From contig JACPBB010000002.1 of NCBI GenBank assembly GCA_016180525.1, forward strand, positions 122,517 through 186,516: 64,000 nt of DNA, read 5' to 3'. The translations under genes were made by a program, and so were the position numbers. Each line of letters begins with the position of its first letter. Position 1 is the stretch's first letter. Below the pieces are notes generated by a model. That model had not been told where the DNA came from. It made no database searches and saw only the letters and a list, made by a program, of their open reading frames with translations. Below are positions 1 to 64,000 of the stretch, piece after piece. Source of the stretch: Parcubacteria group bacterium. Lineage in GTDB: Bacteria; Patescibacteriota; Minisyncoccia; Phycocordibacterales; UBA2135.

Positions 1-1420
1 CAATAAAATTGACAAGATCAGACGGCACCCGTATTTCACTCTCGTGTTTTATTTTTTGAAGGAGTGTGTAGAATTTTTTCACTTTTTCTCGCATTGTGGG
101 CGGCAGTTTTTCTGCATTTCCTGAAAAAATTTTAGCAATAGTTGCCTTCCCGATTCCGCGCGGAGGGACATTGATAATCCGCTTTATGTCGCTGAGACTT
201 TCCGGATTCAAAGATGCTCCAATAAAAGAGATAACGTCTTTTACTTCCTTTCGTTCAAAAAATTTCGTTCCAATGATTTGGTATGGAATGGAATATTTTA
301 GACACGCTTCCTCAAGTGCGCGCGACTGGAAGTTCGCTCTGTACAAGACAGCAACATGCTCGGCGACAGTGCCGGAGTCAATAATTTTTTGTATCGTTCC
401 CACGACAAACTCTGCCTCATCGGCTTCATTGTATGCTCCGAATAGAGCTATTTTTTCCCCTTCAGTTTTTCTGGTGAAAAGATTTTTTTCTTTTCGCAAT
501 GTATTCTTTTTAATTACTTCGTTTGCCGCGTCTAAAATTATTTTTGTTGAACGATAATTTTCTTCAAGCAGTATCACGCGTGCGCCGGGATAGTCTTCTT
601 CAAACCGTAATATATTTTGTATGTTTGCTCCGCGCCAGCTGTAAATATTTTGGTCACTGTCCCCGACAACGCAAATATTGCCGTGCCGAGCGGCAAGAAA
701 TCGCGAAATTCTGTATTGTGCCTCGTTGGTATCTTGATACTCATCTATGTGAATATAGTGCCACTGATTTTGATATTGTTTCAAAACATCAGCGTTTGAC
801 ACAAAAAGGGTAACTGTTTTGAAAATGAGGTCATCAAAATCGAGGGAATTTTCTTTCGCAAGAGAGGCGTCATACAACTCCCAAATGCGAGCGACAAGCA
901 TGAAAAATCCATTATTGCCAAATTCCTCCCTAAATTCTTCTACGGAACGCAAATTTCCTTTATGTTTGCTTATGATTGATTGTATTTTTGAGGGGGTATA
1001 TTGTTTCGGGTCCAGACTAAGCACGCGAATCGCCTCTCGTATGAGGCGAAGCGAATCCTCTCGGTCTTTTATGGAGAAATTCTTCTTTATACCGATGTTT
1101 TTTCCGTGCTCTCTTAAAATACGAACTCCAAGCGAGTGGAAAGTTCCTATAAACGGCGATTCTTCTATAAAAAATGGGGCGGAACGGAGATTTTCTCTCT
1201 CAAGGAGCGCGCATACCCGCTCTCGCATTTCCTCAGCAGCTTTATTTGTAAATGTAACCGCAAGTATTTGGTCTCCAGGCACCCCCTCGCTCATTAGGCG
1301 GGCTATGCGTTCAGTTATTACACGAGTTTTGCCCGTTCCGGCACCAGCGACAATAAGAAGCGGGCCATCTTTGTGTAAAACAGCCTCTTTTTGTTTAGAA
1401 TTAAGGAGTTTTTCGGTCAT
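1..1420 (-). CDS. ATP-dependent DNA helicase, UvrD/PcrA family (5' part; gene runs off window start)
   Basis: Reverse-strand translation from ATG at 1420 gives MTEKLLNSKQKEAVLHKDGPLLIVAGAGTGKTRVITERIARL..., with a Walker A GAGTGKT motif and a later DEYQDTN motif. This is typical of superfamily 1 helicases. The plus-strand ORFs at 96-1442 are shadow ORFs. Confidence 0.85.
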   Translation of the reverse strand, partial: MTEKLLNSKQKEAVLHKDGPLLIVAGAGTGKTRVITERIARLMSEGVPGDQILAVTFTNKAAEEMRERVCALLERENLRSAPFFIEESPFIGTFHSLGVRILREHGKNIGIKKNFSIKDREDSLRLIREAIRVLSLDPKQYTPSKIQSIISKHKGNLRSVEEFREEFGNNGFFMLVARIWELYDASLAKENSLDFDDLIFKTVTLFVSNADVLKQYQNQWHYIHIDEYQDTNEAQYRISRFLAARHGNICVVGDSDQNIYSWRGANIQNILRFEEDYPGARVILLEENYRSTKIILDAANEVIKKNTLRKEKNLFTRKTEGEKIALFGAYNEADEAEFVVGTIQKIIDSGTVAEHVAVLYRANFQSRALEEACLKYSIPYQIIGTKFFERKEVKDVISFIGASLNPESLSDIKRIINVPPRGIGKATIAKIFSGNAEKLPPTMREKVKKFYTLLQKIKHESEIRVPSDLVNFI

Positions 1421-1616
1421 GTGTGCTGGTACTATAGCATAAAAGTATTTTGTATTCCGTATTTTATATCTCGTATGAAAAAAATTATACAAAATATGAG
1501 ATACGATATACTAAATAAACCTTATGGTTATCCACAGTTTAATAACAGAAGAAATGGATAAATATCCTTGTTTAGAAAGACAAAAAACTGACATTTTTTA
1601 GATCACTTTCATTTGG

Positions 1617-1644
1617 TTGACCTTTCCTACTGGTGCGCTATACT
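1617..1644 (+). promoter_or_regulatory. sigma70-like promoter (TTGACC-16nt-TATACT)
   Basis: The -35 TTGACC lies at 1617-1622 and the -10 TATACT at 1639-1644. It sits upstream of the LysM-M23 peptidase gene and leaves a long leader. Confidence 0.5.
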
Positions 1645-1705
1645 TACAAGTATCCCCGATATGGGAGAATAACTGAAAGTGTGGCTTCGTTAAGCCATAT
1701 TTTGA

Positions 1706-2872
1706 TTGATACACAGAGCGTCCGCTAACATTTGGCTTATAAAACCTATTATTCAAGACCCCGACTCTGAGTATAAAATTTTACAGAGTAGCGATTTTTG
1801 TCGGGCGACATATTTAAACCCAACATCGGGCTGGGTGAGAAAAGAAAGGCGGCTCTCAGCGGGGCGGTTCAGCTCTTTTGTGTTGATTGCTCTTCTTTCT
1901 GTTTTTATACCAACTCAAACAGCCCATGCCGGCATTTTCTCCTTTTTAGGTAAAGTTTTTTCAAACGCGGATGAAAGCGTAAAGGAGCAAGGTCTCAACT
2001 CTCAAAACGTTGCGCTGCTTCAAGCAGCACTTAATTTTGACCCAAATCCATCAAAAGGCGGAGGTGAGATTACCATTGTTGGCGATAGTGCTCTTCTTCC
2101 TGACTCGGGCCCTTTGGGGACCATTGCTGACGTTGAGGAATCTTCTTCAAACGGGCAGATTAGCCTCTATGTTGTTCGCGAAGGAGACTCGCTTTCGCAA
2201 ATCGCGAAAATGTTTAAAGTTTCCGTAAATACTATTATTTGGGCAAATGACATAAAAAGAGGAAATATTATCCAGCCGGGGCAAACTCTCCTTATTCTTC
2301 CGATTTCTGGTGTTCAGTATACGATTACTAAAGGAGACACGCTCGCAGGTGTTGCTAAAAAATACAAAGGGAGCGTTGAAGAAATTATGCAATTCAATGG
2401 AATCGCGGATGCATCGTCTGTTTCTGTCGGGGACACAATCATTATTCCTGGAGGAGATGTTGGCCTTCCGATACAGAGTTCGCAAGTTTCCTCAGTTCGT
2501 GTGCGGGGAACTGGAGGACCGAATTATGCCGGATATTATTTGCGACCAGTGCTTGGCGCGGTCCGCTCGCAAGGGCTTCATGGGTATAATGGCATTGACC
2601 TTGCCGCTCCGCATGGGCGTGAAGTGATGGCTTCTGCGTCGGGCAATGTCATTATCGCTCGAGATGCGGGATGGAACGGTGGATATGGAAAATATATTGT
2701 TGTAAGCCACGATAACGGAACACAAACGCTCTACGCGCACTTAAATGGAACAATTGTCCATCAGGGAGCGACCGTTGTGCAAGGGCAAGTCATTGGCTAT
2801 GTCGGCTCAACGGGTCTTTCATCGGGTCCGCATCTTCACTTTGAAGTCCGTGGAGCAAAGAACCCGTTTTAA
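1706..2872 (+). CDS. LysM-domain M23 (LytM-type) peptidoglycan endopeptidase
   Basis: Two LysM-like repeats (YVVREGDSLSQIAKMF..., YTITKGDTLAGVAKKY...) precede a C-terminal M23 signature (HGYNGIDLAAPHG...YVGSTGLSSGPHLHFEV). The signal-peptide-like VRKERRLSAGRFSSFVLIALLSVFIPTQTAHA suggests the true start may be the GTG near 1836. Confidence 0.85.
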   Translation: MIHRASANIWLIKPIIQDPDSEYKILQSSDFCRATYLNPTSGWVRKERRLSAGRFSSFVLIALLSVFIPTQTAHAGIFSFLGKVFSNADESVKEQGLNSQNVALLQAALNFDPNPSKGGGEITIVGDSALLPDSGPLGTIADVEESSSNGQISLYVVREGDSLSQIAKMFKVSVNTIIWANDIKRGNIIQPGQTLLILPISGVQYTITKGDTLAGVAKKYKGSVEEIMQFNGIADASSVSVGDTIIIPGGDVGLPIQSSQVSSVRVRGTGGPNYAGYYLRPVLGAVRSQGLHGYNGIDLAAPHGREVMASASGNVIIARDAGWNGGYGKYIVVSHDNGTQTLYAHLNGTIVHQGATVVQGQVIGYVGSTGLSSGPHLHFEVRGAKNPF

Positions 2873-2911
2873 GTATAGGGGATTAGTCTAGGCATAAAAG
2901 GCAGAAAATCC

Positions 2912-3970
2912 TTGACGCATAAGGATTTTTTTAATTTAAAATGTTGTTTGATATATAATATTATTATGTACACAAAAACGCTTGTAACATTCGTTGTTCT
3001 CGTTGCGCTGTCGCTTGTCGGAAATTTGTTTCTCCAAAAAAGTTTTTCAAAGCGCCTTGTCAAAGAAGCGGGAAAAGAATTGGCGGCGGGAAACTATCTT
3101 TCATCGCTTGCTAAATATAATTCTGCCGCAGAACGGACGTTTGGAGAGACCTCTGCTCTAGCGGAACAAAAAACAGAAGAGGCAAAAGACCTGCTTGTCG
3201 CGGGGGTTAATTTTGAAAAAGCCAAAAAAGCGGCAGAGGAGGGTGACTGGCTTGAAACCAAAGCTCTTCTTACCGGAGACCCCGCGGTAATAAATACATC
3301 ATTTGTCTACTACAGAGAAGCAATCGAACTGTTTTTAGAGGCGAGCGAGAAAGTAAAAGCGCTTGAGGAAAAAATAGACACGGAACTGAAGAAATTAAAA
3401 GTTGAGGCGGCAGAGGAGAAAAAACTCCGTGAAAACGCGGAAGTAAAAATTACTGAAACACAAACACAACTACAAAGCACCATTGCGGAGAAAACAAAAA
3501 CAGAGCAAGTATTGCGAAGCGAAATAGAGCAAAAAGCATCCGAGGCAGCGCAGGCGAAGGCGCAGGCAGAAGCAGAACGCTTGCAAAAATTTAAAAATGA
3601 ACTTGATGTGTATGTTTCAATGCTCACAAAAGGGAATGGGTATCTTACGAACGCACTTTTTGAAATTAACAAGAGCACCTCATCTTTCCTTATTATTGGA
3701 ATTGTTGAGCAGGCAAAAGCACTTTTTGATGAAGCTGAGATTCGGGGAAAAAATTTGCTTGACGAGAGGACTCCTGAAAGTTTAAAAACATATGTGCAAA
3801 AGTTGCTTCAGGCATCCGCACTTTTTCTTGATGCATCTCAGCGAATGGGGAGTTTAGTATACACTGGAAAAGAAAATGAGTCTGAATTTCAACGACTTTC
3901 ACAAGAAATATCCGAGGGAAGAAATACTGCTTTACAAATCACACAAGAACTCCAAAATTTTGTTCGGTAA
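2912..3970 (+). CDS. membrane-anchored coiled-coil protein (hypothetical)
   Basis: An N-terminal TM helix (TLVTFVVLVALSLVGNLF) is followed by a long K/E/A-rich heptad-like sequence. The start may be the internal Met near 2966. Confidence 0.55.
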   Translation: MTHKDFFNLKCCLIYNIIMYTKTLVTFVVLVALSLVGNLFLQKSFSKRLVKEAGKELAAGNYLSSLAKYNSAAERTFGETSALAEQKTEEAKDLLVAGVNFEKAKKAAEEGDWLETKALLTGDPAVINTSFVYYREAIELFLEASEKVKALEEKIDTELKKLKVEAAEEKKLRENAEVKITETQTQLQSTIAEKTKTEQVLRSEIEQKASEAAQAKAQAEAERLQKFKNELDVYVSMLTKGNGYLTNALFEINKSTSSFLIIGIVEQAKALFDEAEIRGKNLLDERTPESLKTYVQKLLQASALFLDASQRMGSLVYTGKENESEFQRLSQEISEGRNTALQITQELQNFVR

Positions 3971-4010
3971 TAAAAAGAAAAGCCTCGCAGTTTCCTGCGA
4001 GGCCGGAAGG

Positions 4011-4622
4011 TTAAATCCACTCTCTCAGAGGGATTTTATTTTTAATCCGATAGACGAAGAGTGGAATTGAAACGAAAGATGCGAGGGCAAGCATATAAGC
4101 AGGGAGAAAATAGTTCGCAAATGTATTTTCGGTAACCGCGAACATGGCGATGCTGTACCCAACACCGAAGAGTACCCACATAAACGGTCGGTCATCCTGT
4201 GGATTTTTTCGTATGAAGATGATTGTCGGAATTGCGGCGCATGCGTCTGCAAGGATTGCGAGATAAAGTGCGAATTGCGCAAGTTCTCGGCTTTCTTTCA
4301 CGGCAACCCACAGTAGAAGCGACCCGACACAGGCACTGACGCAACACTGTTCAGCCTTTGTGAGCTTTGTCCACTCACCCTTCTTTATAGCCGCAAGTAC
4401 GGCAATGAGAAGTGGGTTTGTGAAGCCAAACACGGCGGGCCAGATGTTGTCTTCTGCGCCCGAACTCGCGTAGGTTACGAGGAGCAAAAAGCCGATGAGG
4501 GTCCACAGGGACCAACTGGTCACACTTGGCTTGATTTTTCCTTGCCAAGTGCGATAGGCGTACGGGATGGCGCTCACGACAACGAGCGTTCCCGACAGGA
4601 TTCCGATTTGGTCGGGAGTCAC
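4011..4622 (-). CDS. integral membrane protein (hypothetical, about 6 TM)
   Basis: A 203-aa ORF with multiple hydrophobic segments. No motif recognised. Confidence 0.55.
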   Translation of the reverse strand: MTPDQIGILSGTLVVVSAIPYAYRTWQGKIKPSVTSWSLWTLIGFLLLVTYASSGAEDNIWPAVFGFTNPLLIAVLAAIKKGEWTKLTKAEQCCVSACVGSLLLWVAVKESRELAQFALYLAILADACAAIPTIIFIRKNPQDDRPFMWVLFGVGYSIAMFAVTENTFANYFLPAYMLALASFVSIPLFVYRIKNKIPLREWI

Positions 4623-4729
4623 GAGTCACCTTCCTTTCAGAGATTTTCAGGTTGAAGTCAAAGAATAAAGTTTGTTGTATTTATTATATCAAAAAATATC
4701 TATCTTGTCAAGTTTTTGTTTCTCTAAAG

Positions 4730-6316
4730 TTAATACACAAACTGTTTGGGCCGATATTGTAGCGCCTCAAGGAGGTGTTGTTCTTGTATGTTGTCGCTGT
4801 TGTCTAAATCCGCGATGGTGCGGGAGAGTTTGATGACTCTGTGATACGAGCGCGCAGAGAGGTCTAATTTTTTTGCCGACTCTATAAGAAGCGCGCGAAC
4901 AGAATCAGAGAGCGGCAGGAGCGAATCTATTTCTTTTACTCCGATGTGAGCGTTAAGTAAGGCCTTCGCGTTTTTAAATCTTTCTTTTTGAATTTCCCGC
5001 GCATTCTTTATTCTTTTTCGCACGATATCGCTTTCTTTTAAAATATTTTTTGCTCGTTTTTTATCCGGAGAGAGTTTCTCGTGCTCTATCCGTACGACGG
5101 GAATCCACATATCAATACGGTCAACGATGGGGCCGGAAATTTTTTGGTGATATTTTACGAGCTGTGATGGCGTGCAGACGCATTCTTTTGTTTTGTCTCC
5201 ATAAAAGCCACAGGGACAGGGGTTAAACGCGGCGATTAAAATAAATTGCGCGGGAAATATTTCAGAACCCTTCGCGCGCGCGATTGATATCACGCCTTCC
5301 TCAAGCGGCTCGCGCAAGGACTCAATAACCCTTCGGTCAAATTCCGGAAATTCGTCAAGAAAAAGAACTCCGCGATGAGAGAGCGTGATTTCTCCGGGTT
5401 TTGGAAATGTGCCGCCTCCAACAACGGAGACATATGAAGACGTGTGATGCGGAGCGCGAAACGGTGGGGCAGTTACCAATGCCCCGCCCGTTTTTCCCAC
5501 AACTCCATAAATGCCCGTTACCTCAAGAGCCTCCTCTAATGATAGTGGCGGAAGAATCCCCGCGAATGAACGGGCAAGAAGCGTCTTTCCTGTGCCGGGC
5601 GGACCAAAGAAGGCGATATTGTGTCCGCCCGCGGCGGCTATCTCAAGCCCACGCTTCGCGCCTTCTTGTCCTTTGATATCCGAGAAATCAATCGCATCTT
5701 CGTGTGATTTTTCCGCAACAAGTGAAAAATCTCTGGGCACAGCCGCTTTTAGTGTTTCTCCATCCACATCGGTTTTTTTCTTTTGACGCTCGCCTGGTGT
5801 TTTTGTGTTTAGATGGGAGATAACTTCTGTGAGATTTTTCGCTCCGTACAGAGTGATACCTTTTATAAAAGATGCTTCGCGCGCATTTTCTTCCGGAAGA
5901 AATACTTCTTCAAATCCCCTATCTTTCGCGTACTGCGCCAAAAGAAGCGCGCCTTTTATCGGACGCAACTCACCTCCGAGTGAGAGTTCCCCAAGAAATA
6001 ATTTTTTCTCCGGATTAAATTCCACGTCCTTTTTCGCCAAGAGATATGCAAGAGCAATTGCCAAGTCAAAAATAGGCCCTTCTTTTTTTAAATCGGCAGG
6101 GGCGAGCGAAACCACGACTTTTTGCTGGCCGCTATTTTTGGGAGACTTAAAACCAGCGCTTTTTATAGCAGAACTCACGCGGTCTTTTGACTCTTCAACG
6201 GCCTTGTCGGGAAGCCCAACGATTGAGAATGTATGAAACCCTTTGAATAAATCAACCTCCACGGAAACAATATGAGGAGTAAGGCCGACGGCTTGTGCCG
6301 AGTAAATGATTTTCAT
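4730..6316 (-). CDS. comM: Mg-chelatase-like AAA+ ATPase ComM/YifB
   Basis: The N-terminus MKIIYSAQAVGLTPHIVSVEVDL...GLPDKAVEESKDRV is characteristic of YifB/ComM. A Walker A FFGPPGTGKT is present and the C-terminal domain looks Mg-chelatase-like. Confidence 0.9.
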   Translation of the reverse strand: MKIIYSAQAVGLTPHIVSVEVDLFKGFHTFSIVGLPDKAVEESKDRVSSAIKSAGFKSPKNSGQQKVVVSLAPADLKKEGPIFDLAIALAYLLAKKDVEFNPEKKLFLGELSLGGELRPIKGALLLAQYAKDRGFEEVFLPEENAREASFIKGITLYGAKNLTEVISHLNTKTPGERQKKKTDVDGETLKAAVPRDFSLVAEKSHEDAIDFSDIKGQEGAKRGLEIAAAGGHNIAFFGPPGTGKTLLARSFAGILPPLSLEEALEVTGIYGVVGKTGGALVTAPPFRAPHHTSSYVSVVGGGTFPKPGEITLSHRGVLFLDEFPEFDRRVIESLREPLEEGVISIARAKGSEIFPAQFILIAAFNPCPCGFYGDKTKECVCTPSQLVKYHQKISGPIVDRIDMWIPVVRIEHEKLSPDKKRAKNILKESDIVRKRIKNAREIQKERFKNAKALLNAHIGVKEIDSLLPLSDSVRALLIESAKKLDLSARSYHRVIKLSRTIADLDNSDNIQEQHLLEALQYRPKQFVY

Positions 6317-6339
6317 TGCACATCAGTTTATAGAAAAGT

Positions 6340-6362
6340 TTAAAGATATGCAAATAAAAGAC
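6340..6362 (-). terminator. intrinsic terminator hairpin (GACCTCCTCGGAGGTC + U-run on minus)
   Basis: A palindrome followed by T-run on the minus strand, directly after the stop of the 6376-7020 gene. Confidence 0.5.
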
Positions 6363-6375
6363 CTCCTCGGAGGTC

Positions 6376-7020
6376 TTAGATTAATTTTTCTATTTCACGC
6401 TTGAGATACTCCCCGCGCCAGCGGTCTTCTTGAAGCAGGAGTTTTATCAATGCATCAGCAAGCGGAAGATAGTGGATGCGTGTTTCTCTGCGACAGCGCT
6501 CCTGCTTTTCTTTACTACAGGCAGAGAGCGAACGGAGGTTGTGCAGCCTGTCGGAGAGTTTCACCAAAAGCACTTCCCATTCGTGACACTGTGAGAGCCG
6601 GTCGAGATAGTCAACGCCCGGAGTTTTTGTGAGTAATATGATCCAGCGCGCGGCCCGCTTTCCAAAGTTAATCGCGATTCGCTTTTCGTTGAGCAGCCAT
6701 GAATCCTCAAGAATATCGTGTAAAAGCGCGGTTACGATAATTCTCCAGTTGTCGTTTAATTTCAACTCGTCAATAATGATGTTTGCAACGGCGCGCGGAT
6801 GTTCAAAGTATCGCTGTCCGCAATCTCGCACCTGTTTTGAATGCCCGTACTTTGAAAACATATACGCCGCAAGCACCTTTTCCTGCTCATCTTCCGTAAG
6901 ATGCAGCGCAAGTTTTTCAAGAAATTTTTCCTTTCTTGTCATTTCTCGACCTCCTTTCCGTGCTGGAAACAACCCGCTGTTTTCTTTTGCAATAACATCA
7001 TCTCTCATCATTTTAAGCAC
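6376..7020 (-). CDS. HD-domain phosphohydrolase (small RelA/SpoT-like HD protein)
   Basis: The HD motif context ...IVTALLHDILEDS... is present, with the conserved upstream H. The true start is probably the internal Met (MTRKEKFLEKL). Confidence 0.65.
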   Translation of the reverse strand: MLKMMRDDVIAKENSGLFPARKGGREMTRKEKFLEKLALHLTEDEQEKVLAAYMFSKYGHSKQVRDCGQRYFEHPRAVANIIIDELKLNDNWRIIVTALLHDILEDSWLLNEKRIAINFGKRAARWIILLTKTPGVDYLDRLSQCHEWEVLLVKLSDRLHNLRSLSACSKEKQERCRRETRIHYLPLADALIKLLLQEDRWRGEYLKREIEKLI

Positions 7021-7032
7021 AACTTTGTTTTT

Positions 7033-7488
7033 TTATTTTTTCTCAAAATTTTTTGGTAATTTTTTTATCTTTTTTAGAGCAGCTAAGGACTGAAGCACCC
7101 GCGTCTTAAGCCAATCATCACGGAATTGATACACCTTTGGCCTGCGGTCCAGTTCATTGAAATAATGATCCGCTGGCCAACGTCCCCATATTGTTTTATT
7201 TTTTGGACACTTTCTGCCCGTTACTATTATTCCTTCTTCTTCCAAGCCGCATATAAGACATCTTCTTTCCGGTATTAGCGGACTCTCCGGAGATTCTACA
7301 ACTAACGCATGAGCGCACCTCTTTTGAAGATTTTTTGCTAATTTTTCTCGTTGTTTTTTTATTGATTTAATTATTCGGTCAGTTTTAAGAATTTCATTGC
7401 GCAAATCTTTAAACTTCATTGTTTCTTTTACTTCTGGATTATCTTTTTTCATTAGCTCTTCCCTTTTTGTTTTAATAACGGACACCAC
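7033..7488 (-). CDS. hypothetical protein with Cys cluster (CLICG...C..C)
   Basis: A 151-aa basic ORF that overlaps the next ORF by 37 nt. No family recognised. Confidence 0.45.
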   Translation of the reverse strand: MVSVIKTKREELMKKDNPEVKETMKFKDLRNEILKTDRIIKSIKKQREKLAKNLQKRCAHALVVESPESPLIPERRCLICGLEEEGIIVTGRKCPKNKTIWGRWPADHYFNELDRRPKVYQFRDDWLKTRVLQSLAALKKIKKLPKNFEKK

Positions 7489-7688
7489 GAAGGGATACTT
7501 GTCTCTCGGCGAGTATTATAGGGTCGGCATGCAACGGTTACGTTTCTACTCGTTTTTGTGCAAACAACTTTTACATCATCATCGCAAAACCAGTCGTCAG
7601 GGTCCGGATCCGCTTGAACTTGATGGTGCGGGCAATCTACGCAGCTTGTGAATTTTGATTTTATTGTGACGGTTGTTTCTTTGCTCAT
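7452..7688 (-). CDS. small zinc-ribbon-like protein (hypothetical)
   Basis: CVDCPHH...DDWFCDDD...C spacing suggests a Zn-finger. Confidence 0.4.
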   Translation of the reverse strand: MSKETTVTIKSKFTSCVDCPHHQVQADPDPDDWFCDDDVKVVCTKTSRNVTVACRPYNTRRETSIPSWCPLLKQKGKS

Positions 7689-7860
7689 GCGACCCTCCTT
7701 CTTTCAAGGAACTGAATTGTTCCACCTTTACTATATATGCAATAATAAATATTGTCTTGATTTTTTACAGTTTTTGTAATAAAATAGACATAATGCTTAA
7801 AAAGTACTTATTTTAAAGCATATTTTAAAATAAAAAGTTGTAAAAAATTAATACATAAAT

Positions 7861-8586
7861 ATGGACAATAAAGATATTTTAAGAAGCCTAGGTTTAACAA
7901 AAGAAGAGAGCGCCATTTATACAACTCTTTTAGAAGAGGGTTCGGGAACAGTGTCCGCTATCTCCAAACAGACGGGGCTTCATCGGCCAGCCGTGTACAA
8001 AACACTCCCCGCGCTTCTTTCGCGTGGTCTTATCTCTATGGCCCCCAAAGGAAAACAGAAACAGTATGTCGCAGAGTCTCCGCACAAACTGAAACTGCTT
8101 GCTGAAAATATTACTCACGCGCTAGAAGGGCGGCTGCCGGAGCTTGAAGCGGCCTATGCCCGAAAAGAAAAAAGACCGATTGTAAAATTTTTATCCGGAA
8201 GAGCGGGAATTATATTTGTCTATGAAGATTTGCTCGCGACACTCAAGCGAGGAGAAGTATTTTACCGATACAGCTCCGCGAAAGGAGAGCGCAAGCAGGA
8301 TTGGTATGTGCCAAAAAACTATAGAGAACGCCGAGACCAAAAAAAGATTGAACGGTTTGTCATAACGAACGAAAAAACAAAAGGAAGAAAGAAGCCCCGA
8401 CTGGAGCGCTATATAAAAGTAATTCCCAAAGAATATGATTTATGGGAATACGATATCACCCAGTTAATTTATGGAAATAAAATTGCGTTTGTTGATTACA
8501 ACACCGAAACGGCGGTTATCATTGAAAATCCCATTATCGCGGAATTTCAAAAAAAGATATTTAAACTTTTATTTAGCAAACTGTAA
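7861..8586 (+). CDS. TrmB-like winged-helix transcriptional regulator (paralog 1)
   Basis: N-terminal HTH LGLTKEESAIYTTLLEEGSGTVSAISKQTGLHRPAVYKTLPALLSRGLI. It shares architecture with the ORFs at 22263-23018 and 26268-27050. Confidence 0.7.
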   Translation: MDNKDILRSLGLTKEESAIYTTLLEEGSGTVSAISKQTGLHRPAVYKTLPALLSRGLISMAPKGKQKQYVAESPHKLKLLAENITHALEGRLPELEAAYARKEKRPIVKFLSGRAGIIFVYEDLLATLKRGEVFYRYSSAKGERKQDWYVPKNYRERRDQKKIERFVITNEKTKGRKKPRLERYIKVIPKEYDLWEYDITQLIYGNKIAFVDYNTETAVIIENPIIAEFQKKIFKLLFSKL

Positions 8587-8588
8587 AC

Positions 8589-8625
8589 GAAAAACACCAT
8601 CATTTAATGATGGTGTTTTTCGTTC
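8589..8625. terminator. bidirectional terminator palindrome (AAAACACCATCATT-TAA-TGATGGTGTTTT)
   Basis: A perfect inverted repeat flanked by an A-run and a T-run, lying between convergent genes. Confidence 0.6.
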
Positions 8626-8993
8626 GGCAGGTCGTTTAAATGTTTTTTGCAGGTGCGCGCGGAAGGATTGACACGGAGGCGGTCTTCTTCAATTGGCTTA
8701 TTGCACACTTCGCAAAGGCCAAACGTGCCTTCTTTCAGCTTCATAAGTGCGCGATTTATATTCAGGAGTCTTTCTTCCAGCTCCGCTCCAATGCCGCTTC
8801 GCTCCGCCAATTCCTCAAGCCTGTCTGCTTTTACATTTTCATCAGGATCCTGCGTTGAAGCATCTTTTTCGGGCGCTGCCTCCCAATCTCCTTTTACGTC
8901 AGGGTTTTTTTGTCCAAGGGAGGAAAGCTCTTGTTCCAGGAGCTCTTTTTCTTCTTCTAACTTTTGTTTAAAATGCGTTGTGTCTAAGGCCAT
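8604..8993 (-). CDS. DksA/TraR-family C4 zinc-finger protein
   Basis: The C-terminal CEVCNKPIEEDRLRVNPSARTCKKH zinc ribbon follows an acidic coiled-coil. Confidence 0.75.
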   Translation of the reverse strand: MALDTTHFKQKLEEEKELLEQELSSLGQKNPDVKGDWEAAPEKDASTQDPDENVKADRLEELAERSGIGAELEERLLNINRALMKLKEGTFGLCEVCNKPIEEDRLRVNPSARTCKKHLNDLPNEKHHH

Positions 8994-9028
8994 AGTTAGT
9001 ATTTAGTATGTAATATTTAGTATATAGA
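8994..9028. repeat. heptamer tandem repeat (AGTWTNT)x~5
   Basis: agttagt atttagt atgtaat atttagt atatag, period 7. Confidence 0.6.
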
Positions 9029-9045
9029 ATCAAGTGCCGCAGAGC

Positions 9046-9966
9046 TTATCTTATCGTTGGGTTTGGGGTTCGAAGGCGCTTCGCAATTTCCTTAAACGCG
9101 TCAATGTTTGTGGTTATAACTATAGTTTCTCTGTCTACAAAAGAATATAAAAGAATCACTTCACTCGCCGCATTTCTTAAAATTCTGACATCAGTGTTAT
9201 CAACTACTACATCCTCAAATGTTACTCGTCCGCGTGCGGATCCTGTTTGAAACAAGGGGGCGAGGTCAAAAGGCATAAACGACTCCCACTCAAGCATTCC
9301 CAAGAATGCCCCATCATAGAAACGATTTTGGAGAATTAAAACAGGCACCGTGGTTTTAAAAGAATGAAATCCGAAAAAGAATTGGTCATCAAGCGTTCGC
9401 AAAAGCTGCGGCGGAATACTGTTCGGGAGGGCGGAGAGCAATTCTGATATAGCAACGGGAGCTTCACAGAATCCCTCTATACATGTCACTTGTTTTACAA
9501 ACGCAACATGCAAGACGCTGTTTATGGGGATTGTCGCTTGCTCCCATGCGCGAGCAACTCCTGCTTTTATTTCTTGCTCAGTTATATTTGAGAGGGTGAT
9601 TTTAGAATCAACTTCAGTAAATATGGGTGTCCACAATGGAGCAACTTGAACAACTCTCGTTTCAGTCTCTTTTTTCCCGATAAATAAAAGTGCTACAACT
9701 GTCATAGCAATTATAAAAAGCACGATACCGCCTCCCATTGCGATATTTTTTAGAGAAAAAATATTCCTTTTCTCTTGCGGGGGGATTGTTGCTCCGGAGC
9801 TGTCTCTTCTCGCGCTTTCGGCAACTACCATGCGGGCAAGCGACTGTTTGCCCGACTTCATTGATTCTGCCACGTCACTTTTATATGTCCGCAAACGTTG
9901 CAGAGGACTTTCTTCTTTTTTGGGAAAGATGTTCTTATTTTCATCCATATGAGGTAATAATAACAC
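9046..9966 (-). CDS. membrane-anchored hypothetical protein
   Basis: A 306-aa ORF with one TM segment (GGGIVLFIIAMTVVALLFIG) and an extracytoplasmic domain. No motif recognised. Confidence 0.5.
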   Translation of the reverse strand: MLLLPHMDENKNIFPKKEESPLQRLRTYKSDVAESMKSGKQSLARMVVAESARRDSSGATIPPQEKRNIFSLKNIAMGGGIVLFIIAMTVVALLFIGKKETETRVVQVAPLWTPIFTEVDSKITLSNITEQEIKAGVARAWEQATIPINSVLHVAFVKQVTCIEGFCEAPVAISELLSALPNSIPPQLLRTLDDQFFFGFHSFKTTVPVLILQNRFYDGAFLGMLEWESFMPFDLAPLFQTGSARGRVTFEDVVVDNTDVRILRNAASEVILLYSFVDRETIVITTNIDAFKEIAKRLRTPNPTIR

Positions 9967-9996
9967 ACCCCGCTTTGTGCGGGGGTGTGTTATGTT

Positions 9997-12186
9997 TTAG
10001 TGCCTTCCGTGTTTTTTATGTTTGAGGTTATCCCACTCGTCTCTGCTTATTTTTTGGTTTCCACCGCCCGCCCCTTTTTTGTCATTAAAGAAATTCGGGT
10101 CTCTTTTTTTTATGGAAAGACTTATTTTGCCGGCTTGTGCGTCAACCTCTTTTACGACAACAGGAACTCTGTCTCCCTCTTTGAGCAAGTCGCTTACGCG
10201 CTCTACTCTCCACGGCGCCAGCTCTGAAATGTGCACGAGGCCGTCGGCGTACGCGCTTATTTTAACAAACGCGCCAAAGTCAAGAATTTTTACAACTTCT
10301 CCCTCGGCTGTATCTCCCGGTCTCCATTCGCGAATAATTTCTTGCACTCGCTCTTTTGCTTTTTCCGCGGAACCATTTTTCCCAGTAATAAATACTGTTC
10401 CATCTTCATCTATATCAATCTGCGCGCCCGTTTCCTCTATAATTTTATTTATCATCTTTCCTCCCGGGCCGATAATCATACCGATTTTATCAACTGGAGA
10501 TTTCAGAGTAATGATTTTTGGAGCTGTGGGCGCAATGTCGGGACGCGGCGCAGGAATTTCTTTCTGAATGACCTCCAGAATTTGAAGACGCGCTTTTTTT
10601 GCCGCCGCAAACGCCTCCACAAGAATTTTTAGCGGAATGCCGTTTACTTTTACATCCATTTGCACCGCGGTGATGCCGTCTTTCGTGCCGGCAACTTTAA
10701 AATCCATGTCGCCATGCTCATCTTCCGGTCCCTGAATATCTGTCAGAACTTTGTACGCATTTTCATCCTTCATCATGAGCCCCATAGCAATTCCGGCGAC
10801 CGGCTTTGCGATTGGTATGCCTGCGTCCATAAGTGCGAGCGTTGCCGCGCACACGGAGCCCATTGAGGTGGAGCCGTTTGATGACATGACTTCGGAGACA
10901 ATACGAATGGTGTATGGAAATGTTTCTTTCGGAGGAATCATAGGAAGGAGCGCCTTCTCTGCAAGTGCTCCATGACCTATCATTCTCCTATTCATACCAC
11001 CAATACGCCCCGTCTCTCCCGTTGAAAATGGAGGGAAATTATAATGGTGCATGAAACGCTTTTTCCCCTTTATTTCCATTCCGTCCATGAGTTGTACGTC
11101 CTGTGGGCCGCCGAGAGTAAGAATGGAGAGCACATGCGTACCACCGCGATAGAAAATACCCGAGCCGTGAAGCACGCCTTCGGAAATCCCTCCCGCTTTC
11201 GCGTAGAGATTTCTTATTTCATCCATCTTGCGGCCGTCTGCCCGCTTGTTATTTTCTACGGCTTCTTCATGTATAGCTTCATTTATTTGTTCATCGTAAT
11301 ACGAGAGCGCAAGGGAGATATTTTCATCGGGAAGTTTTTCTACGCAAATACCTTCCCATTCTTCAGCGAGGGCCTCTATATATTTTTTCCCATCCCCGCT
11401 TAAAAGGGTCTTATGTAATTTTTTTCCGACGGTTTCAGAAAATAATTTTTTAAGAGCGGATGAAATCTCCTCTAATTCAACGGTTTGCTTTTCTTTTCCA
11501 ACCTCTTTGACAATCTTTCTCTGAAACTCCTGCAATTTTTCTATCTCTGCGATCGCGACACCAAACACTTCTTTCATGGTTTCTTCAGATGTTTCATGTG
11601 CCCCGACCTCAATCATGTTTATGTTTCCGTCTTTGCCGCATACCGTTGCGTCAAGAAGAAGATTTTCTTTCGCCCGCGTCTCATACGTCGGGTTTATTTC
11701 AAATATGTTGCCGTCTTTCAATTTTCCGATTCTCACTGCCGAAACTGGTCCTCCCCACGGAATATCTGATGTTGCAAGCGCAAGCGATGCGGCGTTTACC
11801 GCGAGAATATCCGGGTCATATTCACCGAGCGAGAGTATGGTGAGAACAACCTGCACCTCGTTTCTGATGCGCTGGTCAAAGAGCGGGCGAATGGTGCGGT
11901 CTACCACGCGGCCGGCAAGCACTGCTTCGTCTGTCGGCCGTCCTTCTCTCCGCATAAAGCGGCTTCCTAAAATTTGCCCGGCGGCGTAAAATTTTTCTTC
12001 GTAGTCAACAGTGAGCGGGAAAAAGTTAGTCCCTTCCCGTTTTCCCGAGGACATAACGGCCGTCGCAAGAACGCTCGTGTTTCCGTATGTCAAAATCACC
12101 GAGCCGTTCGCTTTTTCGGCAAGGTCGCTTACGGTTACCGTAAGTTTTTTTCCACCAATGTCGGTGGAAAATTCTTTTGTCTGCAT
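9997..12186 (-). CDS. pnp: polyribonucleotide nucleotidyltransferase (PNPase)
   Basis: The N-terminus MQTKEFSTDIGGKKLTVTVSDLAEKANGSVILTYGNTSVLATAV is followed by two RNase PH-like domains, a KH domain (IGMIIGPGGKMINKI) and an S1 domain (GEVVKILDFGAFVKI). There is a basic C-terminal tail. Confidence 0.95.
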   Translation of the reverse strand: MQTKEFSTDIGGKKLTVTVSDLAEKANGSVILTYGNTSVLATAVMSSGKREGTNFFPLTVDYEEKFYAAGQILGSRFMRREGRPTDEAVLAGRVVDRTIRPLFDQRIRNEVQVVLTILSLGEYDPDILAVNAASLALATSDIPWGGPVSAVRIGKLKDGNIFEINPTYETRAKENLLLDATVCGKDGNINMIEVGAHETSEETMKEVFGVAIAEIEKLQEFQRKIVKEVGKEKQTVELEEISSALKKLFSETVGKKLHKTLLSGDGKKYIEALAEEWEGICVEKLPDENISLALSYYDEQINEAIHEEAVENNKRADGRKMDEIRNLYAKAGGISEGVLHGSGIFYRGGTHVLSILTLGGPQDVQLMDGMEIKGKKRFMHHYNFPPFSTGETGRIGGMNRRMIGHGALAEKALLPMIPPKETFPYTIRIVSEVMSSNGSTSMGSVCAATLALMDAGIPIAKPVAGIAMGLMMKDENAYKVLTDIQGPEDEHGDMDFKVAGTKDGITAVQMDVKVNGIPLKILVEAFAAAKKARLQILEVIQKEIPAPRPDIAPTAPKIITLKSPVDKIGMIIGPGGKMINKIIEETGAQIDIDEDGTVFITGKNGSAEKAKERVQEIIREWRPGDTAEGEVVKILDFGAFVKISAYADGLVHISELAPWRVERVSDLLKEGDRVPVVVKEVDAQAGKISLSIKKRDPNFFNDKKGAGGGNQKISRDEWDNLKHKKHGRH

Positions 12187-12327
12187 TGTATATGAAGAGC
12201 TCGTCTTTAGATTTTAGACTTGAATGTAAAATCTCATTCAAACCTATCCATCTAAGGACGAACTCATATTATGTATAATATCTGCTAGTTTAGCAAAAAC
12301 CCCATATTTTGCAATGGTTAAAAATAC

Positions 12328-12356
12328 TTGACAAACATACTAAAACATGATAATGT
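12328..12356 (+). promoter_or_regulatory. sigma70-like promoter (TTGACA-17nt-TAATGT with upstream TG)
   Basis: TTGACA at 12328-12333 is followed by TGATAATGT. It drives a plus-strand unit that ends at the terminator at 12727-12761. Confidence 0.45.
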
Positions 12357-12499
12357 TTAATTAGGTTTTGGGGGGTCTAGCCGTACCAACCCGACCTGAC
12401 CTCAGGGTCTTTTGAAAAACGCGCAAGGAGCCTTAACAGCGCTCCGGGCCCTTGGCGAAAATCAAGGGCCTTTCTACATAAAAAAGAGGGAGTTTGAAA

Positions 12500-12724
12500 A
12501 TGTTTGGATGCAAGAGAAAACCACCAGGAAGTCACGGACTATTCGGGCAATCAACGAAGGACAAAAAAAGAAAAGCTGGTCGCAACAGAAAAATCAAGAG
12601 AATGTTAGGGTTACAAAAGCAGCGGTTGCTGGACCTGGGGTCATCTCCAAAAAGGAGTGGTGAAGATATTTTTGATCATTGCCGCAGGCTCCCAGGTTCC
12701 TTTGAAGGAGGAAAGAGGAGATAG
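12500..12724 (+). CDS. candidate small basic protein (74 aa), alternatively non-coding
   Basis: AAGAGGGAG lies 7 nt before ATG 12500. The product MFGCKRKPPGSHGLFGQSTKDKKRKAGRNRKIKRM... is very basic. The stop is immediately followed by a plus-strand intrinsic terminator. No family recognised. Confidence 0.35.
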   Translation: MFGCKRKPPGSHGLFGQSTKDKKRKAGRNRKIKRMLGLQKQRLLDLGSSPKRSGEDIFDHCRRLPGSFEGGKRR

Positions 12725-12726
12725 TT

Positions 12727-12761
12727 GCCCCGCCAAGAATATGGCGGGGTTTATCTTTTTC
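12727..12761 (+). terminator. intrinsic terminator (GCCCCGCC-loop-GGCGGGG + TTTATCTTTTTC)
   Basis: A GC stem followed by a T-run on the plus strand, with no plus-strand gene downstream. Confidence 0.6.
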
Positions 12762-13278
12762 TTTGTCCTCCTCCACCTAAAAGAAATTTTTTGGGATTTT
12801 CATCCAAGTCAAAAAAGTCGTCAGCCGCTTCTTTGAGCCGGCCGGAAGAGGATTTGCCGAATGAAACGATTTCAACCTGACACCCCTCGTTCATTTGGAG
12901 GTATTCAACGAGCGGGATGAAGTCGCCATCGCCTGAAGCGACAATGACCGTATCAAGTTTTGGAGCCATTTTTATGGCATCAATCGCGATACCGACGTCC
13001 CAGTCTGCTTTTTTTGCGCCACCATAGAAAATTTGCAGTGGTTTTGCGACTGTTTCAATTCCAGCTTTTGCAAGAGCGTCAAGAAAATTTTTCTCCTCGC
13101 CGGATTCTGTGGTAATAACATACGCGACGGCGCGTATAAGTTGCCTGCCCGCGACCACTTCTTTTAAAATCGCGCCAAAATTTACTCGCGCGCCGTATAA
13201 ATTACGTGCGCTGTGATAGAGATTTTGCGTGTCAATGAAAACACCAACGCGCTGATTTTTATGTTTTATGATGGCCAT
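12751..13278 (-). CDS. NYN/LabA-like (PIN-fold) domain protein
   Basis: VGVFIDTQNLYHSARNLYGARVNFGAIL...VASGDGDFIPLV matches the LabA/NYN (DUF88) signature. Confidence 0.7.
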   Translation of the reverse strand: MAIIKHKNQRVGVFIDTQNLYHSARNLYGARVNFGAILKEVVAGRQLIRAVAYVITTESGEEKNFLDALAKAGIETVAKPLQIFYGGAKKADWDVGIAIDAIKMAPKLDTVIVASGDGDFIPLVEYLQMNEGCQVEIVSFGKSSSGRLKEAADDFFDLDENPKKFLLGGGGQRKR

Positions 13279-13383
13279 AATAGTAGTATATAGTATTTAG
13301 TTTGTAGTATGAAGGTGTAAAACCAAAATTGTTCCGTATACACGGAACAATTTTGGTTTAATTTCGTAATTTTCGCGCTATGA

Positions 13384-13647
13384 TTATTTAAGTCCGATTT
13401 TTTTACGCAACTCGCCGTGTTTCTTTTCGTCCTTTCGTTTGAGATATCGTAAATGCGCGTGCCGATCGGCAACCATTTGCAAAAGCCCGCGTCTGGAATG
13501 GTTGTCTTTTCTATTTTTCTTTAAATGTGAAGCAAGTTCATTGATGCGCTTTGTGAGAAGCGCAACCTGAACTTCAGGAGAGCCAGTATCCCCCTCTTTT
13601 CGGGCGTATTTTTTGATAATATTTCCTTTTTGTTTCTTTGTAATCAT
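13384..13647 (-). CDS. rpsO: 30S ribosomal protein S15
   Basis: [62 protein letters not shown] is a canonical S15. Confidence 0.95.
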
Positions 13648-13689
13648 GTGTAAATATAAAAAATAAAAGAATTAAAAAATAAATAAAAA

Positions 13690-13949
13690 AGGGTGGAGGG
13701 GTGCGCCGACTAGGTTACGGCGCAGCAGGCTTCTATTTGGCGGTCCGATGCCGGCAAACAGTCCTGACCCCCCACAATGCGAAAGAAAAATAGAGGTGGT
13801 ATCACTCGGCCGCGAGTTGCCGCACAATAGCAGCAACGCGGGCATCAGCGTACTTCCAATTTTTCCGCCTAGCCTCCGTACCCATTTGGGACCCACGTAA
13901 AGCCGTTACCCGAGGCAACCCCTCGGTTCTGGTCACCGTACCACCTCCA
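13690..13949 (-). ncRNA. unassigned structured RNA or long rpsO leader (about 260 nt)
   Basis: A minus-strand promoter TTGACT-18-TATAAT (plus coords 13956-13985) gives a transcript starting GGAGGUGGUACGG. It is GC-rich with many hairpins. 5' GGAGGUGGUA pairs with a downstream UACCACCUCU. It ends in a hairpin plus UUUUUUAUUU (13681-13730), just upstream of rpsO. Not matched to tmRNA, RNase P or SRP by eye. Confidence 0.35.
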
Positions 13950-14060
13950 AAAGCAATTATATCATATATTGACGATAAAAGTCAACCCCGTTAGAAAGTC
14001 TAGCGCGATCGTGTGTTGATGCATGGTTTGCGAACTTGCCGGCGCAAGGCCGGGCCTTGT

Positions 14061-14088
14061 AATCAAAAAGCCGACAGCGGGTGTCGGC
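14061..14088 (-). terminator. intrinsic terminator (GCCGACACCCGCTGTCGGC + TTTTTGATT on minus)
   Basis: Follows the stop of the 14100-14372 gene. Confidence 0.65.
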
Positions 14089-14099
14089 TTGGAGAAAAT

Positions 14100-14372
14100 T
14101 TACTTTTTTATTCCCGCTTTCTTTATTTCGTCGGCAGCATCTCGTGCTCGTGACACATAATCAGACCAGCCACCAATGCGCGAATCTTCAGTTCCGGAAG
14201 TGCCCGGTGAATCAAAGTTCATTGTTTTTAGAAACGCCTCGTGGACCTCTGCGGCCTCATTAAAACCGTCTATTCTGTTTTGTCGCGCCTGTTGACGCTC
14301 CTCTTTCTTCTTTTCCACTTCAGTTTCATCTTTTGGACAATCCCCAACACCATCATAGACCGGCATTCCCAT
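14100..14372 (-). CDS. small hypothetical protein (90 aa, acidic/basic mix)
   Basis: An ORF with a downstream terminator. No motif recognised. Confidence 0.5.
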   Translation of the reverse strand: MGMPVYDGVGDCPKDETEVEKKKEERQQARQNRIDGFNEAAEVHEAFLKTMNFDSPGTSGTEDSRIGGWSDYVSRARDAADEIKKAGIKK

Positions 14373-14457
14373 TGTTTATCTTACCTCTCTCGCCAAATTT
14401 TCTGAAAGTAAAACTATCACAACGTATTATAAAAAGCAATGTCATGTTCACCGAGCT

Positions 14458-14548
14458 AATATTGTGCGATGTCGTCTGCGATGTTGCACAATATTAGCAG
14501 TATTACCCGACAATTTTGTTGGGTAATACATATTGTGCGACACAATAT
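14458..14548. promoter_or_regulatory. cluster of three palindromes sharing half-site ATATTGTGC (candidate operator and/or dif-like site)
   Basis: AATATTGTGC-18nt-GCACAATATT lies at 14458-14495. TATTACCCGACAAttTTGTTGGGTAATA lies at 14501-14528. ATATTGTG-CGA-CACAATAT lies at 14530-14548. All sit in the divergent intergenic region directly upstream of the Xer recombinase gene. Confidence 0.5.
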
Positions 14549-14564
14549 TTGCTATACTTTAAGC

Positions 14565-15494
14565 ATGGCAAGTAAAATCGAAACTCTTAAGAAAGAATTT
14601 CTAGAATATTTGGAAATTGAGAAGGGTAGAAGTTTAAAGACGGTTGAAAATTATGACAGATATTTAATTCGCTTTCTTGTGTTTGCGAACATTAATGCCC
14701 CGGAGAAAATTACGGACGATTTGATACGGCGGTACCGTCTGTGGCTTAATCGCCAGGAGGTTTCTCGTCCAGAGGGCGCCTCATCGCTCAAAAAGAAAAC
14801 GCAAAATTATTATTTAATAGCGCTTCGGGTATTTTTAAAATATTTAATATATCGCGGAGAGAAAACGCTTTCACCGGAGAGAATTGAACTCGCGAAAAGC
14901 GGCGAGAGAAGTCTTGACCTTATTTCTTCTGACGAACTTGAGCGATTACTAAAAGCGCCGAAAGGAAACGAATTTAAAGACCTTCGCGACAAAGCAATTC
15001 TTGAACTTTTCTTTTCTACAGGCTTGCGTGTCTCCGAGCTCTGTGCACTCTCCCGCTATATTGATATTAAAAAAGACGAACTTTCAGTCCGGGGAAAGGG
15101 CGATAAAGTACGGCTCGTGTTTCTCTCACAAAGAGCAAAAGACGCGCTCAAAAAATATTTGGATAAACGAAGAGACGTTGATGACGCACTGTTTGTTCGT
15201 ATTGCGAAAGAAACAAAAAATAAAAAACAAGAAACAAACTTACGAATTACTTCTCGCTCCGTTGAGCGGGTTATAAAACAGCATGCGATTGCCGCGGGAA
15301 TTGATAAAAAAGTAACCCCGCATATTATTCGGCACTCATTTGCCACTGACCTCTTGGAAAATGGTGCGGATTTACGGAGTGTGCAGGCGCTTTTAGGACA
15401 TGCGAACATTGCGACAACTCAAATTTACACGCACGTAACCGATAAGCATCTAAAAGATATACACAAGGCGTTTCACGGAAAACGGAGGAGATAA
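14565..15494 (+). CDS. tyrosine recombinase XerC/XerD family
   Basis: The N-terminal core-binding domain (ETLKKEFLEYLEIEKGRSLKTVENYDRYL) is followed by the C-terminal catalytic motifs HIIRHSFATDLLENGADLRSVQALLGHANIATTQIYTHV. The start is taken at MASKIE; the track ORF begins at 14469. Confidence 0.9.
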   Translation: MASKIETLKKEFLEYLEIEKGRSLKTVENYDRYLIRFLVFANINAPEKITDDLIRRYRLWLNRQEVSRPEGASSLKKKTQNYYLIALRVFLKYLIYRGEKTLSPERIELAKSGERSLDLISSDELERLLKAPKGNEFKDLRDKAILELFFSTGLRVSELCALSRYIDIKKDELSVRGKGDKVRLVFLSQRAKDALKKYLDKRRDVDDALFVRIAKETKNKKQETNLRITSRSVERVIKQHAIAAGIDKKVTPHIIRHSFATDLLENGADLRSVQALLGHANIATTQIYTHVTDKHLKDIHKAFHGKRRR

Positions 15495-15559
15495 AAATGT
15501 TCCACAACCTATTTCAGTATTTTGCCCGCCCACATGAGCAGGCAAAATACTAAAATAAA

Positions 15560-16543
15560 TTACTCAACGCCGATGTCTTTGTACAAACTGAAAGATAGAT
15601 TTATTCCAAAATTTTTATACATCGCGCTTAAAGAATCAACGTCTAATTTTTTTGCGACAAGCGATTGTTTAATATACAATCCTGCCGTCTCATACAAAGG
15701 ACCAAGCATTTTTATAAGCGCTCGTTCGTCACTCTCAATTTCTTGTATCAGTTTTTGCATGGGCGGAGATAGGTGTCCCCACTCCACTGACCGTAAGTGT
15801 CTGAGGAATGTATTGGCATCTGCGATTGTTTCTTTTTTATTCAATATGTTTAAAATATCCTTATCTTCCGTAAGTATTGTCAGGCGTGCGCGCCGTTTTG
15901 CCAAATATGCAAGAAATGTTTTAGGAAAATCATGCGTCAGATCTGGCGTATATTCCCATACGCCCGAGGGGTCAAGAACAAGTTCAGAAAAATTCTTTTT
16001 ATTTTGCGCGATTGATAATTCTGAATGAAATGAAATGGTTGCGATTATATCATCTATACTCGGAGGCATCGCTGGCGCGGGTCGTTTGCCGCCCTGGATT
16101 TCCTCCATAGCAAATGGTGCTAGCCCGTGTTCGGTGAATGCATCTAGCGGATGTGTGTGAGCGAGCTTTACCTCCTCGTTGTCGCCGAAAACTTCTTCCT
16201 CAATGATTTCAACGGGAACCGAAAGTCCATCAAATTTTCCGCGCGCAAAACGTTTCCAACCTGCCTCCCCCTTTTTTCTTTTTACGAGCAACGCCATACT
16301 TTCAACATGGGAGTGAAACACTTCATCTTTGAGCGCTTTGAGTCCCACAATCCACGGGTCACCCTCTTTGATCTCTTTTGACCATGCGTGGGGTGTTTCT
16401 GCTAAAAATCCAGCGCCGAACGGAAGAAATCCAAGCGCGGCAATGTTGCTCGCACGCTTTAAAAATTCACGGCGGGGCATGCCCACCTTCTCTTTTTTAT
16501 AATCTTTTGGCTTTTCACTTTTATTATTAAAGCGCTCGTTCAT
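15560..16543 (-). CDS. hypothetical exported protein (Tat-like RREFLKRASNIAALGF signal)
   Basis: A 327-aa ORF with an N-terminal twin-arginine-like signal. No catalytic motif recognised. Confidence 0.55.
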   Translation of the reverse strand: MNERFNNKSEKPKDYKKEKVGMPRREFLKRASNIAALGFLPFGAGFLAETPHAWSKEIKEGDPWIVGLKALKDEVFHSHVESMALLVKRKKGEAGWKRFARGKFDGLSVPVEIIEEEVFGDNEEVKLAHTHPLDAFTEHGLAPFAMEEIQGGKRPAPAMPPSIDDIIATISFHSELSIAQNKKNFSELVLDPSGVWEYTPDLTHDFPKTFLAYLAKRRARLTILTEDKDILNILNKKETIADANTFLRHLRSVEWGHLSPPMQKLIQEIESDERALIKMLGPLYETAGLYIKQSLVAKKLDVDSLSAMYKNFGINLSFSLYKDIGVE

Positions 16544-16668
16544 AATCTTTAAATTATACGTTTAATATACTCTTTTGTCAATTTTATGCTTGGCATGCTT
16601 ACCATAGCCACAATATAGTTTTTTGTTTATGATAAACAAAGAGGATAAGTTTATGGATATTACTGTCC

Positions 16669-16968
16669 ATGGCTGAACAGAAAACGCCGAAGAAAAAACT
16701 GGTTCAAAGAGTGGGTGTTATTATGCCTGTACGATATCAATTGGTGACTGCGGAAATCGCATACTATATGCCAGACCATCCTCTTGTACTGCAATTATAT
16801 ATTTGGCAAAAGCTTGATATGCTTCCCGAACTCCGCGAGTTGTATAAATTTTTAGAATTTTGGGAAAAAAATATTGACGGGCCACTCCATTCTGTGAGGG
16901 TGGCGTGCGCGCCCATCGTGAGTCCCCGGGAACTCCGGTACTTTAATTACGAAATAAAAATTTCTTAA
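16669..16968 (+). CDS. small hypothetical protein (99 aa)
   Basis: An ORF with a plausible start. No motif recognised. Confidence 0.45.
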   Translation: MAEQKTPKKKLVQRVGVIMPVRYQLVTAEIAYYMPDHPLVLQLYIWQKLDMLPELRELYKFLEFWEKNIDGPLHSVRVACAPIVSPRELRYFNYEIKIS

Positions 16969-17091
16969 AAGCTTCATGCATTGTGAAGCTTTTTCATTAA
17001 AAAATACGATTGCACCGCAAGTCTTGACTCCGACAGTGATCACGCCTGCGCTTGCGCGCCCCGAGGGGGCCTGTGGGCGGGTCTATCACTA

Positions 17092-18027
17092 TTGGGGTTG
17101 ACACGCAGCATTCTTTTTGGTATGATGTTTTTGGACTCAACGAAAGGGGTATTTGAAATGACACAAGCGACACAGGCTGCGCAAGTGGCCGTGCCAGATG
17201 GCGCGCCAAAGCAGGAGCCGGAAAAAGAAAGATTCTACCTTGAGGTTCCAAAGACTTTATGGCACTTGAATCCTACAGTAGAATACTTGAAGTCAGATGA
17301 GCGCTTTCTCGATACAAGCTATGCCGCAAGCCTGGTGCTTATTCATGCTCAGCGTGGAGTTGTTCCGGAAGTATTGCTTGTTCGTCAGAATCCAAATGAT
17401 GCCGAAAAATTTTTGCAACTGAGTGGCGGCCCCCGCACGCGCCCGGATTCCTGGAAAATGCCCATTGGGCGATTCTATCCGTTTCGCTATCTAGACGAAA
17501 AGAAAAATCCTATATACGATCATCATCTATGGGACACAGTAATCGAAGAATTCCGAGAAGAAACTGGAATTGATTTTAGGTATGCAGGAAACAGTGATGA
17601 GGAAAGTGATCAAATTCTGCAAAGCCTTATGAGGTCACCAGTTGTTGAATATAGGAAATGGTCAAAGCGTCCTCCGAACCGCTATCACATTGATCGAGTT
17701 CATTTTTTTGTAACTTCACATGTGTTTGTTCCAGATCCAAAAGTTTATCAAAAAGCGATTGAACTCACGGAAGTTAAGTCCTTCCCGCTTCATGAGCTTC
17801 CGAGAATGGATCTAAACGGAGATGGCGCAACAATGTTGTTTTCTCATGTGTGTCGGCTTGTTGAATTTTTCGAGCTTTTTGAAAATGAACAATTTTGCGA
17901 ACAATTTCCGAGAGGTGAATGGGAGCGGATTAAATATTTCAAATTAATAAACGGTATTCCGGACGACATCGGTGAAACAATCAGAAAGCGGTTTCCTGAT
18001 TACAACATTCCTTCATTCCAATACTAA
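17092..18027 (+). CDS. hypothetical protein with Nudix-box-like segment
   Basis: GRFYPFRYLDEKKNPIYDHHLWDTVIEEFREETGI resembles the Nudix GX5EX7REUXEEXGU box. The start is uncertain. Confidence 0.5.
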   Translation: MGLTRSILFGMMFLDSTKGVFEMTQATQAAQVAVPDGAPKQEPEKERFYLEVPKTLWHLNPTVEYLKSDERFLDTSYAASLVLIHAQRGVVPEVLLVRQNPNDAEKFLQLSGGPRTRPDSWKMPIGRFYPFRYLDEKKNPIYDHHLWDTVIEEFREETGIDFRYAGNSDEESDQILQSLMRSPVVEYRKWSKRPPNRYHIDRVHFFVTSHVFVPDPKVYQKAIELTEVKSFPLHELPRMDLNGDGATMLFSHVCRLVEFFELFENEQFCEQFPRGEWERIKYFKLINGIPDDIGETIRKRFPDYNIPSFQY

Positions 18028-18045
18028 ATATATGTTAAACATGCG

Positions 18046-18080
18046 AGGCGAGCCCTGTGCTCGCCTTTTCTTTTTGTTTT
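18046..18080 (+). terminator. intrinsic terminator (GGCGAGC-CCTGT-GCTCGCC + TTTTCTTTTT)
   Basis: A stem-loop followed by a T-run after the stop at 18027. Confidence 0.65.
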
Positions 18081-18201
18081 TGATTCCTACTTAATTTTTT
18101 TACCAAGGTACAAAAATTAAGGATTGCTATTCCAGTATACTGGAATAGGACGCACTGTTCTTGAGTTATAAGTTGTAAGTTGTGTGTTGCGGGTTAATCC
18201 A

Positions 18202-19671
18202 TTATTCCACGTGATATCGTTTTCTGATTTCCGCAAGCTCTTTCTCTTCTTCCGCTTCGCGCTTCTTTTTTCCCGCCTCACCAAGTTTTTGCAACTCTTT
18301 GTCTTTGAGTTTCGCAAACTCAAGTGCTTTTTCTTCCAAATATTTTTTAGTATTTCGTTTGGGCTCATCAAGCACCTCTTCCAAAAGCGCGTGCAAAATC
18401 CAGCCAATGCGAGGCCCCGGTTTTTCCCCTGTGAGTTTCATAATCTCTCCTCCATCAATTTTTAACATACCAACAGTAACCGGCGCGCGCGCTGCCTCTT
18501 CAATCATTGATTCGTATTTTCGCAGGCGATACGGCTTTTCTTTTGGCCGTCCCATGCCGATTCTATCGCACGCCCGTACCTTCATTAAATCCCAGACATT
18601 GTCGGGGCCGACGTTTTTCACAAGCCGGCGTACCGCAGAGAGAGTAATTTTTTCAATATCACTAAAAAATAAGTGCCACCTAACAAGTTTCCCCACCGTG
18701 TCAATCATTTCATTTCCATATTTAAGTCGAGAAAGAGTGGCGCGGGCCACTTTTCCGCCGACAACATCATGGCCATAGAACGTCCAATCCTTTTTTTCGT
18801 CTGACCATCGGCGTGTTTCAGGTTTTGAGACATCATGAAAAAGCGCGGAGAGACGCACGTGGAGTGGCCATTCTCTGTCTGCAGAGTGTTGCACCGCACG
18901 CAAGTTGTGCTCCCACACGTCATATATATGGTCACCATTTTGCTCTATCCCAATGCCGACTTCTAACTCTGGAGTTATATACTTTAAAATTTCATGTTGA
19001 TGCAACAGTAAAATGCCACGCATAGGACTTTTTGACATCACAATTTTTGAAAATTCTTCCCGTATGCGTTCAATTGCTATGTGTTTGAGATTCCCTGCGT
19101 GTTTTTTTATTGCATCGCTTGTCTCTGTCTCAATTGCAAAGTCTAATTCTGTCGCAAGCCGCACCGCGCGCATGAGCCGAAGCGCGTCTTCGGCAAATCG
19201 CAGGTCTGCGGCTCCGACTGCGCGAATGACTTTATCTTTCAAATCCTGTTCTCCCTTAAAAAAGTCAAAAATGTCGTGCTTCACGGGGTCGTACGCGATT
19301 GCGTTTATGGTAAAATCCCTTCGCTTCAAATCATCTGCAAGTTTTTTACTGAATGTTACTTTATCGGGGCGCCGTTTGTCCGAATATTTTTCCTCAATGC
19401 GGTATGGGGTTACCTCAACAACCTTGAGTGATTTGTCTTTTGTGTCTTCATTAACAACACCAACAGTGCCATACTCATTTTCATAAAATGTGTTTTTAAA
19501 CAGTTTTTGTATTTCCTCAGGCGTTGCGTCTGTGGTGATGTCCCAGTCTTTTGGAGTTTTTTCTAAAAATAAATCACGGGTACATCCGCCCACAAGATAC
19601 GCCTCAAACCCCGCTTTTTGCAGAGTCTCGGCAATGCCGAGTACTTCTTTTGGAATCTTAAATTTTTGCAT
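18202..19671 (-). CDS. cca: CCA-adding tRNA nucleotidyltransferase with HD domain
   Basis: The N-terminal pol-beta nucleotidyltransferase motif GFEAYLVGGCTRDLFL...DWDITTDA is followed by a poly(A) polymerase head domain and an HD domain (LFHDVSKP). Confidence 0.85.
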   Translation of the reverse strand: MQKFKIPKEVLGIAETLQKAGFEAYLVGGCTRDLFLEKTPKDWDITTDATPEEIQKLFKNTFYENEYGTVGVVNEDTKDKSLKVVEVTPYRIEEKYSDKRRPDKVTFSKKLADDLKRRDFTINAIAYDPVKHDIFDFFKGEQDLKDKVIRAVGAADLRFAEDALRLMRAVRLATELDFAIETETSDAIKKHAGNLKHIAIERIREEFSKIVMSKSPMRGILLLHQHEILKYITPELEVGIGIEQNGDHIYDVWEHNLRAVQHSADREWPLHVRLSALFHDVSKPETRRWSDEKKDWTFYGHDVVGGKVARATLSRLKYGNEMIDTVGKLVRWHLFFSDIEKITLSAVRRLVKNVGPDNVWDLMKVRACDRIGMGRPKEKPYRLRKYESMIEEAARAPVTVGMLKIDGGEIMKLTGEKPGPRIGWILHALLEEVLDEPKRNTKKYLEEKALEFAKLKDKELQKLGEAGKKKREAEEEKELAEIRKRYHVE

Positions 19672-19686
19672 AACAAGAATTTCTGT

Positions 19687-19760
19687 TATGCACCCGGCAG
19701 GACTCGAACCTGCAATACGACGTCCGAAGCGTCGCGTGATATCCGTTTCACTACGGGTGC
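19687..19760 (-). tRNA. tRNA-Arg (anticodon UCG)
   Basis: The reverse complement folds as a cloverleaf: acceptor GCACCCG/CGGGTGC, anticodon loop CTTCGGA, T-loop TTCGAGT. Confidence 0.8.
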
Positions 19761-19958
19761 CTATATGTGTAAGAATACCCTACAATTATTTATAAATAAA
19801 GAAAGCGGGTCTTCGTCATGAAGACCCGCGAGTTTGTGTCGATGCTTCTCGCGCCGGCGGTACTTTTTCTTATCGCGTACGACGCGGGGCCTGAACTCCC
19901 GCGTGCGCACGGCTCGTGCGACCGGATTTCTCCGGGGCAGCCTCTTTCGCTTGCGCAT
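19761..19958 (-). CDS. small very basic protein (65 aa) with strong SD
   Basis: AAGAGGAGGT lies 7 nt upstream of ATG 19958. The product MRKRKRLPRRNPVARAVRTREFRPRVVRDKKKYRRREKHRHK... is very basic. The reading frame runs through a perfect 10-bp terminator-like hairpin (19803-19827) and stops at the tRNA-Arg gene edge. Confidence 0.4.
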   Translation of the reverse strand: MRKRKRLPRRNPVARAVRTREFRPRVVRDKKKYRRREKHRHKLAGLHDEDPLSLFINNCRVFLHI

Positions 19959-20096
19959 GGGGTGACCTCCTCTTGTTTCAAATACTAAGAATATATCTAA
20001 ACACGAAACTCATGTCCAGATATGTTCTTACTACAGTAACTTTTTAACTACGAAGATTCGTCCGGATTTTAATGCCCTCATTTTTTTAGGTCGTTT

Positions 20097-20828
20097 TTAT
20101 ATCTCCCTCGTGGCATTTTTACGGGGATATTCTAACTTTAACAGTTGGCTGACTTTGCTTCTTAAGTCTGCGGTTTGTGTTAATGAGTTCAGCAAATTGT
20201 GTATAATTCTTGGTGTTGGTATGGAGTAGTTATCATCTGGCAGTGATTCAATTTCTTTAATTAAATCAAGAATCGTACCCCTGATGTAATCTGGAGACCC
20301 CCATATTCCGACCCCCTCAGTGGCCTGAAATGGTTCGACGTGGCGAAGCCCGTTAAATAGCTCTTTTAATGACGTTGACCCATCTATTAATTTTTTAAAT
20401 TCTACAAAATTTCCTCTGTTTACATCTAATTTTTCACCTCCATTTTTTTGCCTCCCACCAGACTTGCTTACTTTATCGGCGGACATCACTTCGTATACCG
20501 AGGTCCTAGTTTCGACAATTAACTTGCCGTCTTCAACGCGCATAGCGCGCACATCGCTGGTGTGACCCATTGGTCCAAAATAAAGAGGTTCTCCAATTCG
20601 TATTTCTTGCATTAAAACGCCATCTATTGTCTCGCCTACCTCAACCTCAGAGTTTTGCCCCGCGCGCAATGAGCGTTTTTTTAAAATTACTTGCTCACCT
20701 ACTTGCGGCGCGCGAGGAGACTCTCTTTCTGCGCCCTTATCAACATCCTCCCACGCCTTATTTATCGCCTCTCCCTCGTCTGGAGGCATTTTTTTCGGTT
20801 GTTCAAATTTTAATTTTTCTTGGCTCAT
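20097..20828 (-). CDS. hypothetical protein (243 aa)
   Basis: A long ORF. No motif recognised. Confidence 0.5.
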   Translation of the reverse strand: MSQEKLKFEQPKKMPPDEGEAINKAWEDVDKGAERESPRAPQVGEQVILKKRSLRAGQNSEVEVGETIDGVLMQEIRIGEPLYFGPMGHTSDVRAMRVEDGKLIVETRTSVYEVMSADKVSKSGGRQKNGGEKLDVNRGNFVEFKKLIDGSTSLKELFNGLRHVEPFQATEGVGIWGSPDYIRGTILDLIKEIESLPDDNYSIPTPRIIHNLLNSLTQTADLRSKVSQLLKLEYPRKNATREI

Positions 20829-20899
20829 GGTTTTATAGTACTTTATAATTTTCTAACTCGCAAACGATACACTCTAACATTCTAAAGGATGTTAGAGTG

Positions 20900-21112
20900 T
20901 TACAACATATCAGAAATTGAAACTGTTTTTTTCTTTAAATTAATTAGTTTGTCCAAATATTTACTGATATGTAGACATTCAACGCCGCAGATGCCATTCC
21001 AATCTCTTTTCAGCCGCATGGTATTTTTATATTCTAGAAGTAAACGAACACCATCCGGCCCGTCCGCCAGTTGTTCTAATTTTTTAATCTCAATTTCTGC
21101 TTTTTGAGTCAT
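20900..21112 (-). CDS. small hypothetical protein (70 aa)
   Basis: ORF only. Confidence 0.35.
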   Translation of the reverse strand: MTQKAEIEIKKLEQLADGPDGVRLLLEYKNTMRLKRDWNGICGVECLHISKYLDKLINLKKKTVSISDML

Positions 21113-21404
21113 AATTTTTATTTAATTTTTGTTTAGATTAAATTACGAAGAGCATCGTGCCCGTCTCTGTTATTAATATGTTTATAGTTGTTGAGGCGGG
21201 CACAATGCTCCCCGCAATTCCGCATAAAGCGGAGTCGGAAGAGCGCGTTCTATGCTGATGTATAAAAGAGCCGTATCTGTTGACGATGAAATGCGTTTGA
21301 AAAATTTTGCGCTGTTTGTATGTGAAGGCCATCCCCTTCCGGGGCGCATCATTTTGATTAAATGCCTTGTCATACCGAGCGTAAAAAATTTTTTCAAACA
21401 GCAC

Positions 21405-21694
21405 CTCTCTCCAAGCCCTCTATTACACCAATGTCTAAAGCATGATAGAGAGCTCGGAAAGGGGGGCGACGACTACTTATTGCTTTTTATGTCGTCGCCC
21501 GAGCGCAAGTCAGCCAACATGGCTTGTGGGAGCTGGCGCAAACCAGCGGCGCCTCGCGCTGCGATAGTTATTTATTGAGTTATTGCTGTGGCACTTACCT
21601 CCGAAGATACACCAGAGAGGCACGTGCCACAGCAACAAACTTGTATTACTGTCAACTCTGTGTGCTATTATACTTTTTTAAATAATTTTGTCAA
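21405..21694 (-). ncRNA. candidate structured RNA/leader driven by strong promoter
   Basis: The minus-strand TTGACA-16-TATAAT promoter is at plus coords 21667-21694. The transcript is GC-rich, with a 12-bp stem (UUGCUGUGGCAC/GUGCCACAGCAA) and a GCGACGAC/GUCGUCGC stem. The downstream ORF 21138-21404 looks weak. Confidence 0.3.
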
Positions 21695-22262
21695 GTACTA
21701 ATGATATATTCTTAAATTTTCTTTCGCACACATAAAAAATATCCTTATTTTTTAATGATTTTTCAGAAACTGCTAAAAGTCAGTACTTTTTGACAAAATG
21801 GTTTTTTGAAATGTTACAGGAATGATTTTTATTTTATTTGTCAAAAATACTTGACAGAAATATTGCTATATGCTATACTCTTAATAATTCTGGCAGGAGC
21901 ATGTCTTGCCAGAAACGCAGTGGGACTTCTCCCCTGCGAAACCCTGAGGAGGGGTTTACTATGTCCTCGTCATCCGGCACACGTTTGGCAACAATAATTG
22001 GCCATAAAAAGCAGGAAAAACGAAGACAAGCTGTCCACACAAATGGATCCGCCGACTTGCGGACGGGCGGCAAAGACACGTTACGTGCGTCCCTCCTCGT
22101 AACCACAGGAGGGATGCCATGATTTTATCTGGCGGAAGCGGTTGGTAATAATCTCCCACTAAAACTTTTTAACTTTTAAAAGTTTACACGAAAATATAAG
22201 AGATAGAAAAAGAGGCCGTCGTGCTCTTGCATCGCGGCCCTTACTTTTTATTTTATTTACTT

Positions 22263-23018
22263 TTATTTTTCTCCAACCTCCCAAACAACAGCAAAAACAG
22301 ACTTCATGCTTTTTGTAATTTCATCACTTTCTATGATTACTCCGAATAACTTTTCTTTCAAAGCCATAAGGACAACTTTATTATCAAAAATAATCATATC
22401 ACTACTTAAGTTTAATTTTTCTTGAGGAAAGTACTTTCTTTCGGTAAGTTTTTGGGTAAGTTTTATATCTTCATTTGTAAATTTTCCCTCTTTATTTGTA
22501 TAAATAATTTTTGAATGTATATTATTTGCAATTCGTTTTTTTGAATACGCGTCTCTTTCTTTATCTGAAAATACGGCTGACAATGCATCGTGCGAATAAA
22601 TAATAAACCACTCTTTGTTTTTTGCCTTAAGCATTTCTTCCCGTATTGTGAGTAGCCCCTCTTTTCCTTCAAAAAATCTAACGCGCGGGCGCACGCCAGC
22701 GTGTTCAAATATTTTCTTTAAGTCTGGAAGCAGTTTCTCAAGTTCTTTTTCTTTGCGCGCTGTTTCCGTCTTTTTTGCGATAATAATTCTTTCCAGATGT
22801 TCAGGTGACTCTGCGGCAAAATATGTCTTTTTCCCTTCGTCAAATGAGCTCAAAAGCCCTTTTTGCATGAGAGACTCAATTTGTACGTATGTGGTGGGAC
22901 GTTTCACCCCCGCATGTTTTGAAATTTCCTCTGCTGTTGCCTTTCCAATTTCCAAAGACGCAAGGTATACCCGCGCCTCATTTTCTGAAAGTCCAAATTC
23001 TTGAAGTTCTTTTAGCAT
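22263..23018 (-). CDS. TrmB-like winged-helix transcriptional regulator (paralog 2)
   Basis: The N-terminal HTH FGLSENEARVYLASLEIGKATAEEISKHAGVKRPTTYVQIESLMQKGLL has the same architecture as paralogs 1 and 3. Confidence 0.7.
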   Translation of the reverse strand: MLKELQEFGLSENEARVYLASLEIGKATAEEISKHAGVKRPTTYVQIESLMQKGLLSSFDEGKKTYFAAESPEHLERIIIAKKTETARKEKELEKLLPDLKKIFEHAGVRPRVRFFEGKEGLLTIREEMLKAKNKEWFIIYSHDALSAVFSDKERDAYSKKRIANNIHSKIIYTNKEGKFTNEDIKLTQKLTERKYFPQEKLNLSSDMIIFDNKVVLMALKEKLFGVIIESDEITKSMKSVFAVVWEVGEK

Positions 23019-23129
23019 AGTAATAATTATACTCTAAAAATCTGTATGAAAATATCTAAAAAGAGCTCCGCGTGAAGCGCGGAGCAAGTTGCCAACAAAA
23101 TGGAGTTTAAAAAATAAAGATAAAGAGCT

Positions 23130-23568
23130 AGAGAGAGTTGGGGGGTTTGGGTTCCAAGGTACCCCCCGAACCTCGTTGCCGTGTCGCTTTAAGCGCCGTG
23201 AGGCACTGTTAGGCGGCAGCGGCTAGCCCGAATCCCTGCTCCGGTGCCATCGCGGCGAAGAAATTGCCGTGACGTACATCAGTAGGGATCCGGACCGTTC
23301 CGTTATCGTTGACATTTTGGTCAGTTAGATCTCTTTTACTCTGCCCGAAGGCAGGGTGTGCTCGCTTTTGTCACGCGCGTCGATCCTATTTCGCCCCCCT
23401 CAGGAATGCATACAGGTGGGACTTGAACCACACTTCAGCCGTTTTGGGCTTACCGGAGCGTGAAGCTCCCGCATTTCCCCTTTCGGGCTGTATGCATTCT
23501 TGGTGGAGGCGCCGGGTACTGCCCCCGGGTCTGCGACGTCTATTCTGCAGGCACGAGCTCAACCAACC
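23130..23568 (-). ncRNA. ssrA: tmRNA (ssrA), circularly permuted two-piece gene arrangement
   Basis: On the minus strand an extended -10 TGATATAAT promoter (plus 23576-23584) is followed by an acceptor piece ending ...CCGGGGGCAGUACCCGG CGCCUCC A CCA (CCA at plus 23501-23503). Next comes an intervening element closed by a perfect 12-bp stem GAAUGCAUACAG/CUGUAUGCAUUC (plus 23402-23500) that contains a T-arm-like GUGGUUCAAGUCCCAC. The coding piece starts GGGGGCGAAAUAGGAUCGACG (plus 23399 downward). 5' GGGGGCG pairs with 3' CGCCUCC, giving a G3:U70 wobble. GGAUCGACG matches the conserved tmRNA GGAUUCGACGGG. An in-frame tag ORF GCA CCG GAG CAG GGA UUC GGG CUA GCC GCU GCC GCC UAA encodes (A)PEQGFGLAAAA (plus 23209-23247). 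The 3' end of the coding piece (GGCAACGAG) pairs with the 5' end of the acceptor piece (CUCGUGCC). Confidence 0.7.
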
Positions 23569-23693
23569 GCTATCTATTATATCAGATTTTATTTAAAATG
23601 CAAGCGTTTAAACCTAAATTTAAGCGGCTTATTGAAGAAAAAGAAAAAGCATAGTAGAATTCCTATATTCAATCTTCTTGTTTCCGTAGTTTT

Positions 23694-23727
23694 GCGGGCC
23701 TGCCCGCCGAAGCCTGCGGAAGCAGGC
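23694..23727 (+). other. two GC-rich hairpins immediately 5' of tRNA-Gly(GCC)
   Basis: GCGGGCctGCCCGC lies at 23694-23707 and GCCTGC-GGAA-GCAGGC at 23712-23727. They are preceded by a GCGGG copy of the tRNA 5' end. Confidence 0.5.
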
Positions 23728-23731
23728 GAAG

Positions 23732-23802
23732 GCGGGTATGGTTCAATGGTAGAACATCTGGTTGCCAATCAGATGATGGGAGTTCGATTCTCCCTACCCG
23801 CA
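23732..23802 (+). tRNA. tRNA-Gly (anticodon GCC)
   Basis: Acceptor GCGGGTA/TACCCGC, anticodon loop TTGCCAA, T-loop TTCGATT. Confidence 0.85.
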
Positions 23803-23803
23803 T

Positions 23804-24100
23804 ATGGAAAAACTTCCTAAAAACCCCACTGGTGCAGAAATACAAGAATTCGTCTCTAAACAAGAAGCAGAGTTAAAAGAAAACCTGAATTCACTTGTTG
23901 AACTTTTTAATTTAAAAGTTTTAAGAGAGGGGCACGATTTTTCTAGCCCAATATTAGTTGTTGAAGCGGCTGATGGGGGTGAGGCAAAAATAGGATTTCC
24001 AGATGGCCTTAAATATCCTCCCTGTGCAACTAAAAAAATAAAAGATGTTCCAATGTCAGTGTATGGCCATGGTCCTTGGGCATACCACATAGATATTTAA
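23804..24100 (+). CDS. small hypothetical protein (98 aa)
   Basis: The ORF starts 2 nt after the tRNA. No motif recognised. Confidence 0.4.
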   Translation: MEKLPKNPTGAEIQEFVSKQEAELKENLNSLVELFNLKVLREGHDFSSPILVVEAADGGEAKIGFPDGLKYPPCATKKIKDVPMSVYGHGPWAYHIDI

Positions 24101-24375
24101 ACAAATTTTTATAGTTTTACTGAAAAATAAGGATAGATTGTCAGAAAACTGTGCATAACTATGTGGATATGTGTATAAAGGACAAAAAATGTCCTTTATA
24201 TTTTATAAGAATAGGCTTGTCGCTGCGTAATCTCAAACTTTCGCAAGGTAAGGGTTGGAAATACAGCTAAGCATTATTCTTATAAAAGTTTCACATGAAA
24301 CATTTACAAAGAATAACTATTATTTTTTAAAAGTTTTGCTTATTATTTGGAATTACTTCACACAATTAATGTTTC

Positions 24376-24801
24376 ATGAATAACGCAAAAAATCATAAAA
24401 AACCTGAACATTTAAAAATAGGAGCTTTAGGAGAAGATATTACCTGCCGCTTTTTAAAACAAAAAGGATTCAAAATAATTGAAAGAAATTATAGAAAGAA
24501 ATGGGGGGAGATAGATGTTGTTGCAGAAAAAGAAAATATTTTACGTTTTGTTGAAGTAAAATCTGTTTCACGAATAACGTCAGATGAAAATGTTATTCAT
24601 GAAACATCTGAAAGGAGATATCGTCCAGAAGACATGGTGCACCCATGGAAAGTAAAAAGGATGCAAAGAGTAATTCAGTCATATCTTTTTGAAAAAAATA
24701 TTTCAGAATATATAAAATGGCAGTTTGATATAGTTGCTGTTGAGATTGATCAAAATAGAAAAACCGCAAAAGTGCGTTTTATTGAAAATATGATATTGTA
24801 A
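24376..24801 (+). CDS. yraN: UPF0102/YraN-family putative endonuclease
   Basis: LGEDITCRFLKQKGFKIIERNYRKKWGEIDVVAEKENILRFVEVKS is typical of the YraN family. Confidence 0.7.
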   Translation: MNNAKNHKKPEHLKIGALGEDITCRFLKQKGFKIIERNYRKKWGEIDVVAEKENILRFVEVKSVSRITSDENVIHETSERRYRPEDMVHPWKVKRMQRVIQSYLFEKNISEYIKWQFDIVAVEIDQNRKTAKVRFIENMIL

Positions 24802-24809
24802 TAAAAAGA

Positions 24810-24852
24810 TTGTTTCATGAATAACACTTTAAAAATGTTATTCATGAAACAA
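24810..24852. repeat. perfect 17-bp inverted repeat (TTGTTTCATGAATAACA-9nt-TGTTATTCATGAAACAA)
   Basis: The left arm repeats the 15-mer TGTTTCATGAATAAC that overlaps the yraN start codon (24370-24384). Confidence 0.6.
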
Positions 24853-24984
24853 TGAGCGGAAATGCTCAATAAATATATTTTAAAAGACAAAACAACGTGT
24901 CTTTTTGCTTGTCTTTTACGGGCTGTAGCCCCGACGCAAAGTCGGGGTCCCGACCTCGGGGCGCGTCGGGATATATAAAATAAG

Positions 24985-25055
24985 CGGGCTGTAGTATATC
25001 GGCAGTACACATGCATGGGGTGCATGTAGGCCGGGTTCGATTCCCGGCAGCCCGA
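24985..25055 (+). tRNA. tRNA-Pro (anticodon GGG)
   Basis: Acceptor CGGGCTG/CAGCCCG, anticodon loop ATGGGGT, T-loop TTCGATT. It is preceded at 24919-24928 by a duplicate of its first 10 nt plus two GC hairpins (24929-24971). Confidence 0.8.
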
Positions 25056-25168
25056 CTGAGTGAAGCGAAGGAGGGATGATTGCAGTTGAGGAGCGGAAGC
25101 GACGAAATACTGAGGTCAATAGACCGAATGTGCCCGAACGGAAATAAAAAAAACATGTGCATTAAAAA

Positions 25169-25239
25169 CGGGCTGTAGTATACCGGTAGTACGCACGCTT
25201 CGGGAGCGTGTAGATCGGGTTCGATTCCCGACAGCCCGA
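25169..25239 (+). tRNA. tRNA-Pro (anticodon CGG)
   Basis: Acceptor CGGGCTG/CAGCCCG, anticodon loop TTCGGGA, T-loop TTCGATT. Confidence 0.85.
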
Positions 25240-25241
25240 TT

Positions 25242-25478
25242 ATGGAAAATGATAAAAATTTGAAAATTGAGGTGAGGGATAAAATGATAACGTATCTGAC
25301 TGCGGCATTTGGACTTGTGGTGGGTTTGGCGTGGAATGATGCGGTAAAAGCGTTTATTGAGTTTGTATTTCCTATTCAAAAAGATTCGCTGTGGGCGAAG
25401 TTTGGATACGCATTTGTTCTCACTGTTGTTTTTGTTTTGATTACCATATATATTGCTCGTTTGTTTAAAAAACAGTAG
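25242..25478 (+). CDS. small membrane protein (78 aa, 2 TM)
   Basis: Hydrophobic segments ITYLTAAFGLVVGLAW and FGYAFVLTVVFVLITIYIA. Confidence 0.5.
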   Translation: MENDKNLKIEVRDKMITYLTAAFGLVVGLAWNDAVKAFIEFVFPIQKDSLWAKFGYAFVLTVVFVLITIYIARLFKKQ

Positions 25479-25493
25479 TATTGAAAGACAGAA

Positions 25494-26012
25494 ATGATAT
25501 TAACGAAAAGCAAAATTTTAGAAGAGATTAAAAAAGGCTCAGTGAAAATTGAGCCATTTTCTGAAGAACAAGTGACTGCTGCCTCTATAGATTTGCATTT
25601 AGGCAATGTGTTTAAGGTACTGGTTAAAGCAGGCCACTCTATTATTGTAGATAATGAACTTACTGACGCAGAACAATATGCAAAACCAATTCATCTCAAA
25701 GAAGAAGAGACAATAACGATACAGCCTAATGAAACGATTCTCGGCGTTACAAAAGAAAAGGTAACGTTTCCGTCTGACATCGCGGGGAGAATAGAAGGAA
25801 GGTCGCGGTTCGCGCGCATCGGGCTTGGGGTGCACATTACTTCCGGCTTTATTCATCCGGGCGCGGACAACATACAAGTGCTTGAAATTTCAAACATGTC
25901 GCCGAATGAACTGGTGTTAAAACCAGGGCTTAAAATTTGCCAGATTGTGCTTGAGCGCTGCGAAGGGGGAGAGACATACGCGGGAAAATTTCAAGGACAG
26001 ACCGAACCGTAA
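25494..26012 (+). CDS. dcd: dCTP deaminase (dUTPase-fold)
   Basis: MILTKSKILEEIKKGSVKIEPFSEEQVTAASIDLHLG...GRIEGRSRFARIGLGVHITSGFIHPGA is characteristic of the Dcd family. Confidence 0.85.
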   Translation: MILTKSKILEEIKKGSVKIEPFSEEQVTAASIDLHLGNVFKVLVKAGHSIIVDNELTDAEQYAKPIHLKEEETITIQPNETILGVTKEKVTFPSDIAGRIEGRSRFARIGLGVHITSGFIHPGADNIQVLEISNMSPNELVLKPGLKICQIVLERCEGGETYAGKFQGQTEP

Positions 26013-26050
26013 GCTAGCTATTAGGAGTTAGTTTAATTTCAATATAATCA

Positions 26051-26124
26051 TGGGCGGCTAGCTCAGCTGGTTAGAGCGCTGTCCTCACACGACAGAGGTC
26101 ACAAGTTCGAATCTTGTGCCGCCC
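26051..26124 (+). tRNA. tRNA-Val (anticodon CAC)
   Basis: Acceptor GGGCGGC/GCCGCCC, anticodon loop CTCACAC, T-loop TTCGAAT. Confidence 0.85.
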
Positions 26125-26129
26125 ATTTA

Positions 26130-26200
26130 GGGGCCTATAGTAAAGTGGTATTACGCGGCATTCGCATTGCCGAGTCCGGGGTTCGACTCCCCGTAGGTCC
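26130..26200 (+). tRNA. tRNA-Ala (anticodon CGC)
   Basis: The acceptor GGGCCTA/TAGGTCC has a G3:U70 pair. Anticodon loop TTCGCAT, T-loop TTCGACT. It is followed by CCC. Confidence 0.8.
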
Positions 26201-26210
26201 ACCCAAAAAA

Positions 26211-26236
26211 ACATCCCGACAGCTGTCGGGATGTTT
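26211..26236. terminator. bidirectional terminator (A7-CATCCCGACAGCTGTCGGGATG-T6)
   Basis: A perfect palindrome flanked by an A-run and a T-run, lying between the tRNA operon and the convergent regulator gene. Confidence 0.7.
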
Positions 26237-26267
26237 TTTGTTTCGCAATAGTTTTTCTGAATAAATT

Positions 26268-27050
26268 TTATTTATAATCTTTACCTAATCCGCTATTCCA
26301 AATCATTTCAAAAATTTGCTCCATAGATTTAGCAACGCGTTTATTGTCAATAATAATTGCTTGTAAATCCTTGCTAGAAATAATTCGTACAAATTCTCCT
26401 GGAATGATTTCTGTTGAAGTATCCGGGGACCATAAATCTATATTAATTAATTTTGTATGTCCTTTATATATTTCTTCTTGCGGTTTAATAAAAATATCGC
26501 TTTCTTTTGTATCTGGCGCGATAACACGATGTCGCACGTCGCTTTTACGAGCTTTTTTATTCCACTCAAGATAAATATTAATAATTTTCTGGTCTGGGTC
26601 GGGCAGGTGCGAATACAACGCAAGAATAGTTTTACCATTCATGCTCTCAAATTTATAGTGCAGAGCATTAACTATGCCATCATAACCGTCAAATGTTATG
26701 ACTGTTGACTCATCTTTCTGAACTGCAAGTTGCGCGATAGTAGGCAACATTTCCTCAAAGGAAAGTATTTTGTTTTTTTGCTCCTCTACATACTCCTCCG
26801 GAGTTTTCGCGAAAAAAATCTGGCTCTTTGAGTGAGGAATCTTGAGCACCAGTCCTTTTTGTCTTAATTCTTCCAACACAAGGTAGGTTGTCGGAGTTTT
26901 TACGCCCGCAAGTTTGGAAATTTTGTACGCGGTTCCGCGTCCAGTTTGCAAAAGTGCAACATACACTTTTGCCTCTTTTTCTGATAATCCTATGTCGCTT
27001 AATTTTCTTGTTAAGTTTTCCATAATGTATATAGTACCAAAAATATACAA
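26268..27050 (-). CDS. TrmB-like winged-helix transcriptional regulator (paralog 3)
   Basis: The N-terminal HTH IGLSEKEAKVYVALLQTGRGTAYKISKLAGVKTPTTYLVLEELRQKGLV. Confidence 0.7.
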   Translation of the reverse strand: MYIFGTIYIMENLTRKLSDIGLSEKEAKVYVALLQTGRGTAYKISKLAGVKTPTTYLVLEELRQKGLVLKIPHSKSQIFFAKTPEEYVEEQKNKILSFEEMLPTIAQLAVQKDESTVITFDGYDGIVNALHYKFESMNGKTILALYSHLPDPDQKIINIYLEWNKKARKSDVRHRVIAPDTKESDIFIKPQEEIYKGHTKLINIDLWSPDTSTEIIPGEFVRIISSKDLQAIIIDNKRVAKSMEQIFEMIWNSGLGKDYK

Positions 27051-27234
27051 ATGTTCAATAATTCTGATGAATATTTACTAATTAAAAAATAGCCTTGTTT
27101 ATCAATATAAAAATAGAATATACGTGTTAAAATATTCATATTAATTGATTAATTTTAAAAACTATGGTATAGTTTTATTAGAAGATCGTTGAAGCGTCCA
27201 TGTCGTAGCAACACCTTAGAAATGGAGATTAATT

Positions 27235-27501
27235 ATGATTAACGGAATGAAAAAGTTATTCGGACTTTTGTGGCTCCGCGTCCCACCCGCAGATCGTTCA
27301 ATGCTTCCGCTTACTGCAATATTCTTTTACTTCGTGTGGCTCGCCCTCTCTCCCTTGACGATAATGGTGTTCGCTGCTATCGGGTGGATGCCGCTTGTTC
27401 TAAGCGTTGGCATTCTTGGATTCATGTTTCTGTTGGGAATTCCCTTTTCGGTAGTGGCGACCGGCATTTGCTGGTATCGCATGTGCAAAAATTACTACTG
27501 A
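27235..27501 (+). CDS. small membrane protein (88 aa, 2-3 TM)
   Basis: Hydrophobic ORF with a downstream terminator hairpin at about 27520-27555. Confidence 0.5.
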   Translation: MINGMKKLFGLLWLRVPPADRSMLPLTAIFFYFVWLALSPLTIMVFAAIGWMPLVLSVGILGFMFLLGIPFSVVATGICWYRMCKNYY

Positions 27502-27725
27502 AAAGAGTCTATTAAATTGAGCCTTTGTCTGCTGAGACAGGGGCTTTTTTTCTTAATTTACAAAATTTTTTTAAAGCATTCTGGACATTCCAAAGAGTTG
27601 ATATATTTGAAATTGCCGAAGATATAATATACAGAGATACAAGAGATGATATAGACGTATAATTTTTCTTAGACAAGTGATGGTTTTTTGTTAGTATCAA
27701 ACTAGACTGTGCTTAAGGGTGCTAC

Positions 27726-28688
27726 ATGAGCTCAATATTTTACCCTGTCGTCCCGCTTTCGTGTCCGTGGGGTGCCTCGGGGTCGTGTAGATTTTGCGGC
27801 ATTCCGTTTATGGAAAAAGTGCTTGTGCCGGAGATGCCGGCTGAAAAAGAACTTAAAGCCCAATTTGATGTATTTGTAAATAACTCTAGAAACGCACAAG
27901 ACATTAAAAGACACAAACGAATCGCAATTGCGCCCAACGGAAGCGTCGTCCCTGAAGTTCCCAAACCACTTCGGGATTATGTGCTCGCATTTTGCAAAAA
28001 GCACAACCTTTGCTTTGAAAGCGAACTCATAGCAACGCTCATTGACGAGAAGCGTGCGTACGCGCTCTATGACAGGGCATACAAGAAGCGACACCGCGGA
28101 CTCTCTGGTTCGGAAAGGCACGGAAAAGTTGTCGCAACTCTTCAAGAAATTGACGACGCGCTCAACAGTGAATTTCTCGGAAATAACGTGCTTTTAAATA
28201 TCGGCGTAGAGGTCGCCAATTCAGAAGATTTGAAAATGCTTCATAAATATACCGATGACCCCGATGATTTCATTGCGTGCGCGGAGTATCTGCGCGCGCG
28301 AGGCATCAGGATTGGCGCGAATATTCTCGTGGGGGCGCCGTTTATACAAGACCCTGTGCGCAAAGCGCTTGAAACAGTGCGTTTTGCGTTTGAAGAGGTG
28401 CGAGCTGACAAAATACTCCTTATTACATGGAACCCGGTGAAGTACACTGTCGCGAAAAAGCAGTATGACAAGGGAAATATTGACGTGCTCTCGGCAACGG
28501 AATCCGCTGAAATATATCATGTCGTGAAGGCGGCATATCCGCATAAAGAAATTGAATGCAACAGAATGCGCGCGCACGTGTTTCATGGAAAACATCCGAA
28601 TTTTAGAGGCGCCAGGATTAGCACCGACGAGCGGAAGATAAGGGCACGAGAAGCGGTAAGGGCGTTAGCAAGAGAGGTTTTTGTATAA
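27726..28688 (+). CDS. hypothetical protein with noncanonical Cys triad (CX8CX2C); possible radical-SAM-like/TIM-barrel enzyme
   Basis: The N-terminal CPWGASGSCRFCG is followed by alternating beta/alpha-like segments. It is not the canonical CX3CX2C. It is followed by the terminator at 28688-28722. Confidence 0.5.
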   Translation: MSSIFYPVVPLSCPWGASGSCRFCGIPFMEKVLVPEMPAEKELKAQFDVFVNNSRNAQDIKRHKRIAIAPNGSVVPEVPKPLRDYVLAFCKKHNLCFESELIATLIDEKRAYALYDRAYKKRHRGLSGSERHGKVVATLQEIDDALNSEFLGNNVLLNIGVEVANSEDLKMLHKYTDDPDDFIACAEYLRARGIRIGANILVGAPFIQDPVRKALETVRFAFEEVRADKILLITWNPVKYTVAKKQYDKGNIDVLSATESAEIYHVVKAAYPHKEIECNRMRAHVFHGKHPNFRGARISTDERKIRAREAVRALAREVFV

Positions 28689-28769
28689 AGCCCCGACTAC
28701 AAGTCGGGGCTTTACTTTTTATGTTTATAAGAGTAATCTGTGGGGCAGACATAACGAAGAAAAAGGAAT

Positions 28770-29954
28770 TTGATAATGCCGAAACAGTCACCGTACCCCT
28801 TTGGAGGAATAAATCCGCCGCACCATGGAAGCGTTGCATTCGTTTATAAATCTGTTGAAGATGGCAGAGGAGCGTTTAGTAAATATGGAAGCAGATACGC
28901 ATACGGGCGAATGGGAAATCCAAGCGTTCAGCCGCTTGAAGAATGGCTTGCGGAGTTTCATGGTCTTCCCGCAGGCTCTGTGTGGGCAACTAATACCGGG
29001 ATGACTGCTCTTGACCTCGTAATTCGGGGGAGCACATTAAAGGATGTCGGGTGGGGCAAAAAAATTGTTGCTTCCCCGTATCTATACGGCGGAACATTTC
29101 ACCTTTTGGAGCTTCTTGACCGAAATGGATATATCAACCTCGTATGGGTTGAAAATCCATTTGATTTGAGTTCGTGGGAAATTGCCTTAAACGGAAAGAC
29201 CGCGGCGATTGCTATTCTTGAGACACCGGCAAATCCGACAATTGACATTTTTGACATACGGGCAATTGCGACCACGGTACATACCTGGGGATCTCGTCTT
29301 GTGGTTGACGACACGCTCGCTGTTGGCCTTCAAAAGCCATTTGAACTCGGAGCAGATTGCTGTGTCTACTCTGTCACAAAGGGTTTGAATAGAAAATCTT
29401 CGCATCTTGGCGGCGCGGTTGTTGCGAACCCATCGTTTAGAAGCAAGGTAGAGGCGGTTTTTGATGATTTATTTGTGCACTCGGGAATGATTATAGATCC
29501 TGGCTCTGCAATCGCTGTATATCAAAATAGGGCAACCCTCGTGCGGGATATGGAGCTTTTTTCAGAACACGCGCTCATTGTTGCCTTGTTTCTGCAGAAG
29601 CATAAAAAAATCAAGAAGGTCAACTACCCGTTTCTTAAGAACAGCAAACATTACCATTTGGCGCATCAGCAAATGACCGGCGGCGGTGGCGTGCTTTCAT
29701 TTGAGATGCACAGCTTTGATGACGCCGTTAAGTTTGTTGAGCTGCAAAGCGAGGCGTACCTCGGAGTTCATTTAGGTGATGGGAACAACCATCTGGTGAC
29801 TCATCCAGCATCCACCACGCACAGCAAACTCTCTGAAGAAGAATTGAATAAACTGAATATTACGCCGGGACTTATCAGGCTCTCGGTTGGCCTTGATGAA
29901 AAGAAAATGAGTCCGCTTCTTGCTAATTTTAAAAACGTTTTGGATCAGTTGTAA
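28770..29954 (+). CDS. PLP-dependent Cys/Met-metabolism enzyme (cystathionine gamma-synthase/O-acetylhomoserine sulfhydrylase/methionine gamma-lyase family)
   Basis: The family-typical N-terminal region is present, and the PLP-lysine context is YSVTKGLNRKSSHLGGAVV. Confidence 0.75.
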   Translation: MIMPKQSPYPFGGINPPHHGSVAFVYKSVEDGRGAFSKYGSRYAYGRMGNPSVQPLEEWLAEFHGLPAGSVWATNTGMTALDLVIRGSTLKDVGWGKKIVASPYLYGGTFHLLELLDRNGYINLVWVENPFDLSSWEIALNGKTAAIAILETPANPTIDIFDIRAIATTVHTWGSRLVVDDTLAVGLQKPFELGADCCVYSVTKGLNRKSSHLGGAVVANPSFRSKVEAVFDDLFVHSGMIIDPGSAIAVYQNRATLVRDMELFSEHALIVALFLQKHKKIKKVNYPFLKNSKHYHLAHQQMTGGGGVLSFEMHSFDDAVKFVELQSEAYLGVHLGDGNNHLVTHPASTTHSKLSEEELNKLNITPGLIRLSVGLDEKKMSPLLANFKNVLDQL

Positions 29955-29971
29955 AAAACAAAATTATAACT

Positions 29972-29998
29972 CCGGAAAATATCCGGGGTTTTTATTTT
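29972..29998 (+). terminator. intrinsic terminator (CCGG-aaaatat-CCGG GGTTTTTATTTT)
   Basis: A short stem followed by a T-run after the stop at 29954. Confidence 0.45.
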
Positions 29999-30028
29999 GA
30001 TTGTTTTTGTGTATATTCAATAGTGACT

Positions 30029-30052
30029 ACGGGGCGTAGTATACCCCAGTAC
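30029..30052 (+). pseudogene. orphan 5' fragment of a tRNA-Pro-like gene (acceptor + D-arm)
   Basis: CGGGGCG-TA-GTATACCCCAGTAC-C. The matching 3' half lies at 30216-30253. Confidence 0.5.
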
Positions 30053-30121
30053 CATCCCGCCTGTGGCGGGAGCTACGGGGCAGGCCGGTAGCCGCCTGCT
30101 TCTTGTCCCGTTAGAAAATCA

Positions 30122-30192
30122 ACGGAGTGTAGTATACCGGTAGTACACCTGCTTTGGGAGCAGGCAGACTGGGTTCGATTCCCAGCACTCCG
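30122..30192 (+). tRNA. tRNA-Pro (anticodon UGG)
   Basis: Acceptor CGGAGTG/CACTCCG, anticodon loop TTTGGGA, T-loop TTCGATT. It lies between the two halves of another tRNA-Pro-like sequence. Confidence 0.85.
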
Positions 30193-30215
30193 ACAATCAA
30201 ATTTTCTAATGGGAT

Positions 30216-30253
30216 AGGGAGCAGGTAGACTGGGTTCGATTCCCAGCGCCCCG
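30216..30253 (+). pseudogene. orphan 3' fragment of a tRNA-Pro-like gene (anticodon-loop 3' part, T-arm, acceptor 3' strand)
   Basis: GGGA-GCAGG-TAGAC-TGGGTTCGATTCCCA-GCGCCCCG-A. The acceptor strand is complementary to the 5' fragment at 30029-30035. Confidence 0.5.
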
Positions 30254-30340
30254 ACAATTAAATTTTCTATTTGTAAATTTGCACAATTTCAAGATGTGCG
30301 GTAGTTTGTTTTTAGATTATTTTTTAAGGCAACTCACAAC

Positions 30341-30880
30341 ATGGCGAGGAAAAAATTTTCTGTTCAGCCACCTGTTCCCAAAAAGTTTAAACCGCCTGTT
30401 GTTGAAAAGAAAAGTGACGGAGTGCCGGCATTTCATGCGTATGACTGGTATTTTAATTGGATGAAAGGATTTATGAAAAATGTGGACGGTGTATTTCTTG
30501 TACCCTGCGCGGCGACAAAACCGATTTACACCTCAACATTTCATCGTCGTATTTATCAGCCGTTTGGAGCGACTCGTGGCAAAGGCAGAGAAATTTTGGT
30601 TGTTTCAGAACCGGTTGTGCTCATCCGCTATCAGGATTTGTATGACTTTGAAAAAATGTTTTTGTACGAGTTTCATCCCAAGATGCTCTCGGAGAGTAGA
30701 GAATTGTTTGTGAATCGTTTGCGGGAACTGCTTTCAGGAAAACATATTGTCGGATGTTTACCAAGCCACCATGCAAAACTCATTGATGATGCAGTGGGTG
30801 GAGGTTGGAAAAATTATTGGGATGGCAACATGTATTCTATGGTGGAAAAAGGTACAAAACTTGCTCGAAAAAGGACATAA
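30341..30880 (+). CDS. hypothetical protein (179 aa)
   Basis: An ORF with a basic N-terminus. No motif recognised. Confidence 0.5.
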   Translation: MARKKFSVQPPVPKKFKPPVVEKKSDGVPAFHAYDWYFNWMKGFMKNVDGVFLVPCAATKPIYTSTFHRRIYQPFGATRGKGREILVVSEPVVLIRYQDLYDFEKMFLYEFHPKMLSESRELFVNRLRELLSGKHIVGCLPSHHAKLIDDAVGGGWKNYWDGNMYSMVEKGTKLARKRT

Positions 30881-30917
30881 AATTTAAAAACACCGCGACA
30901 TGTTTACATGCCGCGGT

Positions 30918-31193
30918 TTAGTTTAGGCTTCGTTTGTGCTGCTTCACAAAATTTGGTAATTCTCTTGCAACCCAAGCGTTCATGGTCTCAAACAGCAGGA
31001 GACCTTCCGCGTTAAGGACATTCTGTTCGGGAAGTACCGGGCGTCCTGCGTTATTGCGCATGATATTTTCGCTCAGAATTTCGTGTAGCCGCTCAAATTC
31101 CGTCACTTTATTTTCATCTTGTTCCTGAAGATTGCCGAGAGCGACGACAGAGTGGCAGTACTGAATAGCGTCTTGAGCTGTAATAGTGAACAT
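30918..31193 (-). CDS. small hypothetical protein (91 aa)
   Basis: AAGGAGGTG lies 6 nt upstream of ATG at 31193, so that start is preferred over the track start at 31202. Confidence 0.45.
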   Translation of the reverse strand: MFTITAQDAIQYCHSVVALGNLQEQDENKVTEFERLHEILSENIMRNNAGRPVLPEQNVLNAEGLLLFETMNAWVARELPNFVKQHKRSLN

Positions 31194-31285
31194 AAGAACC
31201 ACCTCCTTTTCAGATGTAATTGTATCATATTTAATAAAAAAGTCAAATATTTTTTGTGCTCCAAAAAATACTATAATTACAAATA

Positions 31286-32083
31286 ATGAAAATTATCTCG
31301 TGGAACGTAAATGGAATTAGGGCAGTGCACCGCAAGGGCCTGTTTCTGCCGTTTATAAAAAAAGAGCAGCCGGACATATTGTGTCTTCAGGAAACAAAAG
31401 CAGAAAAGCATCAGTCGGAAATTGATTTGCCGGAGTATGAAGAATACTGGAATTCTGCGGAAAAAAAAGGATACAGCGGCACGGCAATTTTTACAAAAAC
31501 AAAACCGCTCTCCGTTGCGCTTGGCATTCCGGAGCCCATTTCAAAAAAATGGAAGCTTGGGGGAGACGGGTATGGGAATCCAAACACAGAGGGGCGTGTC
31601 ATAACTGCCGAATTTAAAAATTTCTTTTTAATAAGCGTCTATACACCCAATGCAAAAGATGATTTGAGCCGCCTTTCGCTTCGTCACAAACATTGGGACC
31701 CTGCATTTTTGGAGTTTTGCAAAATTCTGGACCAGAAAAAGCCTGTTATTTTTTGCGGAGACTTGAATGTGGCGCATATGCCGATTGACTTGGCGCATCC
31801 AAAAGAAAACGAGGGCAAAAAGGGCTTTACAAAAGAAGAGCGAGAGGGAATTAATAATATTATTGTGGCTGATTTTGTAGATACGTTTCGGTGCTTTAAT
31901 GACAAGCCGAATCAATACACATGGTGGAGTCATTTTGCGAACTCGCGGGCGCGGAATGTCGGCTGGAGGATAGATTATGTTTTTGCGAGCAAACGTTTAC
32001 TTTCAAAAATCACTTCGGCATTTATCAGACCAAAAATTTTTGGCTCTGACCATTGTCCGGTTGGGATTGTTCTTGATATTTAA
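31286..32083 (+). CDS. xth: exodeoxyribonuclease III (Xth/APE1 family AP endonuclease)
   Basis: MKIISWNVNGIRAVHRK...ILCLQETK...GDLNVAH...WWSHF...GSDHCPV. Confidence 0.9.
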   Translation: MKIISWNVNGIRAVHRKGLFLPFIKKEQPDILCLQETKAEKHQSEIDLPEYEEYWNSAEKKGYSGTAIFTKTKPLSVALGIPEPISKKWKLGGDGYGNPNTEGRVITAEFKNFFLISVYTPNAKDDLSRLSLRHKHWDPAFLEFCKILDQKKPVIFCGDLNVAHMPIDLAHPKENEGKKGFTKEEREGINNIIVADFVDTFRCFNDKPNQYTWWSHFANSRARNVGWRIDYVFASKRLLSKITSAFIRPKIFGSDHCPVGIVLDI

Positions 32084-32085
32084 AG

Positions 32086-32928
32086 ATGCTTTCCGCGAAA
32101 AAGGTTTTACAATTTCAAAAAATAATTTATGCGCATTATAAAAAACACGGGCGGAAACTCCCGTGGCGTCCTCCTGCGCTAAAGCTTCGGAAGGATAAAA
32201 TTTTAAATCCTTATAAAATTCTTGTTTCTGAAGTGATGCTTCAACAGACACAAGTTTCTCGCGTGATTAAAAAATATCCATTGTTTATAAAAGAGTTTAA
32301 GACGGGGCGCGCGCTTGCGCGCGCGCCGCTCTCTAAAGTTCTTTCAGTCTGGAGCGGGCTTGGATATAACCGCCGGGCAAAGTTCTTACATCACGCTGCA
32401 AAAAAAATTATTGAAAAACATGCTGGAGTCCTGCCAAGGGATGCTGAAACTCTTATGACATTGCCTGGGGTGGGGCCGGGAACTGCAGGGGCGGTAATGG
32501 CCTTTGCCTTTAATACGCCAAGTATTTTCATTGAAACAAATATACGTAGCGTATTTATTCATTATTTTTTTCCTAAAAGAAAAAAGGTGTCAGATAAAGA
32601 AATTTTACAGCTAATAAAGAAAACAATTGATAACAGAAACGTGCGCGACTGGTATTACGCGCTTATGGACTATGGGGTAATGCTTAAAGAAAAGCATAAA
32701 AATCCAAGTCGTAAAAGTGCTCATTATGTGGAACAATCTCCGTTTAAAAATTCCAACCGGCAAGTCCGCGGAGAAATTCTCAAACTTTTGACACAGCACA
32801 AATCAATTCCGAAACAAAAAATAAAAAAATATATAAAAGGTAATCAAAAATATATTAACAGCGCGCTTGAACAGCTTTTAAAAGAAAAATTTATACGGAT
32901 AAAAAATAATGTAGTTACACTTGCATAG
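32086..32928 (+). CDS. HhH-GPD base-excision DNA glycosylase (MutY/Nth family)
   Basis: LVSEVMLQQTQVSRVIKKYPLF...LSVWSGLGYNRRAKFLHHAAKKI...LPGVGPGTAGAVMAFAF. No clear 4Cys Fe-S loop is seen. Confidence 0.7.
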   Translation: MLSAKKVLQFQKIIYAHYKKHGRKLPWRPPALKLRKDKILNPYKILVSEVMLQQTQVSRVIKKYPLFIKEFKTGRALARAPLSKVLSVWSGLGYNRRAKFLHHAAKKIIEKHAGVLPRDAETLMTLPGVGPGTAGAVMAFAFNTPSIFIETNIRSVFIHYFFPKRKKVSDKEILQLIKKTIDNRNVRDWYYALMDYGVMLKEKHKNPSRKSAHYVEQSPFKNSNRQVRGEILKLLTQHKSIPKQKIKKYIKGNQKYINSALEQLLKEKFIRIKNNVVTLA

Positions 32929-33036
32929 CATGTTGCATTTCTAAAGCTATTCCTAGATTGTGTTGATTGATTTGACGCGCGAAATACAAAGGAGTAGTAT
33001 AAAAACGGTTACTTACTTTTCCGTCTGCCTTTAACA

Positions 33037-33246
33037 ATGGAGGAGCCCATGAAAAAGGCAACAATCTTGTCTGCGCTCGGAGCCGCGTCACTTCTTCTCG
33101 TCACTGGGTGTGCTGCTGTTTCTAAAGACGATGGACTTACTCCACAGATGAAAATGCAACAGTGTCCACATCACGAACAGATGCACGGCCCAAAAGGACA
33201 CAGTCATGACGAGCATCACAAGGGCGATGGACACAGCCACAAATAG
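33037..33246 (+). CDS. small His-rich lipoprotein (69 aa)
   Basis: The lipobox LLLVTGC is followed by a C-terminal HHEQMHGPKGHSHDEHHKGDGHSHK. Confidence 0.55.
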   Translation: MEEPMKKATILSALGAASLLLVTGCAAVSKDDGLTPQMKMQQCPHHEQMHGPKGHSHDEHHKGDGHSHK

Positions 33247-33301
33247 TACATGCGTTAACGCGACCAGAACTTGAGAGCTTGTAACAAGACACAAGCTCTT
33301 T

Positions 33302-34489
33302 TTATTTCTTCTCAAGCACTTCGGTGAGTATTGCTGTTAATTGTGGAGCGATGGCGTTGTTAAACTCGGCGCTTTTTTGTTTGAGGTCTCCGTATAAAAA
33401 TGTCTGTAAATCTTTTCCTGTATATTTTTTGATGCTGTCATCTATATGAAAAAGAGATATCGCACGCAGATCTCGCTCGTCAGTTGAACCTTCAAGAAGA
33501 CTCGTCGCGATGAGTCCTATGAGCTCGCCCGTCTTTAAGCTAAATACGCCGCCGCCCGAGGCGCCTTCTTGGGCAAGCACTGTGCCGCCGAGGGAGAATC
33601 CGTCAAGCGTTTGATTTCTAAATGTGTAGAGCTTTTTTAAACTTGTCACGCTTGAGGTAATCCATAAATTTTTTGTCACATTCAATCCCCCTAAAAATCC
33701 CGCCGGATAAGCCGCGAGAAGTACCGGATCGTTAACGTCTATTTCATTTTGCCCTACGTACACCGACATTGCCGGAAATGATTCGGGGAGCGCTCTCATT
33801 GTGTTTGTGGATTCTGTTATTAAGAGGAGCGCGAAATCGTTCTCACCAGTTCCAGTTGGCTTTTGCAGTTTGATGGCGGGTGCGTTTTCTTCTATCCATA
33901 TCGGAGGAAGGTACAGAAGCTCCGCCTTGTATAGAGGTATGGCAGGGCTTCCGGTCCGAACGACACAATTTAAAAAGTCTGGGATTTTATAATCTTTGAG
34001 TAGCAGATATTGCGCTACGTGCGCGTTTGTAAGAATGACCCCTTGGGGGTCAATAACAACTCCGCTTCCGGTAATGGGCTCAAAAACTCCGGATGTTTTG
34101 GTCAGACAGAATATGTTCACTACTGCCGCCCTTGCGGCTTCGTTTAACTCCGCCTGTGGAATGAGCGGTGGTGGTGCTGGCAGAATGGTCGTTGGCGATG
34201 GCGTTATGGCTGTTTCTGCTTTTACTGTGACTTGTGTTTGAGGCAATGTTTCTAACGGAATAATAGCGGGGGGTGCTTGCTTTGGTTCGGCCGTTTCACC
34301 TTCAACTTCCGGACCTTCTTTTTCTAAAACTTCAATGGATTTCGGAGGATTAGTTTCCGTTAAAAAAGTGGGGCGTGTGCTCGTTGCTACTTCCCCAACA
34401 GATATTCCCAGAAAAGAAAGGACAAAAACGCCGCCAAGCATGATTTTTTGTAAAAATAAAAGCGCTGTGTCTAAAAATGAATTGAGCAT
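33302..34489 (-). CDS. trypsin-like serine protease, membrane-anchored
   Basis: An N-terminal TM segment precedes the chymotrypsin-fold motifs TNAHV...DFALL...EGASGGGVF (a GDSGG analog). Confidence 0.7.
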   Translation of the reverse strand: MLNSFLDTALLFLQKIMLGGVFVLSFLGISVGEVATSTRPTFLTETNPPKSIEVLEKEGPEVEGETAEPKQAPPAIIPLETLPQTQVTVKAETAITPSPTTILPAPPPLIPQAELNEAARAAVVNIFCLTKTSGVFEPITGSGVVIDPQGVILTNAHVAQYLLLKDYKIPDFLNCVVRTGSPAIPLYKAELLYLPPIWIEENAPAIKLQKPTGTGENDFALLLITESTNTMRALPESFPAMSVYVGQNEIDVNDPVLLAAYPAGFLGGLNVTKNLWITSSVTSLKKLYTFRNQTLDGFSLGGTVLAQEGASGGGVFSLKTGELIGLIATSLLEGSTDERDLRAISLFHIDDSIKKYTGKDLQTFLYGDLKQKSAEFNNAIAPQLTAILTEVLEKK

Positions 34490-34903
34490 AATTGTATATC
34501 ACAGTGTATCACACAATATCATTATATTTTGGAAAAACATTATACCACAGATTTTTTTATGCAGAATAATTTTATGTGTTGACAGGGAGGAGATGTCCTA
34601 TATACTTATTTAGATATAATGCGTGAATCTGATTTTGCATTATATTTTTATCAGTAAAGTACGGTCTGGATTTAGAGATTTTTAAATTTCTAAATTTAAA
34701 TCGGAGATTACCATGATATTTGACGATGAAACCACAAGTGGAGAAGGAGCAGAAGAAAATAATGAAGAAGGAGGTGAAGGAGAAGGTGCAGCGGCAACTG
34801 AATAGTTTTCTTTCAGTTCTCTTAATCCAACACAAAATCCCCACGCCGCATGGCGCTCGGGGATTTTGTGTTTTCGGGGTTTATGGTAGGATACGGGTGA
34901 AAA

Positions 34904-34948
34904 GCGGGATTAGTTTCGGGATAAAATATACAATTTTCCAACATAATT
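34904..34948 (+). pseudogene. degenerate duplicate of the 5' 40 nt of tRNA-Gly(UCC)
   Basis: GCGGGATTAGTTTcgggataaaatatacAATTTTCCAAcat compared with the tRNA GCGGGATTAGTTTaatggcaaaataacAGTTTTCCAAact. Confidence 0.5.
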
Positions 34949-35019
34949 GCGGGATTAGTTTAATGGCAAAATAACAGTTTTCCAAACTGTGGTTGGGAGT
35001 TCGATTCTCCCATCCCGCA
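34949..35019 (+). tRNA. tRNA-Gly (anticodon UCC)
   Basis: Acceptor GCGGGAT/ATCCCGC, anticodon loop TTTCCAA, T-loop TTCGATT. It is followed by a terminator hairpin at 35028-35055. A duplicate of its last 16 nt lies at 35203-35218. Confidence 0.85.
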
Positions 35020-35467
35020 TCAAACAAAATTAACCAGCCCTGTGCTGGTTAATTTTGTATTGATTGCGGAGATGAGCAAGCAAACTGCTTTGCTTGCGTG
35101 GAGAATTGAAAAGCGGAGCCATGTCGCGAAGCGGCCGGCGAGCTCGGGGAGGAAGTTCTTAACGATCCCGCCGCGGCGGGGGAGTTTAGAAACTTGACCC
35201 CAATTCTCCCATCCCGCACATAATGAGACTTTTTGCGCTTCGGCGCATCAATCTCCGTTTCTATTTCAGAAATCTCTGAGGTTCTAACATCGTCCTATTC
35301 CCTGTACAGGGAACGGGAAATTTTTTGATTGCTGAAATTGATTTTTTCTGAAAAAGAAACGGATTTTTGATAATTTGTTGGAGGTTCTAGCTAAACCTTG
35401 CTTTTTAAAAAGCATATGGTATTATTTGCCATAGTTCAATAGTTCACAAAAGAGGAGGCGTTCGCTC

Positions 35468-35788
35468 ATGTCTATGATTGAACTCGTTGTTCGACAACAG
35501 GACAGCCATCTCGGGTTTTCTACTGCTCATAAGGGTATTTTTGATGAGGAAAAGATTTATGAAGGGGCAGTAGGCCCGATTCCACTTCTTCGTAAAAGTT
35601 TAATGGAATTCTGTGATAGACTTGAGGAAAATCGCAATAATCGAATTGATATGCTGCAGCAAATTGTTAGTAACCATCTCTTGACTCAGAAAATACGCAC
35701 AGAGGCGCAAGAGGAACTTGAGAGACAGACTGTGGCTCGCGACGACGACCTAAAATTGGCACATAAAATGCGCGTTTCAAAAGACTAA
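35468..35788 (+). CDS. hypothetical protein (106 aa)
   Basis: ORF only. Confidence 0.4.
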   Translation: MSMIELVVRQQDSHLGFSTAHKGIFDEEKIYEGAVGPIPLLRKSLMEFCDRLEENRNNRIDMLQQIVSNHLLTQKIRTEAQEELERQTVARDDDLKLAHKMRVSKD

Positions 35789-36037
35789 CAATACAGCTAA
35801 TTGTCTAACCAAGAGCACCTAACTACGGTGCTCTTTAATTATATCCTTAACATACATTTTTTTATTTATTATTAACAATTTTCAGTTTTATTTCTACCAG
35901 CTTTATAGCGCTTCTAAGGCGCTCCGATAAGGTGTATTTACCGATAAAACAGCTGCCGTATCCAGCTGTTTTATTTTTACAATGCGGAGTAGAGTATCCA
36001 AATTACTTTTTATTTTGTTGAAATAAGAAGGCAATCG

Positions 36038-37126
36038 GTGTACACTGGGGAAATTATGTCAGACAGCGAATCGCAAAATAAAAACAGTGCTTTTAAGATA
36101 AAAAAACTGCCGAATTCGGAAGTTGAGATTGAGGGGGAGGTCCCCACGGAGGAGCTTGAGTCATATTACAAAAAAACGATTCATAATTTGGGGCGGGAAA
36201 TTGAAATTCCCGGATTTCGTAAGGGCCACATTCCGGAGAAGGTGCTTGTAGAGAAAGTGGGCGAAAATGTGATTTTACAGGAGATGGCACAAGCCGCGCT
36301 CTCTGTTGTCTACCCAAAAATTATTCTTGAAAACAATATTGAACCGATTGGGAAACCTGAAATCACTATTACAAAACTTGCGCGAGGAAATCCGCTTGGG
36401 TTTAAAGCAAAAACGGCGGTTTTGCCGTCGTTTGAATTGCCTGATTATAAAGCAATTGCCAAAAGAGTGGGAGAGAATGCGACTGAAAAAGTTTTTGTTG
36501 AAGATAAAGAAGTGGAAGATGTTGTTTTAAATATTCAAAAACAGTGGGAGACAATGCCGAACAAGGAAGGCGAAACAAAAGCCCCGTGGGAGCTAACGGA
36601 CGAATTTGTGAAAAAATTGGGAAAGTTTGAGACAGTTCTCGACTTTAAATCAAAAATAAAAGAAAATTTGGTTCAAGAAAAAACTCACAAAGCAAAAGAA
36701 AAAAAGAGAATCGCTATCATAGACGCTATTTTAAACAAAATAGACATTGTGCTCCCCAATGTTCTTGTTCAAAGCGAGATGGACAGAATGCTTTCGCGTT
36801 TTAAGGGAAATGTCTCGGCGATGGGACAAAAATTTGAGGATTATCTCACGAAAATTAAAAAAACGGAGAAAGAATTGCGTGAAGGGTGGCAGAAAGACGC
36901 GGAGAAGGGCGTGAAGGTGCAACTGTTGCTTCAAAAAATTGCCGAGGCGGAAAAAATAAAGGCGCCCGAGGAAGAAGTGCAAAAAGAAATGGAGCATCTC
37001 ATGAAACATCATCCCAAAGGGGACAAAGACCGCATGCGACAATATATTGAAGGGGTGCTTCTGCACGAAAAAGTATTTCAATTTTTAGAAAACAGCGACC
37101 CGAATACTCCGAACGCATCTGAATAA
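36038..37126 (+). CDS. tig: trigger factor (PPIase domain apparently absent)
   Basis: The N-terminal ribosome-binding signature GFRKGHIP is present, and the C-terminal chaperone domain shows similarity. The ORF is about 362 aa. Confidence 0.75.
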   Translation: MYTGEIMSDSESQNKNSAFKIKKLPNSEVEIEGEVPTEELESYYKKTIHNLGREIEIPGFRKGHIPEKVLVEKVGENVILQEMAQAALSVVYPKIILENNIEPIGKPEITITKLARGNPLGFKAKTAVLPSFELPDYKAIAKRVGENATEKVFVEDKEVEDVVLNIQKQWETMPNKEGETKAPWELTDEFVKKLGKFETVLDFKSKIKENLVQEKTHKAKEKKRIAIIDAILNKIDIVLPNVLVQSEMDRMLSRFKGNVSAMGQKFEDYLTKIKKTEKELREGWQKDAEKGVKVQLLLQKIAEAEKIKAPEEEVQKEMEHLMKHHPKGDKDRMRQYIEGVLLHEKVFQFLENSDPNTPNASE

Positions 37127-37661
37127 TCCGAAAAACAAAACTATAGATCCCGCATGTTCATTGTTTTATTTTTAATTGCAGAAAATTGTTTTATACTATA
37201 AAGAGAAATGTTTTTTGGAGACAAAGGTGAAAAACTTTTTGAATTTTTGGAGGAGCAGGAAGGCGATTGTTGCTGAACAGCTTGGATTAAAAGATTGTGG
37301 AAAGGTTGAGCGGCCGAGCTACTGCGATTTACAAAAAGACATTTCACCCCGAGGTCATCAGTTTTGTAACACTCCACTGCGCATCGGTATTGAAAAAGCG
37401 ACCGGGGCAAGGGTTAAATACTGCTGGCGATGTCAGGAAATCATAGAGCGTCTCGCTCACCCGCGCACACCGCATGCTTCAAAAATCGGGAAGGACGGAG
37501 AAGGGAATGTTGTACCTTTGCCAAAAAATAAAAGCAAATAAAAATGGGCATCTGGAATGCCCATTTTAAAATAGTTTGACAAAATGATTAAAATAATATT
37601 TTATTGAATCTTGAAGGGCTGGCAGTGGGTCAGCCTCAAACTCCAGTGAGGAGGATTACCA

Positions 37662-38171
37662 ATGACTGCATACCCCGTTTTTGACGAGCCGAATAGTCCA
37701 GAAATTTCTTGGCAACGTATAGCTGCGCTGTATTCCGCGCTGCAAAACGGTTTCCGTGTACGCTATCGCTCATCGGACTTTAAGTATGATGAGAAGGATG
37801 CGATATTTTTGCTTGACATGCTGGTAGACCCTTCAAGCGGGTTAAAAGTGGGACAAGATATTTCCATCACCGGCTTTCCATTTCCGTTGGTTTTCTCGGG
37901 TAATTTCAATGTTCTTATTGCAGACATGGATTCGGATGATAAGCATTATGTGTTTGAGAACCGCACTAAAAAATTTCGAATTGCTGGCTTTGTTAAAGTA
38001 CCGGCACAGAAAGGGAAGTGCAAGTTTGAGATTCTCTGCTGTGCCCTCTCAGTCTTAAAGCCAGACGGAAATTGGGATATTGACCATTCAGGCGATTTGG
38101 ACCGCCATAAACATAAAGTTAACCTCTACTGGGTTGGTTCTCTTGTGCCGGCAACGACAAAGTCAGAGTAA
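37662..38171 (+). CDS. hypothetical protein (169 aa)
   Basis: An ORF followed by a terminator at 38176-38205. Confidence 0.45.
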   Translation: MTAYPVFDEPNSPEISWQRIAALYSALQNGFRVRYRSSDFKYDEKDAIFLLDMLVDPSSGLKVGQDISITGFPFPLVFSGNFNVLIADMDSDDKHYVFENRTKKFRIAGFVKVPAQKGKCKFEILCCALSVLKPDGNWDIDHSGDLDRHKHKVNLYWVGSLVPATTKSE

Positions 38172-38296
38172 CCCATGATCGCCCACCAATTATCTTTGGT
38201 GGGCGATTTACTTTACACACGTTTACATTTTAAACATTTTTAGTTATATTAGTATTATTCGTATTATTAGTACCATTAGTATATTAGTATCATCTC

Positions 38297-38890
38297 ATGT
38301 TAATACCTACAGTTATTGAAAAAAGTCAATTTGGCGAGCGGGCGTATGATATTTACTCGCGCCTGCTTCGCGAGCGGATTATTTTCCTCGGAGGTCCCAT
38401 TGACGACCATGTCGCAAACATTATTATCGCGCAGCTTCTTTTTCTTGAATCAGAGGATTCAAAAAAGGATATCAGTTTGTATGTAAATTCACCGGGTGGA
38501 TCGGTAACTTCTACGCTCGCGATTTATGACACTATGCATCATGTGAAACCGGATGTTTCAACGATTTGCGTGGGTATTGCGGCATCTGGCGGCTCGGTGC
38601 TTCTCGCAGCGGGGAAAAAAGGAAAGCGTTTTATGTTACCAAATGGCGAAGTGATGATTCATCAGCCGCTTGGCGGAGCAGAGGGGCAGGCTTCCGACAT
38701 CGCGATTACCGCAAAGCACATTTTGAATGTGAAAGATAACTTGAACAAAATTCTTGCGAAACACACGGGGCAGTCGCTTGCACAAATTGAAAAAGATGTA
38801 GACCGCGATTTCTTTATGAACGCAGAAGAAGCTAAAAAATATGGCGTTATTGACGAGATTTTGAAGCCGAAAAATAATAATTCAAAATAA
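38297..38890 (+). CDS. clpP: ATP-dependent Clp protease proteolytic subunit
   Basis: [29 protein letters not shown]...[18 protein letters not shown]...[11 protein letters not shown]...MIHQPLGG. Confidence 0.95.
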
Positions 38891-38897
38891 ATTACAG

Positions 38898-38932
38898 AAC
38901 AAAACGCCCGCTTTTGCGGGCGTTTTGTTCTA
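38898..38932 (+). terminator. intrinsic terminator (GAACAAAACGCCCGC-TTTT-GCGGGCGTTTTGTTC)
   Basis: A long perfect hairpin after the clpP stop. Confidence 0.7.
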
Positions 38933-39198
38933 ACAGTTGCATTTTTAAAACTCGCATGCTACCCTGATATTACTTGACATTTATAGTGATTTAACAAGGC
39001 CCGCTTAAGAAGGGCTTACCTCGTGAATTTATTTAATGAAACTACGACAAACTGAAGAACAAATACAACAAGACGTTAATATAAAGCCCGAATGGATGCA
39101 TTCGGGACTTTCTCCTAGGCGGAAAATATAATTTTTACGGTTTGCTCATCTTTCAATAATTTCAGAAGGTATCTCTTTCTTGAGGGCTTTTAAAACAT

Positions 39199-40728
39199 AT
39201 GAGTTTAAAAGTGGTTTTTGTGTTGCTCGCCGTCGCGGGCATATCTGGTATTGTCATTGGGTACTATCTCCGCTTTCTGATTACTCTCGGGAAGCGAGGC
39301 TCAATGGAATTGCGCGTAAAGCAAATGGAACTTGCCGCAAAAGAAGAAGCAAAGAAAATAGTTGAAGGTGCTGAAAAAGACGCGGTCAAATTAAAATCAG
39401 AATTAAAAGGTCTTGAAAAAGAAAAAGAATTAGAATTTAAAAAGACAGAAAATCGTCTTATAAAAAAGGAAGAGCTTTTAGACAAAAGACAGACTGATAT
39501 TGATAAGGAGGTTGAAGAGCTTAAAAAGAAGGCTGATGAAGTACGTCTTATAAAAGAGCGGGTGCTTGCCGTTGAAGTAGATAAAAAGAAAGAATTGGAG
39601 CGGGTTGCCGGTCTTTCAGAGGAAGAAGCAAAAAAAGCACTCTTTTCAGTAATGGAAAAACAGAGTGAAGAGGATTTGGTAATGAAAATGCAAAAATTGG
39701 AAAGTGTCGGGGTAGAAAAATTGCAGAAACGAGCTCAAGAAATATTAACAACCTCCATTCATCGTCTCGGGAACTCTGTTGCTTCGGAAGTTCTTGCAAC
39801 ATCGGTTACGATACCCTCGGAAGATGTAAAAGGGCGCATTATTGGAAAGGAGGGGAGAAACATTCGCGCCTTTGAACGCGCCGCGGGTGTTGAGCTTATT
39901 GTTGATGATACTCCGGGTGTTGTCATTATTTCCGCATTTGATCCAGTCCGGAGGCAAATTGCACGCATCGCGCTTGAGAATTTAATTATGGATGGACGGG
40001 TGCAGCCGGCACGCATAGAGGAAATTGTTGCGAAAGCAAAAGATGAGATAAATAAAATTATTAAAGAAAAAGGAGAACAGGCGGCATATGAGTGCGGTGT
40101 TTTCAACCTTGATCCGCGGCTCATAGCTATTTTAGGGAGGCTTTATTTCAGAACAAGCTATGGGCAGAATGTGCTCCAGCATTCAATTGAGATGGCGCAT
40201 ATTGGTGGCATGATTGCGGAAGAACTTGGAGCTGATGTTCCTATTGCCAAAGCTGGCGCCCTGCTTCACGACATTGGAAAAGCAGTTGACCACGAGGTTC
40301 AAGGAACGCATGTGCAAATTGGTCGGCGGATTTTGGAGAAGTTCGGTGCCGACAAAGCCATTATTCAGGCAATGCAGTCGCACCATGAAGAATATCCTTA
40401 TGAAACGGTTGAATCGGTTATTGTGCAGGTGGCGGATGCAATTTCTGGGGGTCGTCCCGGAGCACGGAGAGACACGGTAGAAAATTATCTTAAACGTCTC
40501 CAAGAGCTGGAAACGATTGCCAACTCTCACGAAGGTGTTGAAAAGTCTTATGCAATTCAAGCGGGTCGCGAGGTGCGTGTATTCGTGTACCCCGACAAAG
40601 TTTCTGATCTAGAAGCGCAGAAAATTGCTCGTGATATTGCTCGGCAGGTTGAACAGGAACTTAAATATCCAGGAGAAATCAAAATAAGCGTTATACGGGA
40701 AAATCGTATTGTTGAATACGCCAGGTAG
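39199..40728 (+). CDS. rny: ribonuclease Y
   Basis: An N-terminal TM segment is followed by a coiled-coil, a KH domain (RIIGKEGRNIRAFE) and an HD domain (ALLHDIGKA). Confidence 0.9.
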   Translation: MSLKVVFVLLAVAGISGIVIGYYLRFLITLGKRGSMELRVKQMELAAKEEAKKIVEGAEKDAVKLKSELKGLEKEKELEFKKTENRLIKKEELLDKRQTDIDKEVEELKKKADEVRLIKERVLAVEVDKKKELERVAGLSEEEAKKALFSVMEKQSEEDLVMKMQKLESVGVEKLQKRAQEILTTSIHRLGNSVASEVLATSVTIPSEDVKGRIIGKEGRNIRAFERAAGVELIVDDTPGVVIISAFDPVRRQIARIALENLIMDGRVQPARIEEIVAKAKDEINKIIKEKGEQAAYECGVFNLDPRLIAILGRLYFRTSYGQNVLQHSIEMAHIGGMIAEELGADVPIAKAGALLHDIGKAVDHEVQGTHVQIGRRILEKFGADKAIIQAMQSHHEEYPYETVESVIVQVADAISGGRPGARRDTVENYLKRLQELETIANSHEGVEKSYAIQAGREVRVFVYPDKVSDLEAQKIARDIARQVEQELKYPGEIKISVIRENRIVEYAR

Positions 40729-40943
40729 AGTCGTGTGACCCAAACCCTAAAACGTATAACTCAAAAACCTATATATTACAAGAGCTTTTCTCTAATTTTG
40801 ACTTCATGTTGCTTGTTGTAAGATACATGTTTTAGGTATGTGGATAAGTTGTGTATATATTGCAAGGATATTTTGTTGCGGTATGATAAGAGCTTAGATA
40901 AAATTATTGATAATTAAAGCGTTTTTGGTCGATTAAAAATAAA

Positions 40944-41011
40944 AGCGTTTAGCGGTTAGCGTATAGCGTTTAGTTTAAACTGAACCCTGAACGCTGAACC
41001 CTAAACCCTAA
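40944..41011. repeat. two adjacent heptamer tandem repeats (AGCGKTT)x4 and (TGAACCC)x4
   Basis: agcgttt agcggtt agcgtat agcgttt lies at 40944-40973. tgaaccc tgaacgc tgaaccc taaaccc lies at 40981-41008. Both are directly upstream of the HU gene. Confidence 0.7.
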
Positions 41012-41017
41012 TCAATT

Positions 41018-41299
41018 ATGCACAAAAACAAAGCAAGTCTCGTTGATGTTGTTCATGAGCACGTTGGCGGTTCAAAGGCGCAATCTGAACGAGCAGTTGA
41101 TGCGGTTATTGAAGCCATTGTTCATTCTTTAAAGGGCGGTGGGGAAGTATCTATCGCAGGTCTCGGTATTTTTGCGACTAAGCAGCGAGCGGCACGAACG
41201 GCGCGCAATCCAAAAACCGGTGAGCCTGTACAGGTTCCCGCAATGCGCGTTCCAAAGTTCAGAGCAGCAAAAGCTCTCAAAGACGCAGTTCGCGGTTAG
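41018..41299 (+). CDS. hup: DNA-binding protein HU
   Basis: GGEVSIAGLGIFATKQRAARTARNPKTGEPVQVPAMRVPKFRAAKALKDAV. Confidence 0.9.
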   Translation: MHKNKASLVDVVHEHVGGSKAQSERAVDAVIEAIVHSLKGGGEVSIAGLGIFATKQRAARTARNPKTGEPVQVPAMRVPKFRAAKALKDAVRG

Positions 41300-41318
41300 T
41301 AATTTTCTCTGGAGAAAA

Positions 41319-41345
41319 ACACAAAACCCGCCTCAAGGCGGGTTT
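41319..41345. terminator. bidirectional terminator (AAAACCCGCC-TCAA-GGCGGGTTTT)
   Basis: A perfect palindrome with flanking A- and T-runs between convergent genes. Confidence 0.7.
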
Positions 41346-41366
41346 TGTGTTTAATGTTTTTAATAT

Positions 41367-41726
41367 TTAAAAATTCAATTCTGTATCAATGTTTCCAAGC
41401 TCTGTATCAAGGTCTTCAAGTATAGTTGCGTCTAAATCAGATTCAATTACTCCTACTTCATCAGATGCTCCTTGTGTTTGAAGCATTTCAAGAGTAGAGT
41501 CCTTATTTCCCAATATTTCTTCCGCTGTTGGTGAGAGTAGTCCTTCGTCGTTTACTTTTTTTCCAATAAAGTAAAGCCCCCCAAAAATAATTATAATAAT
41601 GATGATAACGACTCCAATAATCGGGCCAATTTGTGTCTTTTGTGTGTGCGCATTGCCCATATTTATCTGGGGAGAGGGAGATGCCGCCGCTCCTTGGTTG
41701 TTTACTTGTTGATCTCTGTTTTCCAT
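41367..41726 (-). CDS. small single-TM membrane protein (119 aa)
   Basis: Poly-Ile TM segment IIGVVIIIIIIIFGGLYFI. Confidence 0.5.
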   Translation of the reverse strand: MENRDQQVNNQGAAASPSPQINMGNAHTQKTQIGPIIGVVIIIIIIIFGGLYFIGKKVNDEGLLSPTAEEILGNKDSTLEMLQTQGASDEVGVIESDLDATILEDLDTELGNIDTELNF

Positions 41727-41750
41727 ACGTGTAAGAATTTATGAATAAAA

Positions 41751-42608
41751 TTATTGATTATTGGTTGTATTTGGGCTTTTAGAATTCTCATTTTCCTCTG
41801 CGTTTTTGCCCTTAGAGTCAGAGGAACCCCCATCATTCCCCTTGAGCGCGACAATGACTTCAACCAAAGCTTGATGAGCTTCTTTTGTGTGGGAAACAAC
41901 CAATTTTACAGATTCATGCACCCGGGTAAAAATTTCTTTGGGATTTTCTCCGGAGAGGACTTCTTCAGCCGCAATTTTTGCTTTTGCAAGGGATTCTTCT
42001 GCACTCACGATGAGCGTTTGTGCCTCTGCTAGAAGCTGTTTCGCTTTTTCTACATCCGCATCGCGTTCTTCAAACTTTTCTATGCGCGACTCAATTCGTT
42101 CCGCAAGCCCTTGAAGGCGTTCTATGGCCGCGTCAAGTCGCTTGAACATTTTTTCAAAATATGCCCGGATTCGTTCTTTCCTTTTTTCTATAACTTGTTT
42201 TTCCTGCTCTGCTCTTTTTTGAAGCGCTTCCTCCTTTTTCTGAAGTGCCTCAGCTCGTTTTTCTTCCGTTTTTCTCAGAGCTTCTTCTTTTTTCTGGAGA
42301 ACCTCGGTTCGTTTTTCTTCCGCTTTTTTGAATTCGTCTTTTTGGGCTGTTTCTTTTTTGTCAGAGAGTGTGTTTTTTACTTCGTTCGTGCGAACTTCTA
42401 TTTTTTGTTCTGTTCGCGTTTTTATGTCTGTGGCCTTTTCTTCTGTTCGAGCGCGCGTTTCATTCTGTACGCTTGGAAACACAGTTTTTGCTTCTCGCGA
42501 TTCTAACAGGCGAGCCTTTGCGGCTTCCAAGCTTGCTTTATCTGTTTGTGCTCCGGCAAGTAGCGGAACGAAAAACAGTACAAATAAAATAAGAGATATT
42601 TTCTTCAT
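41751..42608 (-). CDS. secreted K/E-rich coiled-coil repeat protein
   Basis: The signal peptide MKKISLILFVLFFVPLLAGA is followed by a repetitive KKEEALRKTEEKRAEALQKKEEALQKRAEQEK. Confidence 0.55.
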   Translation of the reverse strand: MKKISLILFVLFFVPLLAGAQTDKASLEAAKARLLESREAKTVFPSVQNETRARTEEKATDIKTRTEQKIEVRTNEVKNTLSDKKETAQKDEFKKAEEKRTEVLQKKEEALRKTEEKRAEALQKKEEALQKRAEQEKQVIEKRKERIRAYFEKMFKRLDAAIERLQGLAERIESRIEKFEERDADVEKAKQLLAEAQTLIVSAEESLAKAKIAAEEVLSGENPKEIFTRVHESVKLVVSHTKEAHQALVEVIVALKGNDGGSSDSKGKNAEENENSKSPNTTNNQ

Positions 42609-42767
42609 TGTAATAATGATGGTTTATTTAGTAAAAGCACTTTGTCTTATATTTCATCTTCACTCGGACGAAACAAAAATGCTGGTTTTCGTTTCGTTCC
42701 TCGTTTGATGAAATAAATTATTCTATCTTTAACATTATAACACCTCTTTGCAGGTTATGAAATAGGC

Positions 42768-43292
42768 TTAATGAGAATATTTTTCTTTGTAATTCTTGAA
42801 TGATTTTTCTATTGATTTTTTTGCAGATTCGGCGTTTTCCCACTCACCAACAACAACCTTTTTTTTCTGAAGTCCCTTATACACCTCAAAAAAGTGTTTG
42901 ATTTCTTTAAGTAAATGCGGCTCCAGATCGGTCAAGTCTTTTGTGTTGTTAAAGCGGGGATCTTCTGTTGGCACTCCTAGTATTTTTACATCATCTTCTC
43001 CGCCGTCTTGCATGGGGAGCTGTCCGATTGGCCGTGCTTCTACAAGAGAGCCTGAAAGAAGTGGCTCGTGGGCAAGTACGAGAACATCAAGGGGGTCTCC
43101 GTCATCCCAGAGCGTTTGTGGCACAAAGCCGTAGTTTGCAGGATAATGCATGGGAGAATAGAGGACTCGGTCAAATTTAATAAGCCCGGTTTTTTTATCC
43201 AGTTCATATTTTACTCGGGAAAGCTTTGGAATTTCTACAATAACGTTTAATTTATCCGCTGTTCCCGGTTCAATGTCATGCCATGTGTTCAT
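42768..43292 (-). CDS. ppa: inorganic pyrophosphatase (family I)
   Basis: NVIVEIPKLSRVKYELDK...YPANYGFVPQTLWDDGDPLDVLVL. Confidence 0.9.
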   Translation of the reverse strand: MNTWHDIEPGTADKLNVIVEIPKLSRVKYELDKKTGLIKFDRVLYSPMHYPANYGFVPQTLWDDGDPLDVLVLAHEPLLSGSLVEARPIGQLPMQDGGEDDVKILGVPTEDPRFNNTKDLTDLEPHLLKEIKHFFEVYKGLQKKKVVVGEWENAESAKKSIEKSFKNYKEKYSH

Positions 43293-43387
43293 AGGGTATA
43301 ATGCGAAATTACGAAACAGTATGCGAAACTACAAAAATCGTTTTTTATTTTTTTGTAGTTTTCGGATATTCTTTCGTATATTTCGTG

Positions 43388-44761
43388 TTATGTTAATTTT
43401 TTTGCTTTTGTTTTTGTCGCACCGGTCTTCTTTTTTGTTTTAGTTTTTGAGAGTGGTTTTTCTTTGTTGTTGGCCTCTGTTGTTTCTTCGTGCGCCACAT
43501 TCGTTTCGTTAGTTTTTACACCAATGCTATCTTCTGGCTTTTCTGGTATCGCCTCTTCCTTTTTAGTCTCGCGAACTTTTCCAGCCTCTCTGATATCAAT
43601 TTTCCAACCGGTAAGTTTAGCTGCAAGGCGCGCATTTTGGCCGCCTCGGCCGATTGCGAGAGAGTACTGGTCTCCATCAACTTCAATGATAGCACTTTTT
43701 GCTTCTTCGTTTAAGGTAACTTTTGCAACCTGTGCTGGAGAAAGAGAGCGTTCTATGAATGTTTTTTGGTCTTCCGACCACTCAATAATATCTATTTTTT
43801 CCCCTCCCAGCTCACTCATGACCGTGGATACCCGAACTCCGCGTTGGCCGACACATGAGCCGACCGGATCAATGTGCTCGTCATGGCTCACTACGGCAAT
43901 CTTTGAACGCGCTCCGGGCTCCCGAGCGATGCTTTTTATCTCTACAACTCCGCTCGCAACTTCAGGAGCTTCAATTTCAAATAGTTTTTGCAAGAATTGT
44001 GGATGAGTGCGTGAAAGGCGAAGGGTAATGTCTCTCGCGGTTTCTTCAACCGAATAAAGGTACGCACGGACTCTTTCTCCTTGCCGAAAATACTCCCCTG
44101 GAATTTGTTCATTGCGTGGTATGGCGCCGATAACCCGCCCCAGGTCAACATATATGGTGCCGCGCTCTACTCGTTGTATAGCCCCGCTTACGATTTCTCC
44201 TTTTCTTTTTTCGTACTCACCGGTAACGGAAACCCTCTCCGCTTCACGGATTCTTTGAATAATGACTTGTTTTGCGGTTTGCGCGGCGATGCGGCCATAG
44301 TCGTCTTTTGCTTCAAGGGGAAAGATTATTTCATCTTCCAGTTTTGCCCCCTTTTTTATTTTTTGTGCATCTGCCAAGAAAATATGGTGTTCGGGATTAT
44401 ATCGTACGCGAAGGTCCTCCACTTCCGCGTTCACGCCTTCTGCGCTTTCGCTTCCTTCATCTTTTAGTTTTGCAGGGACTTTTTTAATTTTTGAGACAGC
44501 GTGCTGCGCATGTTCGGGCTCATCCGTTTCTTCCTCAATGCGGACCATTGACTCATCCACAACTGTTTTTATTTGCGCGAATTCTGTTTTGCCGCTTGCT
44601 AAATCAAAATGTGCGCGGATAATTTGTCCCCGCTTGCCATAATCTTTTTTGTAGGCTGCCGCAAGCGCGTCTTCTATCGCGGCTATAATTTTTTCTTTTG
44701 GGATACTGCGCTCTGCCTCTAGTTGCTCAAGCGCGGAGTTTAATGTTTTTAGGTCTAACAT
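43388..44761 (-). CDS. nusA: transcription termination/antitermination factor NusA
   Basis: The N-terminal domain is followed by S1 and two KH domains. There is a K/T-rich C-terminal tail. Confidence 0.9.
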   Translation of the reverse strand: MLDLKTLNSALEQLEAERSIPKEKIIAAIEDALAAAYKKDYGKRGQIIRAHFDLASGKTEFAQIKTVVDESMVRIEEETDEPEHAQHAVSKIKKVPAKLKDEGSESAEGVNAEVEDLRVRYNPEHHIFLADAQKIKKGAKLEDEIIFPLEAKDDYGRIAAQTAKQVIIQRIREAERVSVTGEYEKRKGEIVSGAIQRVERGTIYVDLGRVIGAIPRNEQIPGEYFRQGERVRAYLYSVEETARDITLRLSRTHPQFLQKLFEIEAPEVASGVVEIKSIAREPGARSKIAVVSHDEHIDPVGSCVGQRGVRVSTVMSELGGEKIDIIEWSEDQKTFIERSLSPAQVAKVTLNEEAKSAIIEVDGDQYSLAIGRGGQNARLAAKLTGWKIDIREAGKVRETKKEEAIPEKPEDSIGVKTNETNVAHEETTEANNKEKPLSKTKTKKKTGATKTKAKKLT

Positions 44762-44763
44762 GA

Positions 44764-44880
44764 TAGATTTTCTTGAGCGAAGCGATTAGAAAATCATCAC
44801 CCCCTTCTTTTCACGCAAGCGCGTAAAAGGAGGGGGTTAAGAAAATTATATTCGCTTCGCTCCTTAATTTTCTAAAAAAC
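44764..44880. repeat. long imperfect palindrome built from two inverted copies of a repeat family (GAGCGAAGCGA...TTTTCTTAACCCCC)
   Basis: Copy D lies at 44775-44811 (plus). Copy C lies at 44825-44862 (inverted). They are centred on CACGCAAGCGCG, directly upstream of nusA. Confidence 0.6.
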
Positions 44881-44990
44881 AAGCCCGTTTTTTGTCAAAC
44901 GGACTCTTACAATATTTCTATTATATACCCAATAATAAAAATGTCAAATCAATAAAATGTGAAACGGCCTCGCGTATTTTACGAGGCCGT

Positions 44991-45416
44991 CTATACTTTT
45001 TCTACCTTTTCTACTTTTTCAATAAACCAGTCGCCAGTTTTTGTCACATATTCAATTTCACTAATACCGACTTCGCGGATTTTTTTCATGCACGGGATTC
45101 CGGCAATGTTTTTTCGCGAGCCCAAACACTCACATGGACGGGATGTTTCCACGAATCTTCCGGTGCTTTTTCGAATTCCAGCGCATATAATTCGTGCTCC
45201 GTAGAGTTTCTTTTTCTTTCCTCCACAACGTTTGAGCGCGTCATGAATCGCACCAATTTCCGCGTGCAGTCCACCACTCTCGCCAAATGCTTGATTTACA
45301 TCTTCACCAAGTATTTCTCCATGTTTAACGATGACTGCTCCGTGCTGTATGGCACACGAAGACATTTTTGCCAATTCAATCGCTCGCTTTCGCGGATCAG
45401 GACAAACAGCACTCAA
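44991..45416 (-). CDS. cytidine/deoxycytidylate deaminase-fold zinc enzyme (dCMP deaminase/ComEB-like)
   Basis: It carries the HAEIGAI and PCECLG zinc-binding motifs. Confidence 0.7.
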   Translation of the reverse strand: MSAVCPDPRKRAIELAKMSSCAIQHGAVIVKHGEILGEDVNQAFGESGGLHAEIGAIHDALKRCGGKKKKLYGARIICAGIRKSTGRFVETSRPCECLGSRKNIAGIPCMKKIREVGISEIEYVTKTGDWFIEKVEKVEKV

Positions 45417-45540
45417 TGCATCCTCCTCAAGTTGTTAAAACCAACTTTAATTATATCATAAAAATTAAAAAAGTCAAAAATTATGTTATATCCCCACGGG
45501 GAGCAAAAAAGTCTTAGTTTTAAGGTACAATTAAGAAAAT

Positions 45541-45628
45541 AAGGAGCGAATAAAATGAGCGACTATATTTTCTTAACCCCCTCTTTTTGAGTTCTATTAA
45601 AATAAAGAGGAATCTAAAAAGAGGGGGT
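45541..45628 (+). repeat. copy A of GAGCGA...TTTTCTTAACCCCCTC repeat with flanking 13-bp inverted repeat
   Basis: AAGGAGCGAAtaaaatGAGCGACTATATTTTCTTAACCCCCTCTTTTT lies at 45541-45588. ACCCCCTCTTTTT pairs with AAAAAGAGGGGGT at 45616-45628. Confidence 0.55.
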
Positions 45629-47422
45629 GATGATTTTAATAGTCGTTTCACTCCTTTAAAATCAATCATGAAAGTAAACGAAAAACAATTGGAAGAATTT
45701 CTCCTTGACGCTGACTTGGTGAGCACAAAACGTCTTGGCGAAGCATGGGATGTTTCGCTGAAAAGCGGGGGATATTTGGGAGACGCGCTTGTGAAACGAG
45801 GAGACATTACCGAAGATGAATTGCGCAAAACTGAGGCGTACATACTCGGTATTCCTTTTGTGAATCTCAAGGGGGAAAAACTTAATTTTGATGTTCTTTC
45901 TCTCATACCAGAACCGATTGCGCGCAACAACAATATTATTGCATTTAAAAAAACAAGCGACTCGCTTGAGGTCGCAATGCTTGATACCGATGATTTAGCC
46001 GCACTTGATTTTGTAAAAAAGAAAGTAAATCTAAAAATTTTACCGCGGCTTACCGATACCGAATCCATTAAATCGGCGCTTTTGCAGTATCAAAAAAGTT
46101 TAAAAGCAGAATTTGGCGATATCATAGAAAAAGAAGCGGGGACGATTAAAGAAGTTCGTATTGGCGGAGAGGATGACACAAAAAGCGAAGAAGAGTTGCG
46201 AAAACTTGCCGAAGATTTACCGGTAATAAGAATCGTTGACACGCTTCTGCATCACGCAATTTTACAGGGTGCGTCTGATATACACATTGAGCCAATGGAA
46301 GATAAGGTGCTCGTGCGTTACAGAATTGATGGGATTCTTCACGACGCCATGACTCTTCCGCGGCATGCCGCCTCGGGTATTATCGCGCGCGTTAAGGTGC
46401 TCGCTAATTTAAAACTTGATGAGAAACGTTTGCCACAAGATGGACGCTTTAAAATTGCGGAGGGAAATCAGAGGGTTTCATTCCGTGTTTCTATTTTACC
46501 GACATATTTTGGCGAAAAAGGCGTGTTGAGGCTTCTTAAAGAAGACACGGAAGCGTTTACACTTGAAACACTTGGCTTTCATGGCGACGGGCTTGAACAA
46601 ATCCACCGCGCGACAAAACAAAGAACGGGAATGGTTTTGGCGACAGGCCCTACGGGTTCGGGAAAAACAACCACGCTCTATACGATTCTTAGTATTCTCA
46701 ATAGTCCTGATGTAAACATTTCAACCATCGAAGATCCGATTGAATATCAAATTCCACGCGTTAATCAAACTCAAGTAAAGCCCGAGATCGGATATACTTT
46801 TGCGAATGGACTGCGTGCGCTTGTGCGTCAGGATCCAGACATTATTATGGTGGGAGAAATACGCGACAGCGAAACAGCGTCCCTCGCGATTAACGCGTCA
46901 CTTACCGGACACCTTGTGCTCTCTACGCTTCATACGAACTCAGCTTCGGGTGCAATCCCTCGTCTTATTGACATGGAAGCCGAGCCGTTTTTGCTGGTTT
47001 CAACAGTGCGCATTATTATTGGGCAGCGTCTTGTGCGGCGACTATGCGAAGAGAAGCAAAAATATACCATACGAGAAGACGACCTTCTGAAACTTGCCGA
47101 GCACGCCGATATGGACAAGGTTCTCGCAATGCTCCGTGAGGAAAAAATAGTCGGGCCAAAAGAATCGTGGAAATCTATTCCTTTTTACAAACCAAAACCC
47201 TCAAAAGTGTGCGCTGACGGATATGGTGGACGGGTGGGTATTCATGAAGTTTTGCACGTAACTTCGACGATAGAGAAACTCATTTTACAGGAAGCTTCTT
47301 CTACCGACATAGAGGCGCAGGCGCGGAAAGAGGGAATGATCACCATGCTTGAAGACGGCATTTTTAAAGCGGCTCAAGGAATTACTTCTCTTGAAGAGGT
47401 GTTTAGAGTTATTTCGGAGTAA
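45587..47422 (+). CDS. pilB: type IV pilus/type II secretion assembly ATPase PilB/GspE family
   Basis: The N-terminal GSPII_E_N-like domain is followed by Walker A GPTGSGKTT, Asp box, His box and a C-terminal tetracysteine-like region (CADGYGGRVGIHE). The start is probably an internal Met (MKVNEKQLEEF, about 45668). Confidence 0.9.
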   Translation: MSSIKIKRNLKRGGDDFNSRFTPLKSIMKVNEKQLEEFLLDADLVSTKRLGEAWDVSLKSGGYLGDALVKRGDITEDELRKTEAYILGIPFVNLKGEKLNFDVLSLIPEPIARNNNIIAFKKTSDSLEVAMLDTDDLAALDFVKKKVNLKILPRLTDTESIKSALLQYQKSLKAEFGDIIEKEAGTIKEVRIGGEDDTKSEEELRKLAEDLPVIRIVDTLLHHAILQGASDIHIEPMEDKVLVRYRIDGILHDAMTLPRHAASGIIARVKVLANLKLDEKRLPQDGRFKIAEGNQRVSFRVSILPTYFGEKGVLRLLKEDTEAFTLETLGFHGDGLEQIHRATKQRTGMVLATGPTGSGKTTTLYTILSILNSPDVNISTIEDPIEYQIPRVNQTQVKPEIGYTFANGLRALVRQDPDIIMVGEIRDSETASLAINASLTGHLVLSTLHTNSASGAIPRLIDMEAEPFLLVSTVRIIIGQRLVRRLCEEKQKYTIREDDLLKLAEHADMDKVLAMLREEKIVGPKESWKSIPFYKPKPSKVCADGYGGRVGIHEVLHVTSTIEKLILQEASSTDIEAQARKEGMITMLEDGIFKAAQGITSLEEVFRVISE

Positions 47423-47574
47423 AGCGAATTGGCCCACAGTTTTTGTTCCGACACGTCGGAGCAAAAACTGCGGCTGCCAAACCCTTATCGAGCACTCAGT
47501 GCTGTTAAAACAATGAAGACAAGAATTCTCAACATATTTAAAATATGCAACTTTAATGGGTTTAATAATGCTGA

Positions 47575-48855
47575 GTGCTCGGTGCTCAAATTTTAAGAAA
47601 ATTTTTTTCATTATCATTCAAAAATTTTAAAAAATTTGGCATGCTATTTAAATTCAAAGCGCAAACATCCGGTGGGGAGATAATTGAAGGAGAGGCGGAT
47701 GCACCCGATAAGTTTTCTCTTGTAGCGCAATTAAAGAAAAAAAATTATACCGTTATTCTCGCCAAAGAGGTTCGGTCTAAAAAATCACGCTTTCTTTCCT
47801 ACATACAAGGATTTTTAGGCGTCGTTCATTTAGATGAAAAAATTATTTTTATTAAAAGTCTTGGCGCGATGCTTAAAGCGGGACTCTCTCTTTCTCGCTC
47901 GCTTTCAATATTGAGTAGGCAGACAAAAAACAAAGCGTTTCAGGCAATTATTGTTGATATGGAACGGGATATTTCGCGAGGGAATTCTTTTTATAAAGCA
48001 ATGTCTCAATATACAAATGTTTTTTCTTCACTTGCGACAGCCATGATTAAGGCGGGAGAAGATTCGGGGAAACTTCCTGAGTCGCTTACTATTATCGCCG
48101 AACATCTTAGTAAAAATTATGAATTGCAAAAAAAAATACGAGGAGCGCTTTTTTATCCTGCCATCATTCTCATAGCAATGGCACTTATTGGCGTGGTTAT
48201 GCTTATCTATGTTGTTCCGGTCTTAACCTCAACCTTTATTGAACTTGGTGTTGAATTACCTTTTGCAACTCAGGTGGTCATTACGATCAGTTCATTTTTA
48301 ATTGAACATACGATTCTTGTTGTGTTTCTGATCGCGCTTTTTGTATTTGGGATTGTGTACGGCATACGCACGGCGCGTGGAAAGCGGATGCTTGATTCCG
48401 TATTTTTAAAAATGCCGCTCATTGGAGAGCTTACGCGTCAAATAAATTCTGCCCGCACAGCACGAACGCTTGCCTCGCTCCTTTCTGCAGGAGTTTCAAT
48501 TCTTGATGCGCTGCAAACCACGCACGATGTAGTTCAAAACTCTTATTACAAAACAGTTTTGCAGGAGGCACAGGGCGCTATACAGCGCGGCAGCACGCTC
48601 TCATTTGTTTTTAAACAATATCCTAAGCTGTATCCGGTTTTGGTTGCTGAAATGACCGCGGTCGGAGAGGAGACCGGAAAACTTTCTGAAATGCTTCTTA
48701 ACCTTGCGTCGTTTTATGAAGATGAAGTGGCGCAAAAAACGAAAGATATGTCAACCATCATTGAGCCGATACTCATGGTATTCATCGGCATTTCTGTCGG
48801 ACTTTTTGCGGTGTCAATGATTACGCCGCTTTACTCAGTTTTGGGAGAAGTGTGA
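47575..48855 (+). CDS. pilC: type IV pilus assembly inner-membrane platform protein PilC/GspF family
   Basis: Two GspF repeats are present (ALFYPAIILIAMALIGVVML..., EPILMVFIGISVGLFAVSMITPLY). Confidence 0.85.
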   Translation: MLGAQILRKFFSLSFKNFKKFGMLFKFKAQTSGGEIIEGEADAPDKFSLVAQLKKKNYTVILAKEVRSKKSRFLSYIQGFLGVVHLDEKIIFIKSLGAMLKAGLSLSRSLSILSRQTKNKAFQAIIVDMERDISRGNSFYKAMSQYTNVFSSLATAMIKAGEDSGKLPESLTIIAEHLSKNYELQKKIRGALFYPAIILIAMALIGVVMLIYVVPVLTSTFIELGVELPFATQVVITISSFLIEHTILVVFLIALFVFGIVYGIRTARGKRMLDSVFLKMPLIGELTRQINSARTARTLASLLSAGVSILDALQTTHDVVQNSYYKTVLQEAQGAIQRGSTLSFVFKQYPKLYPVLVAEMTAVGEETGKLSEMLLNLASFYEDEVAQKTKDMSTIIEPILMVFIGISVGLFAVSMITPLYSVLGEV

Positions 48856-48859
48856 ATCA

Positions 48860-48891
48860 ATTTCAGATTTCAGATTGCAGATTTCAGATTT
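48860..48891. repeat. heptamer tandem repeat (ATTTCAG)x4.5 in 5' UTR of pilin gene
   Basis: atttcag atttcag attgcag atttcag attt. It ends 6 nt before ATG 48898. Confidence 0.7.
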
Positions 48892-48897
48892 AAAATA

Positions 48898-49401
48898 ATG
48901 AATAAAAAAAATAAAATCTTATATCTTACATCGTATATCTTAAATCCCCAGAGGGGTTTAACGCTCATAGAAATTATTATTTCTATAGGCATTCTGGTGG
49001 TTATCGGGACGATTGGAACAGGCGCATTTTCATCATTTAAAAAATCTTCTGACCTTGTCTCTGCGGCTGATATTGTCGTAAACAACCTTATTCAAGCTCG
49101 CTCAAAAACACTCTCTGCGGAGGAGGCAAAGCAATACGGAGTGCATTTTGAAACCGACAAAATCGTTTTTTATTCGGGGACTACATACATCGCTGGGGCT
49201 TCTGATAATAAGGAAACGACACTCCCTAAAACAATTGAAATTTCTTCTGTAGCATTAAATGGCGGCGGAGCAGATACTTTATTTAAAAAACTAACCGGAG
49301 AAACGGATAATGATGGAGTTGTTACTGTTCGGCTTAAATCTGACACCTCAAAAACAAAAACTATACACATACGCCCCGTAGGACTTACGACAGTTGAATA
49401 A
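48898..49401 (+). CDS. prepilin-type (type IV pilin/pseudopilin) protein
   Basis: QRG|LTLIEIIISIGILVVIG is the class III signal with E5. Confidence 0.8.
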   Translation: MNKKNKILYLTSYILNPQRGLTLIEIIISIGILVVIGTIGTGAFSSFKKSSDLVSAADIVVNNLIQARSKTLSAEEAKQYGVHFETDKIVFYSGTTYIAGASDNKETTLPKTIEISSVALNGGGADTLFKKLTGETDNDGVVTVRLKSDTSKTKTIHIRPVGLTTVE

Positions 49402-49440
49402 GTCATGAAACGTGTAACATAAAACACACAATTTAAGAAA

Positions 49441-49980
49441 ATGTATAATCAAACAAATAATAAAAAGCTACAAGCTACAAGCTACAAGCTACAAGCTAAA
49501 AACGGTTTCGGTCTTATTGAAATACTCGTTGCCTCCGCGATTCTCTCTGCCTCTCTCGTGACACTTACAGCGTCAAGCCAAATCGCGTTTCGTTTAATGA
49601 AAGAAAGTCTGGAGAGAACACAAGCGGGGTTTTTAGTTGAAGAGGGCGTTGAAGTCACGCGAATTCTGCGCGATGACGCCTGGTCTTTGAACATTGCTCC
49701 TGTTCCCACGGGAGTAGAAATGTACTTCGTTTTTGCATCAAGTACAAACACATGGACTCTAGAAAGCGCCGCTCCCCCGCTTATAGAAAATTTGTTCACT
49801 CGAAGAGTTGTTTTTGATGATGTATATCGCAGAGATTCAGATGGAGAAATAATAGACGAAGGATCTCTTGACCCAAAAACTCTTGATCCAGACACAAGAA
49901 AGGCGACAATTGAGGTCCTCTGGGGAGACGGAAGAAACGTGACGTTTGAAACATATATCGCTAATATTTTTCAAAACTAA
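49441..49980 (+). CDS. prepilin-type protein with heptamer repeat inside leader
   Basis: The class III signal is KNG|FGLIEILVASAIL. (GCTACAA)x4.4 at 49467-49497 encodes KLQATSYKLQA in the leader. The only in-frame ATG is upstream of the repeat. Confidence 0.75.
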   Translation: MYNQTNNKKLQATSYKLQAKNGFGLIEILVASAILSASLVTLTASSQIAFRLMKESLERTQAGFLVEEGVEVTRILRDDAWSLNIAPVPTGVEMYFVFASSTNTWTLESAAPPLIENLFTRRVVFDDVYRRDSDGEIIDEGSLDPKTLDPDTRKATIEVLWGDGRNVTFETYIANIFQN

Positions 49981-50005
49981 TAAAGCGTAAAACGCAAAGC
50001 GCAAA

Positions 50006-50593
50006 ATGCAAAACAACAACGTAAAATTTAAAATATTTTCTATTAGAAAAAAATGTTTTTCGCTTTTCGCTTTTCGCTTTTCGCTTAAGCGTGGTGCGGG
50101 AATTCTTGAGACACTCATTTATATAGCAATTGTGTCCTTGCTTACTGTCATTGTTATTAATACGGCAATGGTTATGTCTGCCACTTCTGGCAAAGCTCGT
50201 CTAAAACGAAATATGTTGGGAGAAGTTGGAATTGCGGTTGAAAGAATGGTACGGGAAATACGTTTGGCTGACAGTATTGATCTTCCCGGAAGCATCCTTG
50301 GAATTAATCCGGGTATCCTTAAGTTAAACACTACTGTTGGCTCCGAGGATAACACTCCGACAACTCGAGAATTTTATATTTCAAACAATATGCTTATGAT
50401 GAGAGAAGGGACAAATGAACCGGTTTCTCTTACCGAAAAAATTACTGTCACGGATCTTATTTTTTATCATCTCACCACCTCCGCGATGACATCCGAAGCG
50501 ATAACTCTCGAGCTTTCCGCTGAAGGAAAGTTAAGAAACACAACGGAGCTCCGCACATTTAATACGACCGCGGTTATGCGGAGAAGCTATTAG
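50006..50593 (+). CDS. prepilin-type protein with heptamer repeat inside leader
   Basis: The class III signal is KRGAG|ILETLIYIAIVSLL. (CGCTTTT)x4 at 50055-50086 encodes FSLFAFRFSL in the leader. Confidence 0.7.
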   Translation: MQNNNVKFKIFSIRKKCFSLFAFRFSLKRGAGILETLIYIAIVSLLTVIVINTAMVMSATSGKARLKRNMLGEVGIAVERMVREIRLADSIDLPGSILGINPGILKLNTTVGSEDNTPTTREFYISNNMLMMREGTNEPVSLTEKITVTDLIFYHLTTSAMTSEAITLELSAEGKLRNTTELRTFNTTAVMRRSY

Positions 50594-50597
50594 TGTA

Positions 50598-50623
50598 ATT
50601 TCAGATTTCAAATTTCAAATTTT
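50598..50623. repeat. heptamer tandem repeat (ATTTCAR)x3.5
   Basis: atttcag atttcaa atttcaa atttt, upstream of the 50633 gene. Confidence 0.65.
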
Positions 50624-50632
50624 AAAAAATAT

Positions 50633-51964
50633 ATGAAACATTCAATCTGCAATCTGCAATCTGCAATCTGCAATCAAAGGGGGCAGACCCCTCGACACAA
50701 CTCGGGACAAGCGGCTATTATCGCGACGCTTTTTTTCGTTGCGGTGACGCTTGTGCTCTCCGTCGGCTCAGCCGGGGTGGCACTTAAAGAAGAGTCTGCT
50801 TCTCGCTCAAATGTTCTCGGGAAAAAAGGTTATTTTCTTTCAGAGGCAGGACAGGAAGATGTTATTTATCGAATCTTTACCGGGAAACCGGTTCCTACTA
50901 ACGTTGTACTTTCACTCGGAGGGGATACGGTAACGACAACGGTCGCGGATATTGGAGTTGATAGAAAAGATATTACTGCGTTTGGAAAATCGGGGAAAAA
51001 CACAAGGAAAACACAAGTCGCACTTTTGGTTGGAGAAGGCACATCATTTGTCTACGGGGTACAAGTGGGGGATGGAGGGCTTTTGCTTGAAAACAGCTCA
51101 GAGGTTATTGGTAACGTATTTTCAAACGGTCCGATTGAGGGGCGCAATAGCAATATTGTCCGGGGTGAAGTTATCTCCGCAGGTCCCGAGGGATTAATTG
51201 ATGACGTACACGCGACAAGTTCCGCATATGCGCACACAATAAAAGATTCGTTGATTGAAGGAGACGCGCACTATCAAGATATTGTAAATACTACTGTGTT
51301 GGGGCAGCTGTTTCCAGGAAGCGCAGAGGAGGAGCCGGTCGCTTTTCCAATTACCGATGAAATGGTTGATATCTGGAAGACAGAGGCAGAAGCAGCAGGT
51401 GTTATTTCGTCGCCGTGTCCATATGTCATTAAAAATGACATTACACTTGGTCCGGTAAAAATAAATTGTGACGTAAACATAAGTCAATCTCCTACAGTAA
51501 CGCTTGCTGGAAACGTCTGGATTGCCGGTAATCTAGAAATCAGCAATACACCAACAATAGTAGCAGCTCCATCGGTCGGCAATAAAAGTGTTATTGTTAT
51601 CGCGGATAATCCGGCCAATCGTCTTACGAGCAGCAGAATTGAACTTGAGAATTCATCTGAATTTTATGGTTCAGGAGAGCCAGGTTCATATATTCTTTTT
51701 CTTTCTCAAAACAATAGCGCAGAGCTTGGAGGAGGAGAGGAAGCTATTGAAATCGGGAATAGCGCAGAGGGGGATATTATATTGTATGCGGGGCACGGAG
51801 AAATAGTGCTTCAAAATACAGTATTTTTACGAGAAGTGACCGGCTACAAGGTGCATCTTAAAAATTCCGCGAAGGTAGAATATAACATGGGACTTCAGAA
51901 TGTTTTATTTTCAACAGGGCCGTCGGGTGGATATGAAATTATTGATTGGAAGGAAATTGAATAA
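50633..51964 (+). CDS. large prepilin-like minor pilin/tip-associated protein (443 aa) with heptamer repeat inside leader
   Basis: (CAATCTG)x5 at 50643-50675 encodes SICNLQSAICNQ. The hydrophobic alpha1 NSG|QAAIIATLFFVAVTLVL has no E5. It is followed by a large Gly/Ser/Thr-rich extracellular domain. Confidence 0.6.
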   Translation: MKHSICNLQSAICNQRGQTPRHNSGQAAIIATLFFVAVTLVLSVGSAGVALKEESASRSNVLGKKGYFLSEAGQEDVIYRIFTGKPVPTNVVLSLGGDTVTTTVADIGVDRKDITAFGKSGKNTRKTQVALLVGEGTSFVYGVQVGDGGLLLENSSEVIGNVFSNGPIEGRNSNIVRGEVISAGPEGLIDDVHATSSAYAHTIKDSLIEGDAHYQDIVNTTVLGQLFPGSAEEEPVAFPITDEMVDIWKTEAEAAGVISSPCPYVIKNDITLGPVKINCDVNISQSPTVTLAGNVWIAGNLEISNTPTIVAAPSVGNKSVIVIADNPANRLTSSRIELENSSEFYGSGEPGSYILFLSQNNSAELGGGEEAIEIGNSAEGDIILYAGHGEIVLQNTVFLREVTGYKVHLKNSAKVEYNMGLQNVLFSTGPSGGYEIIDWKEIE

Positions 51965-52090
51965 AATAATAACTCGAATCTACGAATACACCCGAAAATC
52001 GCGAATATATTTGAATGGCATTTTTTAAAGTATTCGGGATTTTCGAGTAAGTCATTCGGATTATTCGGGTTATTGGTATACTATATAGCA

Positions 52091-52858
52091 ATGAAAACTA
52101 AGCAGCTTATAGTGGCTAACTGGAAGATGAATCCACGGACTCCTAAAGAGGCCCGCGCTCTTTTTCAATCAACGAAACGCACAGCGGGCCATCTCACAAA
52201 AGTGCAGACGGTAGTTTGCCCCCCCGCTGTTTTTTTAGGACTTTTCTCTCCCCTTGTTTCACGTAACTGTTTCTTGGGGGCACAAGATATGTTTTGGGAA
52301 AAAGAAGGTGCATATACGGGGAAAATATCCCCCGCTCAATTACACGCTCTCAATGTTTCTTATGTTATTCTTGGGCACTCCGAGGAGCGTGCACTCGGTG
52401 AAACAAATGAAGATATACAAAAGAAAATCAGAGCGGCATTTGAATATCGGCTCAATGCTATTCTCTGTATCGGAGAAAAGGAGCGTGATCACGAAGGACA
52501 CTATCTTTCTTTTTTAAAAGAGCAAATAAAAAAATCTCTTGGGAAAATTCCCGGAAAGGAATTAGGGCGGCTCATTATTGCCTATGAGCCGATATGGGCT
52601 ATTGGCGCTCTGGCAAAGAAAGCAGACACGCCGCGGGCCCTTTTAGAAATTGTCATTTTTATAAGAAAGGTATTAAGCGATATGTACGACAAATCAATCG
52701 CATTTCAAATTTCTATTTTATATGGAGGGTCTGTGAATGCCCAAAACGCCGAAGCGTTTTTAAAAGATGGGGGCGTTAACGGACTTTTGGTGGGACGTGC
52801 GAGCCTTGATACGAAAGAGTTTACAGAAATTTTAAAAATCACAAAACAAATAAAGTAG
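52091..52858 (+). CDS. tpiA: triosephosphate isomerase
   Basis: VANWKMN...ILGHSERR-like ILGHSEER...CIGE...AYEPIWAIG. The track ORF starts at 52073; the start is taken at MKTKQ. Confidence 0.9.
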   Translation: MKTKQLIVANWKMNPRTPKEARALFQSTKRTAGHLTKVQTVVCPPAVFLGLFSPLVSRNCFLGAQDMFWEKEGAYTGKISPAQLHALNVSYVILGHSEERALGETNEDIQKKIRAAFEYRLNAILCIGEKERDHEGHYLSFLKEQIKKSLGKIPGKELGRLIIAYEPIWAIGALAKKADTPRALLEIVIFIRKVLSDMYDKSIAFQISILYGGSVNAQNAEAFLKDGGVNGLLVGRASLDTKEFTEILKITKQIK

Positions 52859-52935
52859 GCACTAGGCGTTAGGCGCTAGGCACTAGGAAAAAACGATGAT
52901 ATTCCTAAAGCCTAAAGCCTAAAGCCTAAAGCCTA
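52856..52935. repeat. two heptamer tandem repeats (TAGGCRY)x4.5 and (CCTAAAG)x4.5 in the tpiA-pgk spacer
   Basis: taggcac taggcgt taggcgc taggcac tagg lies at 52856-52887. cctaaag repeated 4 times plus ccta lies at 52904-52935. The pgk ATG is at 52941. Confidence 0.75.
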
Positions 52936-52940
52936 GTAAC

Positions 52941-54050
52941 ATGGATTTGCCTCTCTTAAAAAACGCGAAAAAAATATCCGGAAAAAAATTTTTGGTCCGC
53001 ATTGATGTTAATGTGCCTATTTTAAATGGAGAGGTGCAAGATAATTTTCGCATAAAGCGCCTTATCCCCACCCTTTCATTTTTGAAGAAAAAAAAGGGAA
53101 AAATTATTTTGTTGAGCCACCACTCGGATGAAAAGCAGACACTTAAACCGATGGCCCAATATTTAAATACTTTTTTTAAAACATCGTTTGTGCCGGATAT
53201 GTTTGCCGCAAAGGCGTTTGAAGAGGAAGATGCTCTTTTTTTATGCGAGAATCTGCGATTTTATAAAGAAGAAGAAGAAAATGAGGCCGTATTTTCTGAG
53301 AAACTTGCTTCCCTGGGCGATATTTATATAAACGAAGCGTTTTCAGTTTCCCACAGAAAGCACGCTTCTGTTGTTTCTTTACCTAAACTGCTTCCGCACT
53401 ATGCGGGGTTTTTATTTCAGGAAGAGATAAAAAATTTAGAGGCCGTGTTTAATCCGCCGAAGCCGTTTTTATTTATTTTAGGAGGACGAAAAGCAGACAC
53501 AAAACTCGCACTTGCTCAAAAGTTTATCGATATTGCCGATTACATCTTTATAGGAGGAGCGGTTGTTAATAATATTTTTAAAGCACAAGGGTATGAGGTG
53601 GGAAGGTCAATTGTTGATGACGGAATATCCGGATTTGAAAATTTAATGAGAAGTAAAAATATCGTGTTTCCAAAAGACGTAGTGGTTCAGAAAGAAAGCG
53701 GTGTTGTTTCGGTAAAATCTCCAGGAGAGGTGTTGTTAGATGAGAAAATACTTGATGCTGGGCCAGAGGCACTCAATATTTTAAAAGGCTTGATACGGAG
53801 CTCTGCGTTTATAGTATGGAATGGTCCGCTTGGACAATACGAGATCGGATTTGAAAAATCAACAATAGAAATGATTGAGGCATTTAGGGAAAGTAAGGCA
53901 AAAAAAGTTGTCGGCGGAGGGGACACAATCGCGGCGATTTCAAAATTGGGTGATCAAAAAGATTTTGATTTTATTTCAACAGGCGGTGGTGCGATGCTTG
54001 AATTTTTAGTAAATCGCACACTGCCGGGGATTGAAGTGCTCAAACATTAG
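52941..54050 (+). CDS. pgk: phosphoglycerate kinase
   Basis: FLVRIDVNVP...NLRF...C-terminal GGGDT-like GGGDTIAAI. Confidence 0.9.
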   Translation: MDLPLLKNAKKISGKKFLVRIDVNVPILNGEVQDNFRIKRLIPTLSFLKKKKGKIILLSHHSDEKQTLKPMAQYLNTFFKTSFVPDMFAAKAFEEEDALFLCENLRFYKEEEENEAVFSEKLASLGDIYINEAFSVSHRKHASVVSLPKLLPHYAGFLFQEEIKNLEAVFNPPKPFLFILGGRKADTKLALAQKFIDIADYIFIGGAVVNNIFKAQGYEVGRSIVDDGISGFENLMRSKNIVFPKDVVVQKESGVVSVKSPGEVLLDEKILDAGPEALNILKGLIRSSAFIVWNGPLGQYEIGFEKSTIEMIEAFRESKAKKVVGGGDTIAAISKLGDQKDFDFISTGGGAMLEFLVNRTLPGIEVLKH

Positions 54051-54156
54051 AATGCAGAATGCAGAACAAAATCATTCCGATGACCATCGGGATGATTTCG
54101 TTGGTGATTGACAAGAAAATTTTTTCCTGTAATCTGACGATTAGAACAAAAAAGAG

Positions 54157-54573
54157 GTGCGTGTCAGAATGTCTACTCAGGAGACGAAATCAAAATCATT
54201 TGCGATAGCGACGGTGCTTTTTGTCGTGTTTCTCCTTTTTGCTCTTTTGTATGCGTGGTTGAGTAACGATGACGGAAAGAACGAAAAACAAACTGTTGTG
54301 CCATTAAATCAAGAGCAACTTTTGACCGATGAGCAGATTGGAAAATTATCAGAACGCTTGGCTCGAATTAAGCAGATTGTCAAAGAAGAAGACTTTAGGG
54401 CAGAATTCAGGAAAACATTGGATGAAGCAAAAAAATTACGTCAAGAAACGGACGATATTACGAAGGACATCTATGATCTTAAAAAACAATTTGATGAAAT
54501 GCGTGTGCTTGTTAAGGAATTGGAACGCCTACTGTGTGAGAAAGGAATGATTCAAGACTGCAAATCTATTTAA
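54157..54573 (+). CDS. membrane-anchored coiled-coil hypothetical protein
   Basis: TM segment FAIATVLFVVFLLFALLYAWL. It is followed by the bidirectional terminator at 54580-54607. Confidence 0.5.
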   Translation: MRVRMSTQETKSKSFAIATVLFVVFLLFALLYAWLSNDDGKNEKQTVVPLNQEQLLTDEQIGKLSERLARIKQIVKEEDFRAEFRKTLDEAKKLRQETDDITKDIYDLKKQFDEMRVLVKELERLLCEKGMIQDCKSI

Positions 54574-54588
54574 TTTTAAAACCCGCCA

Positions 54589-54975
54589 TTATTTCAGGCG
54601 GGATTTAATTTTTTCTGTATTGTATGCGAAATTTTTTTTATCTCCCACGGCCTCATGTGGATTGGGGAAGAGCCAGACATGCGCATGTAATACCTCGTCA
54701 CCCATAATTTTACTCCACACGGCATCTGTTCCAAACGCGCCTTGAAGCGCTTTTGCTAATTTTTGTATTACCAAGAAATAATGCGTAACATTACCCGCTG
54801 AAGAAGATTCACTCGGCAAGTCCCACACCCAACGATAATGTTTTTTGGGAATTACTTGCGTGTGCCCCGGCGATTGAGGATTAATATCCAAAAATGCCAA
54901 AAAATGTTCATCTTCATAGACGACATGGGCAGGAATTTCCTTTTTTGCGATTTTACAGAAAATACACTGTTCCAT
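54589..54975 (-). CDS. HIT-family (histidine triad) nucleotide hydrolase
   Basis: CIFCKI...HAHVWLFP is an HxHxHxx triad. Confidence 0.8.
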   Translation of the reverse strand: MEQCIFCKIAKKEIPAHVVYEDEHFLAFLDINPQSPGHTQVIPKKHYRWVWDLPSESSSAGNVTHYFLVIQKLAKALQGAFGTDAVWSKIMGDEVLHAHVWLFPNPHEAVGDKKNFAYNTEKIKSRLK

Positions 54976-55080
54976 ATGAATTAGTATGATGCATTATTTT
55001 TCTTGCCGCAACTAATTTATAATCATGGAATAAAAAACCACCTTAGAATTAGAAAAGGTGGCTTTGTTTTTTAAATCCTG

Positions 55081-55344
55081 TTAATCTTCAAAATCTGTAA
55101 CGAACTCAAAATTTCCCGATTCGATTTCGTCTAAGGCTTTATTTACTTCTCTTGCGACCTCTTCTGGCGTTACATTTGGCTTTGAACCCGGGAAAAAGCT
55201 AAAGTTTTTGGCACCCATCTTTTGGAGCCGGCCTTTTAGCCGCTCTATCTGAGCGCCCATCTGAAGAAACCCTCGTATATTTCTGTGAAGAAATATACGC
55301 CTCTTATCTTCGTGTGTCAACAAACTAACTACCGGTATTTTCAT
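55081..55344 (-). CDS. small hypothetical protein (87 aa)
   Basis: ORF only. Confidence 0.4.
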   Translation of the reverse strand: MKIPVVSLLTHEDKRRIFLHRNIRGFLQMGAQIERLKGRLQKMGAKNFSFFPGSKPNVTPEEVAREVNKALDEIESGNFEFVTDFED

Positions 55345-55451
55345 CTACTTGACTTAAGTTTGATGTTCTATATCATATACTCTATAAATCCCCGAGAGGG
55401 GTTTTAATTTAGGTGTTAGGGAAAAAATTCTTAAATCATAAATCTAAAATC

Positions 55452-55631
55452 TTATGTCATTAGTAGAATATCTCAAAAGTACGCGAGGAGAGTTAAAACA
55501 CGTTAGTTGGCCGAGACAAAAGCAAACGGCGTTTTTTACTGTTATTGTTATTCTTCTGTCTATAATAACTTCAGCGTTTTTAGGTTTTTTTGATTTTGTG
55601 TTTACGACATTATTAGATTTATTTGTAATTT
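55452..55631 (+). CDS. secE: preprotein translocase subunit SecE (59 aa)
   Basis: MSLVEYLKSTRGELKHVSWPRQKQTAFFTVIVILLSIITSAFLGFFDFVFTTLLDLFVI. It has a single C-terminal TM and lies directly upstream of nusG in the conserved secE-nusG-rplK order. It is not in the ORF track because it is shorter than 60 aa. Confidence 0.75.
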
Positions 55632-55637
55632 AGAAAA

Positions 55638-55740
55638 ATAAGAAGCGAAGCGACTATATTTTTCTTAACCCTGTTAAATAAATTTTTCAAAGAAAATTTA
55701 AAATTTGATAAACAAATTTTATTTAACAGGGTGCTCAAAT
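55638..55740 (+). repeat. copy B of GAAGCGAAGCGACTATATTTTTCTTAACCC repeat with flanking 13-bp inverted repeat
   Basis: The repeat lies at 55638-55669. CCCTGTTAAATAA at 55667-55679 pairs with TTATTTAACAGGG at 55728-55740. Confidence 0.55.
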
Positions 55741-55772
55741 TTATTATTCATTAACGTTCATATAAATTTGGC

Positions 55773-56318
55773 ATGCCACGGCAAGAAATAAAACAAGATA
55801 AAAACTGGTACGCGATTCATACCTATGCAGGGTATGAGGCGGCGGTTGCGCGCAATTTAAAGCAGCGCGTTGAATCAATGGGCATGGAAGATAAAATTTT
55901 TAATGTTATCGTGCCGACCGAAAAAAAGATTCGTATAAAAGGCGGTAAGCGCGTTGAGGAAGAAGAAAAAATTTATCCCGGCTATGTGCTCGTGGAGATG
56001 ATTGTCACCGACGATTCGTGGTATGTTGTTCGTAACACTCCGCGGGTAACAGGCTTTGTGGGTACGGGAGTGTATCCGGTTCCCGTGAACCCCAAAGAGG
56101 TAGAAGATCTTTTTAAGCGGATGAAAACGGATACCACGACACACAAAATTGATTTACAGATCGGTGAGTCGGTAATTATTGTAGATGGGCCCTTTAAAGA
56201 ACAGGACGGCAAAGTAAGCGATGTAGATGAAGCGCGCGGGAAGATAAAAGTTCTTGTTTCAATGTTCGGGAGGGAAACCCCGGTTGAGCTTGACTTCTTA
56301 CAAGTTAAAAAAATATAA
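55773..56318 (+). CDS. nusG: transcription antitermination factor NusG
   Basis: The NGN domain (WYAIHTYAGYE) is followed by a KOW domain (GESVIIVDGPFKEQDGKV). Confidence 0.9.
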   Translation: MPRQEIKQDKNWYAIHTYAGYEAAVARNLKQRVESMGMEDKIFNVIVPTEKKIRIKGGKRVEEEEKIYPGYVLVEMIVTDDSWYVVRNTPRVTGFVGTGVYPVPVNPKEVEDLFKRMKTDTTTHKIDLQIGESVIIVDGPFKEQDGKVSDVDEARGKIKVLVSMFGRETPVELDFLQVKKI

Positions 56319-56320
56319 TC

Positions 56321-56403
56321 TACGAAACTGTACGAAAAAAGATACGAACAAATACGAAAAAATTTTGTAATACTTTCGTAACATCCCGTATCTTTTCGTA
56401 GGA
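56321..56403. promoter_or_regulatory. phased TACGAAA repeats (about 10-11 bp spacing) plus inverted TTTCGTA copies upstream of rplK
   Basis: TACGAAA occurs at 56321, 56331, 56343 and 56353. TTTCGTA occurs at about 56374 and 56394. Confidence 0.45.
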
Positions 56404-56409
56404 AATTTT

Positions 56410-56829
56410 ATGGCAAAAATTGTTAAAAAATTAAAATTGCAGCTTCCGGCCGGAAAAGCAACGCCAGCACCGCCAATCGGCCCTATACTGGGTCAGGCGG
56501 GAATAAATATCGGCGAGTTTGTAACCAAGTTTAACGAAGCTACCAGAGCCTCAATGGGAGAAACAGTCTCTGTCGTTGTTTCTGTATACGAAGACAGAAG
56601 TTTTGACTTTATTTTAAAAACTCCGCCCGCCTCATCGCTTCTTAAAAAAGCCGCAGGCATTGAAAAGGGTTCCGGAAAAGCGGGAACCCAAAAGGCAGGG
56701 AAAGTAACAAAAGCGCAAATCCGTGAAATCGCGGAAAAAAAGTTGCCGGACTTAAACGCGCACGGTATTGACGAAGCAATGAAAATAATTGAAGGAAGCG
56801 CCCGCAGCATGGGAATAGAAGTTGTATAA
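56410..56829 (+). CDS. rplK: 50S ribosomal protein L11
   Basis: [45 protein letters not shown] is a canonical L11. Confidence 0.95.
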
Positions 56830-56877
56830 AAGTGATTTAATTAAAAACAAAAAACCCACAACAATGTTTGTGGGTTT

Positions 56878-57432
56878 TTATCTTATATCTTGCAAAGTCC
56901 TGCTTGGAATTTTAACGAGCACATCAAACATAAGTTTAAATTCACGCAGTTCGCCTTTTTCATAATATTCTCTATTGGTGGTATGCCACTCTATCCAATT
57001 AGCGACCGTTTTAAGCGGAAACAGAGTGTCCCCCGGGAATGGTTCAAATATAAGCGTAAGGTATATGCGATCTGCAATCGGCAGAAACAATTTATATATT
57101 TCTGCTCCGCCAATAATCATTATTTCAGGTTCTGCTTCTCGGTTTCTGTTATAAGAAATTGAAGACAGTGCCGCGGTAATAGCTTCTTGCATTGAATGCA
57201 CCACAATGCATTTAGATGCAGTATAGTTTTTATCTCTTGTCAAAATAATATTGGTTCGTTTAGGAAGGGCGCGCCCTATGGACTCAAATGTTTTTCTTCC
57301 CATGATAATGGGTTTTCCTGAAGTAAGCTTAAAAAATCGCTTTCCATCGACTGGCTTTTCTCCCCAGGGCATTTTCCCCTTGTTCCCAATGACGTAATTC
57401 TCCGTCATCGCAACGACAAACGAGATGGTCAT
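56878..57432 (-). CDS. folA: dihydrofolate reductase
   Basis: MTISFVVAMTENYVIGNKGKMPWGEKPVDGKRFFKLTSGKPIIMGRKTFESIG...IIGGAEIY. The start is taken at the internal Met; the track ORF extends to 57495. Confidence 0.85.
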   Translation of the reverse strand: MTISFVVAMTENYVIGNKGKMPWGEKPVDGKRFFKLTSGKPIIMGRKTFESIGRALPKRTNIILTRDKNYTASKCIVVHSMQEAITAALSSISYNRNREAEPEIMIIGGAEIYKLFLPIADRIYLTLIFEPFPGDTLFPLKTVANWIEWHTTNREYYEKGELREFKLMFDVLVKIPSRTLQDIR

Positions 57433-57500
57433 GTGCCGAATTCTCCACTTCGTTTCTTCAAAAAGTATATCATTTTTCAACATCATTATCCCCAACTCTT

Positions 57501-58145
57501 GTGATGACTGCGCTGTGTTATTATAAAAATATAAACATGCCTACCTTTGAAGACATTGTGAGTCCATCTACAAATTTAGAATCCCGGTTTGTTCCTGATT
57601 ATAAAGATTTGAAAAATCTTATTGAGGAATGCCGAAGCGCCGGAAAAAGAATTGTACTTACGCAAGGAGTTTTTGACCTTGTTCACGAAGGGCACGCACT
57701 GTATCTGCAGAAAGCCCGTTCCTACGGAGATATTTTAATTGTTGGGGTAGATACCGACGAATTAACACGGAGAAGAAAAGGCCCCAACAGGCCAATTGTT
57801 CCTGAAAAAGAACGATTAAACATGCTTCTGCATCTTCGCCACGTAGATATCGTGACACTGCGAAACGCTGATGATGAAATTGGTGCATTAATTAAACTCG
57901 TGTGCCCAGATGTTTTGATTACTTCTGAATCAACTGCAGATTTTTCTAAAATCGGGCCGCCACCAGAAGCATACGATCCATATTGCAAACAAATTATCAC
58001 TTTGCCGCACCAGGCAACAACTTCCACAACGGCACGCATTCGTCTGTTAAGCATTCAGGGGGCGGACCAGCTTGCGGGTCACTTGATAGAAAGAATTCCT
58101 CAACTTGTAAGGGATGCGCTTGCGGGGATAAAGGGAGAAAAATAA
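57501..58145 (+). CDS. cytidylyltransferase-like (HxGH nucleotidyltransferase) family protein
   Basis: GVFDLVHEGHALYLQKARSYGDILIVGVDTDE is the HIGH-type motif typical of glycerol-3-phosphate cytidylyltransferase and RfaE-domain-II-like enzymes. Confidence 0.65.
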   Translation: MMTALCYYKNINMPTFEDIVSPSTNLESRFVPDYKDLKNLIEECRSAGKRIVLTQGVFDLVHEGHALYLQKARSYGDILIVGVDTDELTRRRKGPNRPIVPEKERLNMLLHLRHVDIVTLRNADDEIGALIKLVCPDVLITSESTADFSKIGPPPEAYDPYCKQIITLPHQATTSTTARIRLLSIQGADQLAGHLIERIPQLVRDALAGIKGEK

Positions 58146-58182
58146 TTTATTCGTTTGCATTTCTTTTTAATACTCGGCTTGA

Positions 58183-59088
58183 TTGTATGCCGAGTTTTTA
58201 TTATGCTCGGATGAGACAGTAAAAAAGAGGCAAGTTGTGTCAAGACAGCTCCTTGTTGGGTATATTCCTGTTTTACATGAAGGATATCTTAAGTTTTTTA
58301 GAAAGTATGCGGGAAGCGTTCTATATATCTTAGGTTCCGACTTTTTGCACTCATTTGAACATCTACAAAGAGATATACGGGCTATTTCCGCTCAAGATAT
58401 GGCCGCAGCCATTTCCGCATTGTATATATTCCGTTCAGTGTATGTTCTTAACCGCTCATTTCTCCCATCATGCGTGGGAAGTCCCTTGCGGATTGTCATG
58501 CCCGATGAAGACGTATCTCGCGCTATCGCAAAAAAGTACTTTGTCGGCAGAGATATCCTGTTTGAATCAATTTTTTTGCGCTGGGATATGAAAAATACGA
58601 CAAGCGAAAAAGAAATTTCTCCTGATAGAGTTATCTCGCAAAAGGCATTTGATGTGGAAATGATGGGGCATGCATTTGCGGAAGCAGAGAAAAGTCCTGA
58701 TTGGTGGAGACAAGTGGGTGCGCTTGCCGTTAAAGACGGAAAGATACTCTTGTCCGCGTTTAACAAACACATGCCGCATCAGCAGTCTCTATATGTGTTT
58801 GGTGATCCGCGAAGCAACTTTTCATGGGGCAAGGGGGTGGAATTTTCAACCCCTGTGCATGCCGAACAAGGTGTTATCGCCGAGGCTGCAAAGCACGGAA
58901 TTAGCACCGACGGGGCGTCTCTGTATGTGACCACATTTCCGTGTCCTCGTTGCGCAGGAGAAGTTGTTCGTGCTGGCTTTGCCCGCGTGTATTATTCCGA
59001 GGGGTATTCGCTTACTGGCGCGGAAGAAGTTTTTCGCGGCCACAATATTGAAATCGTTCGAGTAGATAGAAAAAACCCGATCACATAA
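58183..59088 (+). CDS. two-domain protein: unknown N-terminal domain fused to C-terminal CMP/dCMP deaminase-fold zinc domain
   Basis: The C-terminus carries HAEQGVIAEAAKHG...PCPRCAGEV. The N-terminal 150 aa are unassigned. Confidence 0.65.
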   Translation: MYAEFLLCSDETVKKRQVVSRQLLVGYIPVLHEGYLKFFRKYAGSVLYILGSDFLHSFEHLQRDIRAISAQDMAAAISALYIFRSVYVLNRSFLPSCVGSPLRIVMPDEDVSRAIAKKYFVGRDILFESIFLRWDMKNTTSEKEISPDRVISQKAFDVEMMGHAFAEAEKSPDWWRQVGALAVKDGKILLSAFNKHMPHQQSLYVFGDPRSNFSWGKGVEFSTPVHAEQGVIAEAAKHGISTDGASLYVTTFPCPRCAGEVVRAGFARVYYSEGYSLTGAEEVFRGHNIEIVRVDRKNPIT

Positions 59089-59097
59089 GATCGGGTT

Positions 59098-59586
59098 TTA
59101 AATTCTGGTGACAACAGTTTTTCCGCGCCGTGCGCTTACAAGCTGTGCGTGCAAATGTGTCACGGAACTTCCCGTGCACTGGGGATTTCCGAAGCGGAGG
59201 AAAACAGTTCCCCCCGGAATTTTATATTTCTTAAGGATCCACATGTAGTGCTGAAGAAGTTCAGTCCATGCGTCTTTTGAAATATTGTTTAAAGACTCAA
59301 TGTGTTTTTTGTATATCAGCAGAAAATGGAATTTCGCATTTTCGTACGGATACATATTTTTCGTTACCAACCAGCGTTTTCCTGTTTTCAGAATCCGTTT
59401 TTTATGATACGAACGGAGGTGTTTTGGGCAAAAAGGACACACGCCGTCTTTTTCAATTTGCTCAATTGCTTCACGGTACTTACCCCGGCGCGCATTGGGC
59501 ACATATACTGATTTTTTCTTTTTTCTCATAATATTCTCATAATATTTCTTTTTTCTTTTAAAAGCAAAAAGCCGATACACAATCAT
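59098..59586 (-). CDS. HIT-superfamily protein, GalT/Ap4A-phosphorylase-like branch (CxxC + HxHxQ)
   Basis: CPFCPKH zinc site and GSSVTHLHAQLV. Confidence 0.55.
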   Translation of the reverse strand: MIVYRLFAFKRKKKYYENIMRKKKKSVYVPNARRGKYREAIEQIEKDGVCPFCPKHLRSYHKKRILKTGKRWLVTKNMYPYENAKFHFLLIYKKHIESLNNISKDAWTELLQHYMWILKKYKIPGGTVFLRFGNPQCTGSSVTHLHAQLVSARRGKTVVTRI

Positions 59587-59604
59587 GCATCGGCTTTGTA
59601 AAAG

Positions 59605-60513
59605 TTATACCGGTGTTGGTATTTTCATTCCTGGGTGGGGATCATAATCACTCAATTCAAAATGTTCTGGACGGAATTTAAAAATATCAGAAATATTTTT
59701 GTCTAACAAAACAGTTGGAAAAGGCCTTGGGGCGCGGGATAAAATTTCTTCTACATTCTCATACTGACTTTCATATATATGGACATCTGAAAATGTATAA
59801 ACCAATTCGTTGAATGTGTAACCCGTTATGTGAGCAACCATCATGCCGTATGCTGCGTAGTGCACAAAGTTAAACGGAACCCCGACGGGTAAATCCCCGC
59901 TTCGCTGCACATGGTGCATGTCCATTTCTCCGTCGTCAGGGTACACGGCAAAATGAACAAAATTTCCATGGCAGGGGGCTACAACCGTGTCTCGCTGTCT
60001 TGTTTTTGATTGTAGGACTCGCGGCGGAAGCCAGGTGGTTGTCACATGGCTGCGCAAAAATGGCATGTCTTTTATTTGTTCTAGAAGCACTTCAATTTGA
60101 TTAAGTGTCTTTCCGTTGGTATCTGGAAATCTCGCCATTACCTCACCATATGAACCATTTCCGAGGTCTCCTTCAGGAAGGCCAAATTTTGCGCAATGTT
60201 CCCCAGTTGTCCACCTATTCCACCACGAACAGCCAAACAATTTAAGCTCTTCATGGGTTCTTGCTCCATTCATAAAAGCAATAAATTCTCCCAGTCCATT
60301 TTTCCACATTTTTGAAAGACTGCGTTCAGTAATAAGAGGAAACCCATTCTCCATTTTAAATCGCATTTGATGGCCCAAAATCATACGGGATTCTTCACCA
60401 TGAATTGGATGAACAACTCGGCCGCTCTTCATGATATGGGCAAGTAGTTCATGATATTGAGTGTCCACTGTTCGCTCGTGATATGGCTTGTACGTAATCG
60501 GCATGGACGGCAT
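59605..60513 (-). CDS. thyA: thymidylate synthase (ThyA type)
   Basis: The N-terminus is ThyA-like, with the catalytic-region VAPCHGNF and DMHHVQRSGDLPVGVPFN. Confidence 0.85.
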   Translation of the reverse strand: MPSMPITYKPYHERTVDTQYHELLAHIMKSGRVVHPIHGEESRMILGHQMRFKMENGFPLITERSLSKMWKNGLGEFIAFMNGARTHEELKLFGCSWWNRWTTGEHCAKFGLPEGDLGNGSYGEVMARFPDTNGKTLNQIEVLLEQIKDMPFLRSHVTTTWLPPRVLQSKTRQRDTVVAPCHGNFVHFAVYPDDGEMDMHHVQRSGDLPVGVPFNFVHYAAYGMMVAHITGYTFNELVYTFSDVHIYESQYENVEEILSRAPRPFPTVLLDKNISDIFKFRPEHFELSDYDPHPGMKIPTPV

Positions 60514-60664
60514 CCTCCAATATTTTATTTCTAAAAATAGTGTACTTCTAAATTATATAAATGCAAATTTTTCTTGCGGTACGATGATTTTTTATTCGCG
60601 TCAATGTTATGACACGGGGCTTTTGTTATACAATAGTACTTAGATTTTTTGGGAGTGGTGTGCA

Positions 60665-61294
60665 ATGAACGGGAGAGGAAAATTTGTTGTTATTGATGGC
60701 GGGGATGGAACGGGAAAAAGTTCTGCGGTACTGCATCTTGTACAAGAATTAAAAGGAATGCCTGTTCTTTTCACTCGTGAGCCAGGCGGAACTGTGTTTG
60801 CTGAACAGATTCGTGACTTGTTGCTTCAAGATCGAAAAGGAGAACATGTTTTTGCAGAAACAGAACTTATGCTGTTTAGCGCGGCGCGCATGCAGCATAT
60901 GGGAAACACGGTTATTCCGACCCTCAAAGAAGGACGACATGTAATTTCTGACAGATTTTCTCTCTCCACGATTGCGTATCAGCTGTATGGAAACGGGCGG
61001 GGAGATCTCGTGAAATTTTTTGAGATGCTTGATACGGTTGCGGTAAGCGGGTGTGTGCCCGACTTATATATAGTTCTTGATGTTGATACCGATACCGCGC
61101 TTCTCCGTCGGCAAAAAGCGGGGGGTCTTACCCGATTTGATAAAAAGGCGGCGGATTTTCACAGAGCAGTGCGTGCAGGGTTTCTTGAACATTTAAACAG
61201 ATATCCGTATGGGGTAGTAGTTGATGCTTCAAAATCTGAGGTGGAAGTGCAACAGGAAGTTCTAAAAATAGTTAAAAATTTTTTAAAAATTTAA
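60665..61294 (+). CDS. tmk: thymidylate kinase
   Basis: KFVVIDGGDGTGKSS P-loop, TREPGG, and the DRF motif (SDRFSLS). Confidence 0.9.
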   Translation: MNGRGKFVVIDGGDGTGKSSAVLHLVQELKGMPVLFTREPGGTVFAEQIRDLLLQDRKGEHVFAETELMLFSAARMQHMGNTVIPTLKEGRHVISDRFSLSTIAYQLYGNGRGDLVKFFEMLDTVAVSGCVPDLYIVLDVDTDTALLRRQKAGGLTRFDKKAADFHRAVRAGFLEHLNRYPYGVVVDASKSEVEVQQEVLKIVKNFLKI

Positions 61295-61314
61295 GATAAG
61301 AAAAAAGCCCAACA

Positions 61315-63093
61315 GTGGGCTTTTTGTTTATAGGACGAATGTTACAATATACAAGTATGTATGAGGAAATAAGAGTGTTATTAAAAGGTGTGCTTAAGGA
61401 ACTGGGGGTACAAACGGATGAAATTCACATTGAACGTCCGGCTGATTTTTCTCATGGAGATTTTGCGAGCAATGTTGCGATGCAGTATGCCCCAAAAGCA
61501 AAAAAGAATCCAAGGAAACTAGCAGATGAAATAGTCTCTGAAATACAAAAAAAACTTTCAAAAGAAATTGAAAAAGTAGAAGTCGCCGGGCCTGGGTTTA
61601 TTAATTTTTATCTCTCAAAAGAATATTTTGCAAACAAAATAAATACAATTCTGAAAGAGGGAGAGGTAAAAAAGGACAAAAATGGGAATATAAAAGGCTT
61701 TGGTAAGAATAAATCGTCCGAAAATAAAAAAGTAATTATTGAATACACCGACCCGAATCCGTTCAAAGAATTTCATATCGGGCATTTGATGAGCAACGCC
61801 ATTGGAGAGTCGCTCGCGCGCGTTGTTGAATTTTCGGGTGCGGAAGTAAAGCGAGCGAACTATCAGGGGGACGTGGGGCTTCATGTTGCAAAGGCAATCG
61901 GTGGGCTAATAGAAAAAATTCCAGATTTAAAAGAAACTGTTGGGAAAATATCAGATTATGAATTCGGAAAAAAAATTTTTGAAGCATACTCCTATGGTTC
62001 TAAACTTTACGAAGAAAATGAAGTTTTTAAAGAAAGAGTTAATAAGATTAACAAACTTGTTTATGAAAAATCTGACAATTTTATTAATGAAATATATAGC
62101 CGAGGCAGAGAAGGAAGCCTTGATGGCTTTGAAATATTATATAAAGTGCTCGGCACAAAATTTGATTTTTATTTTTTTGAAAGCAAAACCAGCTCGATTG
62201 GTCTAAAAATTGTTGCAGAGCACTCTGATATTTTTGAAAAAAGCGACGGGGCAGTCATATTTCGTGCAGAGAAATTTGATACAACGCTTCATACAAGAGT
62301 ATTTGTAACAAAAGAAGAATTGCCGACATATGAAGCAAAAGAATTGGGACTTGCTAAAATGAAATATGAAAAATACCCCTACGATATTTCTTTCGTTGTG
62401 ACGGGAAATGAGGTGAAGGATTATTTTCGCGTTGTGCATAAGGCTATGGAGCAAATATTCCCGGAGTTAGCAGAAAAAACTAAGCATATTCCACACGGCA
62501 TGTTGCGGCTTCCTACGGGGAAAATGTCCTCACGGACGGGGAATGTTATTTCTGCTGTATCTTTGCTTTCCGAAGTGAGGCAGGGGGCGCTTCTCAAGAT
62601 GCAAAACACTGATTTAAAAAATAAAGAAGAAGTTGCCGAGCAAGTTGCGGTTGGAGCGGTAAAATATTCTGTTTTACGGTCATCCGCAGGAAGTGATATT
62701 ATTTTTGATATTGAAAAATCAATTTCGTTTGAAGGCGATTCGGGTCCGTATTTGCAGTATACGCACGCACGCGCCAATTCCGTGATTGAAAATGCACAAA
62801 GAGAAAAAATAAAACCATCAGTTAAAAAAATTCCTCAAAAAATTACAGATGTTGAAAAACTTTTAGACAGATTTCCTGAAATAGTTGTTCGTGCATATGA
62901 AGAGCACGAACCGCATTACATTGCTACCTATTTAATACAGCTTGCAGGAGCATTTAACGCATTTTATGCGAAAGAAAGAATCGTAGATGCGGGAGAGGAA
63001 GCGCCATACCGCCTTGCGCTTACTAAGGCGACTGCAACGGTATTAAAAAACGGCTTGTGGCTTTTGGGAATTGAAGCACCAGAGAAAATGTAG
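61315..63093 (+). CDS. argS: arginine--tRNA ligase
   Basis: The HIGH-type motif is EFHIGHLMSNAIGES, the KMSK-type motif is GKMSSRTGN, and there is a C-terminal DALR-like anticodon-binding region. The start is probably the internal Met (MYEEIRVL, about 61360). Confidence 0.9.
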   Translation: MGFLFIGRMLQYTSMYEEIRVLLKGVLKELGVQTDEIHIERPADFSHGDFASNVAMQYAPKAKKNPRKLADEIVSEIQKKLSKEIEKVEVAGPGFINFYLSKEYFANKINTILKEGEVKKDKNGNIKGFGKNKSSENKKVIIEYTDPNPFKEFHIGHLMSNAIGESLARVVEFSGAEVKRANYQGDVGLHVAKAIGGLIEKIPDLKETVGKISDYEFGKKIFEAYSYGSKLYEENEVFKERVNKINKLVYEKSDNFINEIYSRGREGSLDGFEILYKVLGTKFDFYFFESKTSSIGLKIVAEHSDIFEKSDGAVIFRAEKFDTTLHTRVFVTKEELPTYEAKELGLAKMKYEKYPYDISFVVTGNEVKDYFRVVHKAMEQIFPELAEKTKHIPHGMLRLPTGKMSSRTGNVISAVSLLSEVRQGALLKMQNTDLKNKEEVAEQVAVGAVKYSVLRSSAGSDIIFDIEKSISFEGDSGPYLQYTHARANSVIENAQREKIKPSVKKIPQKITDVEKLLDRFPEIVVRAYEEHEPHYIATYLIQLAGAFNAFYAKERIVDAGEEAPYRLALTKATATVLKNGLWLLGIEAPEKM

Positions 63094-63120
63094 CATCATT
63101 CATATTTATATACTCAATAT

Positions 63121-64000
63121 ATGCCTCCTGAAAAAATACAGAAAAGCATCGTGGCCCAGAAGGAAGAAGAAATTCTTTCTTTTTGGGATGCACATAATAT
63201 TTTCAAAAAATCTCTTGAGAAAAAGTCTCCGAAGGGTGATTTTGTGTTTTACGACGGCCCGCCATTTGCCACCGGCCTACCACACTACGGGCATTTGCTC
63301 GCAAGCACAATAAAAGACGTCATTCCCCGCTACAAAACAATGCGGGGTTATCATGTGCGGCGAGTGTGGGGGTGGGACTGCCACGGGCTCCCCGTTGAAA
63401 ACCTGATTGAAAACGAGCTCGGACTTGAGCGAAAAAAAGACATTGAAAAATACGGCGTGGAAAAATTCAACGAGGCGGCAAAGAACAGTGTTTTGCGATA
63501 TGACTCCGAATGGAAAAAAATCATTCCTCGCCTCGGCAGATGGGTGGATATGGAGAATGATTACCGCACGATGGATGCCAAATATACCGAGTCAATCTGG
63601 TGGGCGTTTAAAACACTCTACAACAAGGGCCTCACCTATGAAGGGTATAAATCAATGCACATTTGTCCGCGATGTGAAACGACACTTGCAGTCTCTGAAG
63701 TGGGGATGGGGTATAAGGACATCACGGATATTTCGGTGACGGTGAAGTTTGAATTAGAGAGCCCTGTCGGAAGCCCTTCGGGCTCCAACAGGGCAAGCGA
63801 GAAGGTTTACCTTCTCGCTTGGACGACAACTCCGTGGACGCTTCCGGGAAATGTGGCGCTTGCGGTGAATGAAGATATTGAGTATGTAAAAATCAGAATT
63901 AAAAATAACGAATCGCACACGGCTGGTCTTTATATTCTTGCAAAAAAACAAGCAGAGAGAACTTTAAAAAGTTATGAATATGAAATTATAGATGAATTTA
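63121..64000 (+). CDS. ileS: isoleucine--tRNA ligase (N-terminal part; runs off window end)
   Basis: MPPEKIQ...FYDGPPFATGLPHYGHLL (HIGH)...WDCHGLPVE...WTTTPWTLPGN. There is no stop within the window. Confidence 0.85.
   Translation, partial: MPPEKIQKSIVAQKEEEILSFWDAHNIFKKSLEKKSPKGDFVFYDGPPFATGLPHYGHLLASTIKDVIPRYKTMRGYHVRRVWGWDCHGLPVENLIENELGLERKKDIEKYGVEKFNEAAKNSVLRYDSEWKKIIPRLGRWVDMENDYRTMDAKYTESIWWAFKTLYNKGLTYEGYKSMHICPRCETTLAVSEVGMGYKDITDISVTVKFELESPVGSPSGSNRASEKVYLLAWTTTPWTLPGNVALAVNEDIEYVKIRIKNNESHTAGLYILAKKQAERTLKSYEYEIIDEF

Follow-up and report, generated by a model that had tools for sequence, protein, structure and literature searches.

Heptanucleotide tandem arrays before start codons in a Parcubacteria genome: inverted cassettes and a possible role in mRNA leaders

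What generates the short tandem arrays of a 7-nt unit that stand before many genes of a Parcubacteria group bacterium, and what might they do there? The window analysed here is a stretch of 64,000 nucleotides (contig JACPBB010000002.1), in which a first-pass annotation had picked out eleven such loci. All eleven carry arrays; nine are clean period-7 arrays of 3.9–4.7 units and two are weaker, one being irregular (38240-38293) and the other comprising only 2.6 units (54049-54066). The scan for period-7 enrichment that this annotation had proposed was run on the window, where TRF finds 16 head-to-tail arrays of at least three 7-nt units, against a mean of 0.25 and a maximum of 2 in 100 dinucleotide shuffles, and at most two arrays of at least three copies for each other period. 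An independent autocorrelation scan returns 13 period-7 intervals and 0–1 for each of periods 4–12. Period 7 is over-represented, both against other periods and against chance, as in the intergenic heptanucleotide SSRs of prokaryotes. Array length is modal at about 4–5 units without geometric decay, with about 30–34 nt per array in the cassettes, and at least ten different heptamer units occur, none with a G3 tract (Table 1). The arrays are not assembly artefacts, a doubt raised in the first-pass annotation, because independent assemblies carry them: their sequences were recovered in independent Logan assemblies from several SRA runs, and equivalent arrays are present in the NCBI, ENA/TARA and JGI assemblies of relatives.

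Table 1. Period-7 arrays of the window as located by TRF, with their position relative to neighbouring genes
Array	Coordinates	Strand	Unit and copies	Position and remarks
Single array	8996..9027	-	sense ATACTAA, ~4.6	ATG of a DksA/TraR zinc-finger gene (8604-8993, minus; Pfam) 2 nt past its end; no inverted partner
Single array	13284..13310	-	sense ATACTAN, 3.9	ATG of an NYN-domain gene (12751-13278, minus; Pfam) lies 5 nt downstream; no inverted partner
A-rich array	13652..13687	-	period 7/8	4 nt upstream of rpsO (S15, 13384-13647, minus); low-complexity, class membership doubtful
Short array	18162..18191	-	AGTTGTA, 2.9	Between the stop codon of a CCA-adding/poly(A) polymerase family gene (18202-19671, minus) and a terminator-like hairpin
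clpP array	38240..38293	+	TTAGTAT-type, irregular, mixed 7/9-nt spacing	TRF calls period 9/18; ends 3 nt upstream of clpP ATG (38297)
HU cassette, 5' arm	40944..40973	+	AGCGTTT, 4.3	Cassette hairpin -28 kcal/mol, z -6.2 (fold prediction)
HU cassette, 3' arm	40980..41009	+	CTGAACC, 4.3	73% reverse complement of 5' arm; HU ATG (41018) 8 nt past it
pilin-1 cassette, 5' arm	48860..48891	+	ATTTCAG, 4.6	Begins 4 nt past PilC stop codon; ATG (48898) in hairpin loop
pilin-1 cassette, 3' arm	48916..48946	+	ATCTTAT, 4.4	In leader-peptide coding sequence
pilin-2 array	49465..49498	+	AAGCTAC, 4.9, perfect	Encodes leader residues KLQATSYKLQA, followed by G|FGLIE cleavage motif; no partner arm detected
pilin-3 cassette, 5' arm	49982..50014	+	AAAGCGY/AAAACGC, 4.7	ATG (50006) within this arm
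pilin-3 cassette, 3' arm	50057..50086	+	TTTTCGC, 4.3, perfect	In leader-coding sequence
pilin-4 cassette, 5' arm	50597..50626	+	AATTTCA, 4.3	Begins 3 nt past upstream stop codon; ATG (50633) in loop
pilin-4 cassette, 3' arm	50643..50675	+	CAATCTG, 4.7, perfect	Inside coding sequence
pgk cassette (type V), 5' arm	52856..52887	+	TAGGCRY, 4.6	First TAG is the tpi stop codon; cassette hairpin -40 kcal/mol, z -8.8 (fold prediction)
pgk cassette (type V), 3' arm	52904..52935	+	CCTAAAG, 4.6, perfect	pgk ATG (52941) 5 nt past it
Short array	54049..54066	+	AGAATGC, 2.6	Begins at pgk stop codon; terminator-like hairpin directly after it

The first-pass annotation knew of no described equivalent, but heptamer repeats have been published (PMC6344855, PMC4692102, PMC4679880), and the arrays belong to this known class of prokaryotic intergenic heptanucleotide repeats, here in a Parcubacteria (Patescibacteria/CPR) MAG. 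Among the intergenic repeats of prokaryotes, tandem heptamers are reported to be the most numerous, and nothing is said to point clearly to what they do (Mori et al. 2019, PMC6344855). A dominance of period 7 with diverse units, as in the window, is common to this survey and to that of Mrazek et al. (2007, as cited in PMC4692102). These pan-prokaryotic surveys are not known to describe Patescibacteria, start-codon abutment, leader-peptide arrays, cassette families or a parallel excess of periods 7, 14 and 21. In Xanthomonas, GGGAATC arrays mostly comprise 4 units and lie 0–50 bp from ORF ends, about 40% form convergent inverted pairs, and different species agree in where an array stands and whether it is single or paired; the Nostoc counterpart is GGGGAYT (Rehm et al. 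2015, PMC4692102). The clean window arrays are similar in having 3.9–4.9 units and frequent convergent inverted pairs (five in the window). Xanthomonas and Nostoc, however, each use one G-rich consensus per genome with G-quadruplex potential, whereas the window has many families without G-tracts, no array that fits such a single G-quadruplex-forming consensus, and arrays that directly abut the ATG or lie inside coding leaders. The TAACTGA direct repeats of marine Beggiatoaceae, cyanobacteria and Bacteroidetes, in 2–6 copies, stand in forward orientation a few nucleotides upstream of start codons where Shine-Dalgarno (SD) sites are rare, and a role in translation has been proposed for them (MacGregor 2015, PMC4679880). 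The window arrays likewise lie just upstream of start codons in an SD-poor genome; the TAACTGA case differs in its single heptamer genome-wide and near lack of inverted pairs, with one indirect repeat reported (PMC4679880), and TRF finds no TAACTGA unit among the window arrays. The heptamers of the Haemophilus influenzae hmw promoters exert RNA-level effects via 5'-UTR structure and RNase III (PMC12721329, PMC8262952). They share with the window arrays a 7-nt unit in the 5' region but have many more units and documented copy-number variation, whereas the window arrays have 4–5 units and no variation was detected. Cyanobacterial STRR sequences (Calothrix/Nostoc) are tandem heptanucleotides dispersed in intergenic DNA, of unknown function, and unlike the window arrays are built from a small set of fixed heptamers that frequently form long arrays; they are not known to be related to start codons or hairpin cassettes. 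STRR repeats are also mentioned in PMC4692102. A cyanobacterial origin of the window was considered and rejected, its nearest relatives being Patescibacteria/Parcubacteria MAGs.

Most arrays lie at most 60 nt from a start codon, in non-coding DNA near ORF ends, the exceptions to a non-coding location being the prepilin leader arrays and a small number of arrays that run in frame within genes. Their placement immediately upstream of start codons, as first described, is confirmed except at 18162-18191 and 54049-54066, which are flanked by a stop codon on one side and a terminator-like hairpin on the other and do not adjoin a gene start. Ahead of non-pilin genes, 2–10 nt separate the end of the hairpin or single array from the ATG, and in pgk, HU, pilB, pilC, nusA and ppa (window and relatives) the ATG follows the 3' arm by 3–8 nt, a distance kept even where the spacer is long (HU, pilB, nusA). 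Pilin genes have their ATG within the loop or 5' arm, and their leader peptide includes the translated 3' arm. The description of the arrays as intergenic is correct only in part, because four arrays overlooked at first pass (48916-48946, 49465-49498, 50057-50086 and 50643-50675, the last three perfect) lie in prepilin leader-peptide coding sequence. The genome is SD-poor and has -10-like boxes near many ATGs; SD use and array density do not correlate across loci, all these Patescibacteria being SD-poor. Consensus scans show no promoter enrichment at arrays; a good -10 box coincides with just one of them, that of clpP (a TATATT at its 5' edge). A role as intrinsic terminators was rejected, as the sense strand lacks U-tracts and it is the ATG region, not a T-run, that comes after the hairpins; an antisense U-tail was seen by eye in 3 of 9. 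Rfam covariance models at gathering score match only tRNAs and a tmRNA in the window and nothing at the arrays. Stop trinucleotides are enriched in the units (32/48, with 22.8 expected), but the idea of a stop in all three frames is ambiguous because the enrichment is equal on both strands.

The first-pass annotation gave each locus its own, unrelated heptamer, a view contradicted by the reverse complementarity of neighbours and the recurrence of cassette families across loci and genomes. Within the window, ATTTCAR is common to the arrays at 48860 and 50597, and AGTAT to those at 8996, 13284 and 38240. About half of the cassettes are convergent inverted pairs made up of a 5' arm, an A-rich loop and a 3' arm; the arms are complementary at 5–6 of every 7 positions, so that a long hairpin, mismatched at regular intervals, can form in the transcript or in single-stranded DNA. 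Within the window, each of the five pairs of neighbours consists of reverse complements (arm complementarity 0.64–0.83, p <=0.005), and 20 of 21 adjacent pairs across loci score at least 0.67, against 0.52 +/- 0.12 for mismatched pairs. For the pilin cassettes, fold prediction gives weak sense-strand hairpins (z -1.3 to -2.6). One clear compensatory change, U-A to C-G, occurs within the type-V family, where covariation is thin, with 2 compensatory pairs among 5 sequences. The idea that G.U pairs reflect selection for a sense-RNA hairpin was rejected, as the bias runs the other way: sense-strand arm mismatches comprise 56 A.C and 16 G.U, which A-rich, G-poor composition may explain in part. The antisense fold is the more stable in 17 of 23 pairs, and arm complementarity could be kept by template switching, not selection. 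In viral contigs, inverted pairs have strictly convergent polarity (72:0 and 28:3), which a plain hairpin requirement does not explain.

Inheritance of the cassettes is stable; they recur as families, and orthologous sites show both exchange and loss of cassettes. The type-V cassette (TAGGCRY/CCTAAAG) stands before pgk in the window, before pilC, nusA and ppa within a 12-kb locus of one relative (L047) and before another gene in a second relative (L005), making five copies in three genomes, with 64 kb of the source genome covered, and all five have one common orientation relative to the gene. TAGGC was dismissed as a special conserved core, since the control cores TGAGC and GATGC are likewise abundant in IMG/VR. 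Cassettes at other genes and in other genomes are 72–91% identical, compared with 65–72% for PilB, PilC, HU and pgk DNA, and genomes share the imperfect unit GATTGCA and identical array lengths. Two relatives from different samples (L045 and L046) have identical arrays and 2 mismatches in 11.5 kb; no unit-number differences were found in assembled sequence between cassette copies or between these two. Orthologous HU leaders carry differing heptamer pairs with complementarity kept, pilin leader cassettes are common to paralogues, and the RNase H genes of relatives contain in-frame arrays. Arrays are as plentiful in some syntenic relatives as in the window and absent from others; close syntenic relatives (L056-58, L052) have none at the same genes, so any array function is dispensable.

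As to origin, array-rich loci contain 107, 38 and 10 repeats of periods 7, 14 and 21 in 217 kb, and array-poor relatives 12, 3 and 3 in 243 kb, while other periods are equally frequent in both. The window contains five 21-nt tandem duplications, three of them in coding sequence, compared with 0.02 in shuffles. The parallel excess of periods 7, 14 and 21 suggests slippage in steps of 7 nt and makes plausible the common generating mechanism of the first-pass annotation. We tentatively favour, at slightly less than even confidence, a reading in which the arrays are heptanucleotide SSRs produced by 7-nt slippage, organised as cassettes, and acting at the mRNA level before start codons without an SD site. 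Replication misalignment in 7-nt steps, partly seen in the period counts and partly conjectural, would create the arrays, which would survive only in tolerant sequence, namely 5' leaders, the spacers between cistrons, and prepilin leader peptides, which a later cleavage removes. They most likely serve as leader or spacer structure of the mRNA ahead of start codons that have no SD site; the structure that they set may present or insulate the start codon in a hairpin, stabilise the 5' end, or provide a processing site. According to this proposal, the arrays would be neither hypervariable switches nor sites for one sequence-specific protein.

A somewhat unlikely alternative is that 7-nt slippage and template switching at quasi-palindromes create and homogenise arrays and inverted copies as functionless mutational by-products, which selection merely purges where harmful. 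This would account for the joint enrichment of the three periods, with 21-nt duplications even inside genes, for the patchy distribution with array-free syntenic relatives, for cassette turnover at the HU leader, for in-frame arrays in RNase H genes and for sense-strand hairpins not being favoured, and a polymerase-slippage idea has already been published (cited in PMC4692102). It sits less easily with cassettes that are more conserved than neighbouring coding DNA down to identical lengths and shared imperfections, that abut the ATG even in long spacers and that, in type V, keep a single orientation, or with a length distribution that is modal instead of decaying geometrically. REP/REPIN, Correia/MITE and Rickettsia palindromic elements are dispersed, hairpin-forming, extragenic and co-transcribed, some of them in-frame within genes, and each form one sequence family that has neither internal tandem heptads nor a fixed distance to the ATG. 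Small palindromic elements of this REPIN/MITE/Correia-like kind, spreading by copying or recombination between leaders and genomes, could place one cassette at non-orthologous genes and in different genomes, put three type-V copies within 12 kb, produce presence/absence and type swaps at orthologous sites, and let paralogous pilins share leader cassettes. We nevertheless consider such spread distinctly unlikely: neither target-site duplications nor conserved termini were seen flanking the cassettes, insertion is not expected to give a precise ATG spacing, and building in place is favoured over one mobile lineage because many unrelated heptamer families share one architecture.

The four arrays in pilin leader coding sequence, whose unit is not a multiple of 3, have the layout of contingency loci, in which gain or loss of 7-nt units would frameshift surface-pilin genes on or off. 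Three of these arrays are perfect, Logan contigs end at arrays, and 7-nt repeats drive phase variation of hmw in H. influenzae (PMC12721329, PMC8262952). Phase variation is very unlikely here, though, given arrays of only 4–5 units whose lengths and imperfect units are shared across genomes with ~30% coding-DNA divergence, their identity in L045 and L046, and the presence of the same class at housekeeping genes (HU, pgk, clpP, nusA, ppa); assembly with k=31 is expected to break contigs wherever a perfect array reaches 32 nt or more. A protein that reads periodicity, either of the OB-fold type on RNA (cold-shock protein or ribosomal protein S1 type) or a DNA-binding oligomer, would explain constant period and copy number despite differing sequences, and OB-fold proteins of the cold-shock/S1 type cover about 6–7 nt per domain. 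The arrays occupy the position of the ribosome-binding region, the strict polarity of the viral inverted pairs hints at a directional reader, and a comparable proposal has been made for TAACTGA repeats (PMC4679880). However, a common sequence-reading protein is unlikely because one genome carries many different heptamers, which excludes a single sequence-specific reader; no candidate gene was identified, and paired arms would mask the single strand. A reader of structure or periodicity is considered very unlikely.

Returning to arrays that act at the mRNA level, a more specific and quite unlikely version holds that the heptad-arm hairpin cassettes are a conserved, portable translation-initiation or mRNA-processing module, which would present or insulate start codons in SD-poor bacteria by replacing the SD duplex or by making near-leaderless mRNAs. 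For practical work, the arrays mislead gene callers on start sites and break k=31 assemblies. The anatomy in this lineage is unusually clean, with a fixed start-codon distance, near-universal complementarity of neighbours, conservation above that of coding DNA and a shared excess of periods 7, 14 and 21, and array-free sister genomes can serve for comparison. A vague question thereby becomes testable: do the arrays arise by 7-nt slippage, do they act as mRNA leader structure, and why is their polarity convergent? If the module version is true, it would give the first functional handle on the 'prime-number' period-7 repeats of prokaryotes and viruses, including their convergent polarity.

TRF places a period-7 array at every coordinate listed in the first-pass annotation and returns 16 such arrays of at least three copies in the window. 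The enrichment holds against both shuffled sequence (mean 0.25, maximum 2 period-7 arrays in 100 dinucleotide-preserving shuffles) and other periods, none of which yields more than two arrays. Likewise, an autocorrelation scan of the window finds 13 period-7 intervals versus 0–1 at each of periods 4–12. Two arrays are weaker, one being irregular with mixed 7/9-nt spacing (38240–38293) and the other having 2.6 units (54049–54066). An assembly artefact is ruled out, since the identical array sequence is present in Logan assemblies of several SRA runs.

Neighbouring units had been described as unrelated; instead, all five adjacent pairs in the window (HU, pilin 1, pilin 3, pilin 4 and pgk) are mutually reverse-complementary, each neighbour being the array's best reverse-complement match within 130 nt (identity 0.64–0.83; p ≤ 0.005 versus random segments). 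Across loci, 20 of 21 adjacent pairs are complementary at ≥0.67, compared with 0.52 ± 0.12 for arms paired across different loci. The HU and pgk pairs are predicted to form long hairpins (−28 kcal/mol, z −6.2, and −40 kcal/mol, z −8.8, respectively) with 5–6-bp helices broken every 7 nt, and the pilin-pair folds are weaker. Mismatches in the sense-strand arms are more often A.C (n = 56) than G.U (n = 16) and the antisense fold is the stabler one in 17 of 23 pairs, hence selection is not maximising the strength of a sense-RNA hairpin. The A-rich, G-poor start regions may be a partial source of this strand bias, and arm complementarity could be maintained by template switching.

Nearly all arrays lie at most 60 nt upstream of a start codon or in the opening 120 nt of an ORF. 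In non-pilin genes (pgk, HU, pilB, pilC, nusA and ppa), the 3' arm is followed by the ATG 3–8 nt on, and in pilin genes the ATG falls within the loop or the 5' arm. Cassettes (5' arm, A-rich loop and 3' arm) in operons begin 0–5 nt past the upstream stop codon and so take up the whole spacer. Single AGTAT-type arrays are found ahead of clpP, a dksA-like gene and an NYN-domain gene. Shine-Dalgarno (SD) sites are scarce in the genome, most genes lacking one, and many genes carry a −10-like hexamer 6–10 nt before the ATG (for example at 22263–23018, 31286, 15560–16543 and 54589–54975), which suggests that leaderless or very short-leader mRNAs are widespread. SD poverty does not track array density, these Patescibacteria being SD-poor in general. 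The gene-relative orientation and tight ATG spacing speak for an effect exerted through transcription or translation. Given the strand bias and the possibility that template switching maintains the complementarity, the reading of the arrays as mRNA-leader elements is favoured with at most moderate confidence. Separately, the minus strand at 23136–23607 encodes a permuted two-piece tmRNA (Rfam alpha_tmRNA, 89.9 bits; tmRNA_permuted, 75.9 bits), notable for a Parcubacteria genome.

The description of the arrays as intergenic fails for four that the first-pass annotation did not list (48916, 49465, 50057 and 50643, the last three perfect). These lie inside type IV prepilin ORFs that follow PilB and PilC, and they code for some of the leader-peptide residues immediately preceding the G|F(G/T)L(I/V)E cleavage motif. 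Such an arrangement is the classic layout of a contingency locus, in which the pilin-leader arrays would mediate phase variation; this seems unlikely, however, as the unit number is just 4–5, housekeeping genes carry the same array class, arrays are identical between the relatives L045 and L046, and lengths are invariant among cassette copies.

That each locus has its own heptamer is partly true, but the same cassettes recur at other genes and in other genomes. The cassette (TAGGCRY)x4, A-rich loop, (CCTAAAG)x4 has five copies, upstream of pgk in the window, of pilC, nusA and ppa in L047 and of another gene in L005, all in the same gene-relative orientation; their consensus fold is well supported but largely invariant, a switch from U-A to C-G being the one clear compensatory change. 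A second cassette, ATTTCAG...ATG...AAATCTT, is shared by pilin 1 of the window, pilins 1 and 2 of L047 and pilin 4 of L045, and a third, AAAACGC(ATG)...TTTTCGC, by pilin 3 of the window and pilins 1 and 2 of L045, in each case at the head of the gene. Cassette copies are 72–91% identical, versus 65–72% for PilB, PilC, HU, pgk and mature pilin DNA. Their identical lengths and common imperfect units (for example GATTGCA) indicate stable inherited sequences rather than fast-slipping microsatellites. Rfam has no family match at the arrays. Between two pilin genes of L020 (3687–3797), a near-perfect GGAACAT/ATGTTCC hairpin pair encloses a 54-nt loop that holds a terminator-like element, made up of a perfect GC-rich stem-loop and a T-run after it.

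Cassettes do turn over at the HU leader: the window and L055 share AGCGTTT/CTGAACC, L045 and L051 have AACAACC/GTTGTWR, L050 has a non-heptamer hairpin, and L052 and L056 have neither cassette nor hairpin. Upstream of the variable cassette, the motif AATTAAAG..TTTT.GGTCGA (window 40905–40935) is conserved at the same place in L045, L051, L055 and L056, and is kept even in array-free relatives. Logan contigs from three SRA runs (L041–L044) begin exactly at 40947 and the contig on the upstream side stops at 40971, so that they overlap by 25 nt within the imperfect 5' arm of HU; this may reflect population polymorphism or a hairpin-related drop in coverage. Some database HU proteins exceed the 92–93-aa norm by 15–35 residues (P0019, P0020 and P0026, 108–127 aa); gene callers may have extended these ORFs upstream through heptamer arrays.

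Pilin 2 of the window has an identical counterpart in an NCBI Parcubacteria group bacterium MAG, encoded on a contig of 412,640 nt. Relatives of PilC come from Patescibacteria MAGs, among them Candidatus Taylorbacteria, and syntenic relatives keep the order RNase Y, HU, ppa, nusA, pilB, pilC, four pilins, tpi and pgk. L045 matches the window in array richness, with 15 arrays in 20.5 kb, and L047, L048, L055, L005, L017 and L020 are similar; the equally syntenic L052 and L056–L058 (HU 85–91% identical) have zero arrays. By TRF, repeats of period 7, 14 and 21 number 107, 38 and 10 in 217 kb of array-rich loci versus 12, 3 and 3 in 243 kb of array-poor relatives, other periods being similar in both sets. 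The window also holds five 21-nt (3 x 7) tandem duplications, versus 0.02 in shuffles, three of them in coding sequence, whose reading frame is preserved by multiples of 21 alone.

Tandem duplications of 21 nt in the window
Feature	Coordinates
21-nt tandem duplication	22456–22500
21-nt tandem duplication	32816–32855
21-nt tandem duplication	39303–39343
21-nt tandem duplication	41380–41420
21-nt tandem duplication	43346–43385

Heptamer arrays also occur in-frame inside RNase H genes of relatives. In L005 (18709–18895) and L017 (19988–20218) the starting ATG lies within an ATTCATG-type array, and more in-frame arrays, such as (GGTCAAT)x3, form internal insertions. The joint 7/14/21 enrichment, the 21-nt duplications and the RNase H arrays support the common generating mechanism proposed earlier: misalignment in 7-nt steps would make the arrays, and selection would filter where they remain. 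This agrees with a polymerase-slippage idea found in a passage of PMC4692102 that cites Mrazek 2007.

In IMG/VR, a scan for (TAGGCNN)x3.5 matches at least 119 loci (GC 26–70%; about 0.4 chance matches expected), and the control cores TGAGC and GATGC match at least 120 and 73 loci, respectively. Among the matches listed, a complementary array lies downstream of 72 of 140 TAGGC arrays (median gap 25 nt) and upstream of none, the (TAGGCNN)n arm being 5' of its (NNGCCTA)n partner throughout (L059–L297); for TGAGC the counts are 28 downstream and 3 upstream. Such a strict convergent order is not what a plain need for a hairpin would predict.

Although the first-pass annotation was aware of no described equivalent, heptamer repeats have been published (PMC6344855, PMC4692102, PMC4679880). 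Among the intergenic repeats of prokaryotes, tandem heptamers are reported to be the commonest, and there is said to be "no clear clue" to what they do (PMC6344855). GGGAATC arrays of Xanthomonas have mainly 4 units, lie 0–50 bp from ORFs and form convergent inverted pairs at ~70 of ~185 sites (PMC4692102), and TAACTGA repeats adjoin start codons without SD sites (PMC4679880). The arrays of the window are real and belong to a class already known, of which the Patescibacteria instance is a variant with an informative anatomy.

Follow-up and report, generated by a model that had tools for sequence, protein, structure and literature searches.

Our analysis of the window, the 64,000-nucleotide stretch of Parcubacteria DNA under study, found a real structured RNA with a conserved structure directly upstream of rpsO, the gene for ribosomal protein S15. 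The element, here called domain 1, spans 157 nt of the minus strand (13792..13948) and is backed by homologues in other lineages and by covariation. Judged by sequence and covariance-model comparisons, it is a new structured-RNA family with a narrow distribution in Parcubacteria. To our knowledge, hardly any regulatory RNAs are known from the Candidate Phyla Radiation (CPR), whose members are not culturable and have tiny genomes, and the element would give this group a new RNA family with clear covariation. An earlier note on this DNA had pointed to an unassigned structured RNA behind a strong promoter and directly upstream of rpsO, a view that both the covariation and the negative result with Rfam support. 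The same note had treated the transcript as a single unit of about 260 nt; it consists instead of two modules, of which just the 157-nt 5' domain is conserved, the 3' hairpin (domain 2) being specific to the lineage of the window. As for function, we tentatively favour a role of domain 1 as an rpsO leader or attenuator that would gate transcriptional read-through into the gene.

A conserved fold behind an rpsO-type promoter

The PNPase of the window (12186..9997) shares 60-79% identity with PNPases from metagenome-assembled genomes of Patescibacteria/Parcubacteria (Paceibacterota), and the gene order of the locus, with an xer-type recombinase on the opposite strand, rpsO, a NYN-domain gene and pnp, recurs in more than 40 of 80 related loci that were retrieved. 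The rpsO gene itself (13384..13647, minus strand; 87 aa, PF00312) lacks a Shine-Dalgarno sequence. In the window the xer-rpsO spacer is widened to about 820-920 nt (the start codon of xer is uncertain) and contains a 90-aa ORF, the ORF's own terminator and then the structured RNA. This ORF (14100..14372, minus strand), which encodes an acidic product without Pfam match and falls in only two clusters among 5.8 billion proteins, is a neighbour outside the element. It is present in the window and at loci L087, L095 and L122, and absent from L121 and L002; because L122 has the ORF without the RNA and L121 the RNA without the ORF, a link between the two was ruled out. The intrinsic terminator of the ORF, detected by a terminator scan at 14068..14090 of the minus strand, shields the promoter of the RNA from upstream transcription.

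That promoter is of the sigma-70 type (13956..13985, minus strand) and comprises TTGACT at 13985-13980, an 18-nt spacer and TATAAT at 13961-13956, with an extended TG at 13964-13963. The near-consensus minus-strand promoter of the earlier note is thereby confirmed, since 11 of the 12 consensus positions match in addition to the TG and no other site between 13000 and 14600 is as good; the transcript that it launches is GC-rich, as noted there. The predicted transcript start is G13948, the first base of the 5' strand (GGAGGUGGUA) of the closing helix P1, and since P1 starts 6-8 nt past the -10 box in every copy of the RNA, the 5' end of the RNA should coincide with the first base of this helix. 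The same TTGACTTTTT...TGATATAAT promoter stands ahead of every other copy (L087, L095 and both copies, A and B, of L121). In relatives without the RNA, rpsO is leaderless or has a 14-17-nt leader and lies directly behind TTGCA/TTGAC-17-TGnTATAAT. Two of these relatives, L002 and L120, have a homologous promoter 14-17 nt before the rpsO ATG, and its resemblance to the promoter of the RNA extends well past the consensus hexamers. The RNA therefore lies, as an insertion, between the rpsO promoter and the start codon, in front of a gene whose counterparts in relatives are leaderless. In the lineage of the window mRNAs seem to be leaderless as a rule: a Shine-Dalgarno-like motif precedes only 4 of the 39 long ORFs of the window, many of these ORFs start 5-9 nt downstream of a TATAAT-like box, and rpsO begins 6-8 nt after TGnTATAAT in more than 10 relatives among the upstream regions inspected (L003-L019, L098, L099).

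Domain 1 is closed by the 10-bp helix P1, in which GGAGGUGGUA (13948-13939) pairs with UACCACCUCU (13801-13792), all on the minus strand like the rest of the fold. The long-range complementarity of these two segments had been recognised in the earlier note and stands; the domain that they close measures 157 nt and not the roughly 190 nt proposed there. P1 is continued by the 4-bp P1b (13938-13935 with 13810-13807) across a 5-nt bulge of the form A-N-N-R-A (13806-13802). A three-way junction follows, with long conserved single strands, of which J2/3 reads G.AAC.G.UU.AC; it bears the hypervariable hairpin P2 (13926-13921 with 13915-13910) and the 7-bp P3 (13897-13891 with 13817-13811). P3 leads into a near-perfect four-way junction, with one unpaired nucleotide, where it meets P4 (13890-13888 with 13883-13881; 2-3 bp across copies), P5 and P6 (13835-13830 with 13823-13818; 5-6 bp across copies). 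The P5 arm is built of three segments, P5, P5b and P5c (13879-13866 with 13850-13836), has a UA/GAU internal loop and ends in a conserved GAAAAA...AGUA hairpin resembling a loop E motif (GAA/AGUA).

The evidence that this fold has been under selection is comparative. In an alignment (A6) of five homologous copies with 46 base pairs, 91.2% of the pair cells hold standard pairs; sliding the partners by 1-3 columns lowers this share to 32-47%. Changes on both sides of the pair are found in 13 of the 46 pairs. At least one such double-changed pair occurs in P1 and in each of P2 to P6, and the 4-bp P1b alone shows no change. In 500 column shuffles the observed values were never reached. The RNA is 66-87% identical between lineages that are old, as the third codon positions of their rpsO genes are only 48-65% identical, and it follows that the fold of domain 1 has been kept by selection. 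The folding energy of the whole 269 nt is modest evidence by itself (z = -1.71, with 9 of 200 shuffles equally stable), that of domain 1 alone is more distinct (z = -2.63, 0 of 200 shuffles), and it is the comparative evidence that is decisive. The covariation for which the earlier note had looked to relatives is thus present among the five copies, although the RNA is no general feature of the region upstream of rpsO, being absent from more than 90 related rpsO loci.

An internal direct repeat was also observed in the RNA, at 13869-13882 and 13929-13942 (GGUACGGAGGCUAG and GGUACGGUGACCAG on the RNA strand). The 3' strand of P1/P1b could in principle pair with either copy of the repeat, which is probably no switch, since it is not conserved in L121.

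Distribution and comparison with known families

Homologues of domain 1 were found in three other Parcubacteria lineages, represented by L087, L095 and L121, the last with two tandem copies. All five copies, including that of the window, lie directly upstream of rpsO, on the rpsO strand and behind an rpsO-type promoter. In L087, which was reached through the single distant homologue (P0002) of the 90-aa ORF, there is a clear counterpart of domain 1 but none of domain 2; it stands behind the same promoter and ahead of U7 and rpsO. The members of the window's S15 cluster yielded the third variant, found alike in L095, L096 and L097, as well as L094, and L121 was reached through a more distant S15 (82% identical). 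In L121 (217-690) promoter and RNA are duplicated in tandem, each copy standing behind its own TTGACTTTTT...TATAAT promoter. The two copies share an identical 3' stretch of approximately 70 nt, which reaches to a 10-N scaffold gap, but diverge in their 5' halves (in P1, P2 and the promoter spacer); a canonical terminator follows copy A, between the two copies. L094 (GCA_016181775.1, JACOYN010000025.1; 2591-3004) carries an RNA of the L095 type without the promoter and the 5' strand of P1; the stop codon and terminator of the upstream ORF are also missing, and a 137-aa ORF runs into the RNA. L094 represents a natural deletion variant or else a misassembly; the same sample set also yielded the intact version.

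Searches for further copies gave a consistent picture. Close S15 loci without the RNA include L098, L099, L100, L120, L122, the marine group of L002 and L123-L130, and all 80 genome loci; nhmmer and blastn comparisons of the element with the 80 related pnp/rpsO loci gave no match, nor did a covariance-model search of them. When the S15 of the window and the 90-aa ORF were looked up as exact proteins, only 100%-identical contigs were retrieved. When about 1.4 Mb of related loci was searched with two covariance models (R1 and R2), only the five copies and the truncated one of L094 were recovered, and there is no further copy within the 64-kb window. A first pattern scan of JGI metagenomes, which was too strict, had 0 matches; a second one gave 19 loci, all of them chance matches according to the covariance model. 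Four pattern scans of viral contigs likewise produced chance matches only, and blastn found none in phages and plasmids. The concatenated six-frame translation of the RNA had no match at E<=10 among 5.8e9 proteins, a search in which short matches cannot reach significance. Because the RNA is absent from most of the close S15 loci searched, we regard it as rare and patchy, occurring in two S15 sub-lineages.

No described family accounts for the RNA. The Rfam scan called for in the earlier note was performed with Rfam 15, whose 4227 models include riboswitches, ribozymes, 6S, SRP, RNase P, Y RNA and T-box; no family matched the RNA at gathering scores in a scan of the whole window, nor at E<=10 on 801 nt and on the 168-nt core, and the three homologous loci gave nothing relevant. 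This agrees with the impression, formed there by eye, that the hallmarks of RNase P, SRP and tmRNA are lacking. The E. coli rpsO leader model RF00114, with a gathering score of 39.5 bits, does not match the window at E<=10 and reaches 19.1 bits in L095. The L095 signal was discarded, as it is carried by the rpsO coding start and the P6 hairpin and skips the pseudoknot segment. ARAGORN found no tRNA or tmRNA gene in the RNA, although the junction of P3, P4, P5 and P6 has a cloverleaf-like topology. Since every covariance-model test failed, the RNA belongs to no described family.

Several other identities were considered and rejected. A 44-aa ORF with a GTG start (13936..13802), behind GGAGGUG, does not behave as a small protein gene: its frame is not conserved among the homologues, two compensating 1-nt indels shift it where the nucleotides are highly conserved, and the amino acid is the same at only 9 of the first 26 codons. 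The frame of a 74-aa ORF within the RNA is not conserved either. Four resemblances noticed by eye did not hold. For a K-turn at the P1/P1b bulge, a T-box in GGUGGUAC and SRP helix 8 in GGCUAGGCGGAA, the invariant positions or the element order that would be needed are missing or not conserved; the hammerhead core words CUGAUG and GAAA occur in the wrong order and are not invariant.

A G.U/G-C step is the motif by which S15 recognises helix 22 of 16S rRNA. In the window, L087 and L095 such a step occurs in P3, in the 16S orientation and one pair from the four-way junction; in L121 it is replaced by G.G/U-A, and its spacing differs from that of 16S h22. Local alignment to E. coli 16S rRNA did not score above shuffles, in a weak test with an approximate query sequence.

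Among the known rpsO leaders, that of E. coli is a pseudoknot (RF00114) embracing the Shine-Dalgarno sequence and the AUG, those of Geobacillus and Thermus are three-way junctions, and there are also S15-Flavobacteria, S15-Halobacteria and S15-Methanomicrobia motifs. Further leader types have been described in Alphaproteobacteria, Actinobacteria and Chlamydia (PMC4137082). Domain 1 resembles the S15 leaders in its position in the 5' region of rpsO on the coding strand, which applies to all five copies, in its restriction to few lineages and its evolutionary lability, and in being built on multi-helix junctions with a G.U/G-C step beside the junction in three of the four lineages. It differs from them in its combination of a three-way and a four-way junction, in the absence of any covariance-model match, and in size: the earlier note had judged the element far longer than known S15 leaders, and the 157 nt of domain 1 are already two to three times longer. 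Moreover, an S15 leader would be expected to overlap or trap the translation start, whereas domain 1 encloses neither the ribosome-binding site nor the start codon.

Terminator-like signals and possible roles of the RNA

Right after the 3' strand of P1 lies a U5 run (13786..13790, minus strand), which together with P1 resembles an intrinsic terminator. Runs of U6-U7 occupy the equivalent place in L087 (U7), L095 (U6) and copy B of L121, and in all four complete copies a GC-rich P1 of 9-11 bp is followed within 0-3 nt by U5-U7. P1 thus has the GC-rich helix and the U-tract of an intrinsic terminator, and the "loop" is a folded domain of 137 nt. In the window, domain 2 follows, a three-way-junction hairpin (13691..13775, minus strand) with a folding energy of -40 kcal/mol; it is closed by GUGGGGGG/CCCCUCCAC, a stem of 8 G/C pairs, after which comes the U6 tract that forms its terminator tail (13685..13690, minus strand), 37 nt before the rpsO ATG (13647). 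This is the hairpin with a U-run just before rpsO seen in the earlier note. Domain 2 is confined to the lineage of the window, with no counterpart in L087, L095 or L121; it folds alike with or without domain 1 or the 5' strand of P1, and in the folding models it is apparently a strong constitutive terminator. A simple terminator scanner listed neither P1 nor domain 2, because their "loops" exceed 8 nt. A search for anti-P1 or antiterminator pairings found no conserved alternative of at least 5 bp that sequesters either strand of P1, and when an antiterminator or a pseudoknot was sought by covariation, just 4-5-bp G.U-rich alternatives appeared.

The distance from P1 to the rpsO ATG is 10 nt in L095, 21 nt in L121, 31 nt in L087 and 145 nt in the window, a variation that excludes a conserved steric block of translation. 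In L095-L097 the four nucleotides ACAU alone lie between the U6 run and the rpsO ATG; this gap has no room for a promoter, and rpsO can be transcribed there only through the RNA. To judge by the layout of the loci, co-transcription of the RNA and rpsO is obligatory in L095 and only probable in the window. In the window a TATATT (13653..13658, minus strand), located 5 nt before the rpsO ATG and lacking a -35 box and TG, may be a weak -10 box of the leaderless type, although the promoter scan of 13000-14600 did not pick it up. In L121 an exact TATAAT precedes the rpsO ATG by 7 nt, also without -35 and TG, and both boxes sit at the leaderless spacing that is common in the genome of the window.

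The reading that we tentatively favour is an attenuator. Transcription would start at the first base of P1, and once the 3' strand of P1 emerges, the GC-rich helix of 9-11 bp and the U5-U7 tract could form a structure like an intrinsic terminator. The polymerase would then either stop, freeing a discrete RNA of about 165 nt, or read through into rpsO, so that S15 synthesis would be gated at the level of transcription; termination would presumably be partial or regulated. In the lineage of the window the additional three-way-junction terminator, domain 2, would reinforce the stop. If domain 1 is such a leader, feedback by S15 would be the most probable signal: excess free S15 would bind the folded junction region, stabilise the fold including P1 and lower read-through. 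This suggestion is made by analogy with the many narrow S15-binding leaders. At least seven such leaders, unrelated and narrowly distributed, have been described (PMC4137082, PMC4684408), and sequence space is rich in S15 binders (PMC5100602). Taken overall, S15 as the ligand is doubtful. The G.U/G-C step beside the junction in P3 speaks for it in three of the four lineages, and the G.G/U-A step of L121 and the lack of similarity to the approximate E. coli 16S sequence, weak as that test is, speak against it. Should domain 1 prove to be an S15-responsive attenuator, it would be an independent and unusually large solution in the best-studied case of convergent RNA-protein regulation. It would in that case also be the first among S15 leaders to work by termination, the helix that closes the aptamer being itself the terminator stem.

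More generally, an attenuating leader is consistent with selection on the structure (the 13 double changes in 46 pairs, and the higher identity of the RNA relative to third codon positions), with the location of all five copies between an rpsO-type promoter and rpsO on the same strand, with the anatomy of P1 and U5-U7 in all complete copies, and with the obligatory co-transcription in L095-L097. Attenuation under the control of ribosomal proteins has precedents in L20/infC of Bacillus subtilis and in the S10 leader with L4. Like the leaders of B. subtilis L20/infC, L10 and E. coli S10/L4, domain 1 combines a structured leader with a terminator before a ribosomal-protein gene, and these systems, in which read-through sets expression, are together with OFF riboswitches the closest working analogy. 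Their terminator is a separate hairpin with a competing antiterminator, whereas in domain 1 the closing helix of the whole 157-nt domain would itself be the terminator stem, and no antiterminator was found. The absence of a conserved anti-P1 pairing leaves switchable termination unsupported and weakens the attenuator reading. The known S15 leaders exert translational control, while the helix and U-tract at the end of domain 1 point to transcriptional control, and with its 157 nt and two junctions domain 1 is two to three times more complex than they are. In the window, with its domain 2 terminator, and in L121, the -10-like boxes before the ATG suggest that rpsO may have its own transcription, which would make a role in cis unnecessary there, and the layout of L121, with two promoters and a terminator after copy A, looks like that of stand-alone RNA genes.

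The last point leads to a possible, somewhat less probable reading, in which domain 1 is a stand-alone gene for a small RNA that acts in trans, binding for example a protein or the ribosome, and that came to lie behind the rpsO promoter and captured it. P1 and the U-tract would then be its own terminator, and rpsO would depend on a leaderless promoter formed anew or on incidental read-through. A start exactly at P1, paired 5' and 3' ends and a U-tract are the anatomy of stable small-RNA genes, and a strong promoter, a terminal closing helix, a 3' U-tract and a high GC content in an AT-rich genome are shared with 6S, 4.5S/SRP, RNase P RNA and Y RNA/YrlA. Domain 1 is multi-branched, unlike the 6S and SRP rods, and matches none of these RNAs in covariance-model or ARAGORN searches. 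The structure is far more elaborate than that of known S15 leaders and was kept by compensatory changes in the lineage of the window, where a role in cis is least needed. There the strong domain 2 terminator is followed by an AT-rich stretch with the TATATT 5 nt before the ATG; in L121 each copy has its own promoter, copy A ends in a canonical terminator and TATAAT lies 7 nt before the rpsO ATG; and the genome of the window generally uses leaderless starts behind a bare -10 box. However, a promoter between the RNA and rpsO is impossible in L095-L097, and the -10-like boxes elsewhere lack -35 and TG and stand in DNA of about 25% GC, where hexamers arise by chance. Copies are found only before rpsO, with none elsewhere in the 64 kb or in about 1.4 Mb of related loci. 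The RNA is also absent from most close relatives and so is not essential, unlike the housekeeping RNAs, and its loss argues against a housekeeping role. If it did act in trans, it would be a new CPR-specific class of non-coding RNA.

It is improbable that domain 1 is a leader sensing an input other than S15, such as a small molecule, PNPase, the NYN-domain nuclease or a growth-rate signal, or a processing or stability module that would be cut off so as to leave a near-leaderless rpsO mRNA. Conserved unpaired segments like J2/3 (AAC.G.UU.AC), the GAAAAA...AGUA loop and the UA/GAU internal loop are typical of aptamers, and an aptamer-like domain closed by P1 with a termination signal directly after it is the layout of an OFF riboswitch. 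As with Listeria SreA/SreB, termination would release a discrete structured RNA, which might also act in trans. But no riboswitch or ribozyme family in Rfam matches, the downstream gene encodes a ribosomal protein and is not metabolic, and no metabolic logic ties a small molecule to rpsO. Processing would make sense in that a genome translating mostly leaderless mRNAs may need to remove a long leader without Shine-Dalgarno sequence; however, no self-cleaving-ribozyme core was recognised, CUGAUG and GAAA being misordered for a hammerhead and not invariant. Very improbable, finally, is a non-functional insertion, either a mobile-element relic or a MITE with terminal inverted repeats, or a gene for the 44-aa product. 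In its favour, the 10-bp inverted repeat at the ends of the domain might represent transposon ends, the copies are patchily distributed, and in the window an ORF with a Shine-Dalgarno-like sequence ahead of it does exist. Covariation largely refutes an insertion, with compensatory changes in seven internal helices, and a mobile repeat was rejected on the same grounds and because, apart from the tandem in L121, each locus has a single copy, with none elsewhere in the window or in phages, plasmids and viral contigs. The 44-aa ORF is not conserved as a protein, and Shine-Dalgarno sequences are hardly used in this genome.

Cutting across these readings is the more far-reaching idea that domain 1, going beyond an S15 feedback operator, founds a new class of complex non-coding RNA specific to Parcubacteria (CPR). 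We consider it unlikely in either of its two versions, one being a trans-acting role at the translation apparatus, where it might bind S15 or the ribosome, and the other a leader that recruits ribosomes independently of Shine-Dalgarno sequences, or is processed, amid leaderless mRNAs.

Other features of the locus

Some observations on the surrounding DNA are independent of the RNA. The NYN-domain gene (PF01936; 12751-13278, minus strand) lies between rpsO and pnp in more than 50 related Parcubacteria loci, and its product is a putative RNase inside an RNA-turnover operon. The 560-nt spacer between this gene and pnp contains a very basic 83-aa ORF on the opposite strand (12412-12663, plus strand); L094 has a conserved counterpart of this spacer, in which a 115-aa gene was called. 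At the 5' end of the xer-type recombinase gene there is a 20-nt inverted repeat (14455-14498; GCTAATATTGTGCGATGTCG / CGATGTTGCACAATATTAGC), 85% complementary, which could be an operator or a dif-like site. One of its arms resembles P6 at 12 of 14 positions, probably by chance. A TTGTGCGAC(A) motif beside xer is also present in L002, L007, L009, L017, L019 and L121. Further along the window, at 23136-23607 of the minus strand, lies a two-piece (circularly permuted) tmRNA gene, which scores 89.9 bits with the Rfam alpha_tmRNA model and 75.9 bits with tmRNA_permuted, and several tRNA genes are found near it (23732-26201).

Follow-up and report, generated by a model that had tools for sequence, protein, structure and literature searches.

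Can a member of the Parcubacteria encode a tmRNA that consists of two pieces, and if so, how did it come by the gene? Two-piece tmRNA is conventionally ascribed to three bacterial lineages and to some mitochondria. An earlier note on a 64-kb stretch of DNA, hereafter called the window, had proposed that it contains a circularly permuted, two-piece tmRNA gene, had suggested Rfam covariance models, ARAGORN, and a comparison with related genomes as checks, and had pointed out that the gene would be notable if the genome were CPR-like. The source is indeed the MAG of a Parcubacteria group bacterium, and the gene lies in the middle of the window on a contig of 412,640 bp. The TrmB protein encoded beside it is 100% identical to a protein that NCBI lists for this MAG. 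The window has a GC content of approximately 42% and encodes RNase Y, PNPase, NusA, NusG, type IV pilus proteins, and TrmB regulators. A gene for ClpP is also present in the window.

The Rfam covariance models assign the locus to the permuted tmRNAs. On the minus strand, the alpha_tmRNA model (RF01849) matched positions 23136-23607 with 89.9 bits (E = 5e-23; model positions 1-355), and the merged model tmRNA_permuted (RF04321) scored 75.9 bits (E = 9e-13; model positions 1-213). Both matches are significant and exceed the respective Rfam gathering thresholds of 50 and 47 bits. ARAGORN, run on the window, did not report the permuted gene, and the Rfam model of the standard one-piece tmRNA (RF00023) found no match anywhere in the 64 kb. 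All elements lie on the minus strand and in permuted order: the CCA that ends the acceptor segment (23503-23501) is located upstream of the GGGGGCG that opens the coding segment (23398-23392), and the sequence for the tag follows (23313-23209). This is the order that the earlier note had described. A repeat search detected the acceptor stem and the stem of the intervening sequence (IVS) as a single inverted repeat of 24 nt. The sequence features of the locus are well beyond chance. Its identification as an ssrA gene of the circularly permuted, two-piece, alphaproteobacterial type is supported by the two Rfam models above threshold, by an intact tRNA-like domain, and by CPR homologues that ARAGORN does call permuted.

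The acceptor piece comprises approximately 66-70 nt (23501-23570) according to the Rfam alignments, with its 5' end placed by the position of a putative promoter. It contains the 3' strands of the P2 helices, the T-arm (23528-23512), the acceptor strand CGCCUCC (23511-23505), the discriminator A (23504), and an encoded CCA, with which the sequence GGCGCCTCCACCA terminates at 23501. The T-arm, CCGGG-GGCAGUA-CCCGG, shows zero mismatches to the Rfam model and has the alpha-type loop GGCNGUA; the T-loop of standard tmRNA is of the UUCGAAU type. A 31-mer that covers the T-arm and acceptor region, GACCCGGGGGCAGTACCCGGCGCCTCCACCA, is identical in 44 viral contigs of IMG/VR and in 42 metagenome contigs with alpha-type genes. 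Upstream of the acceptor piece, a promoter-like site (23576-23603, minus strand) can be read from the sequence, with the -35 element TTGCAT (23603-23598), a 16-nt spacer, and the extended -10 element TGATATAAT (23584-23576). A simple promoter scanner did not flag this site, because the -35 element agrees with the consensus at only three of six positions. In two related loci (L005 and L006; alignment A1), TGATATAAT and a -35 element of the form TTGAC/TTGCA are kept at equal distance, and the site presumably serves as the promoter of the gene.

The coding piece spans 263 nt up to the end of the Rfam match (23136-23398, minus strand; alpha_tmRNA alignment and cofolding), and the primary transcript may extend to a terminator farther downstream. 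Its parts are GGGGGCG (23398-23392), GAAAUAGGAUCGACG, the 5' strands of P2, a UUCG hairpin (approximately 23357-23340), the reading frame of the tag, and a 3'-terminal hairpin (23167-23140). One additional G (23399) precedes the acceptor 5' strand, so that the G-run covers 23399-23394. The conserved motif that had been noticed earlier in the segment starting with GGGG, GGATCGACG, is located at 23386-23378, and the acceptor stem proposed for GGGGGCG and CGCCUCC was confirmed by RNAcofold, which pairs 23398-23392 with 23505-23511 in 7 bp including G3:U70. A terminator scan yielded an intrinsic-terminator-like hairpin on the minus strand (GCUCCGCG-CUUCA-CGCGGAGC followed by UCUUUUU; 23058-23085), which sits between the tmRNA gene and the start codon of a TrmB gene (23018). 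Two terminator-like hairpins occur at the corresponding position in L006.

The reading frame of the tag (23209-23313, minus strand) consists of the resume codon GUC (23313-23311), 34 sense codons, and the stop codon UAA (23211-23209). Its start was placed by homology: GUC AAC GAU AAC at 23313 aligns to the conserved resume region AAC GAY AAY, which encodes the tag start ANDN, and is in frame with the stop. This region matches the alpha consensus GCA AAC GAC AAC in Rfam and the tags called by ARAGORN in L005 and L006. The start at GCA CCG and the length of 11 codons that the earlier note had assumed are thus replaced by a frame of 34 codons, whereas the alanine-rich tag end GCC GCU GCC GCC UAA was found as predicted (GCC GCT GCC GCC TAA in the DNA, 23223-23209). 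The tag peptide, (A)VNDNGTVRIPTDVRHGNFFAAMAPEQGFGLAAAA, ends with LAAAA. The 34-codon tag of L106 is a homologue, as is, in part, the 28-codon tag of L005. As tags usually comprise about 10-27 codons, tags of 28-34 codons are unusually long. The resume codon GUC encodes valine instead of the normal alanine (GCN), and the relatives use GCC at this position. A hairpin formed by CCGGAUCCCU and AGGGAUUCGG can be read in the middle of the tag frame.

With respect to the pairing between the two pieces, RNAcofold predicted 33 intermolecular base pairs and an equal architecture in L005, L006, and L106. The P2 helix contains one or two non-standard pairs in the Rfam alignment. Pairing had previously been suggested for the distal ends of the pieces, and CTCGTGCC (23557-23550) is complementary to GGCAACGAG (23180-23172) with one A bulged. 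However, in the minimum-free-energy structure the same 5' end of the acceptor piece (23568-23555) is predicted to pair with the coding-piece segment GAGAUCUAACUGACC (23319-23333, minus strand), which stops 5 nt upstream of the resume codon, and a matching helix of other sequence is predicted in L005, L006, and L106. In a hand-made alignment the distal-ends helix reached 100% pairing with three double changes, but the segments had been picked for their pairing, and in MAFFT alignments A1 and A3 its 3' register shifts by approximately 3 nt between lineages. The covariation of this helix was down-weighted for these two reasons. Pairing of the distal ends is possible, and the helix predicted upstream of the resume codon appears to be its better-supported rival. 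The hairpin of the PK region in RF04321 was not matched (four non-standard pairs), and folding without pseudoknots gives the UUCG hairpin upstream of the tag. Pseudoknots PK1 and PK2, which flank the tag, are typical of two-piece tmRNA forms (PMC3985003).

The IVS between the two pieces has a length of 102 nt (23399-23500, minus strand) and, by analogy with known permuted genes, would be absent from the mature RNA. Its perfect 12-bp stem, GAATGCATACAG/CTGTATGCATTC (23499-23488 and 23415-23404), begins 1 nt past the CCA, and a 5-nt spacer, CUGAG, separates it from G+1. The stem had been described correctly from the sequence, but the size of 99 nt had not, as the closed element comprises 96 nt. 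Across four CPR lineages, 93.8% of the alignment cells in this stem are paired, nine of the 12 pairs are changed on both sides, and none of 500 shuffles was as good. In a broader sample, 40 different IVS with a minimum length of 20 nt were taken from viral and metagenome contigs that share the exact 31-mer; in 29 of these IVS, at least seven of eight positions are paired in the same register, and the usual spacer is YUGAU. The closing stem is thus conserved and covarying, but it is generic to alpha-type genes.

When related genomes were compared, homologous permuted genes were found beside the TrmB orthologue in no fewer than five further CPR lineages. In a sixth lineage (L104) the locus is reduced to a deleted remnant, which shows that members of this clade can lose the gene. 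Alpha-type genes next to TrmB were found in L005 (119.7 bits), in L006, L056, and L092 (146 bits; L056 is Patescibacteria group bacterium UBA2135), in L099 (114.3 bits; contig cut at the 5' end), and, by direct reading of the sequence, in L106. The tmRNA gene is located upstream of TrmB on the same strand in all relatives except L103, which has a partial gene in opposite orientation. The order tRNA-Gly, tmRNA, TrmB is common to the window, L006, and the remnant in L104. Synteny is patchy, as no tmRNA gene adjoins the TrmB orthologues of L004, L008, L010, L011, L100, L101, and L102. Identity of TrmB and features of the tmRNA disagree: L099 (80% TrmB identity) has a short tag, and L106 (57%) the long tag homologous to that of the window. 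ARAGORN called the permuted tmRNAs of L005 and L006 (UBA2135 type) and missed that of L106. The T-loop of L106 is GGCAGUG, and scans for the exact 31-mer therefore overlook a part of the clade. A scan of genome contigs for TGATATAAT-N(33-52)-31-mer, a pattern that proved too strict, gave one match (UBA2135). The pattern TATAAT-N(36-55)-31-mer matched 42 metagenome contigs, of which 41 carry alpha-type genes without a TrmB neighbour; the exception was L092 (L006 type), and thus no CPR lineages were added. Among the 30 ORFs of at least 140 aa scanned within the 64-kb window, none matched the SmpB family.

The window copy is the most divergent of its clade, and it might be a non-functional relic in an organism where another system or a second ssrA rescues ribosomes. 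Such decay would fit its Rfam score, which is the lowest in the clade (89.9 versus 114-146 bits), the missing ARAGORN call, the resume codon GUC instead of GCN, the altered loop of the 3' hairpin, and the remnant in L104, which shows how far the locus can be reduced. However, all elements required for function are intact, from the acceptor stem of 7 bp with its G3:U70 pair and the T-arm to GAAAUAGGAUCGACG, the encoded CCA, and the P2 helices. The extended -10 promoter is conserved, and the frame, which stays open for 34 codons, ends with LAAAA and agrees in phase with the conserved NDN start. Moreover, L106 shares the 34-codon architecture, has the resume codon GCC, and is likewise missed by ARAGORN, so that the miss is due to the subtype and not to decay. 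On balance a decaying gene is unlikely. Even less probable is that the IVS represents the remnant of a tRNA or acts as a tRNA-like module in processing, with its 12-bp stem and the adjacent T-arm-like hairpin recruiting RNase P or RNase Z for the release of both ends. The IVS folds with -44.5 kcal/mol (z = -3.3) into a multi-branched interior with four small hairpins. One of them is the T-arm-like GUGGUUCAAGUCCCAC at 23431-23416, where GTGGTTCAAGTCCCAC is read on the minus strand; this motif, GUGG-UUCAAGUC-CCAC, directly adjoins the 12-bp closing stem on its 3' side. Furthermore, a genuine tRNA-Ala has been recorded within the IVS of one permuted gene (PMC11915505). In the window, however, ARAGORN called no tRNA within 23399-23500, and the IVS searched alone had no Rfam match at E <= 10. 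The motif requires an 8-nt loop and a 4-bp stem; with the canonical 7-nt T-loop, which goes with a 5-bp stem, its stem fails to form. In pairwise local alignments compared to shuffles the interior was not conserved, and motif and interior are missing in L005, L006, L099, and L106, apart from a 10-mer shared by the window and L099. Only the closing stem is conserved, as it is in alpha-type genes in general. The T-arm-like sequence pointed out earlier is therefore present, but it is neither a tRNA nor conserved.

Sharkady and Williams are said to have found in 2004 that the alpha, beta, and cyano permutations arose independently. Permuted ssrA is known from these three separate bacterial lineages (PMC3985003; PMC11915505), and a CPR lineage might likewise have permuted its own one-piece ssrA and converged on the alpha layout without any transfer. 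This scenario is very unlikely, because the alpha model gives the CPR genes their best scores, and these genes share with alpha-type genes the GGCAGUA T-loop, a 31-nt stretch identical in many of them, the ANDN start, the 3' hairpin ACCUGGCAACAGAA, the register of the IVS stem, and the UGAU-type spacer. The last alternative is an assembly or binning artefact, in which a gene from an alphaproteobacterium ended up by mistake in a CPR contig or bin. In its favour, misbinning has been raised in general for out-of-place tmRNA genes in MAGs (PMC11915505) and the Logan contigs of the window's strain all end inside the 31-mer shared with alpha-type genes. Yet the gene has CPR-type genes on both sides in the middle of the window on a 412-kb contig, its flanks have a GC content of approximately 40%, and the CPR copies share a conserved promoter. 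In addition, the arrangement of tmRNA followed by orthologous TrmB, in some cases with tRNA-Gly upstream, recurs in independent groundwater and marine assemblies. We regard such an artefact as extremely improbable, more so than any of the other alternatives.

The alpha-specific traits of the RNA, namely the GGCAGUA T-loop, the ANDN tag start, the 3' hairpin ACCUGGCAACAGAA found in L005, L006, and L099, and the IVS layout, are derived characters and favour horizontal acquisition over independent permutation. It is likely that an alpha-type permuted ssrA resides in this Parcubacteria chromosome because an ancestor of the clade acquired it horizontally, which was then followed by vertical inheritance beside tRNA-Gly and a gene of the TrmB family. 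The source most likely was an alphaproteobacterium or a phage carrying an alpha-type gene, and the recipient the ancestor of the CPR clade. Phage-borne alpha-type two-piece ssrA has been documented (PMC9004378). In blastn searches of the CPR genes against 86 alpha-type loci, similarity was limited to the conserved cores and no donor lineage was found; the named phage collection gave one match of 34 nt, to Rhodobacter phage RcRudolph. We slightly favour a scenario in which the Parcubacteria subclade replaced its ancestral one-piece ssrA with the two-piece gene, possibly obtained from a phage or from an alphaproteobacterial host of these episymbionts, and the tag then grew to 28-34 codons through a hairpin-forming insertion in frame, of which both frame and structure are conserved.

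If the gene works as its features suggest, a single precursor would be transcribed from the extended -10 promoter. In this precursor, the acceptor stem and the IVS stem of 11-12 bp would bring the 3' strand bearing the CCA and the 5' strand together. RNase P might then cut at G+1 (23398) and the tRNA 3'-end enzymes trim to the CCA, which would remove the 102-nt IVS; in the accepted model, RNase P and tRNase Z process permuted tmRNA (PMC3985003). The conserved, covarying closing stem with its fixed register lends indirect support to such processing. The products would be an acceptor RNA of approximately 66-70 nt and a coding RNA measuring 263 nt or more. Three kinds of contact would join them, namely the acceptor stem of 7 bp, whose G3:U70 is the identity pair for alanine, the P2 helices, and the predicted helix that stops 5 nt short of the resume codon. 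Charged with alanine and bound to SmpB, this complex may rescue stalled ribosomes and add the 34-residue tag ending with LAAAA as a degradation signal for proteases.

The prototype of the alpha two-piece tmRNA is the ssrA of Caulobacter crescentus (Keiler et al., 2000, as presented in PMC3985003). Like the alphaproteobacterial form (RF01849), the window gene has an acceptor piece with CCA, an IVS, and a coding piece in this order, and both share the G3:U70 acceptor stem, the GGCNGUA T-loop, GAAAUAGGAUCGACG, P2 between the pieces, the ANDN start, an alanine-rich tag end, the hairpin at the 3' terminus, and the register of the stem that closes the IVS. Unlike that form, the window gene is hosted by a member of the Parcubacteria, has a tag of 34 codons with a valine resume codon and an in-frame hairpin insertion, and is predicted to contain, upstream of the tag and in the place usually taken by a pseudoknot, a simple UUCG hairpin enclosed by an extended helix between the pieces. 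It also lacks the small 5' hairpin and a part of P2 found in the Rfam alpha model. Alpha-type permuted ssrA outside the Alphaproteobacteria is likewise carried by phages (OM43 phage Melnitz and pelagimyophages; PMC9004378), which indicates that the gene moves between hosts. In contrast to those phage genes, however, the window gene is chromosomal, syntenic across CPR lineages, and has no riboswitch attached. No phage genes were seen adjoining the tmRNA in the window, and no sampled phage copy was similar beyond the conserved cores. The one-piece tmRNA of Patescibacteria (RF00023), which presumably has the same function, differs in being a single RNA from a gene that is not permuted, whereas the window gene is permuted and would give rise to two RNAs.

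The one-piece form is what would be expected in this host. Among 6765 Patescibacteria genomes, 5252 of 5275 tmRNA genes are standard, 15 are listed as permuted (alpha), and five as permuted (beta) (PMC11915505, Supp. Table 2). These entries appear as counts in the supplementary table only, and the text, in which three main clades are named, considers misbinning where a case crosses phyla (PMC11915505). Isolated permuted hits in further phyla have been counted as well. Our literature search found no paper discussing the 15 permuted (alpha) hits counted in this 2025 table. They probably belong to the same clade as the window gene, because ARAGORN, a search tool of that study, detects UBA2135. 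The long CPR contig and the synteny across CPR lineages argue that at least the Patescibacteria cases are a real, inherited acquisition. As ARAGORN overlooks the subtype of the window, genomes of this kind may be scored as having no tmRNA.

The window gene is thus a gene of known kind in an unexpected host. It offers a concrete example of what may be the horizontal replacement of a core ribosome-rescue RNA, and it raises the question of whether SmpB, alanyl-tRNA synthetase, RNase P, and the protease of the CPR host work with a foreign two-piece tmRNA, or whether smpB was transferred together with it. If the replacement took place, this clade would join the three known bacterial lineages with two-piece tmRNA as a fourth, and an inter-phylum transfer of a core RNA of translation quality control would have become fixed in it.

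The gene on the minus strand at about 23607-23136 is a circularly permuted (two-piece) tmRNA gene, ssrA, an observation confirmed far beyond chance. Across the whole window, Rfam cmscan matched alpha_tmRNA (RF01849) to 23607-23136 over all 355 model positions (89.9 bits, E 4.7e-23) and tmRNA_permuted (RF04321) to 23558-23209 (75.9 bits), both above the gathering scores. The earlier note, which had proposed this identity and this covariance check from the sequence alone, was thus right, and every sequence feature it listed was found on reading 22900-23800 of the minus strand. It was also right that the host makes the gene notable, because the host is a CPR (Patescibacteria) genome and not an alphaproteobacterium: the TrmB-family protein of 251 aa encoded at 23018-22263, 118 nt downstream of the tmRNA gene, matches at 100% identity an NCBI protein (locus tag HYT93_02530) of a Parcubacteria group bacterium MAG whose longest contig has 412,640 bp. 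The window (GC ~42%) also encodes PNPase, RNase Y, NusA, NusG, a CCA-adding enzyme (18202-19671), type IV pilus proteins, ClpP and two TrmB regulators, the second paralogue lying at 26268-27050. Eight tRNA genes (Arg-TCG, Gly-GCC, Pro-GGG, Pro-CGG, Val-CAC, Ala-CGC, Pro-TGG, Gly-TCC) occupy 15 kb around the tmRNA gene (19689-35021).

On the minus strand, a promoter-like element (TTGCAT, 16 nt, TGATATAAT; 23603-23576) that is conserved in the relatives L005 and L006 precedes the acceptor piece (about 23570 to 23501), which holds a T-arm (CCGGG-GGCAGUA-CCCGG), the acceptor 3' strand CGCCUCC, the discriminator A and an encoded CCA, and reads ...GACCCGGGGGCAGTACCCGGCGCCTCCACCA up to 23501. A six-G run at 23399-23394 is followed by CGAAATAGGATCGACG; the coding piece extends from 23398 to at least 23136, and a terminator-like hairpin (23085-23058) comes after it. 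RNAcofold predicts 33 intermolecular pairs between the two pieces, with a 7-bp acceptor stem including G3:U70, P2 helices, and a 13-bp helix in which 23333-23319, stopping five nucleotides short of the resume codon, pairs with the 5' terminus of the acceptor piece (23568-23555). The relatives L005, L006 and L106 are predicted to pair in the same three parts, with differing sequences. The helix upstream of the tag competes for one 5' segment of the acceptor piece with a pairing of the distal ends (CUCGUGCC/GGCAACGAG) that had been suggested earlier. The latter has a 5-bp core in three lineages, but it is regarded as unproven because the segments were chosen by hand and its 3' register shifts; the predicted upstream-of-tag helix appears better supported.

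In the Rfam alignment the alpha consensus GCA AAC GAC AAC falls on GUC AAC GAU AAC from 23313, where the relatives carry GCC AAC GAY AAY. From this position the reading frame runs through 34 codons before it meets UAA, giving the peptide VNDNGTVRIPTDVRHGNFFAAMAPEQGFGLAAAA with an Ala-rich end (GCC GCT GCC GCC TAA at 23209, minus strand). With the start placed here by homology, the 11-residue tag from GCA CCG in the earlier note probably covers just the end of the true one. The L106 tag also has 34 codons (ANDNKRLTVSRVDANRHGKNFATAARNPGFRLAA) and has RHG.NF.A and GF.LAA in common with the window; the tag of L005 has 28 codons (ANDNGTTLGNDVHNTWRHTSGATATLAA according to ARAGORN), and those of L006 (ANDNEALALVA, likewise) and L099 have 11. 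The extra codons in the window and L106 form a hairpin with unlike stem sequences (CCGGAUCCCU/AGGGAUUCGG versus CCCGGG/CCCGGG). In three lineages the insertion leaves the LAA-type end in frame with the conserved NDN start, which argues that the whole frame would serve as tag.

Between the pieces, the perfect 12-bp stem noticed earlier is present (GAATGCATACAG/CTGTATGCATTC, 23499-23488 and 23415-23404, minus strand); the element that it closes measures 96 nt and the spacer as a whole 102 nt. This stem of the intervening sequence (IVS) begins 1 nt past CCA in the window and also in L005, L006 and L106, and in all four the IVS ends 5 nt before G+1. In a gap-free alignment of the four, anchored on CCA and GGGGGCG (a three-sequence version was also made), 93.8% of cells are paired and nine of the 12 pairs have changed on both sides, a level of pairing that neither shuffles nor slid registers approach. 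L099 has no stem in the same register. The IVS measures 73 to about 150 nt, its interior shows no conservation among the CPR relatives, and alone it matches zero Rfam families at E <= 10. The T-arm-like motif reported within it occurs in the window only and is unable to fold into a canonical T-arm. The layout is not peculiar to CPR. Viral and metagenome alpha-type genes that share a 31-nt stretch with the window gave 40 distinct IVS of 20 nt or more, reaching 264 nt; in 29 of them at least 7/8 positions pair, in a register that starts 0-1 nt past CCA and stops 4-5 nt short of G+1, and most of these then carry a YUGAU spacer. The stem is therefore a general trait of the precursors of alpha-type permuted genes. 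Presumably it juxtaposes the two acceptor strands and offers ends to RNase P and 3'-end enzymes, following a proposed model of processing (PMC3985003). YUGAU directly before GGGGGCG ends the IVS in most sampled alpha-type genes (L013-L092) and is replaced by CUGAG in the window and L106; this conserved 5'-leader motif may be relevant to RNase P cleavage.

Related loci were found by tracing TrmB orthologues to their contigs. As the earlier note had proposed, related genomes were compared, and the permuted gene recurs beside TrmB in other lineages, directly upstream and on the same strand in all relatives except L103 (JGI contig, TrmB identity 61%), where a partial match (alpha_tmRNA 32 bits) has the opposite orientation. 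Full genes occur in L005 (GCA_964412135.1; TrmB identity 64%, alpha_tmRNA 119.7 bits) and, read directly from the sequence, in L106 (GCA_964479245.1; 57%). Four marine contigs (L006, L007, L092 and L056, the last from Patescibacteria group bacterium UBA2135) have 59% TrmB identity and score 146 bits; the Logan contig L099 (80%, 114.3 bits) starts within the T-arm. Coding pieces are 55-73% identical among CPR lineages. In L104 (61%; Hainich groundwater, ENA ERZ1292636) a remnant (L104:95-262) occupies the syntenic position, with tRNA-Gly on one side and TrmB on the other. Its promoter, its 3'-terminal hairpin and ~35 nt of its acceptor piece survive, while T-arm, CCA, IVS, 5' strand and tag are missing, either because this lineage lost the gene or because the assembly has a deletion. 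Upstream of the locus, the window, L006 and L104 share a divergent tRNA-Gly(GCC) gene. Further TrmB orthologues examined had no adjoining tmRNA. L099 has the TrmB closest to that of the window, yet an 11-codon tag and a canonical 3' hairpin; L106, at 57% TrmB identity, nevertheless agrees with the window in its 34-codon tag, in the junction of six G and in the altered loop of the 3' hairpin. This conflict could stem from recombination at the locus or from TrmB paralogy.

A TATAAT box ends ~9 nt before the TrmB ATG in the window (23018-23040), L005 (L005:1050-1092), L006 (L006:2478-2503) and L106, which points to a leaderless or near-leaderless TrmB mRNA with its own promoter, so that the tmRNA is not simply a TrmB leader. 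The ~1.4 kb downstream of the TrmB gene (20830-22260) has neither an ORF longer than ~108 aa nor an Rfam match that rises above noise, but several imperfect hairpins at inverted repeats 21300-21393, 21580-21638 and 21680-21864; no gene is called at the equivalent place in the identical Logan contig L001. The Logan contigs L001-L003 (same strain) and L099 all begin at ACCCGGGGGCAGTACCC... (window about 23530), inside a stretch common to alpha-type tmRNA genes, which suggests that assembly graphs branch there at a k-mer shared among co-occurring organisms.

The CPR genes have derived characters in common with alphaproteobacterial tmRNA: T-loop, 31-nt stretch, ANDN tag start, ACCUGGCAACAGAA 3' hairpin and IVS layout. 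The 31-nt T-arm/acceptor sequence of the window is identical in 44 IMG/VR viral contigs (L012-L055) and 42 metagenome contigs. Many of the viral contigs hold complete alpha-type permuted genes with IVS of 22 to 264 nt, including a recurrent family (about 10 contigs, 180-nt IVS, GC about 0.39); others lack the start of a coding piece in their vicinity, and these could be attachment-site fragments. Phages have carried alpha-type two-piece ssrA across class boundaries (PMC9004378); no donor was found among the alpha-type loci and phages compared. The most economical reading of these sequences would be a single horizontal acquisition by the ancestor of a Parcubacteria clade, then vertical inheritance, divergence and occasional loss (L104). 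For 6765 Patescibacteria genomes, a 2025 tmRNA database lists 5252 instances of the standard form, 15 of permuted(alpha) and 5 of permuted(beta), and its text names three main clades and possible misbinning (PMC11915505). Misbinning does not apply here, since the gene lies mid-way in a long contig. Our literature search turned up no account of permuted tmRNA in CPR. The gene belongs to a known kind but comes from an unexpected lineage, whose members are probably among those counted, and not discussed, in that database table; its tag is long and structured, its IVS generic. ARAGORN, also proposed as a check, called eight tRNAs and zero tmRNA in the window; it called the permuted tmRNA in L005 and L006 and missed it in the window and in L106:1-400, the subtype with the long tag and a CUGAG-GGGGGCG junction. 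Given these misses, genomes carrying the long-tag subtype may be annotated as lacking tmRNA.
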